A DNA stretch of 64,000 nt, taken from IMG/VR virus record IMGVR_UViG_3300021961_000044, positions 1 to 64,000 of that record; one strand, 5' to 3'. Below the pieces are notes generated by a model, which worked only from the letters and a program-made list of their open reading frames with translations, was not told where the DNA came from and made no database searches. A program made the translations under genes and the position numbers. This document shows, in pieces, positions 1 to 64,000 of the stretch (the stretch's first letter is position 1; the number at the start of each line of letters is the position of its first letter). Source of the DNA: a virus.

Positions 1-1
1 T

Positions 2-220
2 CTCGACGTTTCTTATAACGGTTGGGAAAATTACGAGACCTGGAATGTTGCTCTGTGGATCAACAATGACGAGGGTTTGTATCACCTTGCTATGGAGTGT
101 GGTGACTATCAATCCTTCTGTGATTACGTCGGTTCAGATGCAAAAACAGGTGACGGGGTTAAGTATAATGACCCCAAGGTAAATGTCATCCAGATCAATA
201 GCGATGTGTTCGACCTCTAA
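2..220 (+). CDS. Partial (5'-truncated) small hypothetical phage protein, ...YNGWENYETWNVALWINNDEGLY...
   Basis: Read by hand in frame 2, open from the window edge to TAA at 218-220. The YNGWxNYETW motif is typical of small early phage ORFs. Not in the ORF track. Confidence 0.7.
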   Translation, partial: LDVSYNGWENYETWNVALWINNDEGLYHLAMECGDYQSFCDYVGSDAKTGDGVKYNDPKVNVIQINSDVFDL

Positions 221-290
221 GTAACACTCACTCCTGTCGCATGAGTATAAACTAGGCACCACACAGTTAACAACACTTTTCTTCGTTATT

Positions 291-428
291 ATGTCCAAGT
301 CCGTGATGCTTTCTCTTCTGGGTCGTGCTAACAATGGCACTGAAATCCTGGAGATTCTTGATAGTCTCACCGAAGACAATCAGCAGTCTGATGATAATGG
401 TCCTACGCTGAATCCCATCGATTTCTGA
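291..428 (+). CDS. Small acidic hypothetical protein, 45 aa (MSKSVMLSLLGRANNGTEILEILDSLTED...)
   Basis: ATG 291 to TGA 428, read by hand, with phage-like codon usage. Below the ORF-track size cutoff. Confidence 0.6.
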   Translation: MSKSVMLSLLGRANNGTEILEILDSLTEDNQQSDDNGPTLNPIDF

Positions 429-446
429 TAGTAACTGTGCGGGGGG

Positions 447-476
447 TTGACATCAGTCAGTCTCCCGTATTATAAT
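447..476 (+). promoter_or_regulatory. Sigma70-type (early) promoter
   Basis: TTGACA (447-452), 18-nt spacer, TATAAT (471-476); both hexamers match consensus. Confidence 0.75.
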
Positions 477-631
477 AGCAGAGTATCAGTGAAACAACAG
501 TGTTTTAGGGGCGGCGTTTATATCGTGCCGTGCCGCGTTGCCCCCGTATATAAAAAAGGCAAACTACCCTAACCTACAGAGGTGACAAAACGCGAGCATT
601 ATATCATTCTAAAAAAAATTTTTCCGGAAGT

Positions 632-778
632 ATGAGAAGATATCAATACCGTCGCAGAGGTCCATATTGGAATTTCTGGAAGGTAGTATTGGCAGGATGG
701 ATGATTCGTTATCCACGCCCATTTTTTATTGCTTTTGGATTTTTATTAGTAGTCATATATAATACGCTTACAAAATAA
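632..778 (+). CDS. Small membrane protein, 48 aa (MRRYQYRRRGPYWNFWKVVLAGWMIRYPRPFFIAFGFLLVVIYNTLTK)
   Basis: ATG 632 to TAA 778. Basic N-terminus followed by hydrophobic segment(s). Confidence 0.6.
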   Translation: MRRYQYRRRGPYWNFWKVVLAGWMIRYPRPFFIAFGFLLVVIYNTLTK

Positions 779-812
779 AACACAGAAAAAAATTACCGGA
801 TATATTTTTTGT

Positions 813-846
813 CCCCATAGGGTTTTCCGCCCTAGGGGTATTTTTA
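813..846 (+). terminator. Probable intrinsic terminator
   Basis: CCCC(A)TAGGG-ttttccg-CCCTAGGGG followed by TATTTTT. Confidence 0.55.
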
Positions 847-895
847 TTCGCATATATAGTAAGGAAAGAGAATAATCACATTATTCATAAGGTTC

Positions 896-1171
896 ATGAC
901 TAACAATTCTTATCCGAAGATCTATAACATCTTTGCTGGCGATAAATGTATTGCTGCAGAGGTACCCGAGGAAGAGTTCGATGCCCTTTGGCAGACTGTT
1001 CGAGGTATGGTAGGATTAATGCAGACTTCATATTCTTTAGAAGATCTACGTTATGAAGAATGGATAGATAGACCTATGACTGAAATTGGAAATGATATTG
1101 CTGCTCATAGACTAAAGCAACGAGTTGAAAAACAAAAGGAACTAGAAAGAATAAGGGAAGAAGATTCCTAA
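896..1171 (+). CDS. Hypothetical phage protein, 91 aa
   Basis: ORF track; plausible composition; no recognisable family motif. Confidence 0.7.
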   Translation: MTNNSYPKIYNIFAGDKCIAAEVPEEEFDALWQTVRGMVGLMQTSYSLEDLRYEEWIDRPMTEIGNDIAAHRLKQRVEKQKELERIREEDS

Positions 1172-1174
1172 GTA

Positions 1175-1203
1175 TTGACTAACCTATTATTCTCTGTTAA
1201 AAT
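1175..1203 (+). promoter_or_regulatory. Sigma70-type promoter with extended -10, upstream of the glycosyltransferase-like gene
   Basis: TTGACT (1175-1180), 17-nt spacer, TGn-TAAAAT (1195-1203). Confidence 0.7.
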
Positions 1204-1227
1204 TTGAACTGAAACCAACCAAAAGTT

Positions 1228-2019
1228 ATGGCAAAAGGATTTACTGTAAAGACTGTCCCTCCAAAGAAATCAACACCAAAGACGGAATGGGACTACCCTG
1301 CAATTATGGAAAGAATGCGTGGTAAGACCATTGTGATGTGTCTGCCAGGTCGAGGCTGTTCTTACATCTTTATGAAGAACTTCCTGCAACTTTGTTTTGA
1401 TCTTGTTCAAAACGGTTGTGCAATTCAGATCTCTCAAGACTATTCGTCTATGGTCAACTTTGCACGTTGTAAGGTTCTTGGTGCAAACGTTCTGCGTGGT
1501 CCTAAGCAAATTCCTTGGGATGGCAAAATGAACTATGATTACCAACTCTGGATTGATAGTGATATCGTCTTTGACACTGGTAAATTCTGGCAACTCTGTG
1601 ATCTGGCATTCCCCGCACCAGACGAAGAGACAGGCGAAGTTGATGAGAAGGAGATTGTTTGTGGATGGTATCTCACAGAAGACGGTCATACTTCCTCTGT
1701 TGCTCACTGGCTTGATGAAGAAGAATTCCGCAAGAATGGCGGTGTTATGAATCATGAAACCATTGAGACCCTTAGCAAGCGTCAGAAACCCTTCACATGC
1801 GACTATACTGGATTTGGATGGGTACTGATCAAGAAGGGCGTCTTTGAGAACCTGGAGTATCCTTGGTTCGCTCCTAAGATGCAAGTCTTTGAATCTGGTG
1901 CAGTCCAAGACATGTGTGGTGAGGACGTATCATTCTGTCTCGATGCTATCGAAGCAGGCTTTAAGATCTGGTGTGACCCCCGCGTTCGTGTCGGTCACGA
2001 AAAAACTCGTATTATTTGA
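1228..2019 (+). CDS. GT-A fold (family 2-like) glycosyltransferase, 263 aa
   Basis: DxD motif (LWIDSDIVF), TGFGWVLIKKGVFE, GEDVSFC (catalytic ED-type motif), C-terminal VGHEK. Confidence 0.75.
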   Translation: MAKGFTVKTVPPKKSTPKTEWDYPAIMERMRGKTIVMCLPGRGCSYIFMKNFLQLCFDLVQNGCAIQISQDYSSMVNFARCKVLGANVLRGPKQIPWDGKMNYDYQLWIDSDIVFDTGKFWQLCDLAFPAPDEETGEVDEKEIVCGWYLTEDGHTSSVAHWLDEEEFRKNGGVMNHETIETLSKRQKPFTCDYTGFGWVLIKKGVFENLEYPWFAPKMQVFESGAVQDMCGEDVSFCLDAIEAGFKIWCDPRVRVGHEKTRII

Positions 2020-2045
2020 TCTACAAAATTTCTCGGAGATAAATT

Positions 2046-2183
2046 ATGGCAATTATGAAAGGTGGGAATTATACCCCCGGTAAGCCGAAAAAAACTCGTC
2101 AAGGCAACTCGAAAAATACGCTTCTCTCGGCATCTGCAAGAAACGGAAAGAAGAAAAGGTATAGAGGACAAGGTAGAGGATAA
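2046..2183 (+). CDS. Small basic protein, 45 aa, ending KKKRYRGQGRG
   Basis: GGAG RBS, ATG 2046 to TAA 2183. The YRGQG C-terminus is a recurrent small ORF upstream of gp25 in T4-like phages. Confidence 0.75.
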   Translation: MAIMKGGNYTPGKPKKTRQGNSKNTLLSASARNGKKKRYRGQGRG

Positions 2184-2187
2184 TAAG

Positions 2188-2216
2188 AGAGGGTGATTCA
2201 TTCACCCTCTTTTTTT
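2188..2216 (+). terminator. Intrinsic terminator
   Basis: AGAGGGTGA-ttcat-TCACCCTCT followed by a T run. Confidence 0.85.
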
Positions 2217-2219
2217 ATG

Positions 2220-2227
2220 AATAAATA
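2220..2227 (+). promoter_or_regulatory. gp55-type late promoter for the baseplate operon
   Basis: AATAAATA (T4 late consensus TATAAATA), 27 nt before the gp25 ATG and just after a terminator. Confidence 0.7.
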
Positions 2228-2254
2228 ACCTTATTAAAGTGCGTTTCTATACTC

Positions 2255-2656
2255 ATGCCTCTGGAAAGAGTCAGTCAAGGATTTAAAGATATATCAATGA
2301 CATTCGGAATGAATCCATTGACGGATGATCTTGTAGCACTTAAAAATGTCAATGCGATCAATCGTGCTATAAGAAATATTGTTCTTACCATACCAGGCGA
2401 AGTTCCCTTTAATCCTACATTTGGTTCTCATATTGGAGCATCTTTATTTGAAAATATGGATGAATTCTCTGCAAGAGAAATTAAAAATGAAATTATGATG
2501 TCGATTAAAAACTTTGAACCAAGAGTTAGACTTAATAATGTAAAAGTAACACCTAACTATGATGCTTATATTTTCGACGTTAGGATTGAATATGACATAA
2601 TTGGTAGTCCCATGCCAACACAAGTATTAGAATTTGCTCTCGTATCAGCAAGATAA
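2255..2656 (+). CDS. gp25: Baseplate wedge subunit gp25
   Basis: NAINRAIRNIVLTIPGEVPFNPTFGS...FEPRV motif; directly upstream of gp6. Confidence 0.95.
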   Translation: MPLERVSQGFKDISMTFGMNPLTDDLVALKNVNAINRAIRNIVLTIPGEVPFNPTFGSHIGASLFENMDEFSAREIKNEIMMSIKNFEPRVRLNNVKVTPNYDAYIFDVRIEYDIIGSPMPTQVLEFALVSAR

Positions 2657-4582
2657 ATGACACTTCAAAACTTTACTTCACTAGACTTTGATCAAATAAA
2701 AGCGCTTCTGATTGAGTACATACGATCAGATCCAAATTTTACTGATTATGATTTTGAAGGATCTAACCTAAGTTCGATCATTAATTTGATGGCATATAAC
2801 ACATATGTCTCATCTTATAATGCGAACATGCTTGCGAATGAGGTATTTCTTGAGTCTGCTACACTCAGAGAAAACGTAGTTGCACTTGCAAGATCAATTG
2901 GATATACTCCAAGATCAAGAAGAGCAGCAAGAGCAACTGTAAGTTTTTTCGTTGATTGTACTGGTATTACTCCTGTTCCAACATCTCTAACACTGCAAAG
3001 AGGAATTGTTGCTGCATCCACAGGAAACTTTGCCAATCAAAGTTTTGTATTCTCAAGACCAGAAGATACAACAGTCGCAGTTGTAAATGGAATTGCATCT
3101 TTCGATGAACTAGAAATATGCGAGGGAAATAGAATTAGACAGGAATATACAGTAAATTCAACAAATCCAAATCAACGTTTTATTATTGATAATGTTGGGG
3201 TTGATACAGATACTTTAGTTGTAAGGGTTAAAGATTCGACAGCATCTACCACATGGGTATATTATCATCGCAAAGATGATCTTTTTGGATTGAATAGTGA
3301 GTCTAAAATCTTCTTCTTACAAGAGATTGAAGATGAAAGATATGAAATTACCTTTGGTGATGGCATTTTTGGTAAGAAATTGCAGGAAGGTAACATCATT
3401 GAGGCAGTTTATATTACATCTAACGGCGATAGTGCCAATGGAGTTAGTAATTTTGCCTTCAGTGGACGCCTTGTATACACCAGAAACGGTATAGAGTACG
3501 TAGTTTCTTCTGGAATTTCGATTTTAGGCACTGATCTTGGAGCTGCTGGCGGAGATTCTATCGAATCAATCGAGTCAATTCGTAAATTTGCACCAAAAAT
3601 CTACTCATCACAGAACAGAGCACTCACAGCATCCGACTATGAAGTGCTAATTCCATCAAAAGTTTACCCAGAAACCGAATCTATCTCTGTTTTTGGTGGA
3701 GAAGACCTAGTTCCACCTCAATATGGAAAGGTTTTTATCAGCATTAAACCCAAATTTGGCGATTTTCTTCCAAATTTGATCAAACAAGACATTGTTAGGG
3801 AGTTGAAAAAGTACTCTGTAGCGGGAATTGTCCCAGAAATCCTTGATTTGAAGTATCTTTACCTTGAAACTGAGTCTCAAGTGTATTATAACACAAATCA
3901 AGCGGCAAATGCAGCGGAACTTTCATCAATTATTCGCGGAAACGTTGAAAAATATGCAGATTCTACTGAATTAAACAGATATGGAGCAAGATTTAAGTAT
4001 AGTAAGTTCCAAAAAATCATTGATGACAGTAATCAAGCAATAACATCGAATATTACGAAGATTAGAATGAGAAGAGATCTTCGTGTGCTGTTAAATACTT
4101 TTGCAGAATATCAAATTGGTTTCGGCAATCAATTTTATATTGGCAATTTGACTGGATATAATATTAAATCAACCGCGTTTAGAGTTCAAGGAATCACTGG
4201 TGATGTATATCTTTCCGATATTCCAGATTCGGATAGACTAAATGGTTCTATTTTCTTATTCAATGTTCCTTCTCCAAATTCTAACGCTGTTACCATCAGA
4301 AAAAGAAATGTCGGAAGAATTGACTACGTAAATGGTATTATTACCTTAAGTGCGATAAACATCCAATCTGGAAAAGAAAAGGATGGTCAACAAATTATAG
4401 AAATTTCCGCAATTCCACAATCCAATGATGTTGTTGGTTTTCAAGATCTTTATTTGCAATTAGATGTTTCTAAGAGCACTATTGAAATGGTATCAGACAA
4501 TATTGCATCGGGTCTTGATGTTTCAGGATCTAACTATATCGTATCCTCTAGTTACACCACTGGGAATTTAGTAAGAGTATAA
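2657..4582 (+). CDS. gp6: Baseplate wedge subunit gp6
   Basis: LDFDQIK...FTDYDFEGSNLS...AYNT...NEVFLESATLRENVV; QNRALTASDY; size and synteny. Confidence 0.95.
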   Translation: MTLQNFTSLDFDQIKALLIEYIRSDPNFTDYDFEGSNLSSIINLMAYNTYVSSYNANMLANEVFLESATLRENVVALARSIGYTPRSRRAARATVSFFVDCTGITPVPTSLTLQRGIVAASTGNFANQSFVFSRPEDTTVAVVNGIASFDELEICEGNRIRQEYTVNSTNPNQRFIIDNVGVDTDTLVVRVKDSTASTTWVYYHRKDDLFGLNSESKIFFLQEIEDERYEITFGDGIFGKKLQEGNIIEAVYITSNGDSANGVSNFAFSGRLVYTRNGIEYVVSSGISILGTDLGAAGGDSIESIESIRKFAPKIYSSQNRALTASDYEVLIPSKVYPETESISVFGGEDLVPPQYGKVFISIKPKFGDFLPNLIKQDIVRELKKYSVAGIVPEILDLKYLYLETESQVYYNTNQAANAAELSSIIRGNVEKYADSTELNRYGARFKYSKFQKIIDDSNQAITSNITKIRMRRDLRVLLNTFAEYQIGFGNQFYIGNLTGYNIKSTAFRVQGITGDVYLSDIPDSDRLNGSIFLFNVPSPNSNAVTIRKRNVGRIDYVNGIITLSAINIQSGKEKDGQQIIEISAIPQSNDVVGFQDLYLQLDVSKSTIEMVSDNIASGLDVSGSNYIVSSSYTTGNLVRV

Positions 4583-4585
4583 AGA

Positions 4586-7500
4586 ATGACAAGCAGCAGA
4601 ATCAAATTCAATCAAATCGTAGCCGATCAATTCCCTACGTATATCAGAGAAGAATTTCCAGCAGTACAAGAATTCTTTACCAAGTATTACTTGTCACAGG
4701 AATATCCTGGTGGAGCGCTGGATCTGTTAAACAACATTGACAAATATAATAGTATCGAAGAAGTTTCTGATCGATATGTTAATGATGCAGAACTAACTTT
4801 GCCTATAGGACTTTTTGATACTGAGATTAATGTTGCATCTACACAGGGATTTCCTGATAACTATGGTTTAATTAAAGTTGATAATGAATTAATTCTTTAT
4901 ACAGAGAAAAGTAACATTCAATTTAAAGGATGTGTTAGGGGATTCTTAGGGATTACCTCTTACGAAGACCCTTTAAATCCAGAGAATTTTATTTTTTCAA
5001 CATCTAATCAAGAAAAGCATGATCTTCAATATAGTCCAGAAGGTGTTGGACTAAAAAGAGTAACAAATTTAAGTGCTCTTTTCTTAAAAGAATTTTTCAA
5101 AAAAGTAAAATATAGACTTGCTCCTGGGTTTGAGAATAGAGAATTATTTTCTGGAACAGACGAAGAAACTAATAAAGAGATTGCAATAAAACAGTCTCGA
5201 TTTATTAAACAAATAAAAGATTTTTACAAAACAAGAGGAACAGACGAATCCTTTAAAATTTTGTTTAAAGCTCTTTATGGAGAAAAAGCTGAGATAGTCA
5301 GACCAAAAGAGTTTTTATTCAGACCATCTGATTCTCAATTTCAAGTTACTAAAGATTTTATTGTAACTCCAATTAGCGGAAATCCTGCAGAATTGGAGAG
5401 AAATACACTTCAGCAAGATGAGTATAAGGATATAACTAGAGCATATGCTCCTGTTGCTAAAGTAGAAAAAGTTACAACAGGTTTTACAACTTCAAACTAC
5501 TGGAGAGTTAGTATTGATGCGAATTATGATAGAGATATCATAATAAATGGATCCATCTATGGTAATTTTAAAGCACATGCCAAAACAAAAGTAATAGGAA
5601 ATATTTCAGCAGGATCTAGTTATATTGATGTCGATTCAACACTGGGATTTCCTCAAGATGGAGAATTGTATGTTGCTTATTCTGATGGAACTGTTGGTGT
5701 AGTAACATACAAAAATAAATCATTAACTCAATTTTTTGATTGTACTAATATAACAAATACCATTAAAGATACTGAAAATATTTTTATTAATACTTATGCA
5801 TATGGATATTCAAATGTAGATCAATCCCTTATCAAAGTAAGAATCACTCCAGTATTAGAAAATCCATCGGAAAATACAAATAACCATTATTATGAAAATG
5901 GAGAACTGATTGATATTAAGTCATTAGGAGAAGATGCTTCAACGAACGATATTTGGACAATTAATTCCAGTCCAACATATCAGGTAAAAAGTGTTTCTTT
6001 AGTAGATTCTCAACAAAAGTTATATTCTATTTCCACTTTTGATACAATTCTGTTAAAAATAGGAAATACTATCTCGATTGAAGATACCACAGGAACAAAA
6101 ACAGAAGCAGTAGTATTTGATATTACATCTGCCAATGCTTTAAGTGTGAGATCAGATACTCTATTGGATGTAAACAAAAAATATACTTTTACTAAAAAGT
6201 TGTCAAAAGTTAATGCAACTTATTTTACAAATATATCCCACTTAAATTCAAATGTAGAAAATGTTTATATTGATGGAAATAAAACTCTTATAGCGTCTCC
6301 ATCTATACCATCATATAGAAATCAACCACTTGACGTAACTTCCAAAAAAATTATATTTTCTGGAACATTTCCTCCTGTAGGTGTTGGATCTACCAACACC
6401 TACAATATTTCTCCACTTAAAGATCATGGTTTTTATACTGGCGATGCAGTATATTATTCTTTCCCAGTAAAAGAAACCTTAGATACTTTCTCTGGAGTTA
6501 CTCAAACTACATATCCAGAAGGAAATTTGGGAAGTAACTTCGAAGAGGGATTATACTTTATTAAAAGAATAGATGAAAATAATGTTCAATTTGCAAAAGG
6601 AAGATCTGATCTTTTCTATGGAAATTTTGTAAGTACACCATCTCCAGTAACTATCACTGGACAAGTACTTGAAGTTTATAATTTGAAAGGAAAAACTTTA
6701 GGAACGCAAAAACTCCTTAGAGAAATTTCCAAACCAGAAAAAGATGGCAAAAAATATGAGACCACTCCAGGAACTAAGACAGGCATATTTGTTAATGGAG
6801 TAGAACTTCAAAACTACAAATCAACTGATACTGTATATTATGGGTCTATCCAAAAAATTGACGTATCTGCTCCTGGAGAGGATTATGATATTATTAATCC
6901 GCCAATTTTGCACATTAGTGATTCTGTAGGGACAGGGGCTACTGGTTATGTTTCTGTTTCGGGTTCTTTAAAAGAACTTAGAATAATTTCACCAGGATTT
7001 AATTATATTGAAACTCCAGTCATCAAAGTAACTGGTGGAAATGGAACAGGAGCAAAAGCGGCTGTTAAATTAAATCAAGTTACTCATTATATAAATTTCA
7101 ATTCAACTGTTCTTGGACAAAAAGTAGGCATAGGAACAACTGTATCTACAATTGGTTTTACTACATATCATAAGTTTACAAATGCAGAAAAAGTTCTATA
7201 CAAAAATAATGGAGGGCAGGTAATTTCTGGTCTTTCTACCAATTCTGTCTATTATGTAAACGTTGTCGATCCTTATACCGTAAAACTACACCAAACAGAA
7301 AATCAAGCAGTACTTGGAGTCGGAACTGTTGTTTTACTTGACTATGGAACAGGAAATCATACACTCGAATCAGTATCCAAGAAAAATGTAATTTCAAAAA
7401 TAAACATAATTTCTGAAGGTCAAGGATATACTAATAGAAAACTAACAACTGGAATTGTAGGAATTAATACCGCGAGTAATACTATTACTATTCCAAATCA

Positions 7501-10500
7501 TAATTTTTCCACGGGAGAAAGAATTGTTTATGATGTGGATGGTACTTCTGTAGTTGGATTGATTCCAAAAACAAGTTATTATATTGATAAGAAAGATAAT
7601 GATTCTTTCAGATTATATCAATCTGGAATTGGATCTGATGGACAAGTTTATAATACAAAATTGTATGCAGATTTAAGAAATGTTGGATTAGGAACTCATA
7701 TTTTCAATTATCCGGAAATAGAAGTTACTATTGAAGGAAAGATTGGCATTTCTTCGTTATCAACAGAAGATTTTAAGGCAAGAGTTCAACCAATTTTTAG
7801 AGGTTCCGTCGAATCTGTTCATTTATCGAATGATGGAGTTGGATATGGATCTTCTGAAATTTTAAACTTTAATAGAGAACCTTTAATAAATCTTCAAACT
7901 GGAGAAGAAGCACAATTAACTCCAATTGTCAATAACGGACAAGTTGTAGAAGTTTTAGTAAATTCTAAAGGATCTGGATATAATTCATCTCCAACTCTAC
8001 AAGTTGTTGGTTCTGGTGTTGGAGCAGTAATAACTCCAGTAGTAGTAAACGGACAAATAGAATCAGTAAACGTCATTCATGGTGGAGTATCCTACAATAG
8101 ACAAGATACATCCATTAATGTAATTTCATCAGGAAAAGGTGCTAAGTTTTCTGCCACAATAAAAACTTGGACTGTTAATAATGTTATTGCTAACTATGAG
8201 CAGTTTACTGGAGATGATGGATTTATTACAAATGGAACGAATCTACAATATGGTCTTCAGTATACGCATTTATATTCACCAAGATCCCTAAGACAATCCT
8301 TATTTGGCATAGACTCAAAAGGAAATAAAGTATATGGATCTGTAGATCTAAAAATCAATAATGGTTTTGAAATTGATTCATTGTATCACTCTCCAATTAT
8401 AGGGTATGCATACGACGGAAATCCAATTTACGGACCATATGCATATTCTACTCTGACAGGGGGAGTAATAAAACAAGTTAAGAGTGGTTATAGATTGAGT
8501 CTTGCAAATGATCGCCCTCCATTCCCAGAAGGATTTTTTGTGGAGGATTACACCTTCTATCCAAGTTCAGATCCACTTGTATTAGATGAAAATAATGGAA
8601 GATTTTGTGTCACTCCAGAATATCCAAATGGCACATATGCATATTTTTCATCTATAAGTGAAAAACCAGATTCTACTGGAATTTATAAAGGATATAAGTC
8701 ACCAGTATTTCCTTATGTTGTAGGAAATTGCTATAATAATATTCCAAACAATTATAACTTTAAATCATTATCTAATCAAAATGATGTTGATTTAAATCAA
8801 ACTAATTACATCAGAGTTACAAATACTCATAAGATAAAAGGAAAGCAAAGTTCATACAATTACATAGATATTCCAAATAGTTTAAATCAAAAGACAGAGA
8901 TTAAATCTACATCTAAAGGTTCGATTGATGGAGTAGGAATTGTTACAGGTGGACAGAATTATAAAGTAGGTGATAGACCAATTATCAACTTCGAAGGAAG
9001 TGGAGGTTATGGAACTTTACTTGAAGTTGACAAAATTTCAGGAAAAGAAATTACATCTATTAGTGTTGCCACTAGTTCAATCTCTAATGTTGAATTTTTG
9101 CCAATATCAAATGGGGGATCTTTCTTGGCGATTGCTCCAAATCCTCATTATTGGGCAAATACCAATAAGGTAGTCGTATCTGGTCTAAGCACTACAAACA
9201 CCCTCCTTGCAGGGGCATATAGAGCAGGTATATCAACAGATAGATATGTCCTCACTGTTGGAGTTGGTACTGCTGGTGTTACTGGAATAGTAACGTACTT
9301 AAATATTTTTGGTGATTTATCTTATCCATCTTTAAAGGAAAATGATATCCTTTCGATTGGAACTGAAGATGTAAAAGTTTTATCTGTAGATCACGAAACA
9401 TCAAGAATAAGAGTTCTTAGAGGTCAAAATGGCACTGTTTCTACAGCGCATACAAATACAACAACAATAAGACAAAATCACAGAAAATTTAAGATTAATG
9501 TAGGATATAAAACGACATTCAATTATACAATAAACAAAGAGTTTTACTTCAATCCGATTGATTCTCTTGCCCTAACCGTTGGAATTGGAACAACCATAGT
9601 TTTTTCAAATCCAGGAGCAGGAAAGACAAATATATTTGTCCCACAAAAATCAATTTATCTTCCAGATCACGGTCTCAAAACTGGAGATCAAATTCTATAC
9701 AGAACTTATGGAGGAGATCCAATCGAAGTTTCTGTCGGTGGCATTAGTGCTGATTATTCAGTATCAGATCAGGAAATTTTTTACGTTGCAAAAATTTCTA
9801 ATGATTTGATCGGCATTGCAACAGTTAAAGTTGGTCTCGGATCCACAGGTTCCTTTGTGGGTGCTGGAGATAGTATTAGAGAATCATCTACATTATATTT
9901 TACTGGTATTGGAACTGGTGTATATCATAGCTTTAAAACACAATATCCAAATGTTGTTACTGGATCAGCAGAAAAGAATGAGGTAACAGTATCTCTTGCG
10001 AATACTCACGGACTTTTTAATAATGAAACAGTATTTGTCGATGTAAACGTTGGAGGATCTAAAACTGTTACTGTAAAATATAATGACAAAGCAAGAAGAA
10101 TCTTGATTGATCCAAAATCATTCACTTCTGTTGGCGTAAACACCTCAAAATCAGAGATTACAATTACCAATCATGGATTCAGATCTGGCGATAAGGTCGT
10201 TCATACTACTACCTCGAATGGTTATGGTCCTATTGATGGCGAATTATATTATGTTATTGTTGTCGATAATAATACCATCAAACTATCACAGAAAAAATCT
10301 GATGCATTAAGTTCCATTCCTTCTTATATTGGAATTACTAGCGCGTATTCTGGAGAAATTGGATTAGTAAATCCACCTATTCAAGTTTATGAAGATTCCA
10401 CTCTTGTTTTTGATGTTTCAGATTCTTCCTTGAGATTCTTGCAGCAATCCACAGAATATTCTGCATTTGAAATGCTATTCCATTCTGATTTATCATTCAA

Positions 10501-13500
10501 TAGTGTTTTTGAATCTTCCAGAACTTCAAATCAATTTGAGGTTTCTAGAATTGGCGAAATAGGAATATCTTCAAACGCAAAAGTGCAGTTGAAGATAAAC
10601 AAAAATATTCCAAAAGTTTTGTATTATAATTTTTCTCCAATAAACACAAACATTATTCCAGAAGAAAAATCGACAATTATTAGAGATGATGGAGTAACTG
10701 GATATAATGAAATTGTTAGAAATAAGAGTTTATATTCCGGAAAGCATAATGTAACTGTTTCATCCGGAACAACTTTCAAATATACACTCGACAAGCAACC
10801 AGAGTCTACTTCATATGAAAGATCTTCTTCCATATTGCATTATTCGACAAATTCTAAGAACGCATATGGACCTATAGAATCAATTTCTATTAAAAATGGA
10901 GGAAATAACTTTAGAAGACTTCCAGGTTTGTCTACATCCTTTATTTCTGATTTAGGTAGCAATGCAATATTATCACTGTCGGGATCTAATATAGGAAAAA
11001 TTGTATCTAAAAAGATAATTGATATTGGATATGACTTGCCATCCGATAAAACTTTAAAACCAAAAGCAAAATTACCACAAGTTTGCACTATCGAATCTCT
11101 TTCTTCAATAGAAAGTATTTCTATAACTTCTTTTGGAAGAGGATACACTGTTGCTCCGCAATTAGTCCTTATAGATGGAAGAAGAAAAGAAGTACTTCCA
11201 GAAGTCGATTTGAAATTCAAACTGGGAGACGTGAAGGTTGAGATTCTCAAAAATACATATGCACTGTCCAGAACCACTCCTATTATAATACCAATCTATA
11301 ATTCCAATGGTGTTGGAATTTCTAGCTTATCATTCAATTCTTCAGATCAAACAGTTACAGCAACTTTATCAGTTGGATTTAGTACAGCAGAGTCCTTCCC
11401 GTTCAATGTTGGAGATGAAATTTTTGTAGAAAATGCAAGTGTAACTGGAGCAACTGGAAACATTAAGGGATTTAATTCTAACGAATATAATTACAATTTC
11501 TTCGAAGTCACACAGGTATCGAAAAATATTGGTGGAATTGGAATTGTTACTTATAGTATGTCTAACGTTTTGGATGATAATGGCGATGTAGCTAATTTTG
11601 ATGCTACTAATTCTGCAGTAAGGATTATTCCTCGCAAATACATGCCTACATTTGATGTCAAAGTCAGCTCAAATTCATTTGCTATTGGAGAAACTGCTAA
11701 ATTTGGAAATAATAATGAATGCATTATTGAAGGATATAATTCAAATGCAAATATCTTAAAGGTAAGAGCACAAGAACAAATATCTGTTGGCGATATTATT
11801 GAAGGAAAATCTACACAAACAAAAGCAACTGTTAATGAAGTTGAAAGTTATGATGGATTCTATTCCATTGAAAGTTCTTCCTTAAGAAAAGGAGGATGGG
11901 AAAATAATGCTGGATTCTTGGGAGATAATTCTACTAGACTCCAAGATAATGATTATTATCAAAACTTCTCATACTCGATCAAATCAAGAGTTCCATTAGA
12001 AACTTGGGACGATGCTGTTAGTTCATTAAATCACACCACCGGATTTAAGAAGTTCTCTGACTTGCAAATTGAATCTAAACTCGATTATGTTTCCAATCGT
12101 GATCTTGTTGTCGATCTTCCTGCGCCAAACGACATTCCTGGAATTCAAGTTATTGTCGATTTAATTGGAATGGGAGATCTTAATTGTGTTTATGATTTCG
12201 ACTTAGTAAAAGAAAATTCATTCACAGTTGATGGAAAAATAGTATCCGATGAAATAATTTTCCAAAATGCAATTCTTACTGATTACTCAGAATCTATTGG
12301 AAATAGAGTATTGATTATTGATGATATTTCGTATCTGTTTAATAGCAACCCAAGACCAACAAGATTTAGTCCAGTTGCTAGATTTGACCTTGCAGATAGT
12401 AGAGTTAGAAAATTTATCACATATGCAAAAGACATTAGATACACTGGAGAAAGACAAGTACTCTTAGTAACTCTTCTTTATGATAATGATAATCTTTCAT
12501 ACATGAATCAATTTGGAAGAGTTGAATCTGTTTCCGATCTCGGATCTTTTGACTTCGCTATCTCTGGAACTGAGGGTGTTCTTAATTTCTATCCAGTAAA
12601 ATATTCCTTAAATGATTATGCAGTTTCAGCTTTAACCATTGGAATTAATGATTCCTACGTTTCTGGTCTTGGAACAACTACCATTGGAGATAGTGTAAGA
12701 ATCGTAGGAGCTTCAAAATCGGATGTAGTTTCTTCTATTGTTGAAATTCCAAGCTATTATAGTTCGGTTAAAGGAATTGTAGAGATAACAGGACATAATG
12801 GAGAATATGAGTACAACGAATTCAATTTGGTCCATAACGGAACTGAAATTGAATTTATTGATTATGGTCAGTTATCAAATCACAGTTATGATATATTCTC
12901 TGGATCTGGACTGGGAACTTTCTGGCCTTACATTAGTGGATCTACATTAAAAGTAGATTTTACCACTAACTTGGGACTATCTACAACTGGTTTTGGTGCT
13001 ACCGTTAACGCTTGGTTTGTTGCTCTTGCTGACACAAATTATAGTGGAATTGGATCGACAGCACTTAGATATGGAGAACTTAAATCCTCCTATGTAGCTA
13101 TATCATCATCATCAACTCCGACAACTCATATAGTATCGGATTATGTTGATCTTTATGATGGAGGTTATTTCTTAGTACAGGCATCAGACCCAGATAGCGG
13201 AGATCATCAATTCTCCGAAGTTGTCGCTGTTGATGACGATAGCGATGGTTTCATTACCGAATTTGCTATTCTTGAGACAAATCAAAATCTTGGAGTTGTA
13301 GGAATTTCTAAGACTGATGATATAACCAAGATAACATTTGAACCAGTAGCAGATAGAAATATCCAGGTCAAAGTTTTCTCCCATCTAATCCGTCCTACAA
13401 ATGATACAGGAACAAATATAACATTAGATTTCAATAATTCTATCGTTGACAGTTATCAAGGTTTATATGAAGGCACCTTATCAAACATCAAGAGAGCTTT

Positions 13501-16500
13501 CCCACTTAACCATGACAATAATCCAATTTTTAGAAGAGAAGTAGACTGCTCATCTTCTACAAATGTCAATGTTTCAAACAATACTATTCAAATTCCAAAC
13601 CATTATTTCGTAAGTGGAGAGGAAGTTCAGTATAGAGTTGCAGGAACAGGTTCATCTAATGCTATTGGAATTGCATCTACAAGTTTTGTTGGTGTAGGAA
13701 TAACAACAAAACTTCCAGGATCAGTTTATATAATCAAACTTAATGAGTCAGAAGTTCAATTAGCAAGAACAGCTGCGGAAGCACTTGCTTATGTTCCTGT
13801 ACCAATTAACATAACATCAGTAGGAATTGGAACATCACATAGTTTCACTTCTAAAAAGCAAAATTCAAAGGTCGTTGTTGCCATCGACAATGTTATTCAA
13901 TCTCCAATTGTTTCTACAGCAATTACAGCAAGTTTAGCAAAAGCAACAACTACTACTGAAAATGTACTTGAATTTTCTGGAATTACGTCGTTCTTTGGAA
14001 CAGATTTGATTCAAATTGATGATGAAATTATGAGAATTCAATCTATTGGTGTAGGAGCAACGAATAGTGTAAGGGTCAGAAGAGCATGGATGGGAACTGG
14101 TCTGGCTGGACACGGAACAGACGCTAAGATTACAAAAATTAATGGAAACTATAATATTATTGACAGTACAATTAACTTTGTAGATCCTCCATATGGACAA
14201 ACTCCACTTTCCACATCCACAAACAAACCATCGGAAAGAGATTGGATCGGTATAACAACTGGATCTAAATTCCAAGGAAGATCTTTCATGAGATCTGGTA
14301 CTCAAGGTTCAGATGAAGAAACATACACAAGAAATTACATCTTTGATGATATTTCTGAAAACTTTGACGGACAAACTAAGGTATTCACTCTCACTTCATC
14401 GGGATCAAGTGTAACTCAAATAGCAGACAAAAATGCTATTATCACAATTAACGATATTTTCCAAGGTCCAGGTCTTACAAGAGATTATACTTTAATTTCT
14501 GATGAAACTGTCGGAATAACATCAATCCAGTTTACTGGAACAGCAAGTTCCGTGGGTTATGATGTTAATAATGCATCTATTCCTGTTGGTGGTGTTATCG
14601 TTTCTGTTGGTTCTACATTTGGATTTGGATTGCAAGATTTAGTTTCTGCTGGTGGAACCGCTGTTGTTTCTGCAGCTGGAACAATCGCATCAATTAGCAT
14701 TGGAAATAGCGGATCTGGATATAGATCAGGAATTCAAACTGTTGTCAATGTTGGAGTTTATACATCTTCAACCTCAACTTACAGTATAACCAACATCGGA
14801 ACAGCAGCAATTAGTAATGGACACATTGTTAGTGTTGCTATTACAAACCCAGGTGCAGGATATACTAACACTAGTGCTCCTTACGTAGTATTTGATGCTC
14901 CACTTTCTTATTCCAATATACCTCTTGTCTATAGTTCACAATCAACACCAGGTTTCGGGACAGAAGCAAAAATTAATATTGTTGTTGGATCTGCTTCCAG
15001 TGTCGTTGATTTTGAAATTATTAATCTTGGATATGGTTATGGAAACGGAGAAATCCTTACAGTTGAAACTGGAGGACCCACAGGAATTCCAACTGATCCA
15101 ACTAAACCATATAGCGAATTCCAAATATCAATTCAACAAATTTTCAATGATAGATTTGCTGGATGGTCAATTGGACAACTTCAGATAATTGATGACGTAT
15201 CATCGCAATTTAATGGCACTGATTCAATTTTCCCAATTAGAGTTGCGGGTGATTTGATTTCTATTAGATCTTCTAGAGGATCAAACATCGACGTTCAAGC
15301 AACATTATTGGTATTTGTTAATGATGTTCTTCAAGTTCCAGGAGAAGGTTATTTGTTCCCAGGTGGAAGTTTGATTGAATTTACAGAACCTCCAAAATCT
15401 GGAGACACTTGCAAGATCCTTTTCTATAAGGGAAGTGGTGATATTGATGTTGTCGATAGAGATATTGTTGAGACTGTAAAGGTTGGAGATGAACTGACTA
15501 TTAATTATAATCCAGATTTAGGACAAACAACAATTTTCCAAGAAGAAGCAAGAACAGTAACAGAAATCAAGTCAATTGATTTTGTTGGCACTAATCCTTA
15601 CTTTGGACCAGGAAATAGTGATAATGAACAAATGATTAGACCAGTTACTTGGTGCAAGCAAACTGAAGACAAGATTATTGATGAAAAAGAAGTTGGAAAG
15701 GACAGAGATCATTACGAAGCGAATATATTCCCAACTGCTTATGTCACACAAACAGTAGGAACTGGTGTAACGATTATCTATGTCGATACATTAAGAACCT
15801 TGTTTAATGCTGCAAATGAAAACAATGCATCTTTACTCTTCCAGAATAAGATTAACATCTTATCACAGGATTCATTCACTTCCGCTGCTGCTACAGCAAC
15901 AGTTTCTTCTGCGGGAACTATAACTTCATTTACAATCAGCGATGGTGGATCTGGATTTGCATCCATTCCTTCTGTAACTCTTTCCAATCCAATTGGAATT
16001 GGATCAACGGCGTCTGCTACAGCAAGTATTCTCAATGGGTCTGTTGTTGCTATTGCAGTTTCCAATCCTGGATCTGGATATGCATCGACAAATCCTCCAA
16101 AAGTCCTTATTCAAGATGAACCATCTGTATTAGAAACTGATAATGTTCAGAGTTATAGTGGAGATTATGGAACAATTGTAGGATTTGGTGTTACTACTAG
16201 TGGTTTGACCACAAAAGTAATATTTGATCTTTTCATTCCTACAGATTCAGATCTAAGAGGAACCCACTATGTTTCTTCCGCAAGCACTATTAGCGGAATT
16301 AGCACTGGTGACTATTTTGTAGTCAGAGATTCCAATATTGGTTTTGCAGTAACTAATTTTGAAACTAGAAGAACCAACAGCACCACAATCGGTATTTGCA
16401 AATCTCATTTTGATGGCGTATATCAAGTAAATGACTTCCACGTAACATTTAGACCTGTTACTGGAATTGGCACCGTATCTGTAGTAAGAGTATTTGCTAA

Positions 16501-16879
16501 TGTTGCTGGACTTGGTTCCCAAAGTCTTTCAAATATTACTGGAATTGGATCTGTTGGATTGGGAGTTACTTCCCTTGGTGGAAATATTGAGTATTCTCAA
16601 GTTGCAATTAGTAGTGTAACTTTCGATAGTAGCACAATTACTTTCGATAGCACATTATATTCCTTTGATAATCAAGGAAATATAACTGGTATTGCTTTCA
16701 GCGGCAATGTTTTGGATTCTGCATTCTTCGGAAGATATAGTTGGGGTAAAATTGTTGTTGAAGGAAGAACTTCTTCGAACGAATTTAATTTCTATGGAGA
16801 TAATGGTGTCACTGGAATCAGTACTTCTGCTCTGATTACAAGAGAAAGATACTTAAAATATAGGAACTACATTAATTAA
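4586..16879 (+). CDS. gp7: Giant baseplate wedge initiator (gp7-like) structural protein, 4097 aa
   Basis: N-terminal QFPTYIREEFP...IKDFYKTRGTDESFKILFKALYG; LQDNDYYQNFSYSIKS...LNHTTGFKKF; lies between gp6 and gp8; many inserted beta-rich repeats. Confidence 0.8.
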   Translation: MTSSRIKFNQIVADQFPTYIREEFPAVQEFFTKYYLSQEYPGGALDLLNNIDKYNSIEEVSDRYVNDAELTLPIGLFDTEINVASTQGFPDNYGLIKVDNELILYTEKSNIQFKGCVRGFLGITSYEDPLNPENFIFSTSNQEKHDLQYSPEGVGLKRVTNLSALFLKEFFKKVKYRLAPGFENRELFSGTDEETNKEIAIKQSRFIKQIKDFYKTRGTDESFKILFKALYGEKAEIVRPKEFLFRPSDSQFQVTKDFIVTPISGNPAELERNTLQQDEYKDITRAYAPVAKVEKVTTGFTTSNYWRVSIDANYDRDIIINGSIYGNFKAHAKTKVIGNISAGSSYIDVDSTLGFPQDGELYVAYSDGTVGVVTYKNKSLTQFFDCTNITNTIKDTENIFINTYAYGYSNVDQSLIKVRITPVLENPSENTNNHYYENGELIDIKSLGEDASTNDIWTINSSPTYQVKSVSLVDSQQKLYSISTFDTILLKIGNTISIEDTTGTKTEAVVFDITSANALSVRSDTLLDVNKKYTFTKKLSKVNATYFTNISHLNSNVENVYIDGNKTLIASPSIPSYRNQPLDVTSKKIIFSGTFPPVGVGSTNTYNISPLKDHGFYTGDAVYYSFPVKETLDTFSGVTQTTYPEGNLGSNFEEGLYFIKRIDENNVQFAKGRSDLFYGNFVSTPSPVTITGQVLEVYNLKGKTLGTQKLLREISKPEKDGKKYETTPGTKTGIFVNGVELQNYKSTDTVYYGSIQKIDVSAPGEDYDIINPPILHISDSVGTGATGYVSVSGSLKELRIISPGFNYIETPVIKVTGGNGTGAKAAVKLNQVTHYINFNSTVLGQKVGIGTTVSTIGFTTYHKFTNAEKVLYKNNGGQVISGLSTNSVYYVNVVDPYTVKLHQTENQAVLGVGTVVLLDYGTGNHTLESVSKKNVISKINIISEGQGYTNRKLTTGIVGINTASNTITIPNHNFSTGERIVYDVDGTSVVGLIPKTSYYIDKKDNDSFRLYQSGIGSDGQVYNTKLYADLRNVGLGTHIFNYPEIEVTIEGKIGISSLSTEDFKARVQPIFRGSVESVHLSNDGVGYGSSEILNFNREPLINLQTGEEAQLTPIVNNGQVVEVLVNSKGSGYNSSPTLQVVGSGVGAVITPVVVNGQIESVNVIHGGVSYNRQDTSINVISSGKGAKFSATIKTWTVNNVIANYEQFTGDDGFITNGTNLQYGLQYTHLYSPRSLRQSLFGIDSKGNKVYGSVDLKINNGFEIDSLYHSPIIGYAYDGNPIYGPYAYSTLTGGVIKQVKSGYRLSLANDRPPFPEGFFVEDYTFYPSSDPLVLDENNGRFCVTPEYPNGTYAYFSSISEKPDSTGIYKGYKSPVFPYVVGNCYNNIPNNYNFKSLSNQNDVDLNQTNYIRVTNTHKIKGKQSSYNYIDIPNSLNQKTEIKSTSKGSIDGVGIVTGGQNYKVGDRPIINFEGSGGYGTLLEVDKISGKEITSISVATSSISNVEFLPISNGGSFLAIAPNPHYWANTNKVVVSGLSTTNTLLAGAYRAGISTDRYVLTVGVGTAGVTGIVTYLNIFGDLSYPSLKENDILSIGTEDVKVLSVDHETSRIRVLRGQNGTVSTAHTNTTTIRQNHRKFKINVGYKTTFNYTINKEFYFNPIDSLALTVGIGTTIVFSNPGAGKTNIFVPQKSIYLPDHGLKTGDQILYRTYGGDPIEVSVGGISADYSVSDQEIFYVAKISNDLIGIATVKVGLGSTGSFVGAGDSIRESSTLYFTGIGTGVYHSFKTQYPNVVTGSAEKNEVTVSLANTHGLFNNETVFVDVNVGGSKTVTVKYNDKARRILIDPKSFTSVGVNTSKSEITITNHGFRSGDKVVHTTTSNGYGPIDGELYYVIVVDNNTIKLSQKKSDALSSIPSYIGITSAYSGEIGLVNPPIQVYEDSTLVFDVSDSSLRFLQQSTEYSAFEMLFHSDLSFNSVFESSRTSNQFEVSRIGEIGISSNAKVQLKINKNIPKVLYYNFSPINTNIIPEEKSTIIRDDGVTGYNEIVRNKSLYSGKHNVTVSSGTTFKYTLDKQPESTSYERSSSILHYSTNSKNAYGPIESISIKNGGNNFRRLPGLSTSFISDLGSNAILSLSGSNIGKIVSKKIIDIGYDLPSDKTLKPKAKLPQVCTIESLSSIESISITSFGRGYTVAPQLVLIDGRRKEVLPEVDLKFKLGDVKVEILKNTYALSRTTPIIIPIYNSNGVGISSLSFNSSDQTVTATLSVGFSTAESFPFNVGDEIFVENASVTGATGNIKGFNSNEYNYNFFEVTQVSKNIGGIGIVTYSMSNVLDDNGDVANFDATNSAVRIIPRKYMPTFDVKVSSNSFAIGETAKFGNNNECIIEGYNSNANILKVRAQEQISVGDIIEGKSTQTKATVNEVESYDGFYSIESSSLRKGGWENNAGFLGDNSTRLQDNDYYQNFSYSIKSRVPLETWDDAVSSLNHTTGFKKFSDLQIESKLDYVSNRDLVVDLPAPNDIPGIQVIVDLIGMGDLNCVYDFDLVKENSFTVDGKIVSDEIIFQNAILTDYSESIGNRVLIIDDISYLFNSNPRPTRFSPVARFDLADSRVRKFITYAKDIRYTGERQVLLVTLLYDNDNLSYMNQFGRVESVSDLGSFDFAISGTEGVLNFYPVKYSLNDYAVSALTIGINDSYVSGLGTTTIGDSVRIVGASKSDVVSSIVEIPSYYSSVKGIVEITGHNGEYEYNEFNLVHNGTEIEFIDYGQLSNHSYDIFSGSGLGTFWPYISGSTLKVDFTTNLGLSTTGFGATVNAWFVALADTNYSGIGSTALRYGELKSSYVAISSSSTPTTHIVSDYVDLYDGGYFLVQASDPDSGDHQFSEVVAVDDDSDGFITEFAILETNQNLGVVGISKTDDITKITFEPVADRNIQVKVFSHLIRPTNDTGTNITLDFNNSIVDSYQGLYEGTLSNIKRAFPLNHDNNPIFRREVDCSSSTNVNVSNNTIQIPNHYFVSGEEVQYRVAGTGSSNAIGIASTSFVGVGITTKLPGSVYIIKLNESEVQLARTAAEALAYVPVPINITSVGIGTSHSFTSKKQNSKVVVAIDNVIQSPIVSTAITASLAKATTTTENVLEFSGITSFFGTDLIQIDDEIMRIQSIGVGATNSVRVRRAWMGTGLAGHGTDAKITKINGNYNIIDSTINFVDPPYGQTPLSTSTNKPSERDWIGITTGSKFQGRSFMRSGTQGSDEETYTRNYIFDDISENFDGQTKVFTLTSSGSSVTQIADKNAIITINDIFQGPGLTRDYTLISDETVGITSIQFTGTASSVGYDVNNASIPVGGVIVSVGSTFGFGLQDLVSAGGTAVVSAAGTIASISIGNSGSGYRSGIQTVVNVGVYTSSTSTYSITNIGTAAISNGHIVSVAITNPGAGYTNTSAPYVVFDAPLSYSNIPLVYSSQSTPGFGTEAKINIVVGSASSVVDFEIINLGYGYGNGEILTVETGGPTGIPTDPTKPYSEFQISIQQIFNDRFAGWSIGQLQIIDDVSSQFNGTDSIFPIRVAGDLISIRSSRGSNIDVQATLLVFVNDVLQVPGEGYLFPGGSLIEFTEPPKSGDTCKILFYKGSGDIDVVDRDIVETVKVGDELTINYNPDLGQTTIFQEEARTVTEIKSIDFVGTNPYFGPGNSDNEQMIRPVTWCKQTEDKIIDEKEVGKDRDHYEANIFPTAYVTQTVGTGVTIIYVDTLRTLFNAANENNASLLFQNKINILSQDSFTSAAATATVSSAGTITSFTISDGGSGFASIPSVTLSNPIGIGSTASATASILNGSVVAIAVSNPGSGYASTNPPKVLIQDEPSVLETDNVQSYSGDYGTIVGFGVTTSGLTTKVIFDLFIPTDSDLRGTHYVSSASTISGISTGDYFVVRDSNIGFAVTNFETRRTNSTTIGICKSHFDGVYQVNDFHVTFRPVTGIGTVSVVRVFANVAGLGSQSLSNITGIGSVGLGVTSLGGNIEYSQVAISSVTFDSSTITFDSTLYSFDNQGNITGIAFSGNVLDSAFFGRYSWGKIVVEGRTSSNEFNFYGDNGVTGISTSALITRERYLKYRNYIN

Positions 16880-16880
16880 A

Positions 16881-16888
16881 CCTAAATA
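16881..16888 (+). promoter_or_regulatory. Late promoter
   Basis: CCTAAATA in a short intergenic gap before a structural gene. Confidence 0.6.
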
Positions 16889-16909
16889 CTTTTAAAATCT
16901 TTTGCGATA

Positions 16910-19009
16910 ATGGCAGTACAAGGAATAGGCACAGGATCTAGTCCAAATGATGGAAACGGTGATAGTCTACTAGCAGGTGCTCTAAAAATAAATTCTAATT
17001 TTGATGAATTATATACTCTCCTTGGAGATGGGACCACATTAACTTCCAATGTGGTCAATGAACTTGTTGCAGGAAGCAATGTTTCTCTTTCTGCTACAAC
17101 AGGAAAAATTACCATCACTGCAACTGGAACCTCAAGTGCATTAGATTCTGTTTGGAGAACTACAGATGTAGGAATTAACACAGTTTCTAACGTTGGAATT
17201 GGAAGCACTGGTCCTGAGTCAGCATTAACCGTTTCTGGAGACGCTAAAGTTTCTGGTGTTGTCACTGCAACTTCTTTTGTTGGAAATTTAACTGGTGATG
17301 TAACTGGTGGTGCTACACAAGTATTCATTAGTACAACCACTTCCAACTCAATAACTAATACTTCATGGTTAGTTCCTTTTGTTGATGGATCTGGTGGTTC
17401 AAATAAACCACTTTATATTACTGGCGCTGGATGGGGGTTAAGATGGTTCAATCCATCTAAAGCACTGTTCGTTACTAATTCCACTGATGCGGATCAATCT
17501 GCTGATCCTGGAGCAGGAAAGGTAATTATTAGACCCAATGATGTAACAATTGGGGCAAATGTCAAAATTGATGGAAGTTCCGGAATTATTACCGCAACTA
17601 CATTGGAAGGTAATGCCACAGGTCTTACTGGAACTCCAGATTTGAATGTTGGAATTGTAACTGCTGTTAGTTTTGTTGGATCTGGTACTGCTCTAACTGG
17701 TGTTTCTGTTGGTAGCACCGATTATGTCACTGGTATAGCAATTACCATGGCAACAGGAAACTTCAGTGGAAATGTTTCTATTGGAGGAACCACTTCTATT
17801 GAAGGTGGTGTAACATTAGTAACTAATAATTCGACTGTTGCTGGCACTATTGGAACAACTGGAGAAATTAAACAAATTGGTGGAGTTCCATTTTATTATG
17901 ATGGATCTGCCTGGAGAGAGTTTGTTCTTTCTACAGGTGTTAGCACTACTCAAACTGCGGATACCAGTTGGGACAATGTTATCTTAAGATCTACTTATGA
18001 TACAGACTTTTATGATTCTAAATTCGAAGTTCATCCAATCCTAACTGGAGCTGGTGCTACTACTGTATCCAGTCCTGTTAAAATAGGAACAAAATCATTC
18101 AGAAATAATGGATCTACTGGTGCTGGTATATCTTATGCATATAGATCTGAATATGACTTCACTGGTCCATGGACCATAGAATTTTGGATTTACCACGATG
18201 CAACTCCTTCGGATTATCAAACTTTAGTATCACAGTGGTCAATGACCGATACGTCTAATAATTGGACATTTGGTATAATACCAGCTTCTACAAATATATA
18301 CTGGTACTGGTCAAATGAAGCAAAATCAACTAACCAATACGTGGGATACGTACCGACAGCAACTTTCAACAGTACTTATTTAAACAAATGGGTACATTAT
18401 GCACTTGTCAGAGAATCTGATAATGGTTCCATACACTTTTACATCAATGGTGTAGAATCATCTAGTACAATTACGGATCAAGTCATCGACAATGATATAA
18501 CTAGCACCAACGGAGCTGGATTGTATATTGGAGGAATAGAGAGCGACATCATAAACACTTTTAGTTGGAATAATTCCGGTTCTATCGATGCTTCCTTTGA
18601 TGATATTAGAATCTCGACCGTAGCAAGATATACTTCGGTAGGAGTTGCTACAACTGCCACATTTACTCCTTCTACTACTGCTCTTGAGACGACAGGAACA
18701 CTTACTAATGCATATACTCCACCTGGAAACAAACGTGGAGTAATTACTCTTGGAGCAACTCCAAGTTGGAAAGGAACTCCAGGTTGCACAGTTTCCCAAC
18801 AATCTAGTGGAAATTATCGTGTAAGTTTTGCAACTTCATACATTAGTAATCTTGATTATTCAGTTCTTTCACAGGCAACTGATCAAGGATATGCTTCATA
18901 TGTCGGTATCGCCAGATCAACTGAACATGTAGATATTTCGGTCAATAGACAGAGCAATGATGCTGCTGTTGATACTGGTTATTTGACTGTTCAGATAACT
19001 AATCTATAA
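16910..19009 (+). CDS. Baseplate-attached fibre with gp9/gp10-like N-terminus and ConA/LamG-like lectin domain, 699 aa
   Basis: N-terminal GSSPNDGNGDSLLAGALKINSNFDELY (gp9/gp10 N-terminal type); WTIEFWIY...WVHYALVR...FYINGV...FDDIRIS (LamG-like). Confidence 0.75.
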   Translation: MAVQGIGTGSSPNDGNGDSLLAGALKINSNFDELYTLLGDGTTLTSNVVNELVAGSNVSLSATTGKITITATGTSSALDSVWRTTDVGINTVSNVGIGSTGPESALTVSGDAKVSGVVTATSFVGNLTGDVTGGATQVFISTTTSNSITNTSWLVPFVDGSGGSNKPLYITGAGWGLRWFNPSKALFVTNSTDADQSADPGAGKVIIRPNDVTIGANVKIDGSSGIITATTLEGNATGLTGTPDLNVGIVTAVSFVGSGTALTGVSVGSTDYVTGIAITMATGNFSGNVSIGGTTSIEGGVTLVTNNSTVAGTIGTTGEIKQIGGVPFYYDGSAWREFVLSTGVSTTQTADTSWDNVILRSTYDTDFYDSKFEVHPILTGAGATTVSSPVKIGTKSFRNNGSTGAGISYAYRSEYDFTGPWTIEFWIYHDATPSDYQTLVSQWSMTDTSNNWTFGIIPASTNIYWYWSNEAKSTNQYVGYVPTATFNSTYLNKWVHYALVRESDNGSIHFYINGVESSSTITDQVIDNDITSTNGAGLYIGGIESDIINTFSWNNSGSIDASFDDIRISTVARYTSVGVATTATFTPSTTALETTGTLTNAYTPPGNKRGVITLGATPSWKGTPGCTVSQQSSGNYRVSFATSYISNLDYSVLSQATDQGYASYVGIARSTEHVDISVNRQSNDAAVDTGYLTVQITNL

Positions 19010-19014
19010 TCCTC

Positions 19015-19022
19015 AATAAATA
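19015..19022 (+). promoter_or_regulatory. Late promoter
   Basis: AATAAATA 17 nt before the gp8 ATG. Confidence 0.6.
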
Positions 19023-19039
19023 ACTAAAAAATTTGCAAA

Positions 19040-20590
19040 ATGGCTGCAATAATCACTGATCAGATAAGAATTTTAAATGCTAGTAATTTTGTTTCTGGTG
19101 TAACGACCGGAACAGATAGTTACTACACTTGGATTGGACTTCCCAATCCAAGTGACTATAAAAGTGACTGGGATGTAAGTCCTCCTTCACCGAAGGACAA
19201 CTTTGACGAAGAGAATGCATATTGGGACAATATGATTGCTCTGAAAAAAATTAATGAATCTGATATCAGACAAGTAGTTACTAAAAGGGTTTGGTCTTCT
19301 GGAACCAAATATGAGATGTACCGTCATGACTATAGCAGAACCAATACTGCTAAAGTTTCTGGTGCATCGAATCTTTATTCGACACCCTTCTATGTTCTAA
19401 ACAGTGATTATAGAGTTTATATTTGTCTTCAAAACGGAACAAGTCCAGAAAACCCATCAGGAAGACCTTCCCTCGATGAACCAAGATTTACAGATTTAGA
19501 ACCAAGAGCAGCTGGAAATAGCGGAGATGGTTATATCTGGAAGTATCTTTATACAATTAAACCATCCGAAATTGTAAAATTTGATTCTACATCATATATG
19601 CCAGTTCCTCAAAACTGGAGTACAAATGCAGACGTATCTCCAGTAAGAGATAATTCTGTCGATGGATCAATTAAGATTGTAACAATTACCAACAGAGGTG
19701 TTGGTGTAGGAACGGCAAACCAAATCTACACCAGAGTTCCTATTAAAGGGGATGGTGCTGGTGGAGAATGCACATTGGTCATCAATAATGATCAGCAAGT
19801 TGAATCAATTACGGTTTCCAATCAAGGAAGCGGATATACTTATGGAAATATTGATTTAGATGCTGGTAATGTTCCAGTTTCTACAACAAAACCTTTGTTT
19901 GATGTTATAATTTCACCTCAAGGTGGACATGGTGCAGACATTTATAGAGAATTGGGAGCAAATAACGTTCTTCTTTATTCTAGAATTGAAAATGATAATG
20001 AAAATCCAGATTTTATCACTGGAAATCAAATCGCAAGATTGGGTCTTGTAAAAAATCCAAAAGTTTATAATTCTTCCCAAATTTTAACCACAGATAAAGC
20101 TAGTTCTGCTTATGCTATTAGACTTACTGGAATTGGATATAGCACGGCAACATTTACAGCAGATTCATATATTACTCAAACAATTGGAACGGGACAAACT
20201 GCTGCTGGAAGAGTGATTAGTTATGATCAAGTAACTGGTGTTCTTAAGTATTGGCAAGATAGAACCGTTGCTGGATTTAATACTGTAGGAACTGCACAAA
20301 GCAATCCTCAATATGGATATGATATGTTTAGATTCACTGCTTCTCCTTCAACCGGAGGATCTTTAAATATTAATGGTGGATCTACTACCCTGTCTATCAG
20401 TACAAACTTTGCGGGTATTTCGACCGTAATAAATAATAAAACCTACTACTTGGGTCAATCTTTTGTCTCTGGTGTGTCTAATCCAGAAGTTCAAAAATAC
20501 TCTGGAGACATTTTGTACGTTGATAACCGACCTGCTATTACAAGGTCGTCTAGTCAAAAAGAAGATATCAAGATCATTTTGCAGTTCTAA
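19040..20590 (+). CDS. gp8: Baseplate wedge subunit gp8
   Basis: MAAIITDQIRILNA...YRVYICLQN...DGYIWKYLYTI...SGDILYVDNRPAITRSSSQKEDIKIILQF. Confidence 0.92.
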   Translation: MAAIITDQIRILNASNFVSGVTTGTDSYYTWIGLPNPSDYKSDWDVSPPSPKDNFDEENAYWDNMIALKKINESDIRQVVTKRVWSSGTKYEMYRHDYSRTNTAKVSGASNLYSTPFYVLNSDYRVYICLQNGTSPENPSGRPSLDEPRFTDLEPRAAGNSGDGYIWKYLYTIKPSEIVKFDSTSYMPVPQNWSTNADVSPVRDNSVDGSIKIVTITNRGVGVGTANQIYTRVPIKGDGAGGECTLVINNDQQVESITVSNQGSGYTYGNIDLDAGNVPVSTTKPLFDVIISPQGGHGADIYRELGANNVLLYSRIENDNENPDFITGNQIARLGLVKNPKVYNSSQILTTDKASSAYAIRLTGIGYSTATFTADSYITQTIGTGQTAAGRVISYDQVTGVLKYWQDRTVAGFNTVGTAQSNPQYGYDMFRFTASPSTGGSLNINGGSTTLSISTNFAGISTVINNKTYYLGQSFVSGVSNPEVQKYSGDILYVDNRPAITRSSSQKEDIKIILQF

Positions 20591-20596
20591 AAAGTC

Positions 20597-23500
20597 ATGC
20601 CACAAGAAATTAACCTTAACGTATCACCATACTTCGACGATTTTGATTCGGGAAAGGATTATTACAAGGTACTTTTTAAACCTGGTTATCCCGTTCAAGC
20701 GAGAGAACTGACCACACTTCAATCTATTCTTCAGAATCAGATTGAACAATTTGGACAATCTTTTTACAAAGAAGGCGCTAAAGTAATTCCGGGTCATTTT
20801 GGATACAATAAGTCTTATTATGCAATAAAAATTGACAATATTTCAAATGGCATTCCTGTAGATGCATATCTTACTGAACTCGTTGGACTTAAAATTACAG
20901 GTAGAAATTCTGGAGTAACAGCTGTTGTTTCTGGATTTTTGTATTCAAATGTTTCAGAAACTTCTAATGCGACCTTATATGTAAATTATCTAGGATCAAG
21001 TACAACTGATAACGCCTCACAATTTTTCAGTGATGGTGAAGATTTGTTTGCAAGCGATTCTATTATTACAGGATCACTCAGTAGTCCAGTAATTGAATCA
21101 GGAGAAACTTTTGCAACAACAATTTCTAATAATGCAAATGCAACTGGATCTTCGTTCTCCATATCAGAGGGAGTATACTTCATACGAGGAAGATTCGTAT
21201 CTGTTAAGGATGAAACTCTAATTTTAGAACAGTATTCATCAAATCCTTCTTATAGAGTCGGTCTTTATGTAAATGAAGAAATCGTAAATGCTGATGAAGA
21301 TGATACTTTAAATGACAATTCTCAAGGATTCAACAATTATTCTTCTCCTGGAGCAGATAGACTTAGAATTACTGTTTCTCTTTATAAAAAACCTTTAGAT
21401 GATAAAGATGATGCTAATTTCGTAGAATTAGTCACTATCAAAGACGGCGTTTTAAGAAGTCAAGAAAAGACAGAACTCTCCAATAGAGTTGGGGATGAAA
21501 TTTCAAGAAGAATTGCTCAAGGAACTGGAGATTATTATATTGATCCATTTTTAGTTTCTGCAAAAGAAACTTTAAATGATCTGAAAGGAAATGATGGTAT
21601 TTTTAGAGAAGGACAACTTACTTCTAATGGTTCAATTCCATCACCAGATTTAGCGACATATCAAATTTCTCCAGGAGCAGCAGTAGTTAGAGGATATGAT
21701 ATAAAAACTATTGCTCCAACTTTTATAGATTTTCCAAAAACAAGAACAACAAAAACTTTAGAAAATCAATCAATAATTTATAATACCGGATCCACACTTG
21801 TTCTGAACAGAGTTTTTGGATCTCCTACTATTGGGGTAGGAAATACTTATGTTTTAAGTTTAAGAAATGAAAGAGTTGGACTTGGATCTACTACTCCTGG
21901 CGGAAAAGAAATCGGGGTAGCAAGAGTATATGATTTCAAGTTAGAATCTGGATCATATGATAGTGAAAATTCAAATTTAAATAGATGGAATATTTCTCTG
22001 TTTGACGTGCAAACAGTAACAGAAATTAATTTAAATGAACCAATCACTTTATCCGTTCCAACCTTTATAAAAGGCAATAAGAGTGGAGCAACAGCTTACT
22101 TAAACAGTTCTGTTGCTGCTGGAACAGCATTAACGGTATATCAGACATCTGGGGATTTTCTTGTAAATGAGACTTTCTCTTTTGATGGAATTTCGAATAC
22201 TAGAGTAGCAACTTCAGTAACTTCATATGGAATGTCGGATGTTAAGTCCGTTTATGGAGTAGTTGGAGCAGCAAATTCTTTCACTGCGGATGTTTTACAG
22301 ACACCTTCTTTATCCATCGGAATCGCAACTATCAGTGCTATCGATGTAGAAACAGGGTTTAGTTCAATTCGTTCTTCGAATGAATTTTTCCCAGGATCAA
22401 TATCTATCAATAATCTTGTAAGATTTACTGATACATCTCTTCCAAATCCAGTTATCGCTAGAGTTGTTAGTGTAGGAACTACTCATGTAGTAATTGCAGG
22501 AGTTGCCACAGTAACAGGAATTACATCAAGCAAACTTCCAGATTCTACTCTTCAAGTAACTGATTTAACATATCTTACAACAAAATTAGGCGATTCTACA
22601 GACAATACTCTTTATACTAGACTCGCTAGAAAAAATATTTCAAATGTTTCTATAAACAATACTAATTTGACTGTACGAAAAACATACAGTAATTTGATTA
22701 TTGATGCAACTAAAAAATTATCCACTACTGTAAGTGCTGGAACAGATCTTCAATTTTTACCTTTTGATGAAGAAAGATATACACTGTTTAGATCTGATGG
22801 AACATATGAAGTATTGACATCTGATAAATTCGAATTTAGTTCTGACGCAAAAGAACTGCAAATTTATAATTTAAGTGGTTCAAATACTGGAGCGACCTTA
22901 GTTGCTACTCTCACAAAAACTAAAGTAAAAGAAAAAGTAAAAAGAAAAAATAGAGTAGGAACGCTTTTGATTCCATACTCAAATAACTCTGCTTCTGGTG
23001 TAGGAACTACTTCCATCAATGATGGTCTTACATATGGCAATTATCCATATGGAACAAGAGTACAGGATAAAGAAATTTCGTTGAATGTTGGAGATGCTAC
23101 GGATGTTTTGGGTGTTTTCGAGTCATTTGGAACTTCTGAACCTTTTGCTCCTCAAATGACTTTAGTCACCATTTCTGGACCAAGCAGCAAAACTTCTGAT
23201 TTGGTTATTGGTGAAGAGTTTGTTGGTCAGTCCAGCGGAGCAGTTGGAATGGTAGCAGAAAGAATAGATGATAATACTATTTCTTTCATCAGTCTGAATG
23301 AAATTGGATTCGCTGAAGGAGAAACTGTAATTTTTGATGAAACCGAAATTCAATCGGTAATTTCTAGTTTAACAACATCTAGCATTAATATTTCGAATAA
23401 CTATACATTCAAAAATGGTCAAACTGGCACTATTTTGGGTCATAGTTCCATCATTAGATCACAAAAATATGCTGCTCCAACAAGAAAGTTAAAAATTTAC

Positions 23501-26500
23501 TATACTAATGGATTTTTTGAATCTTCTGATGATGGAGATTTCGTAACTGCAAATTCTTATAAAGAATTTAACTATACAAATGATATCCAGTTTATAGGAA
23601 ACTCAAGAAATACTGATATTATTGACATTAGACCAAAAGTAACGAATTATAATGTATCTGAAGGTTCAAGATCTCCTCTTGAATTCCATGGAAGAACATT
23701 TGGATCTACAGGCAATAGTGCATCAAACGTTCTTGCGTCTGATGAAGCAATTACTTTGAATTATTCTTATTATGTTGGAAGAATTGATAGAATTTTCTTA
23801 TCTAAAGATGGCAAATTCCAAGTAAAATATGGAATTCCTTCAGATAAACCAGAAAAACCAGTAAACGTAGATGATGCTATCGAGATTTGTCAAGCAACAA
23901 TACCACCATATCTTTATGATGTGAAAAATGTATCTTTTAGCTTCTTACAGCATAAGAGATATACAATGAAAGATATTAAGAGACTTGAGGATAGAATCAG
24001 GAATCTTGAGTACTATACCACTCTTTCATTGCTAGAAACTGATACTAACAACTTGTTTATCGCTGACAATGAAGGTTTAAATAAATTTAAATCTGGTTTC
24101 TTTGTTGATAATTTCTCAACATTGCAACCACAAGATACAAGTAAAGAAGTTAAAAACGCAATTGATTATATTGCAAGAGAAGTAAGACCATCTCACTATA
24201 CAACATCTATAGATCTTCAGCCATATCCAACAAAACTGTCGTCTGAAGATTTGAGATTTAAACAACCAACTGGAGTTAATATTAGAAGAGGAGAAGATGT
24301 TGTAACTCTTGATTATTCCGAAACAGAATGGTTGAAGCAACCATATGCAACCAAGTCCGAAAGCGTAACTCCTTTTATTCTTAATTTCTGGGAAGGAACA
24401 ATCGCATTAACACCTTCATCTGACGTTTGGGTTGATCAAAAGAGAATTGATGCTAAAATTATTGAGGCTCAAGGAAATTATAATGAAACTCTTCAAAATG
24501 CTGTAGAAAATCTTGGCATTGATCCTCAAACCGGTCTTGCTCCAGTTGTTTGGAATTCTTGGGAAACTTTCTGGACAGGAAGAGAAGTTATTGGTGGAGA
24601 AAGAACTGTAACTAGATCTTTTGGTGGAGAATGGAGAGGAAACTTAGGGGGAGGTTGGAGCATTGCTGCTTATGGCACCAGAACCACTCAAGTTATTAGA
24701 GAACAAATTCAAGAAACTATTGATACTGGATATAAGACCAGAACTGGTACACAACAGCAATTTGTAGAGCAATGGGATAATACTTCTGTTGGTGATAGAG
24801 TTGTAAGTAAAGACTTGATCACAAGTATGAGATCAAGAAACATTACTGTTGACGGAAGAAGATTCAAACCTAAGACTAGAGTTTATGCTTTCTTTGATGG
24901 TGTTGATGTTACCAAGTTTGTTACACCAAAACTACTTGAAATCGACATGATTTCTGGTTCTTTCCAAGTCGGAGAAAAGGTAGTTGGAACTACTAGAGCA
25001 ACTGGTCTTGGGGAAGAAAAAGATAAATCCAAACCATACATTAAGTTTAGATTAGCAACTCCAAATCATAGAGAAGGTGAATATAATGCTCCAACTGTGG
25101 TTTACCCCATCAATCCGTATACTGATGAGGCAATGCCAACTGTATATTCGTCAACATCAACTATTCTTAACGTAGATACTTATTCTTTGTCCAACCAGAT
25201 AGATGGAGAATATTACGGATTTGGCGAAACTGGAATGATCCTAAAAGGAGAAACCAGTGGTGCTCAAGCAGTAATTTCAAACATGAGATTGGTGAGCGAC
25301 ATTGCTGCAAATGTACAAGGAAGTTTCTTTATTCCAGATGGTGATGTAATTGGATTCCCTAGATTTGAAACTGGATCAAAGACCTTTGAACTTAGCAGTG
25401 ACAATTCAAACAATAGAGATCTTTCAAGTACTCATGGAGTCGAAACCTTCATATCTTCTGGAACATTAGAAACTGTTCAAGAAAATATTATTTCTGTTAG
25501 AAATGCAAGAATTGAAACTATAGAAACATCTCAAACCGAAGATGTAAGAAGAACCACAGGAACGGTTGTTGTTGATTCTCAAGTTATTTCGCAATCAAGC
25601 AGACAGGTTATTATTGGTTATTATGACCCTCTTGCACAAACCTTCTTTGTTGAAGATGAAACTGGAATATTCTTATCAAAAGTAGATCTTTACTTCAGAA
25701 CTAAGGATGATGCAGATATTCCTGTTGGTGTTCAAATCAGAACCACTAAACTTGGAACACCAACACAAACTGTTCTTCCTTTCTCGGAAGTTTACTTAGA
25801 TCCTGCAAATGTAAATGTTTCTAATGATGCATCTGTCCCAACAACATTTACATTCCCAGCTCCAGTCTATTTGGATGGTCAAACAGAATACGCTGTTGTA
25901 GTAAGATCAAATTCCGCAAAATATAGTGTATTCATCTCTAGAGTTGGCGAAAATGATCTTATTTCTCAAGAATTTGTTGCCCAACAACCTTATCTTGGAT
26001 CTCTATTCAAATCACAAAACTCTTCTGTTTGGGAACCTTCTCAATGGGAAGATCTTAAGTTTACACTTTATAGAGCAGAATTTGTAGAGAATGGAACTCT
26101 TGAATTCTTCAATCCAACTCTTTCTGTTGGAAATGGTCAAGTCGCACCGCTCATTTCAAACCCAATTTCCTTAGAATCTAGAAGAATTAGACTCGGAATA
26201 ACATCTGCACTCTTAGATTCTGATCTAACCCTCGGCAATACTATTATTCAGAAAAATTCCAATGCTTCTGGAAAATATGTCGGCGGATCTGGTATTTCTA
26301 CAGGAACTCTGCAAGTAATAAATCCAGGTATAGGATATACTCCTTCTGCAGTTGATGGCGGTAGTTATACATTTACGGGAATTGCTTTAACATCTATCAC
26401 TGGAAACGGAATTAATGCAACTGCAGATATTCAAGTATCTGGTGGAATTGTTCAAAGTGCTACTATCGTAAATGGAGGAAATGGATATGTTGTTGGTGAT

Positions 26501-28060
26501 GTAGTTGGAGTATCTTCTCTTGGAAATTCTCCAGCAGGATCTAATTTAAGACTTTCTATTGTATCTATCGCAAGTACAACAGAACTTATACTTGAAAATG
26601 TACAGGGAGACTTTACAACTGGTACTGGATCAACTATCCAATATATTAATAATAGTCTTACCACTGTTGATATGAATAGTTCTAGTGGTGGTGGAGTGGA
26701 GGCAAATCTCGTTACTATCGAAAATACTGGTCTTTCATTCAAGGTAAATCATAAAAACCATGGCATGAATTTTGCAGGAAATAAGGTCATTATTTCTAAT
26801 GTACAATCTGATGTAGCTCCTACAAAATTAACTTCCCCATATTCTATTGATTCAACTGACCCAATTTCTGTAGAATCGTCATCTAATTTTGGTTTATTTG
26901 AAAATGTTGGTGTCGGCACAACAAATATAGGTTATGTTGTTATTGGTGATGAAGTTATTTCGTATACTAGTACTAGTGCAAATCAAATCGGCGGTGGAAT
27001 TGTTAGAGCTATTTCTGGAAACAGTAAAAATTATCCAGCAGGAACACCAGTTTATAAGTATGAATTAGGTGGAGTTTCGCTTAGAAGAATTAACAAACAA
27101 CATGACGTATCCTCGTCTAACATTGAATTTGATTCTTACTATATTGATCTTGATATGTCTTCTAATGGCACAGATAGAACCGTTGGAACAAGTTATCCCA
27201 AATTGTACTTGGGAGAGCAAAAATCTGCTGGAGGAAAGACAGTAAAAGCAACACAAAATATTGCTTATGAAATAATTTCTCCAATGCTTCAGAATACAAC
27301 TGTAAGGGGAACTTCTCTCAATGCTCAAATAAGAACAGTTACGGGACAAAGTATTGATGGATCAGAACAAACATTTGTCGATAAAGGATTTGAGAGTGTA
27401 ACTATCAATCAAACAAATTATCTTGATAGTCAAAGACTTATTTGCTCAGAAGTTAATGAAAATGAATTTTTATCAACTTTACCGAACAGCAAATCTTTCA
27501 ACATGAGAGTTTTACTTGGAACAACTGATTCTAGAATTAGTCCAGTTATAGATCTTCAGAGATCAAATATAATTCTAACATCTAATAGAGTTAATGCTCC
27601 TATTACCGATTACGCAAATGATCCAAGAGTAAACACTATTGATGAAGATCCTACTGCATTCCAATATCTTTCCAAAGAAAATAGACTCCAAACTCCAGCT
27701 TCTTCAATTAGAATCATTCTTGACGCGCATGTCAACGTTTTCAGTGATATTCGTGCTTTCTATGCAGTTGGAACAGAAGAAAACTTTGTACCTGTCTTTA
27801 CTCCATTCCCAGGATGGAATAATATAAATGGCATTGGAAACGTTATTGATCCATCCTTAAATGATGGGAAACCATCTCAGTTTGTATCACAATCTTCATC
27901 ATTAGGATTTACTCCTAATGAAATAGAATACAAAGAATATCAATTTGAAGTTAATAATTTGCCAGACTTTAGATTGTATAGAATAAAATTAGTATTAACC
28001 TCTACAAATCAAGCATATCCACCAAGATTTAAAAATCTAAGAGTGATTGCTCTTGCCTGA
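20597..28060 (+). CDS. Large virion structural protein (VrlC-like / DUF4815-type), 2487 aa
   Basis: MPQEINLNVSPYFDDFD...VLFKPGYPVQARELTTLQS; PGADRL; RYTMKDIKRLEDRIRNLEYYTTLSLLE; YDPLAQTF. Confidence 0.85.
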   Translation: MPQEINLNVSPYFDDFDSGKDYYKVLFKPGYPVQARELTTLQSILQNQIEQFGQSFYKEGAKVIPGHFGYNKSYYAIKIDNISNGIPVDAYLTELVGLKITGRNSGVTAVVSGFLYSNVSETSNATLYVNYLGSSTTDNASQFFSDGEDLFASDSIITGSLSSPVIESGETFATTISNNANATGSSFSISEGVYFIRGRFVSVKDETLILEQYSSNPSYRVGLYVNEEIVNADEDDTLNDNSQGFNNYSSPGADRLRITVSLYKKPLDDKDDANFVELVTIKDGVLRSQEKTELSNRVGDEISRRIAQGTGDYYIDPFLVSAKETLNDLKGNDGIFREGQLTSNGSIPSPDLATYQISPGAAVVRGYDIKTIAPTFIDFPKTRTTKTLENQSIIYNTGSTLVLNRVFGSPTIGVGNTYVLSLRNERVGLGSTTPGGKEIGVARVYDFKLESGSYDSENSNLNRWNISLFDVQTVTEINLNEPITLSVPTFIKGNKSGATAYLNSSVAAGTALTVYQTSGDFLVNETFSFDGISNTRVATSVTSYGMSDVKSVYGVVGAANSFTADVLQTPSLSIGIATISAIDVETGFSSIRSSNEFFPGSISINNLVRFTDTSLPNPVIARVVSVGTTHVVIAGVATVTGITSSKLPDSTLQVTDLTYLTTKLGDSTDNTLYTRLARKNISNVSINNTNLTVRKTYSNLIIDATKKLSTTVSAGTDLQFLPFDEERYTLFRSDGTYEVLTSDKFEFSSDAKELQIYNLSGSNTGATLVATLTKTKVKEKVKRKNRVGTLLIPYSNNSASGVGTTSINDGLTYGNYPYGTRVQDKEISLNVGDATDVLGVFESFGTSEPFAPQMTLVTISGPSSKTSDLVIGEEFVGQSSGAVGMVAERIDDNTISFISLNEIGFAEGETVIFDETEIQSVISSLTTSSINISNNYTFKNGQTGTILGHSSIIRSQKYAAPTRKLKIYYTNGFFESSDDGDFVTANSYKEFNYTNDIQFIGNSRNTDIIDIRPKVTNYNVSEGSRSPLEFHGRTFGSTGNSASNVLASDEAITLNYSYYVGRIDRIFLSKDGKFQVKYGIPSDKPEKPVNVDDAIEICQATIPPYLYDVKNVSFSFLQHKRYTMKDIKRLEDRIRNLEYYTTLSLLETDTNNLFIADNEGLNKFKSGFFVDNFSTLQPQDTSKEVKNAIDYIAREVRPSHYTTSIDLQPYPTKLSSEDLRFKQPTGVNIRRGEDVVTLDYSETEWLKQPYATKSESVTPFILNFWEGTIALTPSSDVWVDQKRIDAKIIEAQGNYNETLQNAVENLGIDPQTGLAPVVWNSWETFWTGREVIGGERTVTRSFGGEWRGNLGGGWSIAAYGTRTTQVIREQIQETIDTGYKTRTGTQQQFVEQWDNTSVGDRVVSKDLITSMRSRNITVDGRRFKPKTRVYAFFDGVDVTKFVTPKLLEIDMISGSFQVGEKVVGTTRATGLGEEKDKSKPYIKFRLATPNHREGEYNAPTVVYPINPYTDEAMPTVYSSTSTILNVDTYSLSNQIDGEYYGFGETGMILKGETSGAQAVISNMRLVSDIAANVQGSFFIPDGDVIGFPRFETGSKTFELSSDNSNNRDLSSTHGVETFISSGTLETVQENIISVRNARIETIETSQTEDVRRTTGTVVVDSQVISQSSRQVIIGYYDPLAQTFFVEDETGIFLSKVDLYFRTKDDADIPVGVQIRTTKLGTPTQTVLPFSEVYLDPANVNVSNDASVPTTFTFPAPVYLDGQTEYAVVVRSNSAKYSVFISRVGENDLISQEFVAQQPYLGSLFKSQNSSVWEPSQWEDLKFTLYRAEFVENGTLEFFNPTLSVGNGQVAPLISNPISLESRRIRLGITSALLDSDLTLGNTIIQKNSNASGKYVGGSGISTGTLQVINPGIGYTPSAVDGGSYTFTGIALTSITGNGINATADIQVSGGIVQSATIVNGGNGYVVGDVVGVSSLGNSPAGSNLRLSIVSIASTTELILENVQGDFTTGTGSTIQYINNSLTTVDMNSSSGGGVEANLVTIENTGLSFKVNHKNHGMNFAGNKVIISNVQSDVAPTKLTSPYSIDSTDPISVESSSNFGLFENVGVGTTNIGYVVIGDEVISYTSTSANQIGGGIVRAISGNSKNYPAGTPVYKYELGGVSLRRINKQHDVSSSNIEFDSYYIDLDMSSNGTDRTVGTSYPKLYLGEQKSAGGKTVKATQNIAYEIISPMLQNTTVRGTSLNAQIRTVTGQSIDGSEQTFVDKGFESVTINQTNYLDSQRLICSEVNENEFLSTLPNSKSFNMRVLLGTTDSRISPVIDLQRSNIILTSNRVNAPITDYANDPRVNTIDEDPTAFQYLSKENRLQTPASSIRIILDAHVNVFSDIRAFYAVGTEENFVPVFTPFPGWNNINGIGNVIDPSLNDGKPSQFVSQSSSLGFTPNEIEYKEYQFEVNNLPDFRLYRIKLVLTSTNQAYPPRFKNLRVIALA

Positions 28061-28065
28061 TAGTT

Positions 28066-28299
28066 ATGGATTATATTAAAGTTGAGGGTCACTCAAATTT
28101 AAAGAGAGACCCTCATACAAATTCCATCATCAATGATAATATGAAAGAATATAATGAATATATGAAAAGAAAAAACCTTAAATCTAAAGAGACTGATAAG
28201 ATACAAAACATTGAGGATGATCTTGCTAGAATTAAGGATGATATGGATGAATTAAAAACCTTAATAAGGAGTCTTATCAATGGATCCAGACAAAATTGA
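28066..28299 (+). CDS. Conserved small coiled-coil protein, 77 aa
   Basis: IKVEGHSNLKRDPHTNSIIN plus a C-terminal heptad region; usual position after the VrlC-like gene. Confidence 0.8.
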   Translation: MDYIKVEGHSNLKRDPHTNSIINDNMKEYNEYMKRKNLKSKETDKIQNIEDDLARIKDDMDELKTLIRSLINGSRQN

Positions 28300-28456
28300 A
28301 CTCACAAATTTAAATAAATCTTTGACATATGTCAAATCTGCAAGAGAGATTGATAAAGTAGATGACATAGAAGTGTTGAGAAACATTGCTAAAACATATG
28401 TCAAATTATATCTTAAGCAACAAGAAGTTCTTGCTTTTATCGGTGTTCCTGGGTAA
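28280..28456 (+). CDS. 58-aa two-helix protein, possibly NblA-like (MDPDKIELTNLNKSLTYVKSAREIDKVDDIEVLRNIAKTYVKLYLKQQEVLAFIGVPG)
   Basis: TAAGGAG RBS at 28265-28271, ATG 28280 to TAA 28456; absent from the ORF track. The ORF is well supported; the NblA call rests on by-eye pattern only. Confidence 0.6.
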   Translation: MDPDKIELTNLNKSLTYVKSAREIDKVDDIEVLRNIAKTYVKLYLKQQEVLAFIGVPG

Positions 28457-28468
28457 GAAAACATCGAC

Positions 28469-28476
28469 CATAAATA
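28469..28476 (+). promoter_or_regulatory. Late promoter
   Basis: CATAAATA 19 nt upstream of gp13. Confidence 0.65.
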
Positions 28477-28495
28477 CTCAAAAAGTGTTGAATAA

Positions 28496-29350
28496 ATGGC
28501 ACAGCCTACGACTAGAGCAACTTTGATAGAATACTGCAAGAGAAAACTGGGTGCTCCAGTTTTGGAAATTAACGTTGCCGATGAGCAAATTGATGATCTT
28601 GTAGACGATGCTATACAGTTTTTCCAAGAAAGACATTTTGATGGCGTCTATCAAACGTATTATAAGTATAAAATAACTCAATCTGATATTGATAGAGGTA
28701 GAAGTAGAGGTGGATCTAATACTGCGGTAGGAATCGCAACCACCACTGCATCTACTACTATTGCTGGAGATAGTTCCGCAACTACATTTACTTTTGAGGA
28801 AAATAGCAACTATTTACAAGTTCCCCCCAATATAATTGGTGTAAATAAAATTTTTAAGTTCGATGGTAGCAATACTATCACCAATAACATGTTTAGTATT
28901 AAATATCAACTGTTCTTGAATGATATTTACTACTGGGGGAGCACAGAACTTCTTTCATACTCCATGGTAAAGTCATATCTAGAAGATATTGATTTTTTAC
29001 TCAATACTGAAAAACAAGTAAGATTTAATAAGAGACAAGATAGATTATATTTAGATATTGATTGGGCATCAGCTACGACAAATGATTATATCGTCATTGA
29101 TTCCTATAGCACATTAAACCCAAATGATTATTCTAGAGTTTGGAATGATTCATTCCTCAAACTTTATTTGACGGCTTTGATTAAAAAACAGTGGGGACAA
29201 AATTTAATCAAATTCCAAGGAGTTAAACTTCCTGGAGGAGTCGAATTAAATGGTAGACAAATATATGATGACGCACAAAAAGAATTGGATGTCATTATGG
29301 AAAAAATGTCCAATACCTATGAACTTCCTCCAATGGATATGATCGGATAG
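28496..29350 (+). CDS. gp13: Neck protein gp13
   Basis: LIEYCKRKLGAPVLEINVADEQIDD...KKQWGQNLIKFQGVKLPGGVELNG. Confidence 0.95.
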   Translation: MAQPTTRATLIEYCKRKLGAPVLEINVADEQIDDLVDDAIQFFQERHFDGVYQTYYKYKITQSDIDRGRSRGGSNTAVGIATTTASTTIAGDSSATTFTFEENSNYLQVPPNIIGVNKIFKFDGSNTITNNMFSIKYQLFLNDIYYWGSTELLSYSMVKSYLEDIDFLLNTEKQVRFNKRQDRLYLDIDWASATTNDYIVIDSYSTLNPNDYSRVWNDSFLKLYLTALIKKQWGQNLIKFQGVKLPGGVELNGRQIYDDAQKELDVIMEKMSNTYELPPMDMIG

Positions 29351-29354
29351 TCAT

Positions 29355-30776
29355 ATGTTAAATCCCTTTTTCCAGCAAGGTTCAAAAACAGAACAAAGTT
29401 TAGTACAAGATCTCATCAATGAACAGTTGAGAATGTATGGTGTTGAGGTTCATTATATGCCTCGACAATTTATTACTACAAAAACGGTAATTGAAGAGGT
29501 AATTGAATCTTCTTTTAAAGAAGCATATCCTTTAGAGGCATATGTAGAAAATTTTGAGGGATACAATGACAATACTGTCATTCTTTCCAAATTTGGAATA
29601 CAGTCGCAACAGGAAATAACTTTAACTATTTCAAAAGAAAGATACGAAACTTATATTAGACCATTAGCACAACAAAACTCTTTAAATTTAGTCCCAGAAA
29701 GACCAAAAGAAGGAGATTTGGTTTATTTTCCACTTGGTGGAAGAATATTTGAAATAAAATATGTAGAGCACGAAAAACCATTTCATCAATTAAATTCTAC
29801 ATACGTTTATACTTTGAAATGTGAACTCTTCAGAATAGAAGATGAAGTTATTGATACTGGTATCGATGATGTAGATGATGAGCTTGTTGGAGGCACTAGT
29901 GTTGATGGATCAACTCCTCTTGGAGTTGGTGGTGCTATGTTGACTCTCAATATGGTTGGAGTTGCTTCTACTGCTACTGCTTCTACTGGTATCGTTAATG
30001 GATCAATTAATGCAATTTATATCAGTAATAGAGGTGGAGGTTATTCTTATGCTCCGCAAGTTGGATTTTCTTCTTCTCCAGAATACGGAGGAACTGGAAT
30101 TGGAACTGCAATTATGATTGGTGGAATAGTTGTATGTAATAAGAATGTAGATCCTGCTGATAAATCCGTCCAAGAAATCAGACTTATTAATCCTGGATAT
30201 GGATATACAGTTGCTCCTTTAGTTGCGGTTAGAGGAGATGGAACTGGATTTGCAGCTACAACGGGAATAACTACAGTTGGAGCAGTTGGATTTGTAACTA
30301 TCACATATGGTGGATCTGGATATACCACAGCACCAACGGTTACATTCTCTTCACCTGGAACTGGAACGACTGCTATCGGTGTTGCTGCAATTAATTCAAC
30401 TGGAAGTGTAACTGCTATCTATCTCACCAACTCTGGATCCGGTTATACTTCATCTCCAACAATTACTATTTCTGGAGCAGGATCAACTTCAATCGGAACA
30501 TTCCAACTTAATGAAATTGTTACCGGACAAACATCTGGAACAATAGCAAGAGTTAAGAATTGGGATAAACCTACATCAGTTCTCGATGTTTATAATGTCA
30601 ACGGAGATTTTATATATGGAGAAACCATAGTAGGTTCTGCATCTTCAGCAAGTTACAGATTGAAGAGTATTCAGGAATTCCCTAAAGATGATGGATTTAC
30701 TTCAAATTCCGAAATTGAGGCGGAGGCTGATTTAATTTTAGATTTTACTGAACAAAATCCATTTGGAGTCCCCTAA
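29355..30776 (+). CDS. gp14: Neck protein gp14 with a Gly/Thr-rich insertion
   Basis: EQSLVQDLINEQLRMYGVEVHYMPR...RPKEGDLVYFP...FEIKYVEHEKPF; C-terminal ILDFTEQNPFG. Confidence 0.92.
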   Translation: MLNPFFQQGSKTEQSLVQDLINEQLRMYGVEVHYMPRQFITTKTVIEEVIESSFKEAYPLEAYVENFEGYNDNTVILSKFGIQSQQEITLTISKERYETYIRPLAQQNSLNLVPERPKEGDLVYFPLGGRIFEIKYVEHEKPFHQLNSTYVYTLKCELFRIEDEVIDTGIDDVDDELVGGTSVDGSTPLGVGGAMLTLNMVGVASTATASTGIVNGSINAIYISNRGGGYSYAPQVGFSSSPEYGGTGIGTAIMIGGIVVCNKNVDPADKSVQEIRLINPGYGYTVAPLVAVRGDGTGFAATTGITTVGAVGFVTITYGGSGYTTAPTVTFSSPGTGTTAIGVAAINSTGSVTAIYLTNSGSGYTSSPTITISGAGSTSIGTFQLNEIVTGQTSGTIARVKNWDKPTSVLDVYNVNGDFIYGETIVGSASSASYRLKSIQEFPKDDGFTSNSEIEAEADLILDFTEQNPFGVP

Positions 30777-30779
30777 ACT

Positions 30780-30787
30780 GTTAAATA
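30780..30787 (+). promoter_or_regulatory. Late promoter
   Basis: GTTAAATA upstream of gp15. Confidence 0.55.
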
Positions 30788-30809
30788 GTAATTATTAATC
30801 CTTGGCAAA

Positions 30810-31805
30810 ATGTTTGAATATTTTTATAACGAAATTTTTCGAAAGACTATTATTGCTTTCGGTACCCTTTTTAATAACATCGAAATTCAGAAAACTGATT
30901 CTAACGGAGATGTAAGTAGCATCATTAAAGTTCCTCTTGCTTATGGACCTACACAAAAGTTTTTAGCAAGAATCAATCAACAAGCTGATTTAAATAATCC
31001 AACTGCAATGACATTGCCAAGGATGTCATTTGAATTTACTGGAGTTACTTATGATCCATCAAGAAAAGTAACTACAACACAAAGGTTTTTACAAAAAGAT
31101 TCTTCTGACGGAACTAAAACTAGAAAGGCATATATGCCAGTTCCCTACACGATGCAATTTGAGTTATCAATTATGTCAAAATTAAATGATGATGCATTGC
31201 AAATAGTAGAACAGATTTTGCCATATTTTCAACCTCAGTTCAATCTCACTGTTGAATTGGCATCAGATATAAATGAGAAAAAAGATATTCCAATTATCTT
31301 AGAAAATATTACTATGATTGATGATTACGAAGGTGATTATACAACGAGAAGAGTTTTGACCTATACATTGAGATTTAGCGCCAAAACTTATTTGTTTGGA
31401 CCAATTCCAGATGTTTCTGCAGATATTATCAAGAGAGCTACTGTTGCTATTGGTGCTGGTGATCCTTCAAATCAAAGAGAACTTACATATACACAAACAG
31501 CAAGAGCAATTAAAAATTATACTGGAAACGTTTTAACTTCTCTATCGGATGATGTTAAAACAACCGATACCTTAATTAAAGTCGATGATGCTTCTGGAAT
31601 TGTCAAAGATACATATTTGGATATAAACCAAGAAGAAGTATATGTAAGACTTGTTAGTGGAAATAATATTACAATAGATAGAGGAGTTGATGGCACAACA
31701 ATTAAGTCTCATTTGAAAGGAGATAGTGTCAAATCTATAACCTCCGAAGATAATAACCTGATTCAATTTGGGGATGATTTTGGATTTGACGGAACTGCAT
31801 CATGA
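30810..31805 (+). CDS. gp15: Tail sheath stabiliser / tail terminator gp15
   Basis: YFYNEIFRKTIIAFGTLFNNI...VPLAYGPTQKFLAR...LPRMSFE...QIVEQILPYFQP. Confidence 0.95.
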   Translation: MFEYFYNEIFRKTIIAFGTLFNNIEIQKTDSNGDVSSIIKVPLAYGPTQKFLARINQQADLNNPTAMTLPRMSFEFTGVTYDPSRKVTTTQRFLQKDSSDGTKTRKAYMPVPYTMQFELSIMSKLNDDALQIVEQILPYFQPQFNLTVELASDINEKKDIPIILENITMIDDYEGDYTTRRVLTYTLRFSAKTYLFGPIPDVSADIIKRATVAIGAGDPSNQRELTYTQTARAIKNYTGNVLTSLSDDVKTTDTLIKVDDASGIVKDTYLDINQEEVYVRLVSGNNITIDRGVDGTTIKSHLKGDSVKSITSEDNNLIQFGDDFGFDGTAS

Positions 31806-32254
31806 AAATGACTAAAAAATTCAACAAACTAAACGACTCCTTTGGAATTGAAGAAAATTCTATAGTTCCAGAAGTAGAGTCTGCTCCTATTGAGATTATT
31901 AACGATGATTCTGATGAAGAATTTGAAAAAACACCAGAGGTAAGAAAAGATTATAAGTATACAAGAAATCAATTATATTCATTAATAGAAAAAGGACAAG
32001 ATGCTATTAACGGTATCTTGGAATTGGCAGCAGAAACAGAACAACCAAGAGCATATGAAGTTGCAGCGCAATTGATTAAAAACGTTGCAGATACTACTGA
32101 CAAGTTGATGGATTTGCAGAAAAAATTAAAAGAGGTAGAAGAAGATACCAAACCAAAAGGTCCAACAAACGTAACTAATGCTTTGTTTGTTGGGTCAACT
32201 GCAGATTTGGCAAAACTTTTAAAGAACAAGCAACAAGAAGAGGATACTAAATAA
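31802..32254 (+). CDS. gp16: Terminase small subunit gp16
   Basis: DYKYTRNQLYSLIEKGQDAI...PRAYEVAAQLIK...TNNALFVGSTADL-like C-terminus. Confidence 0.93.
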   Translation: MKMTKKFNKLNDSFGIEENSIVPEVESAPIEIINDDSDEEFEKTPEVRKDYKYTRNQLYSLIEKGQDAINGILELAAETEQPRAYEVAAQLIKNVADTTDKLMDLQKKLKEVEEDTKPKGPTNVTNALFVGSTADLAKLLKNKQQEEDTK

Positions 32255-32277
32255 TAGTAAGAATATAAAAAGTTAAA

Positions 32278-32613
32278 ATGTCCGTTGCCGCAGTAAACAT
32301 AAGAATTGAAAAAGGCACTGATTTTGAATCAACTTTTACAGTCAATTCTACAGATGGATCTGCTTTCAATCTATCAAATTATAGTGCTACTGCAAAAATT
32401 AGGAAACATCCTAATGCTGGAACCGCAAAAACTTTTTCAACAACAATTACTTCATCTACGGGTGAAATAAAAATAACAATGAGTGATACAGATACCTCTG
32501 ATTTATCATCTGGAAGAAATTACTATGATGTAGTTATTCAACATTCATCTACAGAGAAGAAAACAAAAGTATTTGAAGGAATGGCAATAGTATCGGATAC
32601 CGTTTCCGTATAG
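32278..32613 (+). CDS. Small Ig-like virion adaptor protein (BppU N-terminal-like), 111 aa
   Basis: NIRIEKGTDFESTF...FNLSNYSATAKIRK...GRNYYDVVI...KVFEG beta-sandwich pattern; late promoter ACTAAATA at 32246-32253. Confidence 0.6.
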   Translation: MSVAAVNIRIEKGTDFESTFTVNSTDGSAFNLSNYSATAKIRKHPNAGTAKTFSTTITSSTGEIKITMSDTDTSDLSSGRNYYDVVIQHSSTEKKTKVFEGMAIVSDTVSV

Positions 32614-32617
32614 TAAA

Positions 32618-32935
32618 ATGGAATTTAAAGTAACTCTGGTAACAGGACAAAATTACAGTGTTCGTCTTAAAGAAGACAATAAATTCAAAGTAATTTCAAA
32701 TCTTACGCAGGCAGCAGAAGTGGCTAATTTTTCAGATTTAGGAGATTTTGACAATACTGGTGTTCAGGACGGATGGGTTCTGATGTACGACTCTGCAACT
32801 GGAAAAATTAAAACAGTTAATCCAGATCTCGTGTTCAGTAAAGCTGTTGCGGATAACAGTCTTCCTAGTGAGTTTATTGATCAATTGGATGGAGATCTTG
32901 ATGATAAGATCGATCTTGATGCGGGCTCTTTTTAG
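32618..32935 (+). CDS. Hypothetical fibre-associated protein, 105 aa, ending IDLDAGSF
   Basis: FSDLGDFDNTGVQDGWVLMYDSATGK fibre-type repeat. Confidence 0.7.
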   Translation: MEFKVTLVTGQNYSVRLKEDNKFKVISNLTQAAEVANFSDLGDFDNTGVQDGWVLMYDSATGKIKTVNPDLVFSKAVADNSLPSEFIDQLDGDLDDKIDLDAGSF

Positions 32936-32941
32936 AAAAAT

Positions 32942-32949
32942 TATAAATA
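32942..32949 (+). promoter_or_regulatory. Late promoter (perfect consensus)
   Basis: TATAAATA. Confidence 0.8.
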
Positions 32950-32982
32950 ATTACACTAAAAATATAATAAGGTATAATTAAG

Positions 32983-35073
32983 ATGCCTGCACCTGTAATT
33001 CAATTTAAAAGGGGCAATTTAAGCAATCTTCCTGGTTTACAGGCTGGTGAACCCGCATTTACAACTGATACGTTCGACCTGTTTGTTGGATTATCTTCAA
33101 CCACTGATGCCAATAAGTTTTTTGGTTCTCATAGATATTGGAATAAAGAATCTACAACTTCTGGAAGTTCAGTAAATTTAGTCGAAGGAACTTCCAACGG
33201 TTCCAGTTATATCAGTTTAAAATCTCCAGATTCTCTTGCTGGCGTCACTACATATACTCTTCCAGCAGTTCCAGTTAATGGATATTTTCTGAAAACAAAC
33301 GCAGATGGAGAATTGTCTTGGGGACAAGCTGCGTCTTTTGCTGGAATCGTAACCTTTACCGATACTACAGAAAATACCTTAGGAAATGCGGACACTGGTG
33401 CTGTTCAAATTGATGGTGGACTGGGAGTTAATAAAAACGTTACTGTTGGTGGAAATTTAAACGTACAAGGATATTCTGAGTTTGTTGGTGTTGTAACATT
33501 CCAAGGTGGAACCATTAATCTTGGAGATTCTGATGCAGATGATATCAATGTTGCTGGTGAATTTGTATCCAACTTAATTCCAAATGCCACAGCTGAATAT
33601 GATTTGGGAAATGGTGATAAGAAATGGAGAAGTTTAAATGTCTCTGGATTCTGCACAAGTGGTGGGTTAAGAGTTGCTGGTCCTGCACAAGTTGGATCTT
33701 TAACAGTCGATTCTGATTTAAATGTAATTGGCAATGTAACTATTGGCGGTACATCTTTAAGTGTTTCCGCACAGTCTCTTGTAATTCGTGATCCTGACAT
33801 TGTTCTTGGATATAGAACAGATGGTAGCAATAACGATATTTCTACTGACACTACTGCCAATCATGGTGGTATCGCAATTGCATCTACAGAAGGATATCCT
33901 TTAGTAGATTTAGTAATTGCTGGAGTTGAAACATCTCCAGTAACTTATAAGAAATTGATGTGGTTTAAATCAGAGTCTTTCTCTGGTTTAGGCACAGATG
34001 CATGGTTATCAAACTATGCTATTGGTATTGGAAGCACACAGTTCCCAACAGGAACAAGATTAGCTGCTGGAAATGTTCAGTTTACTCAAGAAGATTTATC
34101 AGTTGTAAGAAATATCAATGCTTCTGGTGTTGGTACATTTGCTGGCGCACTTTACGTTGCAGGACTCGAAATTAGTGGTGGCGCTTCTATTGGAGAAGAT
34201 ATTAGAACAAGAAACTTAGATGTATCTGGAATTACAACGTTAGGTAATACAAGTACAGATATAGTTCAAATTTATGGTGATGCTAATTTTATTGCTTCTG
34301 TTCAAGCAGTAAACATCAATTCAAGTGGAATTGTAACTGCTACTACTTTTGATGGTAATTTAGCGCTTTCAAATGTTACTGGTCTTGGTGCTAATGTTTC
34401 TACATTCTTAGCAACTCCTTCCTCCGCAAACTTAGCAGCTGCAGTAACAGATGAAACTGGCACTGGTGCTCTCGTATTTGCAAACAGTCCAACATTAATA
34501 ACTCCTGCTCTTGGAGATGCATCTGCTACTACATTAACTACAAGTGGCGATGTAATAGTTGGAACCGCCATGAGCGCTCCAACTGTAAGAACAGCAACGA
34601 TTACTCATTCTAACGGTACTAATGCTGCTACAATTGATTCTAGTGGAAATTTAACTGCATCTCAAAATTTAACAGTTACAGGAAACCTGTATGTTAATGG
34701 ATCAACCACTCAAGTAAATACTTCTTCGATGACCGTCGAAGACAGAACAATTGAGTTAGGTTTGGTAGATGGTTCTGCTCCTTCATCAGCAACTACTTGG
34801 GACCTTGGTGTTCTCTTCAATTATAATTCTTCAGGTGCTAAGAAGTCTGCTGTTCTTTGGGAACATGCTGATGGAAGATTTAAGTTTGGATCACAAGTAA
34901 GCGATGGTGGAGGAACTGATAACGATAGTCCACAAATTACCGTTTCTAACTATGCTGCGATTGAAGTAAGTTCAATTTGGATTAATGATTGTGCTGGACA
35001 ATCACAATTAATTGATTGTTCTGGAGGAGTGAGAACACTTCAAAACATAACTATCGATGGCGGTTCGTTCTGA
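32983..35073 (+). CDS. Fibre protein with Mtd-N/hyaluronidase-N-like head, 696 aa
   Basis: Starts PVIQFKRGNLSNLPGLQAGEPAFTTDT; contains TPSSANLAAAVTDETGTGALVFANSPTL and GNLYVNGSTTQVNT fibre repeats; ends IDGGSF. Confidence 0.75.
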   Translation: MPAPVIQFKRGNLSNLPGLQAGEPAFTTDTFDLFVGLSSTTDANKFFGSHRYWNKESTTSGSSVNLVEGTSNGSSYISLKSPDSLAGVTTYTLPAVPVNGYFLKTNADGELSWGQAASFAGIVTFTDTTENTLGNADTGAVQIDGGLGVNKNVTVGGNLNVQGYSEFVGVVTFQGGTINLGDSDADDINVAGEFVSNLIPNATAEYDLGNGDKKWRSLNVSGFCTSGGLRVAGPAQVGSLTVDSDLNVIGNVTIGGTSLSVSAQSLVIRDPDIVLGYRTDGSNNDISTDTTANHGGIAIASTEGYPLVDLVIAGVETSPVTYKKLMWFKSESFSGLGTDAWLSNYAIGIGSTQFPTGTRLAAGNVQFTQEDLSVVRNINASGVGTFAGALYVAGLEISGGASIGEDIRTRNLDVSGITTLGNTSTDIVQIYGDANFIASVQAVNINSSGIVTATTFDGNLALSNVTGLGANVSTFLATPSSANLAAAVTDETGTGALVFANSPTLITPALGDASATTLTTSGDVIVGTAMSAPTVRTATITHSNGTNAATIDSSGNLTASQNLTVTGNLYVNGSTTQVNTSSMTVEDRTIELGLVDGSAPSSATTWDLGVLFNYNSSGAKKSAVLWEHADGRFKFGSQVSDGGGTDNDSPQITVSNYAAIEVSSIWINDCAGQSQLIDCSGGVRTLQNITIDGGSF

Positions 35074-35092
35074 TAGATAAAATATAATTTCT

Positions 35093-35124
35093 AAATAGGG
35101 GAAGTAATCTTCCCCTATTTTTTT
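35093..35124 (+). terminator. Terminator-like hairpin overlapping a late promoter
   Basis: AAATAGGGGAAG-taat-CTTCCCCTATTT followed by TTTT; TCTAAATA at 35090-35097. Confidence 0.7.
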
Positions 35125-35355
35125 ATGTCTGAAGAAGAATATAAGTCTGTTATTGCAACATATCAGCAAAAAGCATTTGAACTTTTTAATTCAAATATAG
35201 TTTTAGAATCACAAATACAAGCACAAAGATCCACTATTGAATCCTTAAGAACAGAAATAGAGCAAATGTCTTTTGAACTACAAACTCTTAGAGATCTTAG
35301 AGAAAAAGGAGAACAACAATCAAAAATAACTAAAAAAACTAGTATATCTCAATAA
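35125..35355 (+). CDS. Small coiled-coil protein, 76 aa (possible fibre assembly chaperone)
   Basis: Heptad-rich sequence located between fibre genes. Confidence 0.65.
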   Translation: MSEEEYKSVIATYQQKAFELFNSNIVLESQIQAQRSTIESLRTEIEQMSFELQTLRDLREKGEQQSKITKKTSISQ

Positions 35356-35415
35356 CATAAATAAATTATACCGATAAATATCGGTTTTTTTACGGTAAAT
35401 ACCACACCAAATTGA

Positions 35416-36084
35416 ATGGCCGATCCGAATATTAGGATAAAACGGTCTGCCATACCTGGCAAACAGCCTACGGCAGATCAGCTCCCGTTGGGAGAACTAG
35501 CTTTAAATACTAATGATGGAAAACTCTTTGCCTCTAAAAATGCAGGCATAGGCACAACAGTTTTCGCTGTAAACCCGTGGTCGGTTGGAACAGGAACCGA
35601 TTCTTATAATGCATATTTTACTGCTGGAAATGTTGGTGTTGGTAGCACAATCCCCACATCTAAATTAGATGTAGAGGGTGACATCAATGTTTCTGGTGTA
35701 ATAACTGCTAGTCAATTTATTGGTGGTGGTGTTGGTGTTGGAATTCAATCTGGGGGCACTGTCCTTGGATATGGAATTACAACACTGAATTTTATTGGTA
35801 CTGGAAATACTTTCTCTGTTAGCGGAACTACTGTCGATATCAGCATAGCTGCTGGTAGTGGAGGTGGTGGAACTGGAATCAGTTCCGTGATCATACAGAA
35901 AGATGGAACAAATATAGGTACTGGTTCCAGTACTATAAATTTCACTGGAACAGGTATTCAAACTGTTACATCATCTCCTAGCGGGATTACGACTGTTAGG
36001 GTTGAACTACAAGGCAATCTTGATGGTGGATTGCCAGATTCAAATTACGGCGGCATCGAAGCTATTGAAGGGGGAGGAATCTAA
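35416..36084 (+). CDS. Short fibre/connector protein, 222 aa
   Basis: Starts NIRIKRSAIPGKQPTADQLPLGELALNTNDGKLF; two TTLNFIG/STINFTG repeats; ends LDGG...IEGGGI. Confidence 0.75.
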   Translation: MADPNIRIKRSAIPGKQPTADQLPLGELALNTNDGKLFASKNAGIGTTVFAVNPWSVGTGTDSYNAYFTAGNVGVGSTIPTSKLDVEGDINVSGVITASQFIGGGVGVGIQSGGTVLGYGITTLNFIGTGNTFSVSGTTVDISIAAGSGGGGTGISSVIIQKDGTNIGTGSSTINFTGTGIQTVTSSPSGITTVRVELQGNLDGGLPDSNYGGIEAIEGGGI

Positions 36085-39000
36085 ATGGCAACAAGAATTC
36101 AAATAAGAAGAGGCACTGCCGCTGCATGGACCTCAGCTAACCCTATTCTTGCCGAGGGTGAACTTGGCGTAGAGTTAGATACACAGAAATTTAAAATTGG
36201 TATTGGAACAACCAGTTGGAGTGGTCTAAGTTATGCAACTGGTATTCAAGGAACCACTGGTGCCCAGGGAATCCAAGGAACAACAGGTATCCAAGGGGAT
36301 ACTGGTATTCAAGGCATTACTGGTAGAGGTCTGAATATTGTAGGAAACGTTGCTACAGTTGGAGATCTCCCAGATCCCTATAGTGGATCTATTGGAGATG
36401 CTTATGTTGTAACAGGAACAGGCGATCTTCACGTTTATAATGGAACGAGTTTCGATAACGTTGGACAAATTGTTGGTCCTCAAGGAACCACTGGCGCTCA
36501 AGGAACCCAGGGTATCCAAGGCGAATCAATTCAAGGTACAACTGGATATAATGGTACCCAAGGAACTCAGGGTATTCAGGGTGATGATGGTGCTCAAGGA
36601 ATTGCTGGTGCCTTCGCTGCACAAGGTATTCAAGGAACCCAAGGTATTCAAGGTAGAGAACCTGATGTAGCACAAACAGAAAAAAATACAATTACCTTTT
36701 CTGCTACTGAAGGTCAAGTATCTTTTGGAGCAACATACGTTCCAAATGCGATTGATGTTTATCTGAATGGTGTCAGATTATCAGAATCGGAATATGTAGG
36801 AACAAGTGGAACTCACATTCTTCTTAATGATGGTGCTAATATAGGGGATGTTTTAGATCTCGTTAAATTTGACTTTGGTAATGCTTTTAGAGGTCTTCAA
36901 GGCGTACAAGGTCTTCAAGGATTACAAGGAGTTCAGGGTCTTCAAGGACCACAGGGAACAACTGGTATTCAAGGTGATGTTGGTATTCAAGGAAGTACTG
37001 GTGCTCAGGGAACTCAGGGAGTCCAAGGAACAACTGGTATCCAAGGTGATGTTGGTACCCAAGGAACTCAAGGGGTTCAAGGTGTTCAAGGCGAAATTGG
37101 ATCTCAGGGTCTTGATGGTGCATATGCAGCACAAGGTATCCAAGGCATCCAAGGTATTCAAGGTTTAACACCTGACGTTGCTCAAACAAGCAAGACAACA
37201 ATTAGTTTTTCTGCCAATGAAGGTCAAACTTCTTTTGCAGGAACATATGTAGCAGGAGCAATAGACGTATTCTTAAATGGCGTAAGATTATCAGAATCGG
37301 AATACGTAGGAACAAGTGCAACTAATATCGTCTTAAACGACCCTGCTAACGCTGGAGACGTACTTGATCTTGTTAAGTTTGATTTTGGTAATGCTCTGAG
37401 AGGTTTGCAAGGTGTTCAAGGAACACAAGGTATTCAGGGCGATCTTGGTATTCAGGGTATTCAAGGTCTTGACGGTGCTTATGCCGCTCAAGGTATCCAA
37501 GGTCCACAAGGTACTGATGGTGTTCAAGGAACAAGTGGTCGTGGTGTTACCATTCTTGGTAGTGTTTCTACATCTACAAATCTTCCAGGATATCCAACTT
37601 CTTATGGTGGATCTGTTGGTGATGGATATATCACTTTAGACACAGGTCACTTATGGACTTGGAACGGTAGTTCTTGGGACGATGTTGGTAACATCACAGG
37701 TCCACAAGGAACTACTGGAACACAGGGAACTCGTGGTATTCAGGGAACTACTGGTTCTCAGGGTCAAACAGGTATTCAGGGCGACTTAGGTATCCAAGGT
37801 ATTCAAGGAGAGGCATTACAGGGCGTTCAGGGGACGACTGGTATTCAAGGTGATCTTGGCATTCAGGGCGCTACTGGTGCTGGTATACAAGGTGCTACTG
37901 GCACTCAAGGTGAAACAGGTACTCAAGGTACAACAGGTACTCAAGGTCTTGATGGTGCCTTTGCTGCACAAGGTATCCAAGGTATTCAAGGTATCCAGGG
38001 TTTAACACCTGACGTTGCTCAAACAAGTAAGTCAACCATCACATTCTCCGCTAATGAAGGACAAACTTCTTTTGCTGGAACATATGTAGCGGGAGCTATT
38101 GATGTTTATTTGAATGGTGTTAGATTATCCGATTCTGAATATGTTGGAACAAGTGCAACCAATATTGTTCTCAACGATCCCGCCAACGCTGGAGACGTAC
38201 TTGATCTTGTCAAGTTTGATTTTGGTAATGCATTAAGAGGTCTTCAGGGAATTCAAGGAACAACTGGTATTCAAGGTTTTACTGGTATCCAGGGAAGTGA
38301 TGGTGCCCAGGGTCTTGCTGGTGAATATGCAGCACAAGGTATTCAAGGTACTGATGGTTCACAAGGTACCGATGGTACTCAAGGAACTACAGGACCTCAA
38401 GGAACCACTGGAACTCAAGGAACCACTGGAACTCAGGGAACACAAGGTATTCAAGGTGACAGTGGTCGTGGTGTTACTATTCTCGGTAGTGTTTCGACAT
38501 ATACAAGTCTTCCAGGATATCCAACTTCTTATAGTGGAAATATTGGAGATGGATACATTACTACCAATACTGGTCACTTATGGACTTGGAACGGTAGTTC
38601 TTGGGACGATGTTGGTAACATCACAGGTCCACAAGGAACTACGGGAACGCAAGGAACTCAGGGTGTACAGGGACCTTCAATTCAAGGTGCTCAAGGAACA
38701 ACTGGAATTCAGGGAACAACTGGAACTCAGGGAACTACAGGTCCACAAGGAACTACAGGTTTACAGGGAACTACAGGTCTCCAAGGTTTAACTGGTATTC
38801 AAGGAGACACAGGTCTTCAAGGTTTAACTGGTGTTCAGGGAACGGACGGTCTTGGAGCACTTACAGGAGTTACATCTGTAACTAGTGGAACATTCTTCCC
38901 ACTTTTCGTTTCTGGAACTGGAGATGTTTCTCCAAATATCAGAACAGAAGCAACCGCATTTGGTTATGACGCAGGAACCAACACTGTTACTGCCACAAAC

Positions 39001-39282
39001 TTCAATACAACATCGGACATTACACTGAAGAAAAATGTCAATATTATTGAAAATGCTATTGATTCGGTAAAACTTATCAACGGTGTCAAATTTGACTGGA
39101 AAGATAACGGAAGACCTTCTATTGGTGTTATCGCTCAAGATGTTGAGCAAGTTTATCCAGAATTGGTTTATGAAGTAGACGGACAGAAGACATTAAACTA
39201 TAGCGGTTTAATAGGTGTTCTTGTTGAAGCAGTTAAAGACCTTCAGCAACAAATTAACAATCTAAATAGTACTACAGGTTAA
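36085..39282 (+). CDS. Collagen-like fibre with Mtd N-terminal domain and C-terminal peptidase S74 intramolecular chaperone, 1065 aa
   Basis: RIQIRRGTAAAWTSANPILAEGELGVELDT (Mtd_N-like); long G-X-Y tracts; TSDITLKKN...GVIAQDVE...LNYSGLIGVLVEAVKDL (S74-type). Confidence 0.88.
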   Translation: MATRIQIRRGTAAAWTSANPILAEGELGVELDTQKFKIGIGTTSWSGLSYATGIQGTTGAQGIQGTTGIQGDTGIQGITGRGLNIVGNVATVGDLPDPYSGSIGDAYVVTGTGDLHVYNGTSFDNVGQIVGPQGTTGAQGTQGIQGESIQGTTGYNGTQGTQGIQGDDGAQGIAGAFAAQGIQGTQGIQGREPDVAQTEKNTITFSATEGQVSFGATYVPNAIDVYLNGVRLSESEYVGTSGTHILLNDGANIGDVLDLVKFDFGNAFRGLQGVQGLQGLQGVQGLQGPQGTTGIQGDVGIQGSTGAQGTQGVQGTTGIQGDVGTQGTQGVQGVQGEIGSQGLDGAYAAQGIQGIQGIQGLTPDVAQTSKTTISFSANEGQTSFAGTYVAGAIDVFLNGVRLSESEYVGTSATNIVLNDPANAGDVLDLVKFDFGNALRGLQGVQGTQGIQGDLGIQGIQGLDGAYAAQGIQGPQGTDGVQGTSGRGVTILGSVSTSTNLPGYPTSYGGSVGDGYITLDTGHLWTWNGSSWDDVGNITGPQGTTGTQGTRGIQGTTGSQGQTGIQGDLGIQGIQGEALQGVQGTTGIQGDLGIQGATGAGIQGATGTQGETGTQGTTGTQGLDGAFAAQGIQGIQGIQGLTPDVAQTSKSTITFSANEGQTSFAGTYVAGAIDVYLNGVRLSDSEYVGTSATNIVLNDPANAGDVLDLVKFDFGNALRGLQGIQGTTGIQGFTGIQGSDGAQGLAGEYAAQGIQGTDGSQGTDGTQGTTGPQGTTGTQGTTGTQGTQGIQGDSGRGVTILGSVSTYTSLPGYPTSYSGNIGDGYITTNTGHLWTWNGSSWDDVGNITGPQGTTGTQGTQGVQGPSIQGAQGTTGIQGTTGTQGTTGPQGTTGLQGTTGLQGLTGIQGDTGLQGLTGVQGTDGLGALTGVTSVTSGTFFPLFVSGTGDVSPNIRTEATAFGYDAGTNTVTATNFNTTSDITLKKNVNIIENAIDSVKLINGVKFDWKDNGRPSIGVIAQDVEQVYPELVYEVDGQKTLNYSGLIGVLVEAVKDLQQQINNLNSTTG
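36660..38240 (+). repeat. Three copies of a ~75-aa beta-sandwich module (about 36660-36893, 37170-37403, 38010-38240) in the collagen fibre
   Basis: PDVAQT.K.TI.FSA.EGQ.SF..TYV..AIDV.LNGVRLS.SEYVGTS.T.I.LND.AN.GDVLDLVKFDFGNA.RG repeated three times. Confidence 0.9.
37645..38642 (+). repeat. 71-bp exact direct repeat (37645-37715 and 38572-38642)
   Basis: ggtcacttatggacttggaacggtagttcttgggacgatgttggtaacatcacaggtccacaaggaactac occurs twice, 927 bp apart. Confidence 0.9.
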
Positions 39283-39291
39283 TCTAGATAA

Positions 39292-39744
39292 ATGAACAAA
39301 ACTAGAGAAGTTGCAAACTTAGTTACTGAGAATAATATCTTTGTTAGCACCTCTAATAATAGAGTTGGCGTCGGATCCACTGTACCAGTAAGTAAACTCG
39401 ATGTTACTGGAGATGTGACTGCTGACAACTTCAATTCGGCTTCTGATGAGTCGATGAAGAAAAATATTGTCAGTATCGCAGATGCTATCGCAAAACTCGA
39501 TAGAATCAATGGCGTTTCTTTCGTATGGAAAGAAACAAATACCAAATCATATGGAGTTACTGCTCAAAATGTTCAGAGCGTATTTCCAGAACTGGTAAAT
39601 GATAATGGATCACACTTAACAGTCAATTATAATGGGTTAATTGGCGTTTTGATTGCTGCCGTAAAAGAACAACAAAAACTAATTGGTACTTTGTCGGACA
39701 GATTAGATGCTTTAGAAGGAAATAACCAAAGTGAAAACGTTTAA
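39292..39744 (+). CDS. Mini-fibre with peptidase S74 chaperone domain, 150 aa
   Basis: ASDESMKKNI...INGVSFVWKE...GVTAQNVQSVFPELV...VNYNGLIGVLIAAVKE. Confidence 0.8.
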   Translation: MNKTREVANLVTENNIFVSTSNNRVGVGSTVPVSKLDVTGDVTADNFNSASDESMKKNIVSIADAIAKLDRINGVSFVWKETNTKSYGVTAQNVQSVFPELVNDNGSHLTVNYNGLIGVLIAAVKEQQKLIGTLSDRLDALEGNNQSENV

Positions 39745-39886
39745 ACAATTTCAAGAGGATTGGAGTAATAAATATAAAAAGAGTATCGATTGCTCTAACC
39801 CAAAAGGATTTTCCCAAAAAGCACATTGTGCGGGAAGAGCAAAAAGAGCAAGAGGTGAGAAAACAGCATCTAAATCAGTTTCATGA
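39731..39886 (+). CDS. Small basic putative capsid-internal protein, 51 aa (MKTFKQFQEDWSNKYKKSIDCSNPKGFSQKAHCAGR...)
   Basis: GTG 39731 to TGA 39886, coupled by ATGA to the next gene. N-terminus resembles the T4 capsid-targeting sequence. Not in the ORF track. Confidence 0.7.
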   Translation: MKTFKQFQEDWSNKYKKSIDCSNPKGFSQKAHCAGRAKRARGEKTASKSVS

Positions 39887-41325
39887 AAAAGTATTGTCGT
39901 CTTTGTAAGAAAAAAGAACATCGTGAGGAATGCGGATTTGGTCCCAAAATGTGGGACAAGTATTCTGTAGATGATGCTACCGATAAAGAGCAAGAAACTG
40001 CTGCGAAAGAATCTGGAATTATTGATGTTGAAGAAGAAAACAAGAGTGGTGATAGTTCTTTGCGTGACTGGTTTACTAAGAGTCGCGCTTCTGATGGCAC
40101 CCCTGGTTGGGTTCAATTGGGCGGCAAATATGCAGGAAAACCCTGCGCCAAACAACCAGGACAAACAACTAAACCCAAGTGCGGTTCCAGCAAAATGAAG
40201 CGCAATCTTGACAAAGGTGAAGAAGAAGCGGCATTCCGTCGTAAAAATCGTAAAGATCCAAATCCAGATAGAGAGGGTAAGGCAATCAACGTGGCTACTG
40301 AAGAAATGAATTTGGATGAAAAGTGCTGGCAAGGATACACACAGAAAGGTATGAAAAAGAAAGGCAATAAAGTTGTTCCTAACTGTGTTTCTGTTGGCGA
40401 GGAAAAAGAAAAAGATCACGAATACTCTATGGCTCGTTCTGAGATAAAAACTCTCAAAAATGCTGCTAAGAGATTAGAAAAGAAAATGGGCAAAAAGGGT
40501 GAGGGAAATCTTGAAGCCTGGGTTCAATCCAAAATCACAAAAGCGGCGGATTATATTGACACAGCTGCGGACTATGTTACCAATGAAGAAAAAGATGCAT
40601 GTTACCATAAGGTAAAGTCTCGTTATAAAGTTTGGCCAAGTGCATATGCTTCTGGTGCATTAGTTAAGTGTCGCAAAAAAGGTGCTAAAAACTGGGGCAA
40701 GAGTACCAATAAAGAAGGATATGAATATTCAAACTGGAGAGAAGACTTCAAAGCAATGGAATATGAATTCATTGATGTGATTACTCCAGATCCACTGGAA
40801 CCAACAAAGGGAATTGGCAGTGAAATGATCGGAATTGAAGAGGCAGTAAGAGTTCCTCAAAAAACAGGAACAATTGTTTTTGTATACCTTACTTTTAGAG
40901 GAAAAGCATATACCATTCAAATGTTCTTCCCATCAGTAAAACTTCCAAGTAGATCTGAAATTCAAGATCAGATTGATAAGGTATATCCTGGAGGAAAGGT
41001 GAGAAGTTATCACACATCTGATTACAAACCAGGAGAACCAGTTTTTCATACAGAAGATTGGCAAAAAGTTAATAGACAAGATAAAACCGATGGATTAAGT
41101 CCTGCTGCTGTAAAAGCATACCGCAGAGAAAATCCAGGTTCTAAACTGAAGACCGCTGTGACCAAGAAACCATCAGAACTTAAAGCAGGTTCTAAGGATG
41201 CAAAGCGTCGTAAGTCGTTCTGTTCAAGAATGAGTGGCATGAAGAGGCGTCTCACTTCTGCTAAAACTGCCAGAGATCCTGATAGCAGAATCAACAAAGC
41301 ACTCCGTCGTTGGAACTGTAACTAA
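39883..41325 (+). CDS. Multi-module basic protein, probable capsid-internal polyprotein, 480 aa
   Basis: Lys/Arg/Cys-rich modules separated by Glu-ending linkers; C-terminal RRKSFCSRM...DPDSRINKALRRWNC. Confidence 0.7.
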   Translation: MKKYCRLCKKKEHREECGFGPKMWDKYSVDDATDKEQETAAKESGIIDVEEENKSGDSSLRDWFTKSRASDGTPGWVQLGGKYAGKPCAKQPGQTTKPKCGSSKMKRNLDKGEEEAAFRRKNRKDPNPDREGKAINVATEEMNLDEKCWQGYTQKGMKKKGNKVVPNCVSVGEEKEKDHEYSMARSEIKTLKNAAKRLEKKMGKKGEGNLEAWVQSKITKAADYIDTAADYVTNEEKDACYHKVKSRYKVWPSAYASGALVKCRKKGAKNWGKSTNKEGYEYSNWREDFKAMEYEFIDVITPDPLEPTKGIGSEMIGIEEAVRVPQKTGTIVFVYLTFRGKAYTIQMFFPSVKLPSRSEIQDQIDKVYPGGKVRSYHTSDYKPGEPVFHTEDWQKVNRQDKTDGLSPAAVKAYRRENPGSKLKTAVTKKPSELKAGSKDAKRRKSFCSRMSGMKRRLTSAKTARDPDSRINKALRRWNCN

Positions 41326-41654
41326 TGAAAAACTTCAAACAATTTCTATCAGAAAGCGTCACTATTCACGGTGATTTTAATGGAACTCTTAATGTAGGTT
41401 CTGATCCAGTTCAACAAAAAGTTAATGAGCAGAATCAATATATTGCTGATGTTGTTTGGATGGGAAGTATTTACAGAATGAAAATCGAAAGAAAAGAATC
41501 GTTAAGACTTCCATCGACTCAAGAACTAGCAGAACAACTCCAGGGAGAATATCCTGGAGCAATCGTTCAAAGGATTTATCCATTAGAACCAAAACCAACA
41601 GTAAAAATCGCAGACGTAAAAAGGTATCATCCAGGAAAATTAGAGTGGGTATAA
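41325..41654 (+). CDS. Putative capsid-internal protein, 109 aa
   Basis: N-terminal MKNFKQFLSE, capsid-targeting-like and sharing FLSE with the predicted gp23 maturation site. Confidence 0.7.
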   Translation: MKNFKQFLSESVTIHGDFNGTLNVGSDPVQQKVNEQNQYIADVVWMGSIYRMKIERKESLRLPSTQELAEQLQGEYPGAIVQRIYPLEPKPTVKIADVKRYHPGKLEWV

Positions 41655-41657
41655 ATT

Positions 41658-43022
41658 ATGGCTCAGTGGAATAAAGAAACTCAAGATTATTTAAATCAAG
41701 AAAGAACTCTTCATGAAGTTTTCATGTGTGCCGACAGGTATGGCAACATTGGAAATTGTGGCGTTTCCACTGGTGCTGGTGGCGGTAGTTATGATGCTTT
41801 TGGTCGTTCCAGAGTATCAGAACCATTCACGCTTGCTGATTATTCTCATCAATATGGACTCAATGAAGAGATTTTATCAAAGACAGTTGGCACTGCTTCT
41901 ACAGTAGTACATGAACGGAATAAAGCATCAGCATCTCTAGTTGTTGGAACTGGTGCTACAGATAAAACCATTCACCAGACTCGTATGTATCACCATTACA
42001 TGCCTGGTAAGTCTCAGTTTGCTCTGTCCAGTTTCAATTTTCAAGATGTCAGAGAGAACACCGTAAAGAGAACTGGATACTTTGACGACTACAATGGTGT
42101 TTTTGTTCAACAAGAAGGTGATGGAACAGTTTCTATCGTAAGAAGAGATTATGTTTCTGGCATTACATCTGACACGGTTATCAATCAGTCCAGTTGGAAT
42201 CTTGATAAACTAGATGGAACAACTGTATCCGGTATTGAACTAGATTTTACTAAAACTCAATTATTCGCAACAGACTTTCAGTGGTTAGGTGTTGGTAGAC
42301 TTCGTTGTGGATTTGTCATTGGTGGACAACTTATCTACTGCCATGAGTTCAATCATTCCAATATAGAAGAGAATGTCTATTGGTCTCAACCATCACTACC
42401 TATTCGTTGCGAGGTAGCAAATACGGGTGCTGCTGTTGGCATTACATCTATGCAGCAGATTTGTTCTACCGTCATGAGTGAAGGTGGATATGAGGAAAGT
42501 GGATTTGAATTCTCTACTGGCGATACAACTGCAATTTCTCTTCCTGGTTCTAATAATGCTCCTAATCATATCAAGTGTGTAATAGCAATTCGTCTTAAGA
42601 ATACTATTAATGGGTATCAAAATAGAACGACTGTAAGGATTACAAACCTGGAACTTCTGTCTACTGCGGCACCTTGTAAGTTTGACCTTTACAGAATGCC
42701 TAGTAATTCTAATATTACTGGAGGAACATGGGTAGATTTTGATGGTGATTATTCTGGTGTCCAGTATAATGTTGGTGTTGGAACAAACTTTAATCTCACT
42801 GGAGCATATTCCAAACTCACTGGATTCTTAGCAGCAAACAATCCTTCGGGCAACCAAAATTCTGGCGATGCTCGTCTCAGTCCATCTGCAGCAAAAAAAT
42901 CTTATCTATCACAGAACATAGATAGTAATGATAGTAATATTTTTGCTGTAGTAGTTCAAAATATGACAACAAATACGGCAAATGAAATTTATGCTGCAGT
43001 TCAATGGAGAGAAACTAGATAG
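41658..43022 (+). CDS. Virion structural protein (beta-rich), 454 aa
   Basis: MAQWNK...DAFGRSRVSEPFTL...YMPGKSQ...DFQWLGVGRLRCGF; sits directly upstream of gp17. Confidence 0.7.
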   Translation: MAQWNKETQDYLNQERTLHEVFMCADRYGNIGNCGVSTGAGGGSYDAFGRSRVSEPFTLADYSHQYGLNEEILSKTVGTASTVVHERNKASASLVVGTGATDKTIHQTRMYHHYMPGKSQFALSSFNFQDVRENTVKRTGYFDDYNGVFVQQEGDGTVSIVRRDYVSGITSDTVINQSSWNLDKLDGTTVSGIELDFTKTQLFATDFQWLGVGRLRCGFVIGGQLIYCHEFNHSNIEENVYWSQPSLPIRCEVANTGAAVGITSMQQICSTVMSEGGYEESGFEFSTGDTTAISLPGSNNAPNHIKCVIAIRLKNTINGYQNRTTVRITNLELLSTAAPCKFDLYRMPSNSNITGGTWVDFDGDYSGVQYNVGVGTNFNLTGAYSKLTGFLAANNPSGNQNSGDARLSPSAAKKSYLSQNIDSNDSNIFAVVVQNMTTNTANEIYAAVQWRETR

Positions 43023-43032
43023 GTAATTTTTT

Positions 43033-44679
43033 ATGAGTGAAGTATATCTTGGTAATCCCAATCTAAAAAAAGCAAATACTCAAATTGAATTTACGGAAGA
43101 ACAGGTCCGTGAATTTATTAAATGTAAAGATGACCCTGTTTATTTTACAAGAAATTATATTAAAATTGTCTCTCTCGATGAAGGTCTTACGCAATTCAAT
43201 CCATATCACTTTCAAGAAAAATTAATTCACAATTTTCATGAAAACAGATTTAACATTTGTAAGATGCCTCGCCAGACGGGCAAATCTACAACTGTCGTAT
43301 CTTACCTGCTCCACTATGCAGTTTTTAATGATAGTGTTAATATTGGCATCCTCGCTAACAAAGCAGCAACCGCAAGAGAATTGTTAGGTAGATTACAAAC
43401 CGCATATGAGAACTTGCCCAAATGGATGCAGCAGGGTATTATTTCATGGAATAAAGGTTCGCTGGAGTTGGAGAATGGCAGTAAGATATTGGCAGCTTCT
43501 ACGTCTGCAAGTGCTGTCCGAGGTATGTCGTTTAACATCCTCTTTCTCGACGAGTTCGCGTTCGTCCCGAATCATGTTGCTGACTCGTTCTTTGCATCTG
43601 TTTATCCTACTATTACTTCTGGTAAAAACACCAAAGTAATCATTGTATCTACTCCACATGGTATGAATCATTTCTACCGTTTGTGGCATGATGCAGAAAA
43701 AAGAAAGAATGATTATATACCAACAGACGTTCATTGGTCTGAAGTTCCTGGTAGAGATTTGGAATGGAAAGAACAAACGATTAAAAATACTTCCGAACAA
43801 CAATTCAAAATTGAGTTTGAATGCGAATTTCTTGGATCTGTCGATACCTTAATTAATCCATCAAAATTAAAAAGTTTTGTTTATGATGATCCCATACAAA
43901 AAAATGCTGGATTAGATGTATATGAAGCAGTAAAAGAAAATCATGATTATGTTTGCACTGTTGACGTTGCTAGAGGAGTTGGAGAAGATTATTCCGCATT
44001 TGTAGTTGTTGATATAACAGAATTTCCACATAAAGTAGTAGCAAAATATAGAAACAATGAAATTAAACCAATGTTGTTTCCGAATATAATATATGAAGTA
44101 TGCAAGAGTTATAATAATGCATATATTCTTTGCGAAGTAAATGATATTGGAGATCAAGTAGCAAGTATTCTCCAATATGATTTGGAATACCAAAATCTTC
44201 TTATGTGTTCTATGAGAGGTAGAGCAGGACAAATTGTTGGACAAGGATTTTCTGGAAAGAAAACACAATTGGGCGTCAAGATGTCCAAAACTGTTAAAAA
44301 AGTTGGATCATTGAATCTTAAGACTTTAATCGAAGAAAATAAACTCATATTCAATGATTATGAAATAATCTCAGAACTTACTACTTTTATATCAAAACAC
44401 AATTCATTTGAAGCTGAAGAAGGTTGCAATGATGACCTTGCAATGTGTCTTGTCATTTATGCATGGTTGGTCCAGATGGACTACTTCAAGGAACTTACTG
44501 ATCAAGATGTTCGTAAAAGATTATATGAAGAACAAAAAAATCAAATTGAACAGGACATGTCTCCTTTCGGATTTATTGTTGATGGAGTAAATGATTTGGA
44601 TAGTTTTGTCGATGCTGAAGGAGATAGATGGCATGTTGATGAATATGGAGACAGAGCATATATGTGGGAGTATATGTGA
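43033..44679 (+). CDS. gp17: Terminase large subunit gp17
   Basis: YLGNPNLKKAN; Walker A PRQTGKST; Walker B ILFLDEFAF; STPHG; nuclease DVARG...DYSA...NDDLAM. Confidence 0.98.
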   Translation: MSEVYLGNPNLKKANTQIEFTEEQVREFIKCKDDPVYFTRNYIKIVSLDEGLTQFNPYHFQEKLIHNFHENRFNICKMPRQTGKSTTVVSYLLHYAVFNDSVNIGILANKAATARELLGRLQTAYENLPKWMQQGIISWNKGSLELENGSKILAASTSASAVRGMSFNILFLDEFAFVPNHVADSFFASVYPTITSGKNTKVIIVSTPHGMNHFYRLWHDAEKRKNDYIPTDVHWSEVPGRDLEWKEQTIKNTSEQQFKIEFECEFLGSVDTLINPSKLKSFVYDDPIQKNAGLDVYEAVKENHDYVCTVDVARGVGEDYSAFVVVDITEFPHKVVAKYRNNEIKPMLFPNIIYEVCKSYNNAYILCEVNDIGDQVASILQYDLEYQNLLMCSMRGRAGQIVGQGFSGKKTQLGVKMSKTVKKVGSLNLKTLIEENKLIFNDYEIISELTTFISKHNSFEAEEGCNDDLAMCLVIYAWLVQMDYFKELTDQDVRKRLYEEQKNQIEQDMSPFGFIVDGVNDLDSFVDAEGDRWHVDEYGDRAYMWEYM

Positions 44680-44909
44680 TGGATCTAGATGGGCAAATAA
44701 AGTTAGGTCATTTGTTATTGTCTGATAGAAAATGTAGAACTTGCAAAGAAATTAAAAATTTAGTTGATAGTTTCTATAGAACTAGAAAAGATAGAGGAGC
44801 AGTTGCTTCTTCATATTCATATGAATGTAAAGAGTGTACTAAAAAAAGAATCGTTATTGGGAGAATGGTTTCTAATGTATTGAATAAATGGGAATATCCT
44901 GATTGGTAG
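44679..44909 (+). CDS. Small Zn-binding protein (two CxxC), likely start at ATG 44679
   Basis: CRTC...FYRTRK...YECKEC; TGATG overlap with the gp17 stop codon. Confidence 0.7.
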   Translation: MDLDGQIKLGHLLLSDRKCRTCKEIKNLVDSFYRTRKDRGAVASSYSYECKECTKKRIVIGRMVSNVLNKWEYPDW

Positions 44910-44945
44910 TTCACGTCACATTTCCCCACTGAAAACATATTTTTT

Positions 44946-44953
44946 AATAAATA
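44946..44953 (+). promoter_or_regulatory. Late promoter
   Basis: AATAAATA upstream of gp18, followed by a GGAG RBS. Confidence 0.7.
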
Positions 44954-44990
44954 TTTCCAGACAAACTGAGATTTTAACACGGAGAAAAAC

Positions 44991-47204
44991 ATGGCAACTC
45001 CACAATTATCTCCTGGTGTATTAACTAGAGAGGTTGACTTAACAGTAGGAAGAGCTGATAATGTCCTCGATAATATTGGGGCTATTGCCGGACCTTTTCC
45101 CATTGGACCAGTTAATCAACCTATTTTGATCACCAATGAGACAGAACTCATCGATACCTTTGGAAAACCATTAAGTACAGATGGTCAGTACGAGTATTGG
45201 ATGAGCGCAGCTTCATATCTTTCTTATGGTGGAATCATTAAGGTCGTTAGAGCAGGATCCACCGATTCTACTCTTTTAACTAATGCTAACGCTGGAGTAG
45301 GTGCTGCTTACACAACTACCCTCAAGATTGACAATTATGACGACTACACTGCTAATCACCAGGATGTTGATACTGACTACGCTTATGCTGCAAAAACTCC
45401 AGGCTCTAGACTTAACAATCTGAAAGTCTGTGTCATCGACGATCTTGCAGATCAAAGAATCGGCATCAACACAACCAACCTTGCTAATGCAGGTGCTTTG
45501 ATTGGATATGGTGTTACCACAGTTATCAACGCACAAACTCTTCCAGGTGCAGGAACAACACAATCCTTCAGTGGTTATCTGAAAGGTATTATTACAGGTG
45601 TTAGTACAGACAGCACAAACGGAAATAGCACAATCGACGTTAAGATTGTTTCTAGAGTATCTGCTGCTGGTACAGAAACAAATATTACTTATGCTGAGAG
45701 AAACAGAACAGCTTCATTCAGCACTTCAGATGCACTTTACTTTGTAAATAACTCTGGTATTAATACCGGTCTTTCTGGCACTGTTAGCGCATATACACCT
45801 ACAACTGCGGTTGATTGGTATAATGAGCAAACACTTGGTCTTACAAATGCAACAATCTATTGGAAGTCGATTGCTCCAAGACCAACAACTTCCAATTATG
45901 CATCTCAGAGAAACTGCAAAAACGACGCACTTAACGTTGCTGTTGTAGATGATTTGGGAACAATTACGGGAGTACAAGGAACTATCCTTGAAAAGCATGT
46001 TGGACTTTCCAAGGCAGCAGACGCTATTTCTGCAGTAAATTCTCCACAAAAGATTTACTACAGTCAGTATCTTGCAGACTTCTCACCAAATATCTACGCT
46101 GGATATAATCCATCTCAATCAGAAGATACTTATAATGGAACTGCTCCTAGAGCAACTGGTTACTCGGCAGCCTTCACAGCAGTAACAACTGCAAGTGGTC
46201 TTTGGGGACAAAATGCACAAGACGTAACCTTCAGTGCAATTGGTAACGTAACATATACCCTTGGTGGTGGTGTTGATTATTCTGCTACTGGCGGAATGAA
46301 GGCAACACTCGCAGATCAAATTACTGCATATGGTTACTTTGCTAATGAAGATGATGAAGCAGTTGACTTCTTGATCATGGGTCCTGGTTGCGATTCGATT
46401 GGCGAATCTCAAGCAAAAGCAAACTATCTGATTTCACTTGCAAATCAAAGAAAAGACTGTGTTGCTTGTGTTGGACCACATAGAGGAGGAATCGTTGGAC
46501 AAACCAATGCAACCACTCAAACAAATAACCTGATTGAGTACTTCAGCCCACTTCAATCTTCTTCTTATGCTGTATTTGATAGTGGATATAAGTACACTTA
46601 CGATAGATTTAATAACAGATTCCGCTATGTTCCAACTAACGCTGACGTAGCAGGTTTGATGTGCAGAACAGGAATCTTGGCATTCCCATGGTTCTCCCCT
46701 GCAGGTCAACAAAGAGGAATCATCAACAATGCAATTAAACTTGCATACAATCCAAACAAAGCTCAAAGAGATCAACTTTATCCTTTGAGAATCAACCCTG
46801 TTGTTAACAAGCCTGGTGTTGGTGTTCTCTTGTTTGGTGATAAAACCGCTCTTGGTTATGAAAGTGCTTTCGATAGAATTAATGTTCGTCGTCTGTTCCT
46901 TACAATCGAACAAGCACTTCAAACTAGTGCAGAAGCACAATTGTTTGAATTGAATGACGAATTAACAAGAGCTAATTTTGTTAACATTGTCGAACCATAT
47001 CTCCGCGATATTCAAGCGAAGAGAGGAATGTATGATTTCAGAGTCATTTGCGATGGAACAAACAACACTCCTGATGTTATTGATAATAATGAATTCAGAG
47101 CAGACATCTTTATCAAACCAGCGAAATCGATTAACTACGTCACTCTGACCTTCGTTGCAACCAGAACTGGTGTTGCATTTGAAGAAGTCATCGGTCGAGT
47201 TTGA
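44991..47204 (+). CDS. gp18: Tail sheath protein gp18
   Basis: LSPGVLTREVDLT...PWFSPAGQQRG...FGDKT...SAFDRINVRRLF...IFIKPAKSINYVTLTFVATRTG. Confidence 0.98.
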   Translation: MATPQLSPGVLTREVDLTVGRADNVLDNIGAIAGPFPIGPVNQPILITNETELIDTFGKPLSTDGQYEYWMSAASYLSYGGIIKVVRAGSTDSTLLTNANAGVGAAYTTTLKIDNYDDYTANHQDVDTDYAYAAKTPGSRLNNLKVCVIDDLADQRIGINTTNLANAGALIGYGVTTVINAQTLPGAGTTQSFSGYLKGIITGVSTDSTNGNSTIDVKIVSRVSAAGTETNITYAERNRTASFSTSDALYFVNNSGINTGLSGTVSAYTPTTAVDWYNEQTLGLTNATIYWKSIAPRPTTSNYASQRNCKNDALNVAVVDDLGTITGVQGTILEKHVGLSKAADAISAVNSPQKIYYSQYLADFSPNIYAGYNPSQSEDTYNGTAPRATGYSAAFTAVTTASGLWGQNAQDVTFSAIGNVTYTLGGGVDYSATGGMKATLADQITAYGYFANEDDEAVDFLIMGPGCDSIGESQAKANYLISLANQRKDCVACVGPHRGGIVGQTNATTQTNNLIEYFSPLQSSSYAVFDSGYKYTYDRFNNRFRYVPTNADVAGLMCRTGILAFPWFSPAGQQRGIINNAIKLAYNPNKAQRDQLYPLRINPVVNKPGVGVLLFGDKTALGYESAFDRINVRRLFLTIEQALQTSAEAQLFELNDELTRANFVNIVEPYLRDIQAKRGMYDFRVICDGTNNTPDVIDNNEFRADIFIKPAKSINYVTLTFVATRTGVAFEEVIGRV

Positions 47205-47239
47205 TTTTATTATCTAATTAACACTAGGAGGACCCAAAA

Positions 47240-47866
47240 ATGGCTTACACAATCGAAAGTTTCAAAAGTGCTATGAAAGGGGGCGGTGCCCGCCCCAATC
47301 TATTTGAAGTTCAACTTACTTCATTCCCAGGTTCTGGAGCAGAATCTTTTAGTGCAACTAATTTCTCTATGCTTTGCAAGGCAGCTCAACTTCCTGCTTC
47401 AAACATCGCATCCATCGATGTTCCTTTTAGAGGAAGAACATTTAAAGTAGCTGGAGACAGAACTTTTGATCCTTGGACAATCACAATCATCAATGATGAG
47501 GATTTTGTAATTAGAAACGCTATGGAGCGTTGGATGCAAATCATCGGTCAATATGCTGATGGTTCAGGTAAAGTTAATCCTGCAGATTATCAAGTCAATG
47601 CAACAGTAAAACAACTTACCAGAAATTCTTCAACAGAAGGAAAAGGTGTTGCTACTGGTCAGGGACTGAGAGGAATTGCACAGTATAAATTCTACGGAAT
47701 TTTCCCAACTGCAATCTCCGCTATTGATCTGTCATTCGATTCTTCAGACACAATTGAAGAATTTACAGTTGATTTTGCTGTACAATATTGGACACCAGAA
47801 AACGTAACCGCAACCGGTAACAATGGTAGCCAAGCAGCACAAGATCAGGCAAATCTCGGAGCTTGA
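47240..47866 (+). CDS. gp19: Tail tube protein gp19
   Basis: GGGARPNLFEV...LCKAAQLPAS...VPFRGRTFKVAGDRTFDPWTITIIND. Confidence 0.97.
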   Translation: MAYTIESFKSAMKGGGARPNLFEVQLTSFPGSGAESFSATNFSMLCKAAQLPASNIASIDVPFRGRTFKVAGDRTFDPWTITIINDEDFVIRNAMERWMQIIGQYADGSGKVNPADYQVNATVKQLTRNSSTEGKGVATGQGLRGIAQYKFYGIFPTAISAIDLSFDSSDTIEEFTVDFAVQYWTPENVTATGNNGSQAAQDQANLGA

Positions 47867-47925
47867 TAATCTTATATTTGAAATTGCCTAAATAGTCTAA
47901 GATAATTCAAGTTTAACTTATAATT

Positions 47926-49602
47926 ATGTCTAGGCTTTTTGGCTTTTCTATTGAAGATTCAGACGATAAAAAACCCGAACTCACACCGTCACCCGTTCCT
48001 CCTTCTAAGGAGGACGGGTCTGACTTTTATCTGAGTAGCGGGTTTTTTGGATCTTATGTTGATATAGAAGGAGTATATAGATCTGAATTCGATCTAATTA
48101 AAAGGTATAGAGAAATGGCATTGCACCCAGAGGTGGATGGTGCAATTGAAGATATTGTAAATGAAGCGATTGTCTCCGATACAAATGACAGTCCTGTACA
48201 GATTGAGTTGTCAAATTTAAATGCCAGTGACGGCATTAAGAAAAAAATTCGCAACGAGTTTAAATATATTTTAGAGTTATTAGATTTTGATAAAAAAGCA
48301 CACGAAATCTATAGAAACTGGTATATAGATGGTAGAATTTATTATCACAAAATAATTGACGTAAAAAATCCTAGTGAAGGAATTCAAGAACTTAGATATA
48401 TTGACGCATCTAAAATGCGTTATATTCGTCAAGAGAAAAAGAGAAAAGGAGATGAATTAAGACTTTCAAGTAATACAGAAAATCCATTAGATTATAATTT
48501 TCCAGAAATAGAAGAATATTTTATTTACACCCAAAAAGAAACTTATCCTATGGGAACACCTAGACCTGGAGGATATAGTGGAAGTTCAAATGGAATCAAA
48601 ATGACAAAAGATTCCATTTCATATTGCACTTCTGGATTAGTGGATAGAAATAAAGGAACTACCCTTTCCTATCTCCATAAAGCAATTAAATCTCTCAATC
48701 AACTTCGTATGATTGAAGACTCTTTGGTAATTTATAGATTATCAAGAGCACCTGAGCGTAGAATATTTTATATCGATGTTGGCAATTTGCCCAAAGTTAA
48801 GGCAGAACAATATCTTCGTGACGTTATGATGCGTTATCGCAACAAACTTGTTTATGACGCAAACACAGGAGAAATCAGAGATGACAAAAAATACATGTCC
48901 ATGCTTGAGGATTTTTGGCTCCCTAGACGAGAAGGTGGGAGAGGAACTGAAATCTCAACGTTGCCAGGTGGCCAAAACCTTGGAGAAATCACTGATATTG
49001 AATATTTTAAAAAGAAACTCTTCCGTTCGCTTAACGTCCCAACATCGAGAATGGATGGAGAAGGTGGGTTTAACCTTGGAAGATCTTCTGAGATCCTGAG
49101 AGATGAAGTTAAATTCAGTAAGTTTGTTGGACGTTTGAGAAAGAGATTTTCTGGAATGTTTAATGATATGTTGAGAACTCAACTCCTTCTCAAGAATATC
49201 ATTACTCCAGAAGATTGGAACATAATGAGTGAGCATATTCAATATGACTTCCTCTATGATAATCATTTTGCAGAAATGAAAGAAGCGGAGTTGATGAATG
49301 AAAGACTTGCTTTAGTTCAAACTGCAGAACCATATATTGGAAAATATTATTCACAAGATTATGTAAGACGTAAAATTCTCCGTCAAACAGATCAAGAAAT
49401 TATTGAAGAAGATATGATGATCAAAAAAGAAATTAAAGACGGAATAATTCCAGATCCAAGTGTACCTGTAGATCCAGAAACAGGAATGCCAATAGATTCT
49501 GCAGCAGGTATGGATTTAGGAAAACCTGTAATGGAACCCGAACTTAATGCGCCAGAAGTAGATGCATCTGCTATCGAAATGCCAAAAGGCGGCGAAATTT
49601 AA
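47926..49602 (+). CDS. gp20: Portal vertex protein gp20
   Basis: YLHKAIKSLNQLRMIEDSLVIYRLSRAPERRIFYIDVGNLPK...EDFWLPRREGGRGTEI; late promoter CCTAAATA at 47887-47894. Confidence 0.98.
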   Translation: MSRLFGFSIEDSDDKKPELTPSPVPPSKEDGSDFYLSSGFFGSYVDIEGVYRSEFDLIKRYREMALHPEVDGAIEDIVNEAIVSDTNDSPVQIELSNLNASDGIKKKIRNEFKYILELLDFDKKAHEIYRNWYIDGRIYYHKIIDVKNPSEGIQELRYIDASKMRYIRQEKKRKGDELRLSSNTENPLDYNFPEIEEYFIYTQKETYPMGTPRPGGYSGSSNGIKMTKDSISYCTSGLVDRNKGTTLSYLHKAIKSLNQLRMIEDSLVIYRLSRAPERRIFYIDVGNLPKVKAEQYLRDVMMRYRNKLVYDANTGEIRDDKKYMSMLEDFWLPRREGGRGTEISTLPGGQNLGEITDIEYFKKKLFRSLNVPTSRMDGEGGFNLGRSSEILRDEVKFSKFVGRLRKRFSGMFNDMLRTQLLLKNIITPEDWNIMSEHIQYDFLYDNHFAEMKEAELMNERLALVQTAEPYIGKYYSQDYVRRKILRQTDQEIIEEDMMIKKEIKDGIIPDPSVPVDPETGMPIDSAAGMDLGKPVMEPELNAPEVDASAIEMPKGGEI

Positions 49603-49641
49603 GGCAATAAATAAATTATAGTTGTTTATTACAATATTAAC

Positions 49642-49815
49642 ATGGAAGAACTTTTAGATATGATCCAATCTGATGAATCACCTTCCCAAATCAGTGATAA
49701 GATCAAGGATATGCTTTTTGCAAAATCAGCAGAAAGAATCGAAGCTGCACGTCCAGAAGTAGCAAATTCTATGTTTGATGCTGACGAACCCTATGAGGAA
49801 GAAAGCGAAGAATAA
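49642..49815 (+). CDS. Small acidic prohead core protein (gp67-like), 57 aa
   Basis: MEELLDMIQSDESPSQISDKIKDMLFAKSAERIEAARPEVANSMF; lies between gp20 and gp21; late promoter at 49606-49613. Not in the ORF track. Confidence 0.7.
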   Translation: MEELLDMIQSDESPSQISDKIKDMLFAKSAERIEAARPEVANSMFDADEPYEEESEE

Positions 49816-49850
49816 TAAATAACTATTAAAGTGTATTTAATTTTAGAATA

Positions 49851-50399
49851 ATGGCTCATAGACCTGTAGGATTATCAACATCATTGGCAACTAGTGCCAC
49901 TTCTGGGATGACAAGTTCTTTTGTTGTCTCTTCAAATGTCATTAGGGTTGTTGCCGTAACGGCTGGTGCCCATGTAAAAATTGATAGCGCACCTACCGCC
50001 ACTACTAATGATTATTATATTCCTGCAGGAACTTCCGCTACCCTTGCTTTAACAAAAGCATCTAATAGAGTTGTTGGAATTACTACAGGAGCTTCTACCA
50101 CAATTACTTTCCCAGAAGGAACACAGTGTCCATTTGGAGTTGGAGATTTTATTACAATAACAGGTGGATCAAATTCGGCGCTGAATCTCCTCCATGTTGA
50201 AGTAACTAGTGTAGATACCACTTCAAATTTCAATGGAAATTTCCAAACCACATGTACAGTTGCTTATGACTCTAGTGCTGCTGGAGATTTTGCAGGAGCA
50301 GATGTCACAGCAAGCCTCTCAGTGAGATTGGCAGCTAGAACTGATACTGGCACTGGAACTTTACATGCACAACAAGTTCAAATTTCAGGAGTAGCATAA
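49851..50399 (+). CDS. Hypothetical virion protein, 182 aa
   Basis: Ser/Thr/Ala/Gly-rich beta protein; late promoter AATAAATA at 49814-49821. Confidence 0.7.
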   Translation: MAHRPVGLSTSLATSATSGMTSSFVVSSNVIRVVAVTAGAHVKIDSAPTATTNDYYIPAGTSATLALTKASNRVVGITTGASTTITFPEGTQCPFGVGDFITITGGSNSALNLLHVEVTSVDTTSNFNGNFQTTCTVAYDSSAAGDFAGADVTASLSVRLAARTDTGTGTLHAQQVQISGVA

Positions 50400-51049
50400 T
50401 GAAATTAATTAGGGAAGAAATTGAAAACGTAGAAATTATCGTAGAATCAAAAGGCGGTAAAAAGTCTCTTTACATCGAAGGAGTTTTTCTCCAAGGAGAC
50501 ATCAAAAACCGTAATGGTCGTATGTATCCAATGGAGACTCTTCGTCGCGAAGTTTCTCGCTACAATGAAAATCATGTTGTTGCTGGTAGAGCACTTGGAG
50601 AACTCGGTCATCCTGATGGTCCAACCGTCAATTTAGATCGTGTTTCTCATAAGATTGTTTCTCTGAAAGAAAGCGGATCCAACTTTATCGGAAAAGCAAA
50701 AATTCTCGGAACACCAATGGGAAAAATTGCGGCTTCTCTTTTAGATGAAGGCGTAAAACTCGGTGTTTCTTCTAGAGGTATTGGATCTTTAAGAGAAGAC
50801 CGTAATGGTATCAAAGTTGTTGGTGAAGATTTTATGCTAGCTACTGCTGCTGATATCGTTGCCGATCCTTCCGCTCCTGATGCATTCGTATCAGGAATTA
50901 TGGAAGGAAAAGAATGGGTTTGGGAAGGAGGCATTCTTCGTGAAAAGTTTGCTGAGCAAACCAAACGCAGAATTAATACTTTAGTCGATCAAAGAAAACT
51001 TGATGAACATAAGTTAAATTTGTTTGATGACTTCTTAAGAAGTCTCTAA
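50399..51049 (+). CDS. gp21: Prohead core protease gp21
   Basis: LYIEGVFLQGDIKNRNGRMYP...ALGELGHP...LGVSSRGIGS...DIVADPSAPDAF. Confidence 0.97.
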   Translation: MKLIREEIENVEIIVESKGGKKSLYIEGVFLQGDIKNRNGRMYPMETLRREVSRYNENHVVAGRALGELGHPDGPTVNLDRVSHKIVSLKESGSNFIGKAKILGTPMGKIAASLLDEGVKLGVSSRGIGSLREDRNGIKVVGEDFMLATAADIVADPSAPDAFVSGIMEGKEWVWEGGILREKFAEQTKRRINTLVDQRKLDEHKLNLFDDFLRSL

Positions 51050-51067
51050 ACATTAAATATATTAATT

Positions 51068-51075
51068 TATAAATA
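51068..51075 (+). promoter_or_regulatory. Late promoter (perfect consensus) for gp22-gp23
   Basis: TATAAATA followed by a further TAAATA. Confidence 0.8.
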
Positions 51076-51113
51076 AATATAGATTTAATACACAGGTAAA
51101 TCGGAGAGTTCAA

Positions 51114-52217
51114 ATGTCTAGTGACAACAATTTACAAGAAATGGAAGCAGGCACTAAGCAATCCAAAACTGCCGTTAATGCTGGTGCTGCAGCGGCGGAT
51201 TCAATGGATACTTCAGTTGCCGGAAGCTATGAAGATCTCGGTGGTCCTACCCCCGATAACTACAGATCTGACGACGATTCAGCAAAGTTAAAGACCCCTG
51301 GTGGATCTTTAAAGCAAGTTAAGGATGTAGTTAATAAGGGTGCTGGTGCCGCTGAAGCAGCTAAAGGAGTCAAGGAAGAAGAAGATCTTTCTGACGAAGA
51401 AGTAGTTGCTGAAGAAGAAACTACTGAAGAAGAAGTAGTTGCTGAAGAAGAAGTCACTGAAGAAACTACTGAAGAAGAAACTGAAGAAGTCATTTCTGAG
51501 TATGACATCGAAGAAGATGTCAATGCTCTTCTTCAAGGTGAGGAACTCTCCGAAGAATTCCAAGAAAAAGCACGCATGATTTTTGAAGCAGCAATCAACT
51601 CTAAGGTTGCTGTTATCGAACAACAAATCAAAGAAGAATATGCTGCAGCTTTCGCTGAAGCTATCGAAGAAGAGAAGACTGCTCTTGCTGAAAGAGTAGA
51701 TTCTTATCTCGAATATGTTGCTGACGAGTGGATGACCGAAAATACACTCGCAGTTGAAGCAGGTCTTAAGACCGAAATGACTGATTCATTCCTTGTTGGA
51801 ATGAAGCAACTTTTTGAAGAACATTATGTAACCATCCCTGAAGATAAATATGATGTGCTTGAAAGCATGGTAGATAAACTTGATGAAATGGAAACAAAAC
51901 TCAACGAGCAAATTGAGAAAAACGTTTCCCTAAACAAGCGTCTCGCAGAGTCGGTTGCTGAAGGAATCTTAGATCAAGTCTCTGAAGGTCTTGCACAGAC
52001 ACAGAAAGAGAAGCTCGCTTCACTTGCCGAAAGTGTTGAGTTTGAAAGTGAGACTCAATATCGTGAAAAACTGGAGACGCTGAAGGAGTCATATTTTAGC
52101 TCCAAGTCTTCATCTGCTAAGACTGAATCCATTTCTGAAGGAGTAGACGTAACTCCCGAATCTGTTTCGGGTACTATGGCTGCATACCTGAGAACCATGG
52201 GTTCCATTAGCAAATAA
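51114..52217 (+). CDS. gp22: Prohead scaffold gp22
   Basis: Acidic coiled coil; LSEEFQEKARMIFEAA...VDSYLEYVADEWM; synteny. Confidence 0.93.
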   Translation: MSSDNNLQEMEAGTKQSKTAVNAGAAAADSMDTSVAGSYEDLGGPTPDNYRSDDDSAKLKTPGGSLKQVKDVVNKGAGAAEAAKGVKEEEDLSDEEVVAEEETTEEEVVAEEEVTEETTEEETEEVISEYDIEEDVNALLQGEELSEEFQEKARMIFEAAINSKVAVIEQQIKEEYAAAFAEAIEEEKTALAERVDSYLEYVADEWMTENTLAVEAGLKTEMTDSFLVGMKQLFEEHYVTIPEDKYDVLESMVDKLDEMETKLNEQIEKNVSLNKRLAESVAEGILDQVSEGLAQTQKEKLASLAESVEFESETQYREKLETLKESYFSSKSSSAKTESISEGVDVTPESVSGTMAAYLRTMGSISK

Positions 52218-52270
52218 CCCCTGAATTTAATATTAATTCAAACGTAAACATCCACAAAAGGTAAACGCAA

Positions 52271-53692
52271 ATGTTCCAATCCGAGCATCTGCAGGAAAAG
52301 TGGGCACCTCTCCTCAATTATGAGGGTCTTGATCCTATCAAAGATTCGCACAGAAGAGCTGTAACCGCAGTCCTGCTTGAAAACCAAGAAAAATTCCTCC
52401 GTGAACAGTCTGCATTTGAGCAGTCTGGTTCATTCCTTTCCGAAGCTCCAACCAACAGCGCTGGTTCTTCCCCCGCTGGTTTCAGTGGTGGCGCAACTGC
52501 AGCTGGTCCTGTTGCAGGTTTCGACCCAGTTCTGATCTCACTGATCAGACGCTCCATGCCTAACCTGGTCGCTTATGACCTGGCTGGCGTTCAGCCTATG
52601 AGTGGTCCTACTGGACTCATCTTCGCGATGCGTTCACGTTACACCAATCAGTCTGGAACCGAAGCATTCTTCAACGAGCCTGATTCGGCATTCTCCGGAC
52701 GTGACAATGCATCCAACGTTGAGACAGGTCATAGCGACGGTCTCGCTGGTATGGGTACTACCGCTCAGAGCGGCAGCAACCCATCTGTTCTGAACCCTGT
52801 TGGTGCTGCTGCTTCCCTGAGCTACAATGTCGGTCAGGGCATGACTACTGCTGAGGCAGAAGGTCTTGACGGCACTGGCGATGATGCATTCAACCAGATG
52901 GCATTCTCGATCGAGAAAGTCACTGTTACCGCCAAGTCACGCGCACTGAAGGCTGAGTACAGCTTAGAACTGGCTCAAGACCTCAAGGCAATCCACGGTC
53001 TGAACGCTGAAGCGGAACTCGCAAACATTCTCTCCACAGAGATTCTTGCTGAGATCAACCGCGAAGTTATCAGAACTATCTACAAGGTTGCTGAAGTAGG
53101 TGCTGTTCAGAACGTTGCTACCGCTGGTACATTCGACCTCGACGTTGACTCCAATGGTCGTTGGTCTGTTGAGAAGTTCAAGGGTCTCCTGTTCCAAATC
53201 GAGCGCGATGCTAACGCAATTGCACAAAGAACTCGTAGAGGAAAGGGCAACATCATCATGTGCTCTGCTGACGTTGCTTCAGCACTGACCATGGCTGGTG
53301 TTCTCGATTACACCCCTGCACTCAACGCTAACCTGAACGTTGATGACACCGGTAACACCTTCGCTGGTGTTCTCCAAGGTAAGTATCGCGTCTACATCGA
53401 TCCTTATTCGGCAAACCTGACCTCCGCTAACGGAGCACCTGGTAACCAGTACTACGTTGTTGGTTACAAGGGTACTTCCCCTTATGACGCAGGTCTGTTC
53501 TATTGCCCATACGTTCCTCTCCAAATGGTCCGTGCCGTTGGTGAGAACTCCTTCCAGCCTAAGATTGGCTTCAAGACCCGTTACGGTCTGGTCGCTAACC
53601 CATTCGCAGAAGGAACCAACCAGGGTCTCGGTGCTCTGCACGTTAACCAAAACCGTTACTACAGAAGAGTTGCGGTTAAGAACCTCATGTGA
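52271..53692 (+). CDS. gp23: Major capsid protein gp23
   Basis: KWAPLL...LIRRSMPNLVAYDLAGVQPMSGPTGLIFAMR...KSRALKAEYSLELAQDLKAIHGL...DAGLFYCPYVPL...FKTRYG. Confidence 0.99.
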   Translation: MFQSEHLQEKWAPLLNYEGLDPIKDSHRRAVTAVLLENQEKFLREQSAFEQSGSFLSEAPTNSAGSSPAGFSGGATAAGPVAGFDPVLISLIRRSMPNLVAYDLAGVQPMSGPTGLIFAMRSRYTNQSGTEAFFNEPDSAFSGRDNASNVETGHSDGLAGMGTTAQSGSNPSVLNPVGAAASLSYNVGQGMTTAEAEGLDGTGDDAFNQMAFSIEKVTVTAKSRALKAEYSLELAQDLKAIHGLNAEAELANILSTEILAEINREVIRTIYKVAEVGAVQNVATAGTFDLDVDSNGRWSVEKFKGLLFQIERDANAIAQRTRRGKGNIIMCSADVASALTMAGVLDYTPALNANLNVDDTGNTFAGVLQGKYRVYIDPYSANLTSANGAPGNQYYVVGYKGTSPYDAGLFYCPYVPLQMVRAVGENSFQPKIGFKTRYGLVANPFAEGTNQGLGALHVNQNRYYRRVAVKNLM

Positions 53693-53721
53693 TATAATTC
53701 ATATCCGTGTGAAGGAAGTGC

Positions 53722-53750
53722 GAGGAGGTCTTCGGACCTCCTCTTTTTTT
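53722..53750 (+). terminator. Intrinsic terminator after gp23
   Basis: GAGGAGGTC-TTCG-GACCTCCTC plus T7 (cUUCGg tetraloop typical of T4-like terminators); late promoter TCTAAATA follows at 53752-53759. Confidence 0.93.
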
Positions 53751-53777
53751 ATCTAAATACATAAAAAGCTCAAAAAA

Positions 53778-54329
53778 ATGTTGGATTCACAATTAGATAA
53801 TAGAAATTTTTTATCCCCAACAGGGTTTAAATTTACTATTAAGAAAGCACCTGGAGCAACTTTTTTTTGCAACCAAGCAAATATCCCATCCTTAGATTTG
53901 GGAATTGCTGTGCAATCAACTTATTTAAAAGATATAGACGTTCCTGGTGACAAAATTAGATTTGGAGATCTCAATATCCAATTCTTAATAGATGAAAATA
54001 TGACAAATTATATTGAACTTCAAAAATGGATTCGTGGATTAGGATATCCAGAAAAACTTCAACAATTTGAAGAATGGAAACAAGAAGATATAATGTATCA
54101 ACATTTCTCCAAACAGGGAGATGAACCATATTCGGACGGAACTCTTCAAGTTCTAAACAGTAACAATATATCCAATATTGAAATAAGATTTAGAAGAATG
54201 TTTCCATACAGTCTTTCTACATTAAATTTCAATGCCACAGAAACAGATGTGAGCTACTTTACTGCTCAGGCATCTTTCAAGTATACTATATACGATATAC
54301 TCGATATCGAAGGAAACAAATTATTATGA
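53778..54329 (+). CDS. gp3: Tail completion / sheath stabiliser gp3
   Basis: NRNFLSPTGFKF...FFCNQANIP...PGDKIRFGDLNIQFLIDENMTNY...SDGTL. Confidence 0.9.
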   Translation: MLDSQLDNRNFLSPTGFKFTIKKAPGATFFCNQANIPSLDLGIAVQSTYLKDIDVPGDKIRFGDLNIQFLIDENMTNYIELQKWIRGLGYPEKLQQFEEWKQEDIMYQHFSKQGDEPYSDGTLQVLNSNNISNIEIRFRRMFPYSLSTLNFNATETDVSYFTAQASFKYTIYDILDIEGNKLL

Positions 54330-54763
54330 GTTTTGATCTTGATAAAATTCAAGAAATGTGGGAAAAAGATTCTAAAATTGATATGGATAACTTGCATACA
54401 GAATCTACAAATATTCCTGTTTTACATGCAAAATATTTCCAACTCTACAATACCATCTTTCTTTTAAGAAAAAAAGCGGAACAACAAAGAAAAAATATTA
54501 GACATGAACGTTATGAATACTTTTCTGGAAAGGCAGATCCTGATGTTTATGTAGAGAATCCATTTCCAAAAAAGATTCGTGACAAAGATACTATGCAAAA
54601 ATATCTTGATGCCGATGAGAAACTTTCTTCGATTTGTTTAAAAATCGATTACTATGATACTATTCTTGTATATATTGAAAGTATTTTAAAACAAGTTACT
54701 AATCGCACATATCAAATAAAAAATGCAATAGAGTTTATGAGATTTAATTCGGGATTGGGATAA
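54326..54763 (+). CDS. uvsY: Recombination mediator UvsY
   Basis: WEKDSKID...IPVLHAKY...YLDADE...RTYQIKNAIEF; synteny gp3-uvsY-uvsW. Confidence 0.9.
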   Translation: MSFDLDKIQEMWEKDSKIDMDNLHTESTNIPVLHAKYFQLYNTIFLLRKKAEQQRKNIRHERYEYFSGKADPDVYVENPFPKKIRDKDTMQKYLDADEKLSSICLKIDYYDTILVYIESILKQVTNRTYQIKNAIEFMRFNSGLG

Positions 54764-54984
54764 TGGACAACGAAGACTGGATTTATGCTGATGAAGATTT
54801 TGATGCGGATATTCCCTATGTTGAACTTCAATTTGGAATTGAAGATCTAACAATTATTCATGATGCTGTCAAATTTAGTTATGAAAATTACTCTGAAGAT
54901 AATCCTGAAGGAAAACAAAGATTAAATTATCTGAGAGATTTTTTGTATAGGATTATTTTGGAATATAGGTTTAACGTAGACTAA
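54763..54984 (+). CDS. Hypothetical acidic protein, 73 aa
   Basis: ORF track; coupled to the uvsY stop codon. Confidence 0.7.
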   Translation: MDNEDWIYADEDFDADIPYVELQFGIEDLTIIHDAVKFSYENYSEDNPEGKQRLNYLRDFLYRIILEYRFNVD

Positions 54985-55005
54985 TAAATATCTACAGATG
55001 CATAA

Positions 55006-56487
55006 ATGCATGTGATTGATACTGAGTCAAATCTTATTATTACCAAATCAAACGAAGTATTTTTAAAGGTAAAAACGGAACCGCACATTGAGTATGAACT
55101 CAGAGACCATTTTACCTTTGAAGTTCCAAACGCAAAGTTTATGCCTCAATATAGGGGCAGAAATTGGAATGGAGAAATACATTTATTTGATATGAGATCT
55201 AAGCAAATTTATGTTGGACTCTTAGATAAGATTGTCCAGTTTTGCAAGAATCATGGATATACTTATAAATTTGAAGATAATAAATGGTATGGCACTCCAT
55301 ATGAAGAAAATGAAAATATCTCATATGAAGGAGTTAAAGACTATATGAATGCTATTTGCTCCCATTCTCCAAGGAAATACCAAATTGAGGGAGTATACGG
55401 TGCTCTAAAGCATAATAGAAAACTATTGATAAGCCCCACTGCGAGCGGCAAATCTTTGATGATTTATTCTCTTGTGAGATATTATGTAGACAAAGGAGAA
55501 AAAATCCTTTTAGTTGTTCCAACGACATCTCTTGTAGAGCAGATGTACAAGGATTTCCTTGATTATGGTTGGGATGTTGATTCATACTGCCACAAGATTT
55601 ATTCTGGTAAAGAAAAAAATATTGATGTTCCAGTAACAATTACTACTTGGCAATCTGTATATAAACTAGAACGTTCTTTTTTTGAAAAGTATGGTTGTAT
55701 TATAGGCGATGAAGCACATTTATTCAAGTCTAAATCTTTAATTCAGATTATGACCAAACTTCATCATGCCAAATACCGTTTTGGTTTTACTGGAACTTTA
55801 GATGGAACTCAAACACATAAATGGGTGCTTGAAGGATTATTTGGTCCATCCTATAAAGTGACAAGAACAGAAGAATTGATGAAACAAGGTCACTTGTCTC
55901 AACTGGATATTCAGTGTCTTATTCTTAAACATCCTTCAAAAAAATTTGATACCTATGAAGATGAGATACAATATTTAATTTCACACGAGCAAAGAAATAA
56001 ATTTATTACCAATCTTACTTTAGATTTAAAAGGAAATACTCTTGTGTTATTCAGTAGAGTAGAAGCACACGGAGCAGTCTTATATGAAAAGATAAATAGT
56101 AGTACACGAGTTGATCGTAGAGTATTTTTTGTGCATGGTGGAGTTGATGCTGAAGAAAGAGAATTAGTCAGAGAGATTACTGAAAGAGAAAACAACGCAA
56201 TCATCGTTGCTTCTTATGGAACTTTTTCTACTGGTATTAATATTAAAAACCTCCATAACGTTATCTTTGCATCACCCAGTAAATCGAGAGTTAGAAATCT
56301 CCAATCAATTGGACGAGTTCTTAGAAAGGGAAAAGATAAGTCTAAAGCAATGCTCTATGACATCGCTGATGATTGTTCAACTAAATCAAGAAGAAACTAT
56401 ACTTTAAACCACCTCATTGAAAGAATTAAAATCTATAATGAAGAGAATTTTAATTATGACATAATAACTATCAATCTAAAACCATGA
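55006..56487 (+). CDS. uvsW: UvsW SF2 RNA-DNA/DNA helicase
   Basis: SPTASGKS, DEAH, TGT, STGINI, QSIGRVLR motifs; late promoter AATAAATA at 54983-54990. Confidence 0.96.
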   Translation: MHVIDTESNLIITKSNEVFLKVKTEPHIEYELRDHFTFEVPNAKFMPQYRGRNWNGEIHLFDMRSKQIYVGLLDKIVQFCKNHGYTYKFEDNKWYGTPYEENENISYEGVKDYMNAICSHSPRKYQIEGVYGALKHNRKLLISPTASGKSLMIYSLVRYYVDKGEKILLVVPTTSLVEQMYKDFLDYGWDVDSYCHKIYSGKEKNIDVPVTITTWQSVYKLERSFFEKYGCIIGDEAHLFKSKSLIQIMTKLHHAKYRFGFTGTLDGTQTHKWVLEGLFGPSYKVTRTEELMKQGHLSQLDIQCLILKHPSKKFDTYEDEIQYLISHEQRNKFITNLTLDLKGNTLVLFSRVEAHGAVLYEKINSSTRVDRRVFFVHGGVDAEERELVREITERENNAIIVASYGTFSTGINIKNLHNVIFASPSKSRVRNLQSIGRVLRKGKDKSKAMLYDIADDCSTKSRRNYTLNHLIERIKIYNEENFNYDIITINLKP

Positions 56488-56885
56488 TGGAAGATGATTT
56501 TTATGCAACAATAAAACTAAAAACAGGCGAAGAAATATTTGCCAAAGTTTCACCATGCCATGAAGATGACAGAACTTTATTATTTCTTTCTTGTCCAATA
56601 ATATTAGAAGAAATCAAACATCCTAAAGGGGTTACTGGATACAAAGTAGAAAGATGGTTGAAAAGTTCTGATGGAGAGATGATAGTATTGGACATGGACA
56701 ATGTACTTACAATGTCAGAATCAAAAGATATGCACATAATAAATATGCATCAACATTTCAGCAGATCATCTAATGAAAAATCTCCATCAAATTCATCTCA
56801 TTCAGAGTTAAGTAGAAAAATGGGATTCTTAGGAAACGTTGATGAAGCAAAAGAATTATTAGAAAAGCTTTATAAAGAACATTAA
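56484..56885 (+). CDS. Conserved hypothetical protein (Sm-like pattern), 133 aa
   Basis: FYATIKLKTGEEIFAKV; usual position between uvsW and gp55. Confidence 0.7.
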   Translation: MMEDDFYATIKLKTGEEIFAKVSPCHEDDRTLLFLSCPIILEEIKHPKGVTGYKVERWLKSSDGEMIVLDMDNVLTMSESKDMHIINMHQHFSRSSNEKSPSNSSHSELSRKMGFLGNVDEAKELLEKLYKEH

Positions 56886-56917
56886 GCTATATTTGTCTCT
56901 TCAACCCTAACAAAGGT

Positions 56918-56946
56918 ATTCTACTGATGTTTTAGAACCTTGTCAA
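56918..56946 (-). promoter_or_regulatory. Antisense sigma70-type promoter
   Basis: Minus strand reads TTGACA (56946-56941), 17 nt, TAGAAT (56923-56918). Confidence 0.65.
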
Positions 56947-56969
56947 CTATTCACTGTAGATGTTATAAT
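56940..56969 (+). promoter_or_regulatory. Sigma70-type promoter for gp55
   Basis: TTGTCA (56940-56945), 18 nt, TGn-TATAAT (56961-56969). Confidence 0.7.
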
Positions 56970-56993
56970 GTCTACATATGATAGTAAATACTT

Positions 56994-57530
56994 ATGATAC
57001 ATTCAGGAATGACTAAAAGAAAAAGGTCAGAACATTATGTAAATAATAAAGAATTTCTTGCAGCATTGATAACTTATAGAAATGATGTAGAAAATACATT
57101 TATTAAAAAGTTTGGAAGAGAACCAACCAAAGAAGATAGAGGCACAAAGTGGGATACTAAACCTCCTATCCCTCGCTACATTGGAGAGTGTTTTCTTAAG
57201 ATTGCTAATCACTTGTCATTCAAACCAAACTTCGTGAACTATATGTTCAAGGAAGATATGATTTCTGATGGCATTGAAAACTGTGTTCAATACATTCATA
57301 ACTTCAATCCAGAGAAGTCACAAAACCCATTTGCATACTTCACTCAAATCATTCACTACGCTTTCCTTCGTCGTATCCAAAGAGAAAAGCGTCAATTAGA
57401 CATCAAGAATAAGATTATTGAACGATCTGGATTTACTGAAGTATTTGACGATAACAATACTCTTGACGGATCCAACTACTCCGATTACAATAGCATTAAA
57501 GACGCTGTACACTCTAAACTTCGGTACTGA
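56994..57530 (+). CDS. gp55: Late sigma factor gp55
   Basis: HYVNNKEFL...YIGECFLKIANHLS...NFVNYMFKEDMISDGIENC...NPFAYFTQIIHYAFLRRIQREK. Confidence 0.97.
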   Translation: MIHSGMTKRKRSEHYVNNKEFLAALITYRNDVENTFIKKFGREPTKEDRGTKWDTKPPIPRYIGECFLKIANHLSFKPNFVNYMFKEDMISDGIENCVQYIHNFNPEKSQNPFAYFTQIIHYAFLRRIQREKRQLDIKNKIIERSGFTEVFDDNNTLDGSNYSDYNSIKDAVHSKLRY

Positions 57531-58580
57531 ATGAAAGTCGCTATTATCACGGATCAACATTTTGGATGCCGTAAAAATTCAAAATTATTTCATGATTATT
57601 TTTTGAAATTCTATAATGATATATTTTTTCCTACCTTGGAAAAAGAAGGAATTTCAGTAGTTATTGATATGGGAGATACGTTTGATAATAGACAAGGTAT
57701 TAATTTTGGTGCTTTAGCGTGGGCAAAAGATAATTACTATGATCGTTTGAGGAACATGGGTGTTCATGTTCATACGATTGTTGGAAACCATACTGCATTT
57801 TATAAAAATACGAATGAAATTAACGCAGTAGATTTGTTGCTTCGTGAATACAACAATGTTACTGTATATTCAAATGCAAAAGAAGTTAAGTTAGATAATT
57901 TAAATGTTCTTTTTATTCCTTGGATCAATCAAGAGAATGAAAATGAAACAGTCAAATTGGTTAAAAATACAACTTGTAAACTGGCAATGGGTCATCTTGA
58001 ATTAAATGGATTCAGGGCTCATCGTGGACATGTCATGGAAAATGGTATGGATACAGATCTTTTTAACAAATTTGAAAAAGTATACTCTGGACATTATCAT
58101 ACAAGATCTTCCGATGGTAAAATTTTCTATTTGGGAAATCCATATGAAATGTTTTGGAATGATGTAAATGACACTCGTGGATTCCATATATTTGATACAG
58201 AAACTCTAGAGCATGTTGCAGTCGATAATCCATATAAGTTGTTTTATAACATTTATTATGAAGATCAACCACATCAACTTCTAGATGCAAAAGTGTATGA
58301 GGATAAAATTGTAAAAGTTATTGTCCGTAAAAAATCAAGTTCTAAAAGATTTGAAAAATTTATTGATAAACTTTATGATGCTGGAGTATATGAGTTAAAA
58401 GTTGTTGAAACATATAATTTTGATGGATGGTATGAATCCGATGATAAAAAAACATATGAATCGGAAGATACGATGTCAATTCTAAACCGTTATATTGATG
58501 ATGCAGAAATAGAATTGGATAAGTCCCACATTAAGAATATTATGAGAACAGTATATCAAGAAGCATGTGAGATGATATAA
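57531..58580 (+). CDS. gp47: Recombination endonuclease gp47 (Mre11/SbcD-like)
   Basis: TDQHFG, GDTFD, GNH, GHLE, SGHYH metallophosphoesterase motifs. Confidence 0.96.
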   Translation: MKVAIITDQHFGCRKNSKLFHDYFLKFYNDIFFPTLEKEGISVVIDMGDTFDNRQGINFGALAWAKDNYYDRLRNMGVHVHTIVGNHTAFYKNTNEINAVDLLLREYNNVTVYSNAKEVKLDNLNVLFIPWINQENENETVKLVKNTTCKLAMGHLELNGFRAHRGHVMENGMDTDLFNKFEKVYSGHYHTRSSDGKIFYLGNPYEMFWNDVNDTRGFHIFDTETLEHVAVDNPYKLFYNIYYEDQPHQLLDAKVYEDKIVKVIVRKKSSSKRFEKFIDKLYDAGVYELKVVETYNFDGWYESDDKKTYESEDTMSILNRYIDDAEIELDKSHIKNIMRTVYQEACEMI

Positions 58581-58852
58581 TGTATATTATTACTGTATTG
58601 GGAAAGGAGAGCGAAGGTGCTTATTCAGTTATGAGTGATGATGGAGAACATGTTCTCTATATGTTTGAAGATGAGGACGATGCTGTGAGATATGCTATGC
58701 TTTTGGAAGAAGATAGAGATTTCCCAGAAATGCATGTAATTGAAGTTGACGATGAAATGATGTTTCAGTTATGTGAACTAAACGATTATAGATATGCAGT
58801 TATATCTAAGAATGACATTGTAATTCCACCAGAACACCATGATTATATTTGA
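58580..58852 (+). CDS. Conserved hypothetical protein, 90 aa
   Basis: EGAYSV...LYMFEDEDDAVRYAMLLE...IVIPP; between gp47 and gp46. Confidence 0.75.
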   Translation: MYIITVLGKESEGAYSVMSDDGEHVLYMFEDEDDAVRYAMLLEEDRDFPEMHVIEVDDEMMFQLCELNDYRYAVISKNDIVIPPEHHDYI

Positions 58853-60551
58853 AAAAATTCGTTGGAAAAACTTTTTGTCAACGGGCAATCAATTTACTGA
58901 AATTAATTTATCCAATAAATCTACAACTCTGGTTGTAGGTACTAATGGTGCTGGAAAGAGTACAGTTTTGGATGCACTTACTTTTTCTTTGTTCGGCAAA
59001 CCATATAGAAAAATCAATAAACCACAACTTTCTAATTCCGTGAATGAAAAAGATTGTGTTGTTGAAATTGAATTTACTATTGGTCCTTCCAAATGGAAAA
59101 TAATTCGTGGAATCAAACCAAATAAATTCGAGATTTATAAAAATGATAATCTATTGAATCAAGACGCAAGTATTATTGATCAACAAAAATGGTTTGAGCA
59201 AAATGTCTTAAAAATGAACTATAAGTCTTTTACTCAAATTGTAATTTTGGGTAGCAGCACTTTTGTTCCATTTATGCAACTTTCCGCTTCTCATCGAAGA
59301 GAAGTGATTGAGGATCTTCTGGATATTAAAATATTCTCTTCAATGAGTAATATTTTGAAAGAAAAAATTCGTGATGTTAGGGAAGAAATTAAAGTCCTTG
59401 AACTTAAAAAAGAATCTCTCAAGGATAAAGTTGAAATGCAAAACAACTTTATAGAAGAATTGGAGAATCGCGGTAAAGAAAATATAAATCAGAAAAAACA
59501 TATTATAGAAAGTCTTATTAGTGAAGAAACTCTTTTGATGAATTCAAATGCTTCTATTGAGGAAGATATTTTTAAACTCACAAAGGATCTTGAAGATGTT
59601 TCTGGAGCAACAGAAAAACTTCGTAGACTTGGTGGACTCAAAGGAAAAATCTCACAAAAAGTATCAAACATTACAACAGAACATAAATTTTTTACAGAAA
59701 ATACGGTATGCCCTACATGTACGCAATCTATTGATGAAGAGTTTCGCCTAAATAGAATTAAGGACGCTCAAGATAAAGCAAAGGAGTTGCAGTCTGGTTA
59801 CAAAGAACTAGAGGAGGCAATTAAAGAGGAGGAAGAGCGAGAGCGTCATTTTTCCATTTTATCTAAGGAGATTACTTCTTTAACACATGGCATTTCTAAA
59901 AACAATACTAAGATATCTGGATGTCAACGACAGATCAGAGATCTGGAATCGGAAATTCAGAGAATTACCGATCAACTTGAAAACAGAAATACTGAACATG
60001 AGAAGTTAGAAACTTTTAAAAAAAATTTAATAACAACGGATAATTCTCTTTTTGAATACAAAGAGAATTTATCTAACTATAATTTTTCTTTTTCCCTACT
60101 CAAAGATGGAGGGGTTAAAGGAAATATTATTAAAAAATATCTTCCTCTGATAAATCAGCAAGTAAACAGATACTTGCAGATGATGGACTTCTATATTAAT
60201 TTTACTCTTGATGAGGAGTTTAATGAAACTGTAGAATCTCCTATTCATGAGAATTTTTCATATTCATCTTTTAGTGAAGGCGAAAAGATGAGAATCGATC
60301 TCTCTCTTCTGTTTACTTGGAGAGAAGTTGCTAGAATGAAAAATTCTATCAACACAAATCTTCTCATAATGGATGAAGTGTTTGATAGTTCTCTGGATGG
60401 TTTTGGTACAGATGAATTTTTAAAAATCATTCGGTTTGTCATCAAAGACGCTAACATTTTTGTTATATCCCATAAAACAGGAATGGAAGACAAGTTTGAT
60501 GATGTAATTAAATTTGAAAAAGTTAAAGGATTTAGTAGAGTGGCATTATGA
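58839..60551 (+). CDS. gp46: Recombination ATPase gp46 (Rad50/SbcC-like)
   Basis: KNFLSTGN, GTNGAGKST, zinc hook CPTC, FSEGEK signature, MDEVFDSSLD. Confidence 0.97.
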   Translation: MIIFEKIRWKNFLSTGNQFTEINLSNKSTTLVVGTNGAGKSTVLDALTFSLFGKPYRKINKPQLSNSVNEKDCVVEIEFTIGPSKWKIIRGIKPNKFEIYKNDNLLNQDASIIDQQKWFEQNVLKMNYKSFTQIVILGSSTFVPFMQLSASHRREVIEDLLDIKIFSSMSNILKEKIRDVREEIKVLELKKESLKDKVEMQNNFIEELENRGKENINQKKHIIESLISEETLLMNSNASIEEDIFKLTKDLEDVSGATEKLRRLGGLKGKISQKVSNITTEHKFFTENTVCPTCTQSIDEEFRLNRIKDAQDKAKELQSGYKELEEAIKEEEERERHFSILSKEITSLTHGISKNNTKISGCQRQIRDLESEIQRITDQLENRNTEHEKLETFKKNLITTDNSLFEYKENLSNYNFSFSLLKDGGVKGNIIKKYLPLINQQVNRYLQMMDFYINFTLDEEFNETVESPIHENFSYSSFSEGEKMRIDLSLLFTWREVARMKNSINTNLLIMDEVFDSSLDGFGTDEFLKIIRFVIKDANIFVISHKTGMEDKFDDVIKFEKVKGFSRVAL

Positions 60552-61342
60552 TTGAAATTGGTATTGTAGGAAACGGTTTTGTTGGAAATGCAGTCTATCA
60601 AAACTTCAGAGATAAAGTATCAACAAAAGTTTTTGATGTAGACAAGAACAGATCTCTCAATACTTTTGAAGAAATTTTGGAATGTGATTACATTTTTCTT
60701 TGTTTGCCGACACCAATGAGATTTGGTGGAGAATGTGATGTTTCCATTCTTGACAACTTCTTCGAATCTTTGCCTGATAATGTTCCAGGCACTTTTATTA
60801 TCAAATCTACAGTTCCAGTAGGAACTACTAAGAAATATGCTGAAAGGCATAATGTCATTCATAATCCAGAATTTCTTACCGCTAGAAATGCTGTTCAAGA
60901 CTTTGCAAATTCGGAAAGAAATGTGATTGGTGGCGATCTTGAATTGTGTCAAGACTTTGCAAGCATGTTCCACACTTGCTTCCCCCATATTCCGAATCAT
61001 ATTGTTACTTCTGATGAAAGTGAAACAATTAAATATTTTTCAAATACTTTTCTCGCATATAAAGTTGCATATTTTAATAAGATGTATGACTTTTGCGAAA
61101 AACATGGAATGAACTACGATGTAGTCTGTGACGGTGTTACTGCTGACAGTAGAATTGGAAAATCACACACAAGAGTCCCTGGAGTGGATACTGATCGTGG
61201 ATTTGGAGGAACCTGTTTCCCCAAAGATCTGAATTCCCTCATAGTTCAAATGGAAGAAGTTGGTGTGAACGCTGATATGCTAAAATCTGTTTGGGAATAC
61301 AATCAACAAATACGAAAGGTCATAGACTGGCCAGTTACCTAA
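60548..61342 (+). CDS. UDP-glucose/GDP-mannose dehydrogenase family protein (short form), 264 aa
   Basis: GxGxxG (GNGFVG), CLPTP, IKSTVPVG, NPEFL, KYFSNTFLA, catalytic GFGGTCFPKD. Confidence 0.88.
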   Translation: MIEIGIVGNGFVGNAVYQNFRDKVSTKVFDVDKNRSLNTFEEILECDYIFLCLPTPMRFGGECDVSILDNFFESLPDNVPGTFIIKSTVPVGTTKKYAERHNVIHNPEFLTARNAVQDFANSERNVIGGDLELCQDFASMFHTCFPHIPNHIVTSDESETIKYFSNTFLAYKVAYFNKMYDFCEKHGMNYDVVCDGVTADSRIGKSHTRVPGVDTDRGFGGTCFPKDLNSLIVQMEEVGVNADMLKSVWEYNQQIRKVIDWPVT

Positions 61343-61546
61343 ATGACTACTCCAAATTGGCAACATCACTCCAAGAAAGAACAAAAAAGAAAATTAAAAC
61401 CGCAAGCATTAAGGTCTAGACGCGAAGCGTTAAGACACTTTAAGAAGAAGCACATGGGTCGTCCTAAGGGCGACCTTTCGTCGTATTATGGATTCATACG
61501 AAACGAGGACCATGATCTCACACGAAATCAAATCTCAACTTGCTAA
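61343..61546 (+). CDS. Small basic hypothetical protein (MTTPNWQHHSKKEQKR...)
   Basis: ORF track; abuts the previous stop codon; highly basic. Confidence 0.65.
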   Translation: MTTPNWQHHSKKEQKRKLKPQALRSRREALRHFKKKHMGRPKGDLSSYYGFIRNEDHDLTRNQISTC

Positions 61547-63664
61547 ACTTCTTGCTACGGAAGATCTGATTGTAGAGAATCGTAAGGTTGAAACGGCACA
61601 GTTTAATGTTCATACTCGTGTACTGACTCTTCCTATCTGGAGTAAAGCTAGTAATACTGTATATGATCTTCTTGTTGGACATGAAGTCGGTCATGCACTT
61701 TTTACCCCAGATGAGGATCTTCCAAAAACTATTCCTCACCAATTCATCAATGTAGTTGAAGATGCTCGTATTGAGAAATTGATGAAACGAAAGTATCCTG
61801 GTCTTGCTAAAACTTTTTTTGGTGGATATAAAGAATTGAACGAAGAAGATTTCTTCAATCTTGAAGATGAAGATATTTCTTCAATGAATCTTGCTGACCG
61901 AGCAAACCTTTTGTTTAAAATCGGCAATCATATTCAGATTCCTATTGAGTCTGGAGAAGAAACTGAAATCATCAATATGATTGAGAGACTGAAACTTTTA
62001 CTGATGTTCTCCTCGCAGCAGAAGCACTCTATAAGTTCTGTAAGCAAAAACAGCAGGAAGAAACTAAGATTCCTATAAATTCGCTCGAATCTCAGCAGAG
62101 TGGTGGCAACCAACCTGCCTCTGACTTCTCCGATCAACCTGAGGGTGAGAATGAAAGTGATCAGGAAAAACCTGGTGAAACTGATTCTTATGGTGGAACA
62201 GCTAATAGCGAATCTCCAACAACAACTCCTTCTTCTGCTGGGGATTCTAGTGAACCAGAAGTAAAAACTGCGGAAAGTCTTGAAGATAGTTTGAAAAATC
62301 TTATCGATTCTGGAGCATGTGACAATGTTTATGTTGAACTTCCAAAATTGAATTTGGATACTGTTATTGCCAGCAACAAAGATGTTCATAATATCATCAA
62401 TAGTCATTTTGTTTCTCAACTGAAAAAATGGGAACGATTCGACACAGATGGTAGTCCTTTTGCAGAAAAAGATGCAGAATATCTTTCATTTAAGAAGTCT
62501 GCTCAAAAAGAAGTTAATTATCTTGTAAAAGAATTCGAGTGCCGCAAAGCAGCAGATTCTTATTCTCGTTCTACCACTGCTCGCACTGGTATTTTAGATT
62601 GCACCAAACTTCACACTTATAAGTATAATGAAGATCTATTCAGGAAAGTTTCCGTTATTCCTGATGGAAAAAATCATGGACTTGTATTTGTCCTTGATTG
62701 GTCTGGATCTATGGGTCAGGTAATGCTTGACACTATCAAGCAACTCTATAATCTGATTTGGTTTTGTAAGAAAGTTTCTATTCCTTTTGAAGTATATGCC
62801 TTCACATGCGAGTGGAAACGCCCGTTCTATGACGAATTGTTGGACAAGTATACTCCAGCTAATATTCAACCTCACTTTGAAAAGAAAGAAAATCTTCTGT
62901 TAGTTGATGAAACTTTTTGTATGATGAATCTTTTTACTAGCAAAGTAAAGGCAAATCAACTTGAAGACCAAATGCTTAATATTTGGAGAGTTTCTTGTTA
63001 TTTTTCAGGTTCTCGTTCTCTTTACACTATTCCAGATCAGTTGTCTCTTTCTGGAACTCCTCTGAATGAGTCTTTGATTGCTCTGCATCAAATTCTTCCT
63101 AAGTTTCAAAAGGAGAATAAACTTCAAAAAGTCCAATGTGTTATTTTGACTGATGGTGAAGCTAGTCCATTGAATAGAGTTGTATCTGTTCAACGTGATT
63201 GGGAAAAAGAACCTTATCTTGGATCTAGACGTTTGATTCCAGACATTACTTTTGTTCGTGATCGTAAACTTGGAACAACATATAGGGTGGAATATCAATA
63301 CCATAAGTTTACAGATCTTCTTCTCAATAATTTGAAAGATAATTTTTCGTATGTTAATTTTATTGGTATTCGTGTTCTTTCTTCCAGAGATGTGAATTCA
63401 TTTATTCGTTTGCATTTATCATACGATTCCAAAGAATTTCAAAAAATTCAAACCGATTGGAAAAAGCAAAGAAGTTTTAATATTAATAATTCTGGGTATG
63501 ATGCATACTTCGGAATTTCTGCAACTTCTTTGTCTCAGGATTCTGAATTTGAAGTGAATGATGGTGCAACAAAAGCGCAAATCAAATCCGCTTTTGTTAA
63601 ATCTTTGAAAACAAAAAAACTAAATAAAAAAGTTCTTGGCGAATTTATTTCTTTGGTGGTGTAA
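61512..63664 (+). pseudogene. HExxH metallopeptidase + vWA (CobT-like) protein interrupted by one frameshift near 61983-61985
   Basis: N-part has HEVGH and VEDARIE. The -1 frame is open from 61985 (ETETFTDVLLAAEALYKFCK...) into ORF 62291-63664, which has MIDAS DWSGS, GTPL and LTDGE. Joined length would be about 717 aa. May be a sequencing error. Confidence 0.8.
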
Positions 63665-63853
63665 ATGGCAAAGTTTAATTATCCAAATTCATCCGAGAAA
63701 TGTCCGTACTGTGGTGAGAAACAGAAACCTTGTTCGGAAATAACAAGTTTGTCGCGAGCATATGCCCGCGCCGCCTGTAGGAAAAAATACAATGGTGTGC
63801 CAATCGACAAACTGATTGAAGATGGGCATCCAGACACCAATCCTGACCTATAA
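63665..63853 (+). CDS. Small Cys-containing hypothetical protein, 62 aa
   Basis: CPYC...C...C; abuts the previous stop codon. Confidence 0.5.
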   Translation: MAKFNYPNSSEKCPYCGEKQKPCSEITSLSRAYARAACRKKYNGVPIDKLIEDGHPDTNPDL

Positions 63854-63876
63854 TAACTTCAGTTCAAAAAAACAAC

Positions 63877-64000
63877 ATGGCAATCTCTTCTGAGTACATT
63901 CGCACTTCTTTAAAAGCAACTTACGGAGAGTCTGTGACTACTGCTGATATTCGTGCATGGTGCGCTTTGAATGATAACAACTATCAAACCGTTACCAAAA
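63877..64000 (+). CDS. N-terminus (partial) of a probable CobS/MoxR-like AAA+ ATPase
   Basis: MAISSEYIRTSLKATYGESVTTADIRAWCALNDNNYQTVTK, preceded by TATAAT at 63849-63854. The call is from synteny with the peptidase-vWA gene; the ATPase motifs would lie outside the window. Confidence 0.6.
   Translation, partial: MAISSEYIRTSLKATYGESVTTADIRAWCALNDNNYQTVTK

Follow-up and report, generated by a model that had tools for sequence, protein, structure and literature searches.

The major capsid protein of STIV is glycosylated, and the virus-encoded A197 is the suspected enzyme, in a role that is unproven; we know of no acceptor motif for it. Mycobacteriophage virions are reportedly glycosylated by phage-encoded glycosyltransferases, as is said to have been demonstrated chemically. 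The bacterial heptosyltransferases TibC and AAH glycosylate repeated beta-helix motifs of the autotransporters TibA and AIDA-I in a sequon-directed manner, and the capsid protein of chlorovirus PBCV-1 carries atypical glycosylation sequons. Few ocean viruses are as abundant as the T4-like cyanophages, which control populations of Prochlorococcus and Synechococcus. Published work on cyanophages has read glycosyltransferases of the kind described below as modifiers of the host cell wall or of DNA (PMC12801897, PMC9602691). Short capping loops of S74/MAT trimeric beta-helix fibres (Bdellovibrio Bd3182 and Bd2133, the L-shaped fibre of phage T5, the K1F endosialidase) follow the consensus V-G-G/N-pi-x-x-P-x-x-x-L (PMC10769870). 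We found no relevant paper when searching the literature for glycosylation of cyanophage virions or for the string of the motif below.

Here we analysed 64,000 nucleotides of viral DNA (the window) from a marine T4-like cyanophage. A short motif occurs in its outer tail, baseplate and neck proteins at three to seven times expectation, a result confirmed by the counts that follow. The lineages with this excess that we tested all encode one conserved sugar-transferase, which makes the motif a testable candidate sugar-attachment site, although its role may instead be structural alone.

A four-residue motif in the outer virion proteins

The original prediction described G-[IVL]-[GSTA]-[TS] as spread across unrelated outer virion proteins, with about 35-40 copies in the gp7-like baseplate protein. 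The proteins that carry it are as follows.

4586..16879, plus strand: gp7-like baseplate wedge protein, 4097 aa (phrog_2885, E 0), 38 motif copies
16910..19009, plus strand: gp9/10-like baseplate protein (PF07880), 4 copies (DNA 16922, 17195, 17936, 18641)
19040..20590, plus strand: gp8 baseplate protein (PF09215), 3 copies (19097, 19703, 20414)
20597..28060, plus strand: VrlC-like / DUF4815 giant structural protein (PF16075), 9 copies
28496..29350, plus strand: gp13 neck protein (phrog_211), a single copy, VGIATT at 28730, in an inserted loop
29355..30776, plus strand: gp14 neck protein (PF11649), 3 copies (29958, 30096, 30264)
32983..36084, plus strand: two fibre proteins with Mtd_N-like heads, 6 and 5 copies
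41658..43022, plus strand: virion structural protein (phrog_1645), 4 copies
44991..47204, plus strand: gp18 tail sheath, 2 copies at residues 174 and 203
49851..50399, plus strand: DUF7243 protein (PF23891), 2 copies

We counted 38 copies in the gp7-like protein, compared to 5.6 ± 2.4 expected from whole-protein shuffles (z 13.6). Shuffling within segments of 10-100 aa gave 6-8 copies and never more than 18. The 17 outer virion proteins besides gp7-like hold 44 copies, compared to 16.2 ± 3.9 expected and a maximum of 32 in 2000 shuffles. Every copy that had been named in gp8, the VrlC-like protein, gp13 (AVGIATTT), gp14, gp18 and the ORFs at 41658 and 49851 was located. The remaining 22 ORFs of the window, including the portal, terminase, scaffold and replication genes, contain 3 copies in total where 2.1 are expected, in agreement with the prediction that such proteins have few or none. 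The gp21 protease had been credited with one match and in fact has two; T4 and phages without motif excess conserve both, which are thus a property of the protease itself.

Gly, Thr and Ser are abundant in the enriched proteins, and we considered whether the excess could arise from composition (Gly/Thr/Val/Ile richness) or from a DNA-level signal such as a nucleotide repeat. Expectations were derived separately for each protein, and neither global nor local shuffles attained the observed count, so that the excess withstands the composition-preserving check. When the same four residue classes were arranged in all 24 possible orders within gp7-like, the motif ranked first at 38, and the other 23 orderings gave between 2 and 23 (the runner-up). 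At the DNA level, the 38 copies are encoded by 36 distinct 12-mers and codon usage within the motif equals that of the gene, as had been anticipated in the claim that the copies are not a DNA repeat. The signal therefore lies at the level of the protein. Shuffles, class orderings and codon usage together rule out composition and DNA-level artefacts, an explanation to which we attach a negligible probability.

An unbiased scan of each position, using the clade's proteins of at least 400 aa, sharpened the definition. Gly is the sole enriched residue at position 1 (3.1x); Ile (4.2x), Val (2.2x) and Leu (1.6x) are favoured at position 2; Ser, Gly, Thr, Ala or Val at position 3 (2.3-3.9x); and at position 4 Thr reaches 4.4x vs 1.75x for Ser. 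The refined motif is G-[I>V>L]-[S/G/T/A/V]-T, or [V/S/T/A]-G-[I>V>L]-[S/G/T/A/V]-T with the preceding residue. Sister-clade proteins give values of about 1x at all positions in the same scan. The motif is genuine and clade-specific.

Individual proteins contribute to the excess to different degrees. Observed and expected counts are 9 vs 3.0 for the VrlC-like protein, whose counterparts in Bellamy and S-B05 have 12 and 8 copies at partly conserved positions; 4 vs 1.9 for the gp9/10-like protein; 3 vs 0.84 for gp14; 4 vs 0.44 for ORF 41658-43022 (z 5.4); and 2 vs 0.5 for the DUF7243 protein. An S-B05 ORF that aligns with the gp9/10-like protein, is annotated as an unclassified head protein and may be its ortholog has 10 copies vs 2.4. 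The expectation that the fibres are motif-rich held for the two proteins with Mtd_N-like heads, but not for the collagen-like fibre at 36085-39282, the sole S74-bearing protein in the window, which has 2 copies vs 4.0.

Position of the motif within the proteins

By family homology and gene position, the protein encoded at 4586-16879 is a baseplate wedge protein of the T4 gp7 type. Its match to PF23786 scores 24 bits, under the cutoff of 27, and the gene order gp25-gp6-gp7-...-gp8 is the same in the window, Bellamy and S-B05. The copies span nearly the whole gene, from DNA 4949 to 16825. All 82 of the metagenomic gp7 orthologs are enriched (5-9 fold), and identity across the clade is 29-47%. 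Motif positions show high turnover between orthologs. Within residues 830-2010, an alignment of 71 sequences has 14 columns in which at least half carry the motif, and 66% of the copies in this region fall in those columns.

These features raise the possibility that V-G-I-x-T is a favoured turn or cap at the strand ends of beta-rich tail modules, with a purely structural role. It would be the same sort of element as the VGIGTTxP loops found in trimeric beta-helix fibres, and would have spread by duplication and shuffling of modules. The glycosyltransferase described below would then be a mere clade marker with another substrate, such as the host envelope or DNA, in keeping with the cell-wall role that the literature gives these enzymes (PMC12801897). 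The sharing of columns fits this explanation, as does the near-invariance of the motif Gly and aliphatic residue among gp7 orthologs. Few charged residues occur in the flanks, which are hydrophobic, and the alternation of V(-1), I(+1) and T(+3) is that of residues sharing one face of a strand; together with the near-invariant Gly and aliphatic residue, these properties are compatible with a packing role. A repeated module of 70-90 aa was also found in gp7-like.

7145..7372, plus strand: module copy 1 (protein residues 854-929), detected with module HMMs
7478-7717, 9635-9937, 10151-10357 and 13577-13846 (DNA positions): module copies 2-5

HMMs built from the alignment of these modules detect each other at E 1e-5 to 1e-12, and each module has 2-3 motif copies. 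Such duplication suits the structural explanation, but the five modules account for only about 12 of the 38 copies, and we rejected the internal repeat as a full explanation of the excess. A further point against the structural explanation is that the P...L tail typical of fibre loops follows only 27 of 905 copies in the clade and none of the 55 in the window genome.

Predicted structures are consistent with a loop position. Approximately 70% of motif residues are coil in two AlphaFold models (pLDDT 74 and 68), vs a background of 60%, and a strand typically begins 6-7 residues after the motif. The models thus place the motif mainly in coil beside strands, and additional copies lie in the inserted loop of gp13 and the variable, outer region of gp18. 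A Foldseek comparison of a 1181-residue model with the PDB was uninformative, returning only unrelated viral capsids and spikes at low TM (0.04-0.09).

The core orthologs can be compared between genomes with and without a homolog of the glycosyltransferase at 1228. The gp13 loop, recognized beforehand as an apparent insertion, is present in 9/9 orthologs from glycosyltransferase-bearing genomes and missing from 5/6 orthologs of the others; P-HM2, which has no homolog of ORF 1228, retains a short loop remnant without the motif, and the loop of S-CAM9 is expanded with 6 copies. Total counts for gp13 are 12 vs 1.2 expected in bearing genomes and 2 vs 0.6 in the others. The two gp18 copies fall between the blocks that align with T4 gp18 (window residues 6-93 and 423-735), in a variable region that we take to correspond to the outer domains of the T4 sheath structure. 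Orthologs of gp18 have 20 copies vs 8.3 in glycosyltransferase-bearing genomes and 3 vs 4.3 elsewhere, and those of gp8 have 17 vs 5.5 and 3 vs 4.1. Core orthologs therefore gain the motif only in glycosyltransferase-bearing genomes, and they do so in variable or inserted regions (gp13 loop, gp18 outer region, gp8). That proteins with no homology to one another share the motif, and that core orthologs acquire it within new loop insertions, argues against a purely structural origin.

A predicted glycosyltransferase gene and its co-occurrence with the motif

The candidate enzyme is encoded ahead of the virion genes.

1228..2019, plus strand: candidate "writer" of the motif, a predicted GT-A-fold glycosyltransferase of 263 aa, upstream of the gp25-gp6-gp7 baseplate genes

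Profile matches are to phrog_1574 and to phrog_34859 ("glycosyltransferase", E 2e-6). The protein alone gave no Pfam match, even at E 10, and no PDB match. We aligned it with 40 distant relatives (41 sequences, 30-54% identity) and found D110, D112, E232, D233 and H257 to be invariant. The two aspartates form the DSD version of a DxD motif, D110-S111-D112, in the block WIDSDI. The family profile matched STIV A197 (PDB 2c0n) at E 4e-8, the only solved structure that it matched. Weak PF00535 matches were found for 10/41 relatives (best 3.6e-5), and 2/41 match Pfam TPR repeat families. The protein is 70-83% identical across 104 phage records, a much closer conservation within the clade than the 29-47% of gp7. 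Together, these features predict that ORF 1228 is a GT-A glycosyltransferase with an intact DxD.

Co-occurrence with the motif, which had been proposed as a test, was examined in 16 genomes. A homolog of ORF 1228 is found in 10/10 motif-enriched genomes and in 0/6 of the non-enriched genomes. In the ten carriers the original motif is in excess by 1.5-3.5x and the refined motif by 2.5-5.8x; values in the six non-carriers are 0.55-1.2x. When the 225 ORFs of Bellamy were compared, the ORF 1228 homolog was the only one present in 8/8 other enriched genomes and 0/6 others, and among 85 ORFs of the window genome only ORF 1228 occurs in all motif-rich and no motif-poor genomes. Nine Bellamy ORFs are found in at least 5/8 enriched genomes and 0/6 others, five of which are sugar enzymes: the ORF 1228 homolog, an epimerase/dehydratase, a GT11, a GDP-mannose dehydratase and a GT25. 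The UDP-glucose-dehydrogenase-like ORF at 60548, which had been tied to the system as a sugar dehydrogenase, occurs in only 2/9 motif-rich genomes and was dropped as a member.

Phylogeny limits how these counts can be read. The T4-like carriers form a single clade, sister to the non-carriers (SH-aLRT 99), so that nine positive genomes out of ten amount to a single evolutionary event, which the structural explanation accommodates as a single clade split. That explanation is harder to reconcile with the sister clade, whose tail proteins are equally giant and beta-rich and not comparably rich in the motif (8 copies vs 8.9 in the 6213-aa gp7 of P-SSM4; 6 vs 2.7 and 4 vs 2.3 in S-PM2), or with T4, whose tail proteins have 4 copies vs 6.3 expected. 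The tenth genome is S-TIM61, an S-TIM5-like phage without the T4-type core genes. It encodes the glycosyltransferase at 53% identity and has a 2.8x motif excess (P 5e-7), which resides in three giant proteins that are non-homologous to those of the clade. The S-TIM5-like lineage is independent support for the pairing of motif and enzyme and speaks against a purely structural role, and the enzyme is the only thing that it has in common with the clade.

We also considered that a decoration, cement or fibre protein specific to the clade, such as the collagen-like fibres, might dock on the motif. The motif is confined to the virion exterior, and the clade also shows strong enrichment of collagen-type words. 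Two clade-specific fibre ORFs (35416-36084 and 39292-39744) are each present in 8/9 genomes with the glycosyltransferase and 0/6 without. A stoichiometric partner is poorly suited to the 38 or more sites per gp7 chain and their high positional turnover, and no candidate binder has the full distribution including S-TIM61, which the glycosyltransferase alone possesses. We therefore consider docking improbable.

Bacterial relatives of the enzyme provide further evidence on the pairing. Among loci with an enzyme homolog of 29-44% identity, 12/34 have an ORF with at least two VG[IV]GT copies within 2.5 kb; such repeats were found in 12/147 near ORFs vs 0/208 ORFs farther away (Fisher 2e-5). The neighbours of the bacterial glycosyltransferases contain a GNVGIGTTxPxxKLxV loop. 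That the bacterial enzyme adjoins VGIGT-repeat proteins far above chance is independent support for the pairing and stands against a purely structural role. Conversely, bacteria from many phyla commonly carry the fibre-type loop NVGIGTTxP in the absence of the enzyme; the loop is thus structurally self-sufficient, as the structural explanation would have it. The enzyme was found within 8 kb of the motif at 0/80 bacterial loci chosen by a DNA pattern scan for the motif. No member of the enzyme family was found in 6/7 bacterial genomes with the motif loop, in searches whose positive controls matched at E 1e-97. In Polyangiaceae the enzyme is present with no motif-rich neighbour, and a query with the bacterial repeat protein had no match in five genomes with glycosyltransferase homologs (four Polyangiaceae/Polyangiales MAGs and one Raymondbacteria MAG). 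A scan of viral contigs with the distant homolog P0141 identified two loci from an unknown virus, which lack statistical power because their flanks held no large Gly/Thr-rich proteins; the same scan with the distant homolog P0156 identified no loci.

Proposed function and comparison with known systems

The prediction that the motif is a signal for O-glycosylation by phage enzymes is partly supported: the shuffle excess and the co-occurrence with the enzyme favour it, but the proposed link to the dehydrogenase at 60548 failed, the evidence within T4-like phages is a single-clade split, and bacterial loops exist without the enzyme. We rank glycosylation first among the readings, ahead of the purely structural role, and hold it tentatively, at slightly less than an even chance; the structural role is a serious contender that we also place somewhat below evens. 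In the glycosylation model, the motif would be a short loop element at strand ends, under selection at the protein level, that has spread, in a single cyanophage clade, to the exterior proteins of the virion, namely those of the baseplate, neck and fibres and the outer domains of the sheath. Its most likely function would be that of an acceptor site. We infer that the ORF 1228 enzyme acts on proteins and that the Thr at position 4 is the acceptor; the enzyme would transfer sugar from a nucleotide-sugar to the hydroxyl of this Thr in the host cytoplasm. The outcome would be a tail and baseplate coated with sugar, and shielding, stability or host binding are candidate roles for the glycan. It is possible that one family of small GT-A enzymes, present in two cyanophage lineages and several bacterial phyla, uses the loop V-G-I-x-T at strand ends as a sequon for O-glycosylation, and that one large clade of ocean T4-like cyanophages multiplied the loop over its virion exterior, giving tail and baseplate a coat of sugars. 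We regard this broader proposal as plausible without favouring it.

If glycosylation is correct, an entire clade would carry sugars on its tail, baseplate and neck at one defined site of four residues, making this the first protein-glycosylation sequon to be defined for a tailed phage with a Gram-negative host. For this clade, grazing or antibody-like recognition, the stability of the particle and the recognition of hosts would have to be read differently, and the "LPS" gene clusters of P-SSM2-like phages would acquire a new reading. If the broader proposal is true, sugar-nucleotide and glycosyltransferase genes that have until now been taken for modifiers of host lipopolysaccharide would serve the virion in these phages. 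An acceptor motif would also be named for an uncharacterised GT-A family that is found in bacteria as well. The claim is directly testable with cultured members of the clade (Bellamy, S-SCSM1, S-SSM7, P-SSM2 and S-CAM9) and non-members (S-PM2, Syn1 and P-SSM4). Should the role prove purely structural, the motif would still mark the architecture of virion proteins sharply and in a lineage-specific way.

Among known systems, the S74/MAT capping loops resemble the motif as short loops that start with V-G at the edges of beta-rich fibres, and the bacterial GNVGIGTTxPxxKLxV loop is of this general kind. They differ at position 3 of the S74/MAT consensus, which has Gly or Asn, residues that are not enriched at the corresponding position 2 of the clade motif (0.83x and 0.93x). 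No match to the full consensus exists in the window genome, and the residues downstream of the motif show no enrichment of Pro. Most copies reside in the gp7-like, gp8, gp13, gp14 and VrlC-like proteins, not in the S74-bearing fibre, which is not enriched. We rejected the S74/MAT capping loop as the identity of the window motif on these grounds.

The glycosylation reading has other counterparts. TibC/AAH and PBCV-1 are similar by analogy of mechanism, in that a cytoplasmic or virus-encoded enzyme modifies a short structural motif present in many copies on a surface protein; their enzyme families, sugars and motifs are unlike those of the window. STIV A197 is a GT-A enzyme of small size that is encoded by a virus and carries a DxD, as is predicted for ORF 1228, although the two align over just two short stretches (about 90 and 50 residues) and the hosts belong to different domains. 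The mycobacteriophage enzymes are unrelated to ORF 1228, and their acceptors reportedly lie in C-terminal extensions, rich in Ser/Thr, that capsid and tail-tube proteins carry, whereas the candidate acceptor in the window is a four-residue motif dispersed over baseplate, neck and fibre proteins. What the mycobacteriophage system may share with this cyanophage clade is the general scheme, O-glycosylation of exposed virion proteins by enzymes that the phage encodes, carried out in the cytoplasm of the host.

The motif in virion proteins

The tetrapeptide motif G-[IVL]-[GSTA]-[TS] is real, sharply defined and confined to the virion exterior. The window carries the structural gene module of a cyanomyovirus of the T4 type (Kyanoviridae) whose closest named relatives are the Synechococcus phages Bellamy, S-SCSM1 and S-B05; the whole record spans 92,986 bp. 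A small enzyme gene, ORF 1228, is followed by gp25, gp6, the gp7-like gene, gp9/10-like, gp8 and VrlC-like/DUF4815 genes, with gp13, gp14, fibres, gp17, gp18, gp19, gp20, gp21 and replication genes downstream.

Features of the window referred to in the text
1228-2019 (+), ORF 1228, candidate glycosyltransferase, 263 aa
4586-16879, gp7-like protein, 4097 aa, phrog_2885
7145-7372, gp7-like module copy
7478-7717, gp7-like module copy
8054-8653, YHYH domain (PF14240) of the gp7-like protein, residues 1157-1356
9635-9937, gp7-like module copy
10151-10357, gp7-like module copy
13577-13846, gp7-like module copy
after gp8, VrlC-like/DUF4815 protein, 2487 aa
35416-36084, small ORF of the fibre cluster
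36085-39282, collagen-like fibre with 11 Collagen stretches, S74 chaperone at the C-terminus
39292-39744, small ORF of the fibre cluster
50399-51049, gp21 protease, two motif matches: GVSS (50762) and GIGS (50777)
60548-61342, UDP-glucose/GDP-mannose dehydrogenase-like ORF, 264 aa, partial N-terminal and central domain match

The gp7-like protein contains 38 motif copies, compared to 5.6 ± 2.4 in whole-protein shuffles. Local shuffles confined to windows of 10-100 residues, which preserve local composition, gave 6-8 copies, with 18 as the highest count. Of the 24 ways to order its four residue classes, the motif's own ranks first in this protein, with 23 copies for the runner-up. The 17 other outer virion proteins hold 44 copies against 16.2 ± 3.9 expected (maximum of 32 among 2000 shuffles), and the 22 remaining window ORFs hold 3 against 2.1. 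Codons are used within the motif as they are across the whole gp7-like gene, and the 38 motif copies are encoded by 36 different 12-mers; the signal therefore lies in the protein rather than the DNA.

These counts bear out the original description of the motif, with small corrections. The one match reported for gp21 is actually two, ancestral and common to T4, and the collagen-like fibre shows no enrichment. T4 gp21 likewise has two matches, and gp21 orthologs are enriched in both cyanophage clades compared below (17 vs 1.3 and 8 vs 0.7); these matches are a property of the protease, outside the clade signal.

All 82 gp7 orthologs from viral metagenome contigs are enriched, by 5.1-8.9 fold. 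When 71 orthologs were aligned over residues 830-2010, 14 columns in which 50% or more of the sequences have the motif held 66% of instances, and a further 48 columns held lineage-specific copies. At the 14 shared columns the Gly and the position-4 hydroxyl residue are near-invariant and position 3 is variable. The motif is a property of the family and clade; T4 tail, baseplate and head proteins have no excess (4 copies vs 6.3 expected).

We then enumerated all tetrapeptides in proteins of at least 400 aa from nine carrier-clade genomes, which encode an ORF 1228 homolog, and six sister-clade genomes, which do not. After collagen triplets, the top words in carriers were GITT (113 vs 15.9 expected), GIGT (105 vs 17.9) and GIST (94 vs 13.8), followed by GIAT, GIVT and GVST; none of the six exceeds its expected count in the sister clade. 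Collagen-type words are themselves heavily over-represented in large carrier-clade proteins (GATG 232 vs 20.5, GPTG 106 vs 12.6, PTGP 69 vs 5.0, GPQG 55 vs 4.4); in the sister clade they stay close to expectation. With the S-TIM61 genome left out, a scan that changed a single position each time showed enrichment at position 1 for Gly alone (3.1x), at position 2 for Ile (4.2x), Val (2.2x) and Leu (1.6x), at position 3 for S, G, T, A and V (2.3-3.9x), and at position 4 for Thr (4.4x) and Ser (1.75x). The refined motif is therefore G-[I>V>L]-[S/G/T/A/V]-T. Its flanks prefer V/S/T/A at -1, F/T/I at +4 and H/F at +6, and are depleted of charged residues.

AlphaFold2 models built from deep alignments for gp7-like residues 830-2010 (pLDDT 74) and 2900-4097 (pLDDT 68) are both all-beta and multi-domain. 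The 30 motif copies they contain are about 70% coil, compared to a background of 60%, and typically lie right after one strand, with the next strand beginning 6-7 residues on. A Foldseek search with the 830-2010 model gave no informative match. A module of 70-90 residues occurs five times in the protein with 2-3 motif copies each, roughly following NH-x-F-x-x-G-[DE]...Y-Y-V...K-L...V-G-I-G-T-x-H-x-F; as a source of all copies it was rejected, since it accounts for only about 12 of 38.

Co-occurrence with a glycosyltransferase gene

Among the lineages compared, motif excess is limited to those with one predicted GT-A enzyme. We called ORFs uniformly in 15 complete cyanophage genomes and the window's genome and computed observed/expected motif counts per proteome. 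The predicted association between motif excess and a glycosyltransferase gene was found in 10 of 10 carriers, and 6 of 6 non-carriers lack excess. With the refined motif, carriers range over 2.5-5.8 and non-carriers over 0.55-1.2.

Observed/expected motif copies per proteome
Carriers: window 3.26, Bellamy 3.05, S-SCSM1 2.90, S-CAM9 3.34, S-SSM7 3.22, S-SKS1 2.03, P-SSM5 2.50, S-CAM7 2.67, ACG-2014f 3.48, S-TIM61 1.47
Non-carriers: P-SSM4 0.93, S-PM2 0.86, P-HM2 0.89, Syn1 0.98, S-ShM2 1.00, S-CREM1 0.84

The giant tail proteins of non-carriers show no enrichment: a 6213-aa part of P-SSM4 gp7 has 8 copies vs 8.9 expected, and the S-PM2 proteins have 6 vs 2.7 (3048 aa) and 4 vs 2.3 (2747 aa). 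P-SSM4 gp7 (DNA record L086, 10269-28909) is annotated at 7312 aa and matches the shorter window protein in the YHYH region only.

Bellamy has 225 ORFs, and the ORF 1228 homolog alone among them occurs in 8/8 other enriched genomes and 0/6 others; among the window genome's ORFs only ORF 1228 likewise occurs in every enriched genome and no non-enriched one. Nine ORFs are found in at least 5/8 enriched genomes and 0/6 others, and five of them are sugar enzymes: ORF 1228, an NAD-dependent epimerase/dehydratase, GT11, a GDP-mannose 4,6-dehydratase and GT25. The dehydrogenase-like ORF at 60548 has homologs in only 2/9 other carriers. Each of the two small fibre-cluster ORFs is found in 8/9 carriers and 0/6 non-carriers, and these are clade-specific fibre parts. 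Beyond the window, a 178-aa ORF without a Pfam family (record G000, 86208-86741) occurs in 7/9 carriers and 0/6 non-carriers, with 2 motif copies vs 0.5 expected.

By itself, the ORF 1228 sequence matches nothing in Pfam or the PDB. Its family is large and very conserved, with 2217 close metagenome relatives; matches in 104 phage records share 70-83% identity. Across ORF 1228 and 40 relatives (30-54% identity), D110, D112, E232, D233 and H257 are invariant, the first two belonging to a DxD motif that reads DSD. A profile of the family hits STIV A197 (2c0n), a viral GT-A enzyme, at E 4e-8; 10/41 members touch PF00535 and 2/41 match Pfam TPR repeat families. In S-SKS1, the T4-like carrier with the smallest motif excess, the homolog (HQ633071.1, 143926-144680) spans two frames, one covering residues 1-38 and the other 36-263; this may be due to a frameshift or a sequencing error, or the gene may start elsewhere. 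A 36-40% homolog occurs in an unrelated metagenomic viral lineage (records L257, 9986-10669, and L258, 5968-6651), with no cyanophage-gene homologs in the surrounding 20 kb.

Independence of the link

In a T4-rooted tree built from gp17, gp18, gp20 and gp23, a single clade holds all T4-like carriers (SH-aLRT 99) and its sister consists of non-carriers; co-occurrence inside Kyanoviridae therefore represents one event. S-TIM61 belongs to a separate S-TIM5-like myovirus lineage, and for most core genes of the T4 type it has no detectable homolog. It encodes the enzyme at 53% identity and has a 2.8-fold refined-motif excess in large proteins (P 5e-7), located in three adjacent giant proteins that have only short patches in common with either clade's proteins.

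Core virion proteins of both clades gained the motif in carriers only. Observed and expected counts in carriers are 17 vs 5.5 for gp8, 12 vs 1.2 for gp13 and 20 vs 8.3 for gp18; the non-carrier orthologs have 3 vs 4.1, 2 vs 0.6 and 3 vs 4.3. Orthologs of gp17 and gp20 have no copies in either group. The gp13 motif sits in a loop present in 9/9 carrier orthologs, enlarged in S-CAM9 to six copies, and missing from 5/6 non-carrier orthologs, P-HM2 having a short remnant. In gp18 the positions differ by lineage, all within the variable region between T4 gp18-aligned blocks.

Bacterial homologs of the enzyme (29-44% identity) occur in Polyangiaceae, Fibrobacterota, Elusimicrobia, KSB1 and others. 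At 12/34 of these loci an ORF within 2.5 kb has at least two V-G-[IV]-G-T copies (12/147 near ORFs vs 0/208 farther ORFs; Fisher 2e-5), and the neighbouring ORFs concerned all belong to a single family, which has GNVGIGTTxPxxKLxV repeats. Polyangiaceae have the enzyme and no motif-rich neighbour.

Sugar acceptor or structural loop

We performed the reverse test with at least 80 bacterial loci picked solely by a DNA pattern encoding N-V-G-I-G-T-T-x-P, a loop that is very common in bacteria. A glycosyltransferase family member lay within 8 kb of 0/80 motif-selected loci listed, compared to 34/34 positive-control loci. Six of seven motif-selected genomes, five cultured Bacteroidota included, lack any family member (controls, E 1e-97); in the seventh, the sole match is partial and covers 41 residues. 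With no enzyme nearby or in the genome, the fibre-type loop is a self-sufficient structural element.

A purely structural motif would account for this bacterial loop, the conserved Gly and Ile, and the hydrophobic flanks, and we consider it nearly as likely as the reading that we favour. It is strained by the lack of the motif in tail proteins of T4 and the sister clade that are just as large and beta-rich, by the new motif-bearing loops in core proteins of carriers only, and by VGIGT-repeat proteins adjoining the bacterial enzyme. Our tentative preference, drawn from sequence comparisons, is that the motif may be an acceptor site for sugar, as the original prediction proposed; the docking site it offered as an alternative seems very improbable. 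Sugar attachment and structure are compatible, since an exposed structural loop could be the enzyme's target. Our literature search found no report of cyanophage virion glycosylation or of the motif, and published interpretations have these phage glycosyltransferases modifying the host cell wall or DNA (PMC12801897, PMC9602691).

The capping loop of S74/MAT fibres, with consensus V-G-G/N-pi-x-x-P-x-x-x-L (PMC10769870), is of the same kind as the bacterial fibre-type loop. In contrast, the Pro...Leu tail follows 0/55 motif copies in the window genome and 27/905 in the clade, and the capping-loop consensus is unmatched in the window genome, its third-position Gly/Asn not being the residues enriched here. 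Judged by their sequence, the window copies are not of the fibre-loop type.

What the first reader, a model, noticed from the sequence alone, without database searches (positions are those of the whole stretch)
32278..39744. Candidate plug-and-socket code for serial fibre assembly: D-[GA]-G tails followed by Mtd-N-like heads
Seen: consecutive fibre genes alternate a C-terminal tail motif with a related N-terminal head in the next fibre gene. ORF 32618 ends LDAGSF. ORF 32983 begins IQFKRG...L.AGEPA and ends IDGGSF. ORF 35416 begins IRIKRS...L.LGELA and ends LDGG...IEGGGI (two copies). ORF 36085 begins IQIRRG...LAEGELG and ends in an S74 chaperone with no tail motif, as expected for the last link. 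The chain starts with an Ig-like adaptor (32278). Established: the N-terminal domain of Bordetella phage Mtd attaches the adhesin trimer to its fibre. Inference: gene order encodes assembly order of a multi-subunit fibre in which each DGG tail plugs into the next Mtd-N socket. That would let segments be swapped within the variable gp16-gp17 island, and the doubled tail could be a branch point. I do not know of a description of this pairing rule.
Basis: partly seen in the sequence, partly recalled or inferred. Interest (0 to 1): 0.82.

Follow-up and report, generated by a model that had tools for sequence, protein, structure and literature searches.

The report
Peptide-and-cap joints between phage fibre genes
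In a T4-like cyanophage, a row of tail-fibre genes follows a consistent rule (a short Asp-Gly-Gly tail on one protein, a matching N-terminal cap on the next) that recurs in hundreds of unrelated phages, so the proteins probably clip end to end into one modular fibre, though binding is still untested.

Summary
In the island between the small and large terminase genes of a T4-like cyanomyovirus, ORFs 32618, 32983 and 35416 end in D-G/A-G motifs, and ORFs 32983, 35416 and 36085 begin with Mtd_N-type caps.

The motif lies at the C-terminus in 267 of 272 occurrences.
- 59% of tail genes are followed by a cap gene, against 6% of other genes.
- Among adjacent cap-bearing pairs, the tailed gene came first 40 times and second 0 times.
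- New here: there are two matched classes. The simple tail (h-D-G-G-x-F/Y) precedes only caps without Trp (143:0). A bipartite tail of about 22 residues precedes only canonical Trp-containing HylP/Mtd_N caps (20:0).
- ORF 32278 has the fold of the T5/DT57C fibre-docking collar protein LtfC.

Caveats:
- At least 40% of tails have no cap gene after them.
- A coiled-coil gene and two terminator-like hairpins separate 32983 from 35416.
- The Gly codons often double as a ribosome-binding site.
- Binding could not be tested.

This scan has noted the same pairing on other DNA. I found no published description.

The parts
32278..32613 (+). LtfC/p132-like beta-sandwich collar protein (111 aa), the proposed docking platform at the start of the chain
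   Evidence: PHROG 3304 'L-shaped tail fiber protein assembly' E 1.9e-24. Pfam LtfC scores 24.1 bits, below its 27-bit cut-off. The AF2 model has pLDDT 92. The top PDB fold hits are chains of about 137-140 residues in the DT57C baseplate 8HQZ and the T5 tail tip 7QG9, TM 0.70-0.74, E about 1e-7.
32618..32935 (+). Small adaptor (105 aa): N-terminal short strands, a hairpin, acidic helices and a simple tail LDAGSF (nt 32915-32932)
   Evidence: D101, G103 and F105 are invariant in 16 homologues. The monomer model has low confidence (pLDDT 51) and leaves the tail unstructured. Proteins of this kind follow LtfC-like genes directly in 82 of 106 distinct cases.
32942..32949 (+). TATAAATA box 34 nt before the fibre-1 start
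   Evidence: One of only two copies in the window. Reading it as a T4-type late promoter rests on my own knowledge and was not tested.
32983..35073 (+). Fibre segment 1 (696 aa): Mtd_N cap without Trp (residues 1-50), variable shaft, conserved C-terminal module ending in the simple tail IDGGSF (nt 35053-35070)
   Evidence: Pfam Mtd_N 28.8 bits against a 26.3-bit cut-off. The N-terminal 110-170 aa and the C-terminal 160-220 aa are conserved in relatives while the middle differs. In L004 the two ends lie on two separate genes.
35093..35120 (+). Terminator-like hairpin with a T-run directly after fibre 1
   Evidence: 12-pair stem; sequence read.
35125..35355 (+). 76-aa coiled-coil protein between fibre 1 and the linker protein; either a chaperone or a joint component
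   Evidence: only weak coiled-coil hits. A similar small coiled-coil gene follows every fibre of the ..C-S-G..N-I-x-I-D-G-G-x-F class that I listed.
35416..36084 (+). Linker protein (222 aa): Trp-less cap-like head (residues 1-45) and bipartite tail NLDGG-x-P-x-S-x-YGG..IEGGGI (nt 36016-36081)
   Evidence: for the head; for the tail. Its last Gly codons (GGGGGAGGA) lie 7 nt before the ATG of the next gene.
36085..39282 (+). Distal collagen-like fibre (1065 aa): canonical Trp-containing Mtd_N/HylP cap, collagen repeats, C-terminal S74 intramolecular chaperone, no tail
   Evidence: Pfam Mtd_N 44.3 bits, Collagen E 5.5e-60, Peptidase_S74 E 7e-14. The cap matches HylP 6X3M at E 5e-7.
39292..39744 (+). 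150-aa ORF with an S74 chaperone domain only (no cap, no tail); its place in the chain is unclear
   Evidence: Peptidase_S74 E 3e-14. It is 51% identical to the C-terminus of ORF 36085 and is conserved in L001, L320 and L321.

Best explanation
The island encodes one segmented fibre built in gene order.
- An LtfC-like collar protein (32278) holds a small adaptor (32618).
- The adaptor's C-terminal tail docks into the N-terminal trimeric cap of fibre segment 1 (32983).
- The linker's bipartite tail docks into the canonical HylP/Mtd_N cap of the collagen fibre (36085). That fibre ends the chain with a self-cleaving S74 chaperone.

There are two matched connector classes: simple tail with Trp-less cap, and bipartite tail with Trp-containing cap. 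ORF 35416 links one class to the other.

Shown: the motifs, their strict C-terminal position, the adjacency, its direction, the class matching, and the LtfC-like fold.
Inferred: that tail and cap touch, that the proteins are trimers, and where on the virion the collar sits.
For: 1. Adjacency. Deduplicated genes: a cap gene follows 169 of 287 tail genes against 161 of 2618 others. Protein clusters of cap-bearing genes: 24 of 50 with a tail against 2 of 61 without (p 2e-8). Only genes that abut within 5 nt: 64/21 against 52/855 (OR 50).
2. Direction. Among adjacent cap-bearing pairs, the first gene alone was tailed 40 times and the second alone 0 times.
3. Class matching, from independently anchored samples. 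Simple tail before Trp-less cap 143, before Trp cap 0. Bipartite tail before Trp cap 20, before Trp-less cap 0. In 17 loci holding mixed classes, including the window, no cross-class adjacency was found.
4. The bipartite tail sits on carriers of 61-924 aa with unrelated bodies, 0-5 nt before or overlapping the cap gene.
5. The motif needs a free C-terminus: 267 of 272 occurrences are terminal.
6. Cultured phages show the same pattern.
   - Streptococcus pyogenes prophage Javan525: the annotated endopeptidase gene ends ..ILDGGKK and overlaps the hylP start.
   - Arthrobacter phage Nandita: gp31 carries a bipartite tail before the gp32 cap.
   - Xylella phage Bacata and Gordonia phage Dardanus show tail-then-cap pairs.
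   - Cellulophaga phi14:2: gp098 (..ILDGESLD) and the capped gp097 are both annotated as virion proteins from MS/MS proteomics.
7. The complete Synechococcus phage S-B05 genome has exactly 3 D-G-G-x-F/Y-stop sites and 2 caps, all in the same island and in chain order.
8. Topology fits. Caps are N-terminal. In ORF 36085 the S74 chaperone sits at the C-terminus, opposite the cap.
9. A precedent for the first link: the N-terminal strands of LtfA extend the LtfC beta-sheets in DT57C (PMC10713586).
Against: - Many tails have no cap gene after them: 118 of 287 genes and 70 of 126 clusters. This is an overestimate, because long coiled-coil genes in between and ORF-calling slips hide some pairs.
- Whole fibre families end in the tail directly before neck gene gp13.
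- One 115-kb contig (53% complete) has such a tail and no detectable cap.
- Caps also occur with no tail upstream: 118 of 281, including Syn9 gp108. So the cap also docks to other partners.
- 32983 and 35416 are separated by a gene and two hairpins.
- The Gly-Gly codons read GGAGG in 66% of junctions with a gap of 5 nt or less, against 8% of internal Gly-Gly pairs. Part of the nucleotide conservation therefore serves translation of the next gene.
- The counts rest on my own ORF calls, regexes and a head profile built from the same data, and related phages are not fully independent.
Confidence: 0.6

Rival explanations
1. The tail is an intrinsic C-terminal folding or registration element of trimeric fibre segments (foldon-like), or the tag read by the small coiled-coil chaperone. 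Its position before cap genes then only reflects how modular fibre genes are laid out: shaft genes first, tip or cap genes last.
For: - Tails occur on last-in-row fibres before gp13, in the position that wac holds in T4 (gene order from my own knowledge), and in a contig with no detectable cap.
- Many tails follow a strand-turn-strand motif with Trp (..G-Q-V-L-x-x-x-x-G-x-P-x-W-x-x-x-I-D-G-G-x-F). Its layout recalls the T4 fibritin foldon, whose sequence ends ..DGEWVLLSTFL.
- A coiled-coil gene follows many tailed fibres.
- This reading can hold together with docking.
Against: - It does not explain why two tail classes match two cap classes without exception (143:0 and 0:20).
- It does not explain why tails sit on 61-110 aa proteins that have no shaft.
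- No Pfam family, Fibritin_C included, was reported at E up to 1 for the 8 tailed and neighbouring proteins scanned.
Confidence: 0.2
2. The tails plug into the LtfC-like collar ring rather than into caps, so each tailed protein is anchored to the collar by its C-terminus.
For: LtfC-like genes are followed directly by strictly tailed proteins in 82 of 106 distinct cases, and by degenerate ..GGxF ends in about 12 more. In DT57C the collar binds fibre peptides by extending its beta-sheets with their strands (PMC10713586).
Against: - Bipartite-tail and Trp-cap pairs in the Streptococcus, Arthrobacter and Xylella phages have no gene annotated as LtfC among the features listed around the junction; I did not scan those neighbours for the fold.
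- The window has one LtfC-like gene and three tails.
- In DT57C the fibre's N-terminus binds the collar, not its C-terminus.
- Proteins with both cap and tail would be tethered at both ends.
Confidence: 0.1
3. The motif is a by-product of nucleotide signals: a Shine-Dalgarno sequence or translational coupling for the next gene, or a junction segment inherited as one recombination unit. It would then have no role in the protein.
For: - GGAGG fills the Gly-Gly codons in 66% of tight junctions, against 8% of internal Gly-Gly pairs.
- In the window GGGGGAGGA lies 7 nt before the ATG of 36085.
- Tail and cap coding sequences lie within about 100 nt of each other, so linkage alone could keep the classes together.
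Against: - The motif persists with other codons where the gap exceeds 5 nt or no gene follows within 300 nt (161 tails, GGAGG in 17-28%).
- The window's first two tails lie 47 and 51 nt from the next start and use GCG GGC and GGC GGT.
- The hydrophobic residue, the Asp, the final aromatic residue and the upstream half of the bipartite tail are conserved at the amino-acid level and lie outside any ribosome-binding site.
- Only 37 of 855 other tight junctions carry GGAGG.
Confidence: 0.05

Closest known systems
Phage T4 long tail fibre, gp34-gp35-gp36-gp37 (from my own knowledge)
   Same: A fibre built from several separately encoded proteins joined end to end, with gene order following assembly order from proximal to distal.
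   Different: The T4 joints are particular to each pair and one involves the monomeric hinge gp35. Here one generic connector (short C-terminal peptide plus N-terminal cap, in two classes) recurs across unrelated phages and unrelated fibre bodies.
LtfC-LtfA attachment in T5-like phage DT57C, and T5 p132 (PMC10713586; PDB 8HQZ, 7QG9)
   Same: ORF 32278 has the same beta-sandwich fold (TM 0.70-0.74) and its gene sits directly before the fibre genes. In DT57C a dodecameric ring of this protein holds the fibre's N-terminal strands.
   Different: The window is a T4-like myovirus. A small adaptor of 72-108 aa lies between the collar gene and the fibre gene. Ring formation and its place on the virion are unknown. 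In relatives the cassette lies before the neck gene gp13.
N-terminal cap of streptococcal prophage hyaluronidase HylP and Bordetella phage Mtd (Pfam Mtd_N PF18454; PDB 6X3M, 2C3F, 2DP5)
   Same: Mtd sits at the ends of the tail fibres (PMC2408619).
   Different: I found no described partner for this cap. Here the gene upstream of hylP in prophage Javan525 also ends in ..LDGGKK, which suggests the same joint in that studied system.
T4 fibritin foldon (C-terminal trimerisation hairpin)
   Same: A strictly C-terminal element of about 25 residues with a strand-turn-strand motif containing Trp and an aromatic residue near the end. In relatives the tailed fibres occupy the wac position before gp13.
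   Different: There is no detectable sequence family relationship. The foldon is not known as a docking site for a next protein's N-terminal cap, and it has no D-G-G.
Ig-like collar and whisker assemblies of myophages Bas63, Sf14 and XM1 and podophage GP4 (PMC12609058)
   Same: Dodecameric rings of Ig-like proteins on the neck carry separately encoded fibres. The model of ORF 32278 also matches chains of the Bas63 connector entry 9MT4 (TM 0.65-0.66).
   Different: In those phages the whiskers are dimers threaded on a 'rope' peptide. They are not trimeric capped fibres with D-G-G tails.

Membership tests
Mtd_N (Pfam PF18454), N-terminal cap of phage fibres | Profile match above the curated cut-off (26.3 bits) at the extreme N-terminus | tested here: met
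   ORF 32983 scores 28.8 bits at residues 6-36. ORF 36085 scores 44.3 bits at residues 5-43. The 36085 cap also matches HylP 6X3M at E 5e-7.
Mtd_N (Pfam PF18454), for ORF 35416 | Profile match above the curated cut-off | tested here: not met
   No Mtd_N hit for ORF 35416 (E up to 0.1) or for the N-terminal 110 residues of 13 homologues (E up to 10). The profile-profile match to the 32983 family gives E 6.5e-4, probability 27%. I call it 'cap-like', not a member.
LtfC / T5 p132 fibre-docking collar protein (Pfam PF23926, PHROG 3304) | Sequence profile match | tested here: inconclusive
   Pfam LtfC gives 24.1 bits, below the 27-bit cut-off. PHROG 3304 gives E 1.9e-24 and PHROG 1084 gives E 3.8e-25. 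phmmer against PDB sequences finds nothing.
LtfC / T5 p132 fibre-docking collar protein | Single-domain beta-sandwich fold that superposes on the solved collar protein | tested here: met
   The model has pLDDT 92 and pTM 0.83. The best PDB hits are 8HQZ_T/Q (DT57C) and 7QG9_L/J (T5), E 1e-7 to 9e-7, TM 0.70-0.74. The chain identity (LtfC, p132) is inferred from chain length and the paper, not from the hit titles.
LtfC / T5 p132 fibre-docking collar protein | Forms a dodecameric ring that captures N-terminal strands of the fibre protein | not testable with these tools
Peptidase_S74 intramolecular chaperone (PF13884) | Profile match above the cut-off (22 bits) at the C-terminus | tested here: met
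   ORF 36085 scores 52.3 bits at residues 977-1029. ORF 39292 scores 53.5 bits. Autocleavage was not tested.
Multi-protein serial fibre of the T4 gp34-37 type | Consecutive gene products physically joined end to end in the virion | not testable with these tools
   Only gene order, direction and motif matching were shown. There is no binding or virion data for this phage.
Fibritin foldon (Pfam Fibritin_C) | Profile match of the C-terminal module | tested here: not met
   Pfam reported no Fibritin_C hit at E up to 1 for eight tailed and neighbouring proteins from relatives, nor at E up to 0.1 for the window's proteins. The resemblance is in layout only.

The most novel reading that the evidence does not exclude
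Tailed phages share a generic, class-coded connector for building fibres from separate proteins. A free C-terminal D-G-G peptide comes in two forms: a simple form ending in an aromatic residue, and a bipartite form of about 22 residues. Each inserts into the matching N-terminal Mtd_N-type cap of the next gene product. Small proteins such as ORF 35416 link one class to the other, and an LtfC-like collar starts the chain. Fibre segments could then be exchanged as units between phages without redesigning the joints.
Probability: 0.5. Interest if true: 0.85.

Novelty: new variant of a known kind. Interest (0 to 1): 0.72.

Why it matters
Fibres decide which bacteria a phage can infect, and marine cyanophages shape global primary production. 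A common, portable joint between fibre segments would explain how these hypervariable islands swap receptor-binding modules while keeping a working virion. It would give the widespread Mtd_N/HylP cap a partner, which I did not find described. It would let fibre architecture be read from gene order and end motifs. It would also give a rational handle for exchanging fibre segments between phages in laboratory host-range studies. The pairing is directly testable with cultured phages: Synechococcus phage S-B05, Arthrobacter phage Nandita and the Streptococcus HylP prophages.

Tried and rejected
- Monomer model of the 105-aa adaptor: pLDDT 51, too poor for a fold search.
- Sequence searches of the PDB with ORFs 32278, 32983 and 35416: only weak repeat matches to Bdellovibrio fibre proteins 8OND and 8OL4, and nothing for the tail.
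- Pfam on tailed proteins of relatives: no family covers the tail and there is no Fibritin_C hit.
- Literature searches for the tail hexapeptides, 'DGG motif' with tail fiber, Mtd_N/PF18454, and HylP attachment: nothing relevant. The A1002 'chain-like fibre' paper describes an unrelated arrangement of dimers on a rope protein.
- Search for orphan caps in five long contigs that carry the TerS region: none found. The contigs are 22-53% complete, so this says little. The positive control found all three window caps.
- Reading the tail as a mere Shine-Dalgarno site: rejected as the main cause but kept as an overlay.
- Word-based homologue search for ORF 32618: only 11 relatives, too few for covariation analysis.
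Full report
**Context.** The window is part of a 93-kb contig of a T4-like cyanomyovirus.
- gp15 (30810), the small terminase gp16 (31802) and the large terminase gp17 (43033) are recognisable.
- The nearest cultured relatives are Synechococcus phages, but only the terminase region aligns at the DNA level, so the island between gp16 and gp17 is variable.
- The island holds, in order: an LtfC-like protein, a 105-aa protein, a 696-aa fibre, a 76-aa coiled-coil protein, a 222-aa protein, a 1065-aa collagen-like fibre with an S74 chaperone, and a 150-aa S74-only ORF. Three further genes before gp17 also occur, in the same order, in the island of cultured phage S-B05.

**Observation.**
- In the whole contig, caps and tails occur only here.
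- The head of 35416 is not a Pfam Mtd_N member. It is cap-like by pattern, by my head profile and by a weak profile-profile match.

**Is the tail motif real?**
- The permuted I-G-D-G-S/T-F-stop gave 2.
- Of 236 matches, 225 close an ORF of at least 50 aa, with ORFs from about 50 to 3410 aa.
- Across all fetched ORFs the core motif is C-terminal in 267 of 272 occurrences.
- In 16 homologues of ORF 32618 the Asp, one Gly and the final Phe are invariant.

I called ORFs in 317 sources. These were 80 loci anchored on the small terminase (blind to the motifs), 236 anchored on the tail DNA, and the window's own 93-kb contig. I detected caps with a profile built from the data.
- After deduplication, a cap gene follows 169 of 287 tail genes and 161 of 2618 other genes (OR 22).
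- Among cap-bearing genes only, the figures are 60 of 114 with a tail against 6 of 94 without.
- At the level of protein clusters (40% identity), the figures are 24 of 50 against 2 of 61 (p 2e-8).
- For adjacent pairs where both genes carry a cap, the first alone is tailed in 40 pairs, the second alone in 0, both in 2 and neither in 5.
- The median distance from tail stop to cap start is 13 nt, with many one-base overlaps.
- Taking only genes that abut the next gene within 5 nt, the association stays (OR 50). Tight spacing as such does not create it.

**Two connector classes.** I drew a third sample anchored on the canonical cap of ORF 36085.
- In 17 or 18 of 24 distinct lineages the upstream gene ends in the same bipartite tail as ORF 35416. 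Its consensus is N/L-L/I-D-G-G-x-P-x-S-x-Y-G-G, then about five residues, then I/V-D/N-G-G-G-I/V.
- The carriers are 61 to 924 aa long with unrelated bodies, and the tail overlaps the cap gene or lies within 5 nt of it.
- Over all loci, a simple tail precedes a cap without the conserved Trp 143 times and a Trp cap never. A bipartite tail precedes a Trp cap 20 times and a Trp-less cap never.
- The two halves of this table come from differently anchored samples, so each is blind to the feature it reports.
- Seventeen loci, the window among them, contain mixed classes, and no cross-class adjacency was found in them.
ORF 35416, with a Trp-less cap-like head and a bipartite tail, reads as a link between the two classes.

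**Cultured phages.**
- The complete genome of Synechococcus phage S-B05 has the same island: LtfC-like, 108 aa (..IDGGGF), 79 aa (..YDGGSF), a 630-aa capped fibre (..IDGGTF), a coiled-coil protein, and a 517-aa capped protein without a tail.
- Genome-wide, S-B05 has exactly three D-G-G-x-F/Y-stop sites and two caps, all in that island.
- In Streptococcus pyogenes prophage Javan525 the annotated endopeptidase gene ends ..ILDGGKK and overlaps the start of hylP.
- Arthrobacter phage Nandita gp31 (66 aa) ends in a bipartite tail before the capped minor tail protein gp32.
- Xylella phage Bacata and Gordonia phage Dardanus show the same pattern.
- In Cellulophaga phage phi14:2 both the tail-like gp098 and the capped gp097 are annotated as virion proteins from proteomics.
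- Syn9 gp108 has a cap but no tail upstream.

**The start of the chain.**
- The model of ORF 32278 is confident (pLDDT 92). Its best structural matches are chains of the DT57C baseplate and the T5 tail tip that correspond in size to LtfC and p132.
- In DT57C a dodecameric LtfC ring captures the N-terminal strands of the fibre protein (PMC10713586).
- Ig-like dodecameric collars that carry whiskers on myophage necks are also known (PMC12609058).
- Of 106 distinct LtfC-like genes in my loci, 82 are followed directly by a protein with a strict tail, and about 12 more by a degenerate ..GGxF end.
- In many relatives the cassette (collar, adaptor, fibre) lies just before gp13, where wac lies in T4 (the T4 gene order is from my own knowledge). 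The virion site remains a guess.

**Modularity.** Relatives of the 696-aa fibre share the first 110-170 and the last 160-220 residues but differ in the middle. In L004 the two ends lie on two consecutive genes, joined by a different pair of end motifs.

**What speaks against a simple plug-and-socket rule.**
- At least 40% of tails are not followed by a cap gene. This includes fibre families that end in the tail directly before gp13, and a 115-kb contig with such a tail and no cap found. The tail module may therefore also have a role of its own in the fibre end, for example registration of the trimer. Its hairpin-plus-aromatic layout recalls the T4 foldon, but no family relationship is detectable.
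- Caps also occur without tails, so they have other docking partners.
- Within a class the tail is nearly invariant and cannot set the order of links.
- The Gly-Gly codons read GGAGG in 66% of tight junctions against 8% of internal Gly-Gly pairs. In the window GGGGGAGGA lies 7 nt before the start of ORF 36085. The codons therefore also serve translation of the next gene. This does not explain the motif itself. It persists with other codons at larger gaps, including the window's first two tails, and the flanking residues are conserved as amino acids.

**Limits.**
- The counts depend on longest-ORF calls, regexes and a self-built profile.
- The tail-anchored sample covers only two codon patterns.
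- Related phages are not independent events, although the cluster-level counts and the spread across hosts reduce this concern.

**Verdict.** End-to-end docking of consecutive fibre proteins is the best explanation (about 0.6) but remains an inference. Earlier notes of this scan report the same pairing in other genomes. I found no description in the searchable literature.

Noticed in passing
window 35125-35355; also L029, L036, L041, L099, L116, L166, L190, L199, L317 (S-B05): A small coiled-coil protein (55-220 aa) follows many tailed fibres, and follows every fibre I listed of the ..C-S-G..N-I-x-I-D-G-G-x-F class. In some lineages (S-B05, L166, L222, L267) this protein itself ends in ..DGGTF or ..DGGSF. 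Whether it is a chaperone or part of the joint is open.
   Followed up: partly
window 36064-36087; tail junctions in L081-L316: The Gly-Gly codons of the tail read GGAGG in 66% of junctions where the next gene starts within 5 nt, against 8% of internal Gly-Gly pairs. Only 37 of 855 other tight junctions carry GGAGG. The tail codons double as a strong ribosome-binding site for the cap gene.
   Followed up: yes
L004 14180-14300; L111 6838 region; L207, L223, L263, L308: Other paired end motifs exist. Proteins ending ..ALSIGEAS or ..SLSVGVAS are followed within 0-2 nt by proteins starting ..QKVDYLWKK (two lineages). Small cap-only proteins of 69-75 aa ending ..ALSIALG are followed 5 nt later by proteins of about 110 aa starting MASAFKT or MASNFKT.
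   Followed up: partly
window 39292-39744: A 150-aa ORF has only a short fibre stub and an S74 chaperone domain. It is 51% identical to the C-terminus of ORF 36085 and is conserved in three related contigs. It has neither cap nor tail, so how it would join a fibre is unclear.
   Followed up: partly
window 32942-32949, 35093-35120, 35370-35385: TATAAATA occurs only twice in the 64-kb window, once 34 nt before the fibre-1 start (the T4 late-promoter consensus, from my own knowledge). Terminator-like hairpins follow fibre 1 and the coiled-coil gene.
   Followed up: partly
window 28066-28456, compared with L031, L038, L047, L061, L068, L069, L071: In many relatives the collar-adaptor-fibre cassette lies directly before gp13, in the T4 wac position. 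The window has only two small ORFs there and carries the cassette after gp16 instead, so the cassette has moved between two sites in related phages.
   Followed up: partly
window 36085-39282: The collagen-like fibre appears to contain several tandem copies of a long module: collagen triplets plus two short globular segments that recur with high similarity. Seen by eye in the translation only.
   Followed up: no
window 39883-43022: Three genes between the fibre chain and gp17 also occur, in the same order, in phage S-B05: a Lys- and Cys-rich 480-aa protein ending ..RRWNCN, a 109-aa protein, and a 454-aa protein whose S-B05 counterpart is annotated 'virion structural protein'. Their function is unknown.
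   Followed up: no
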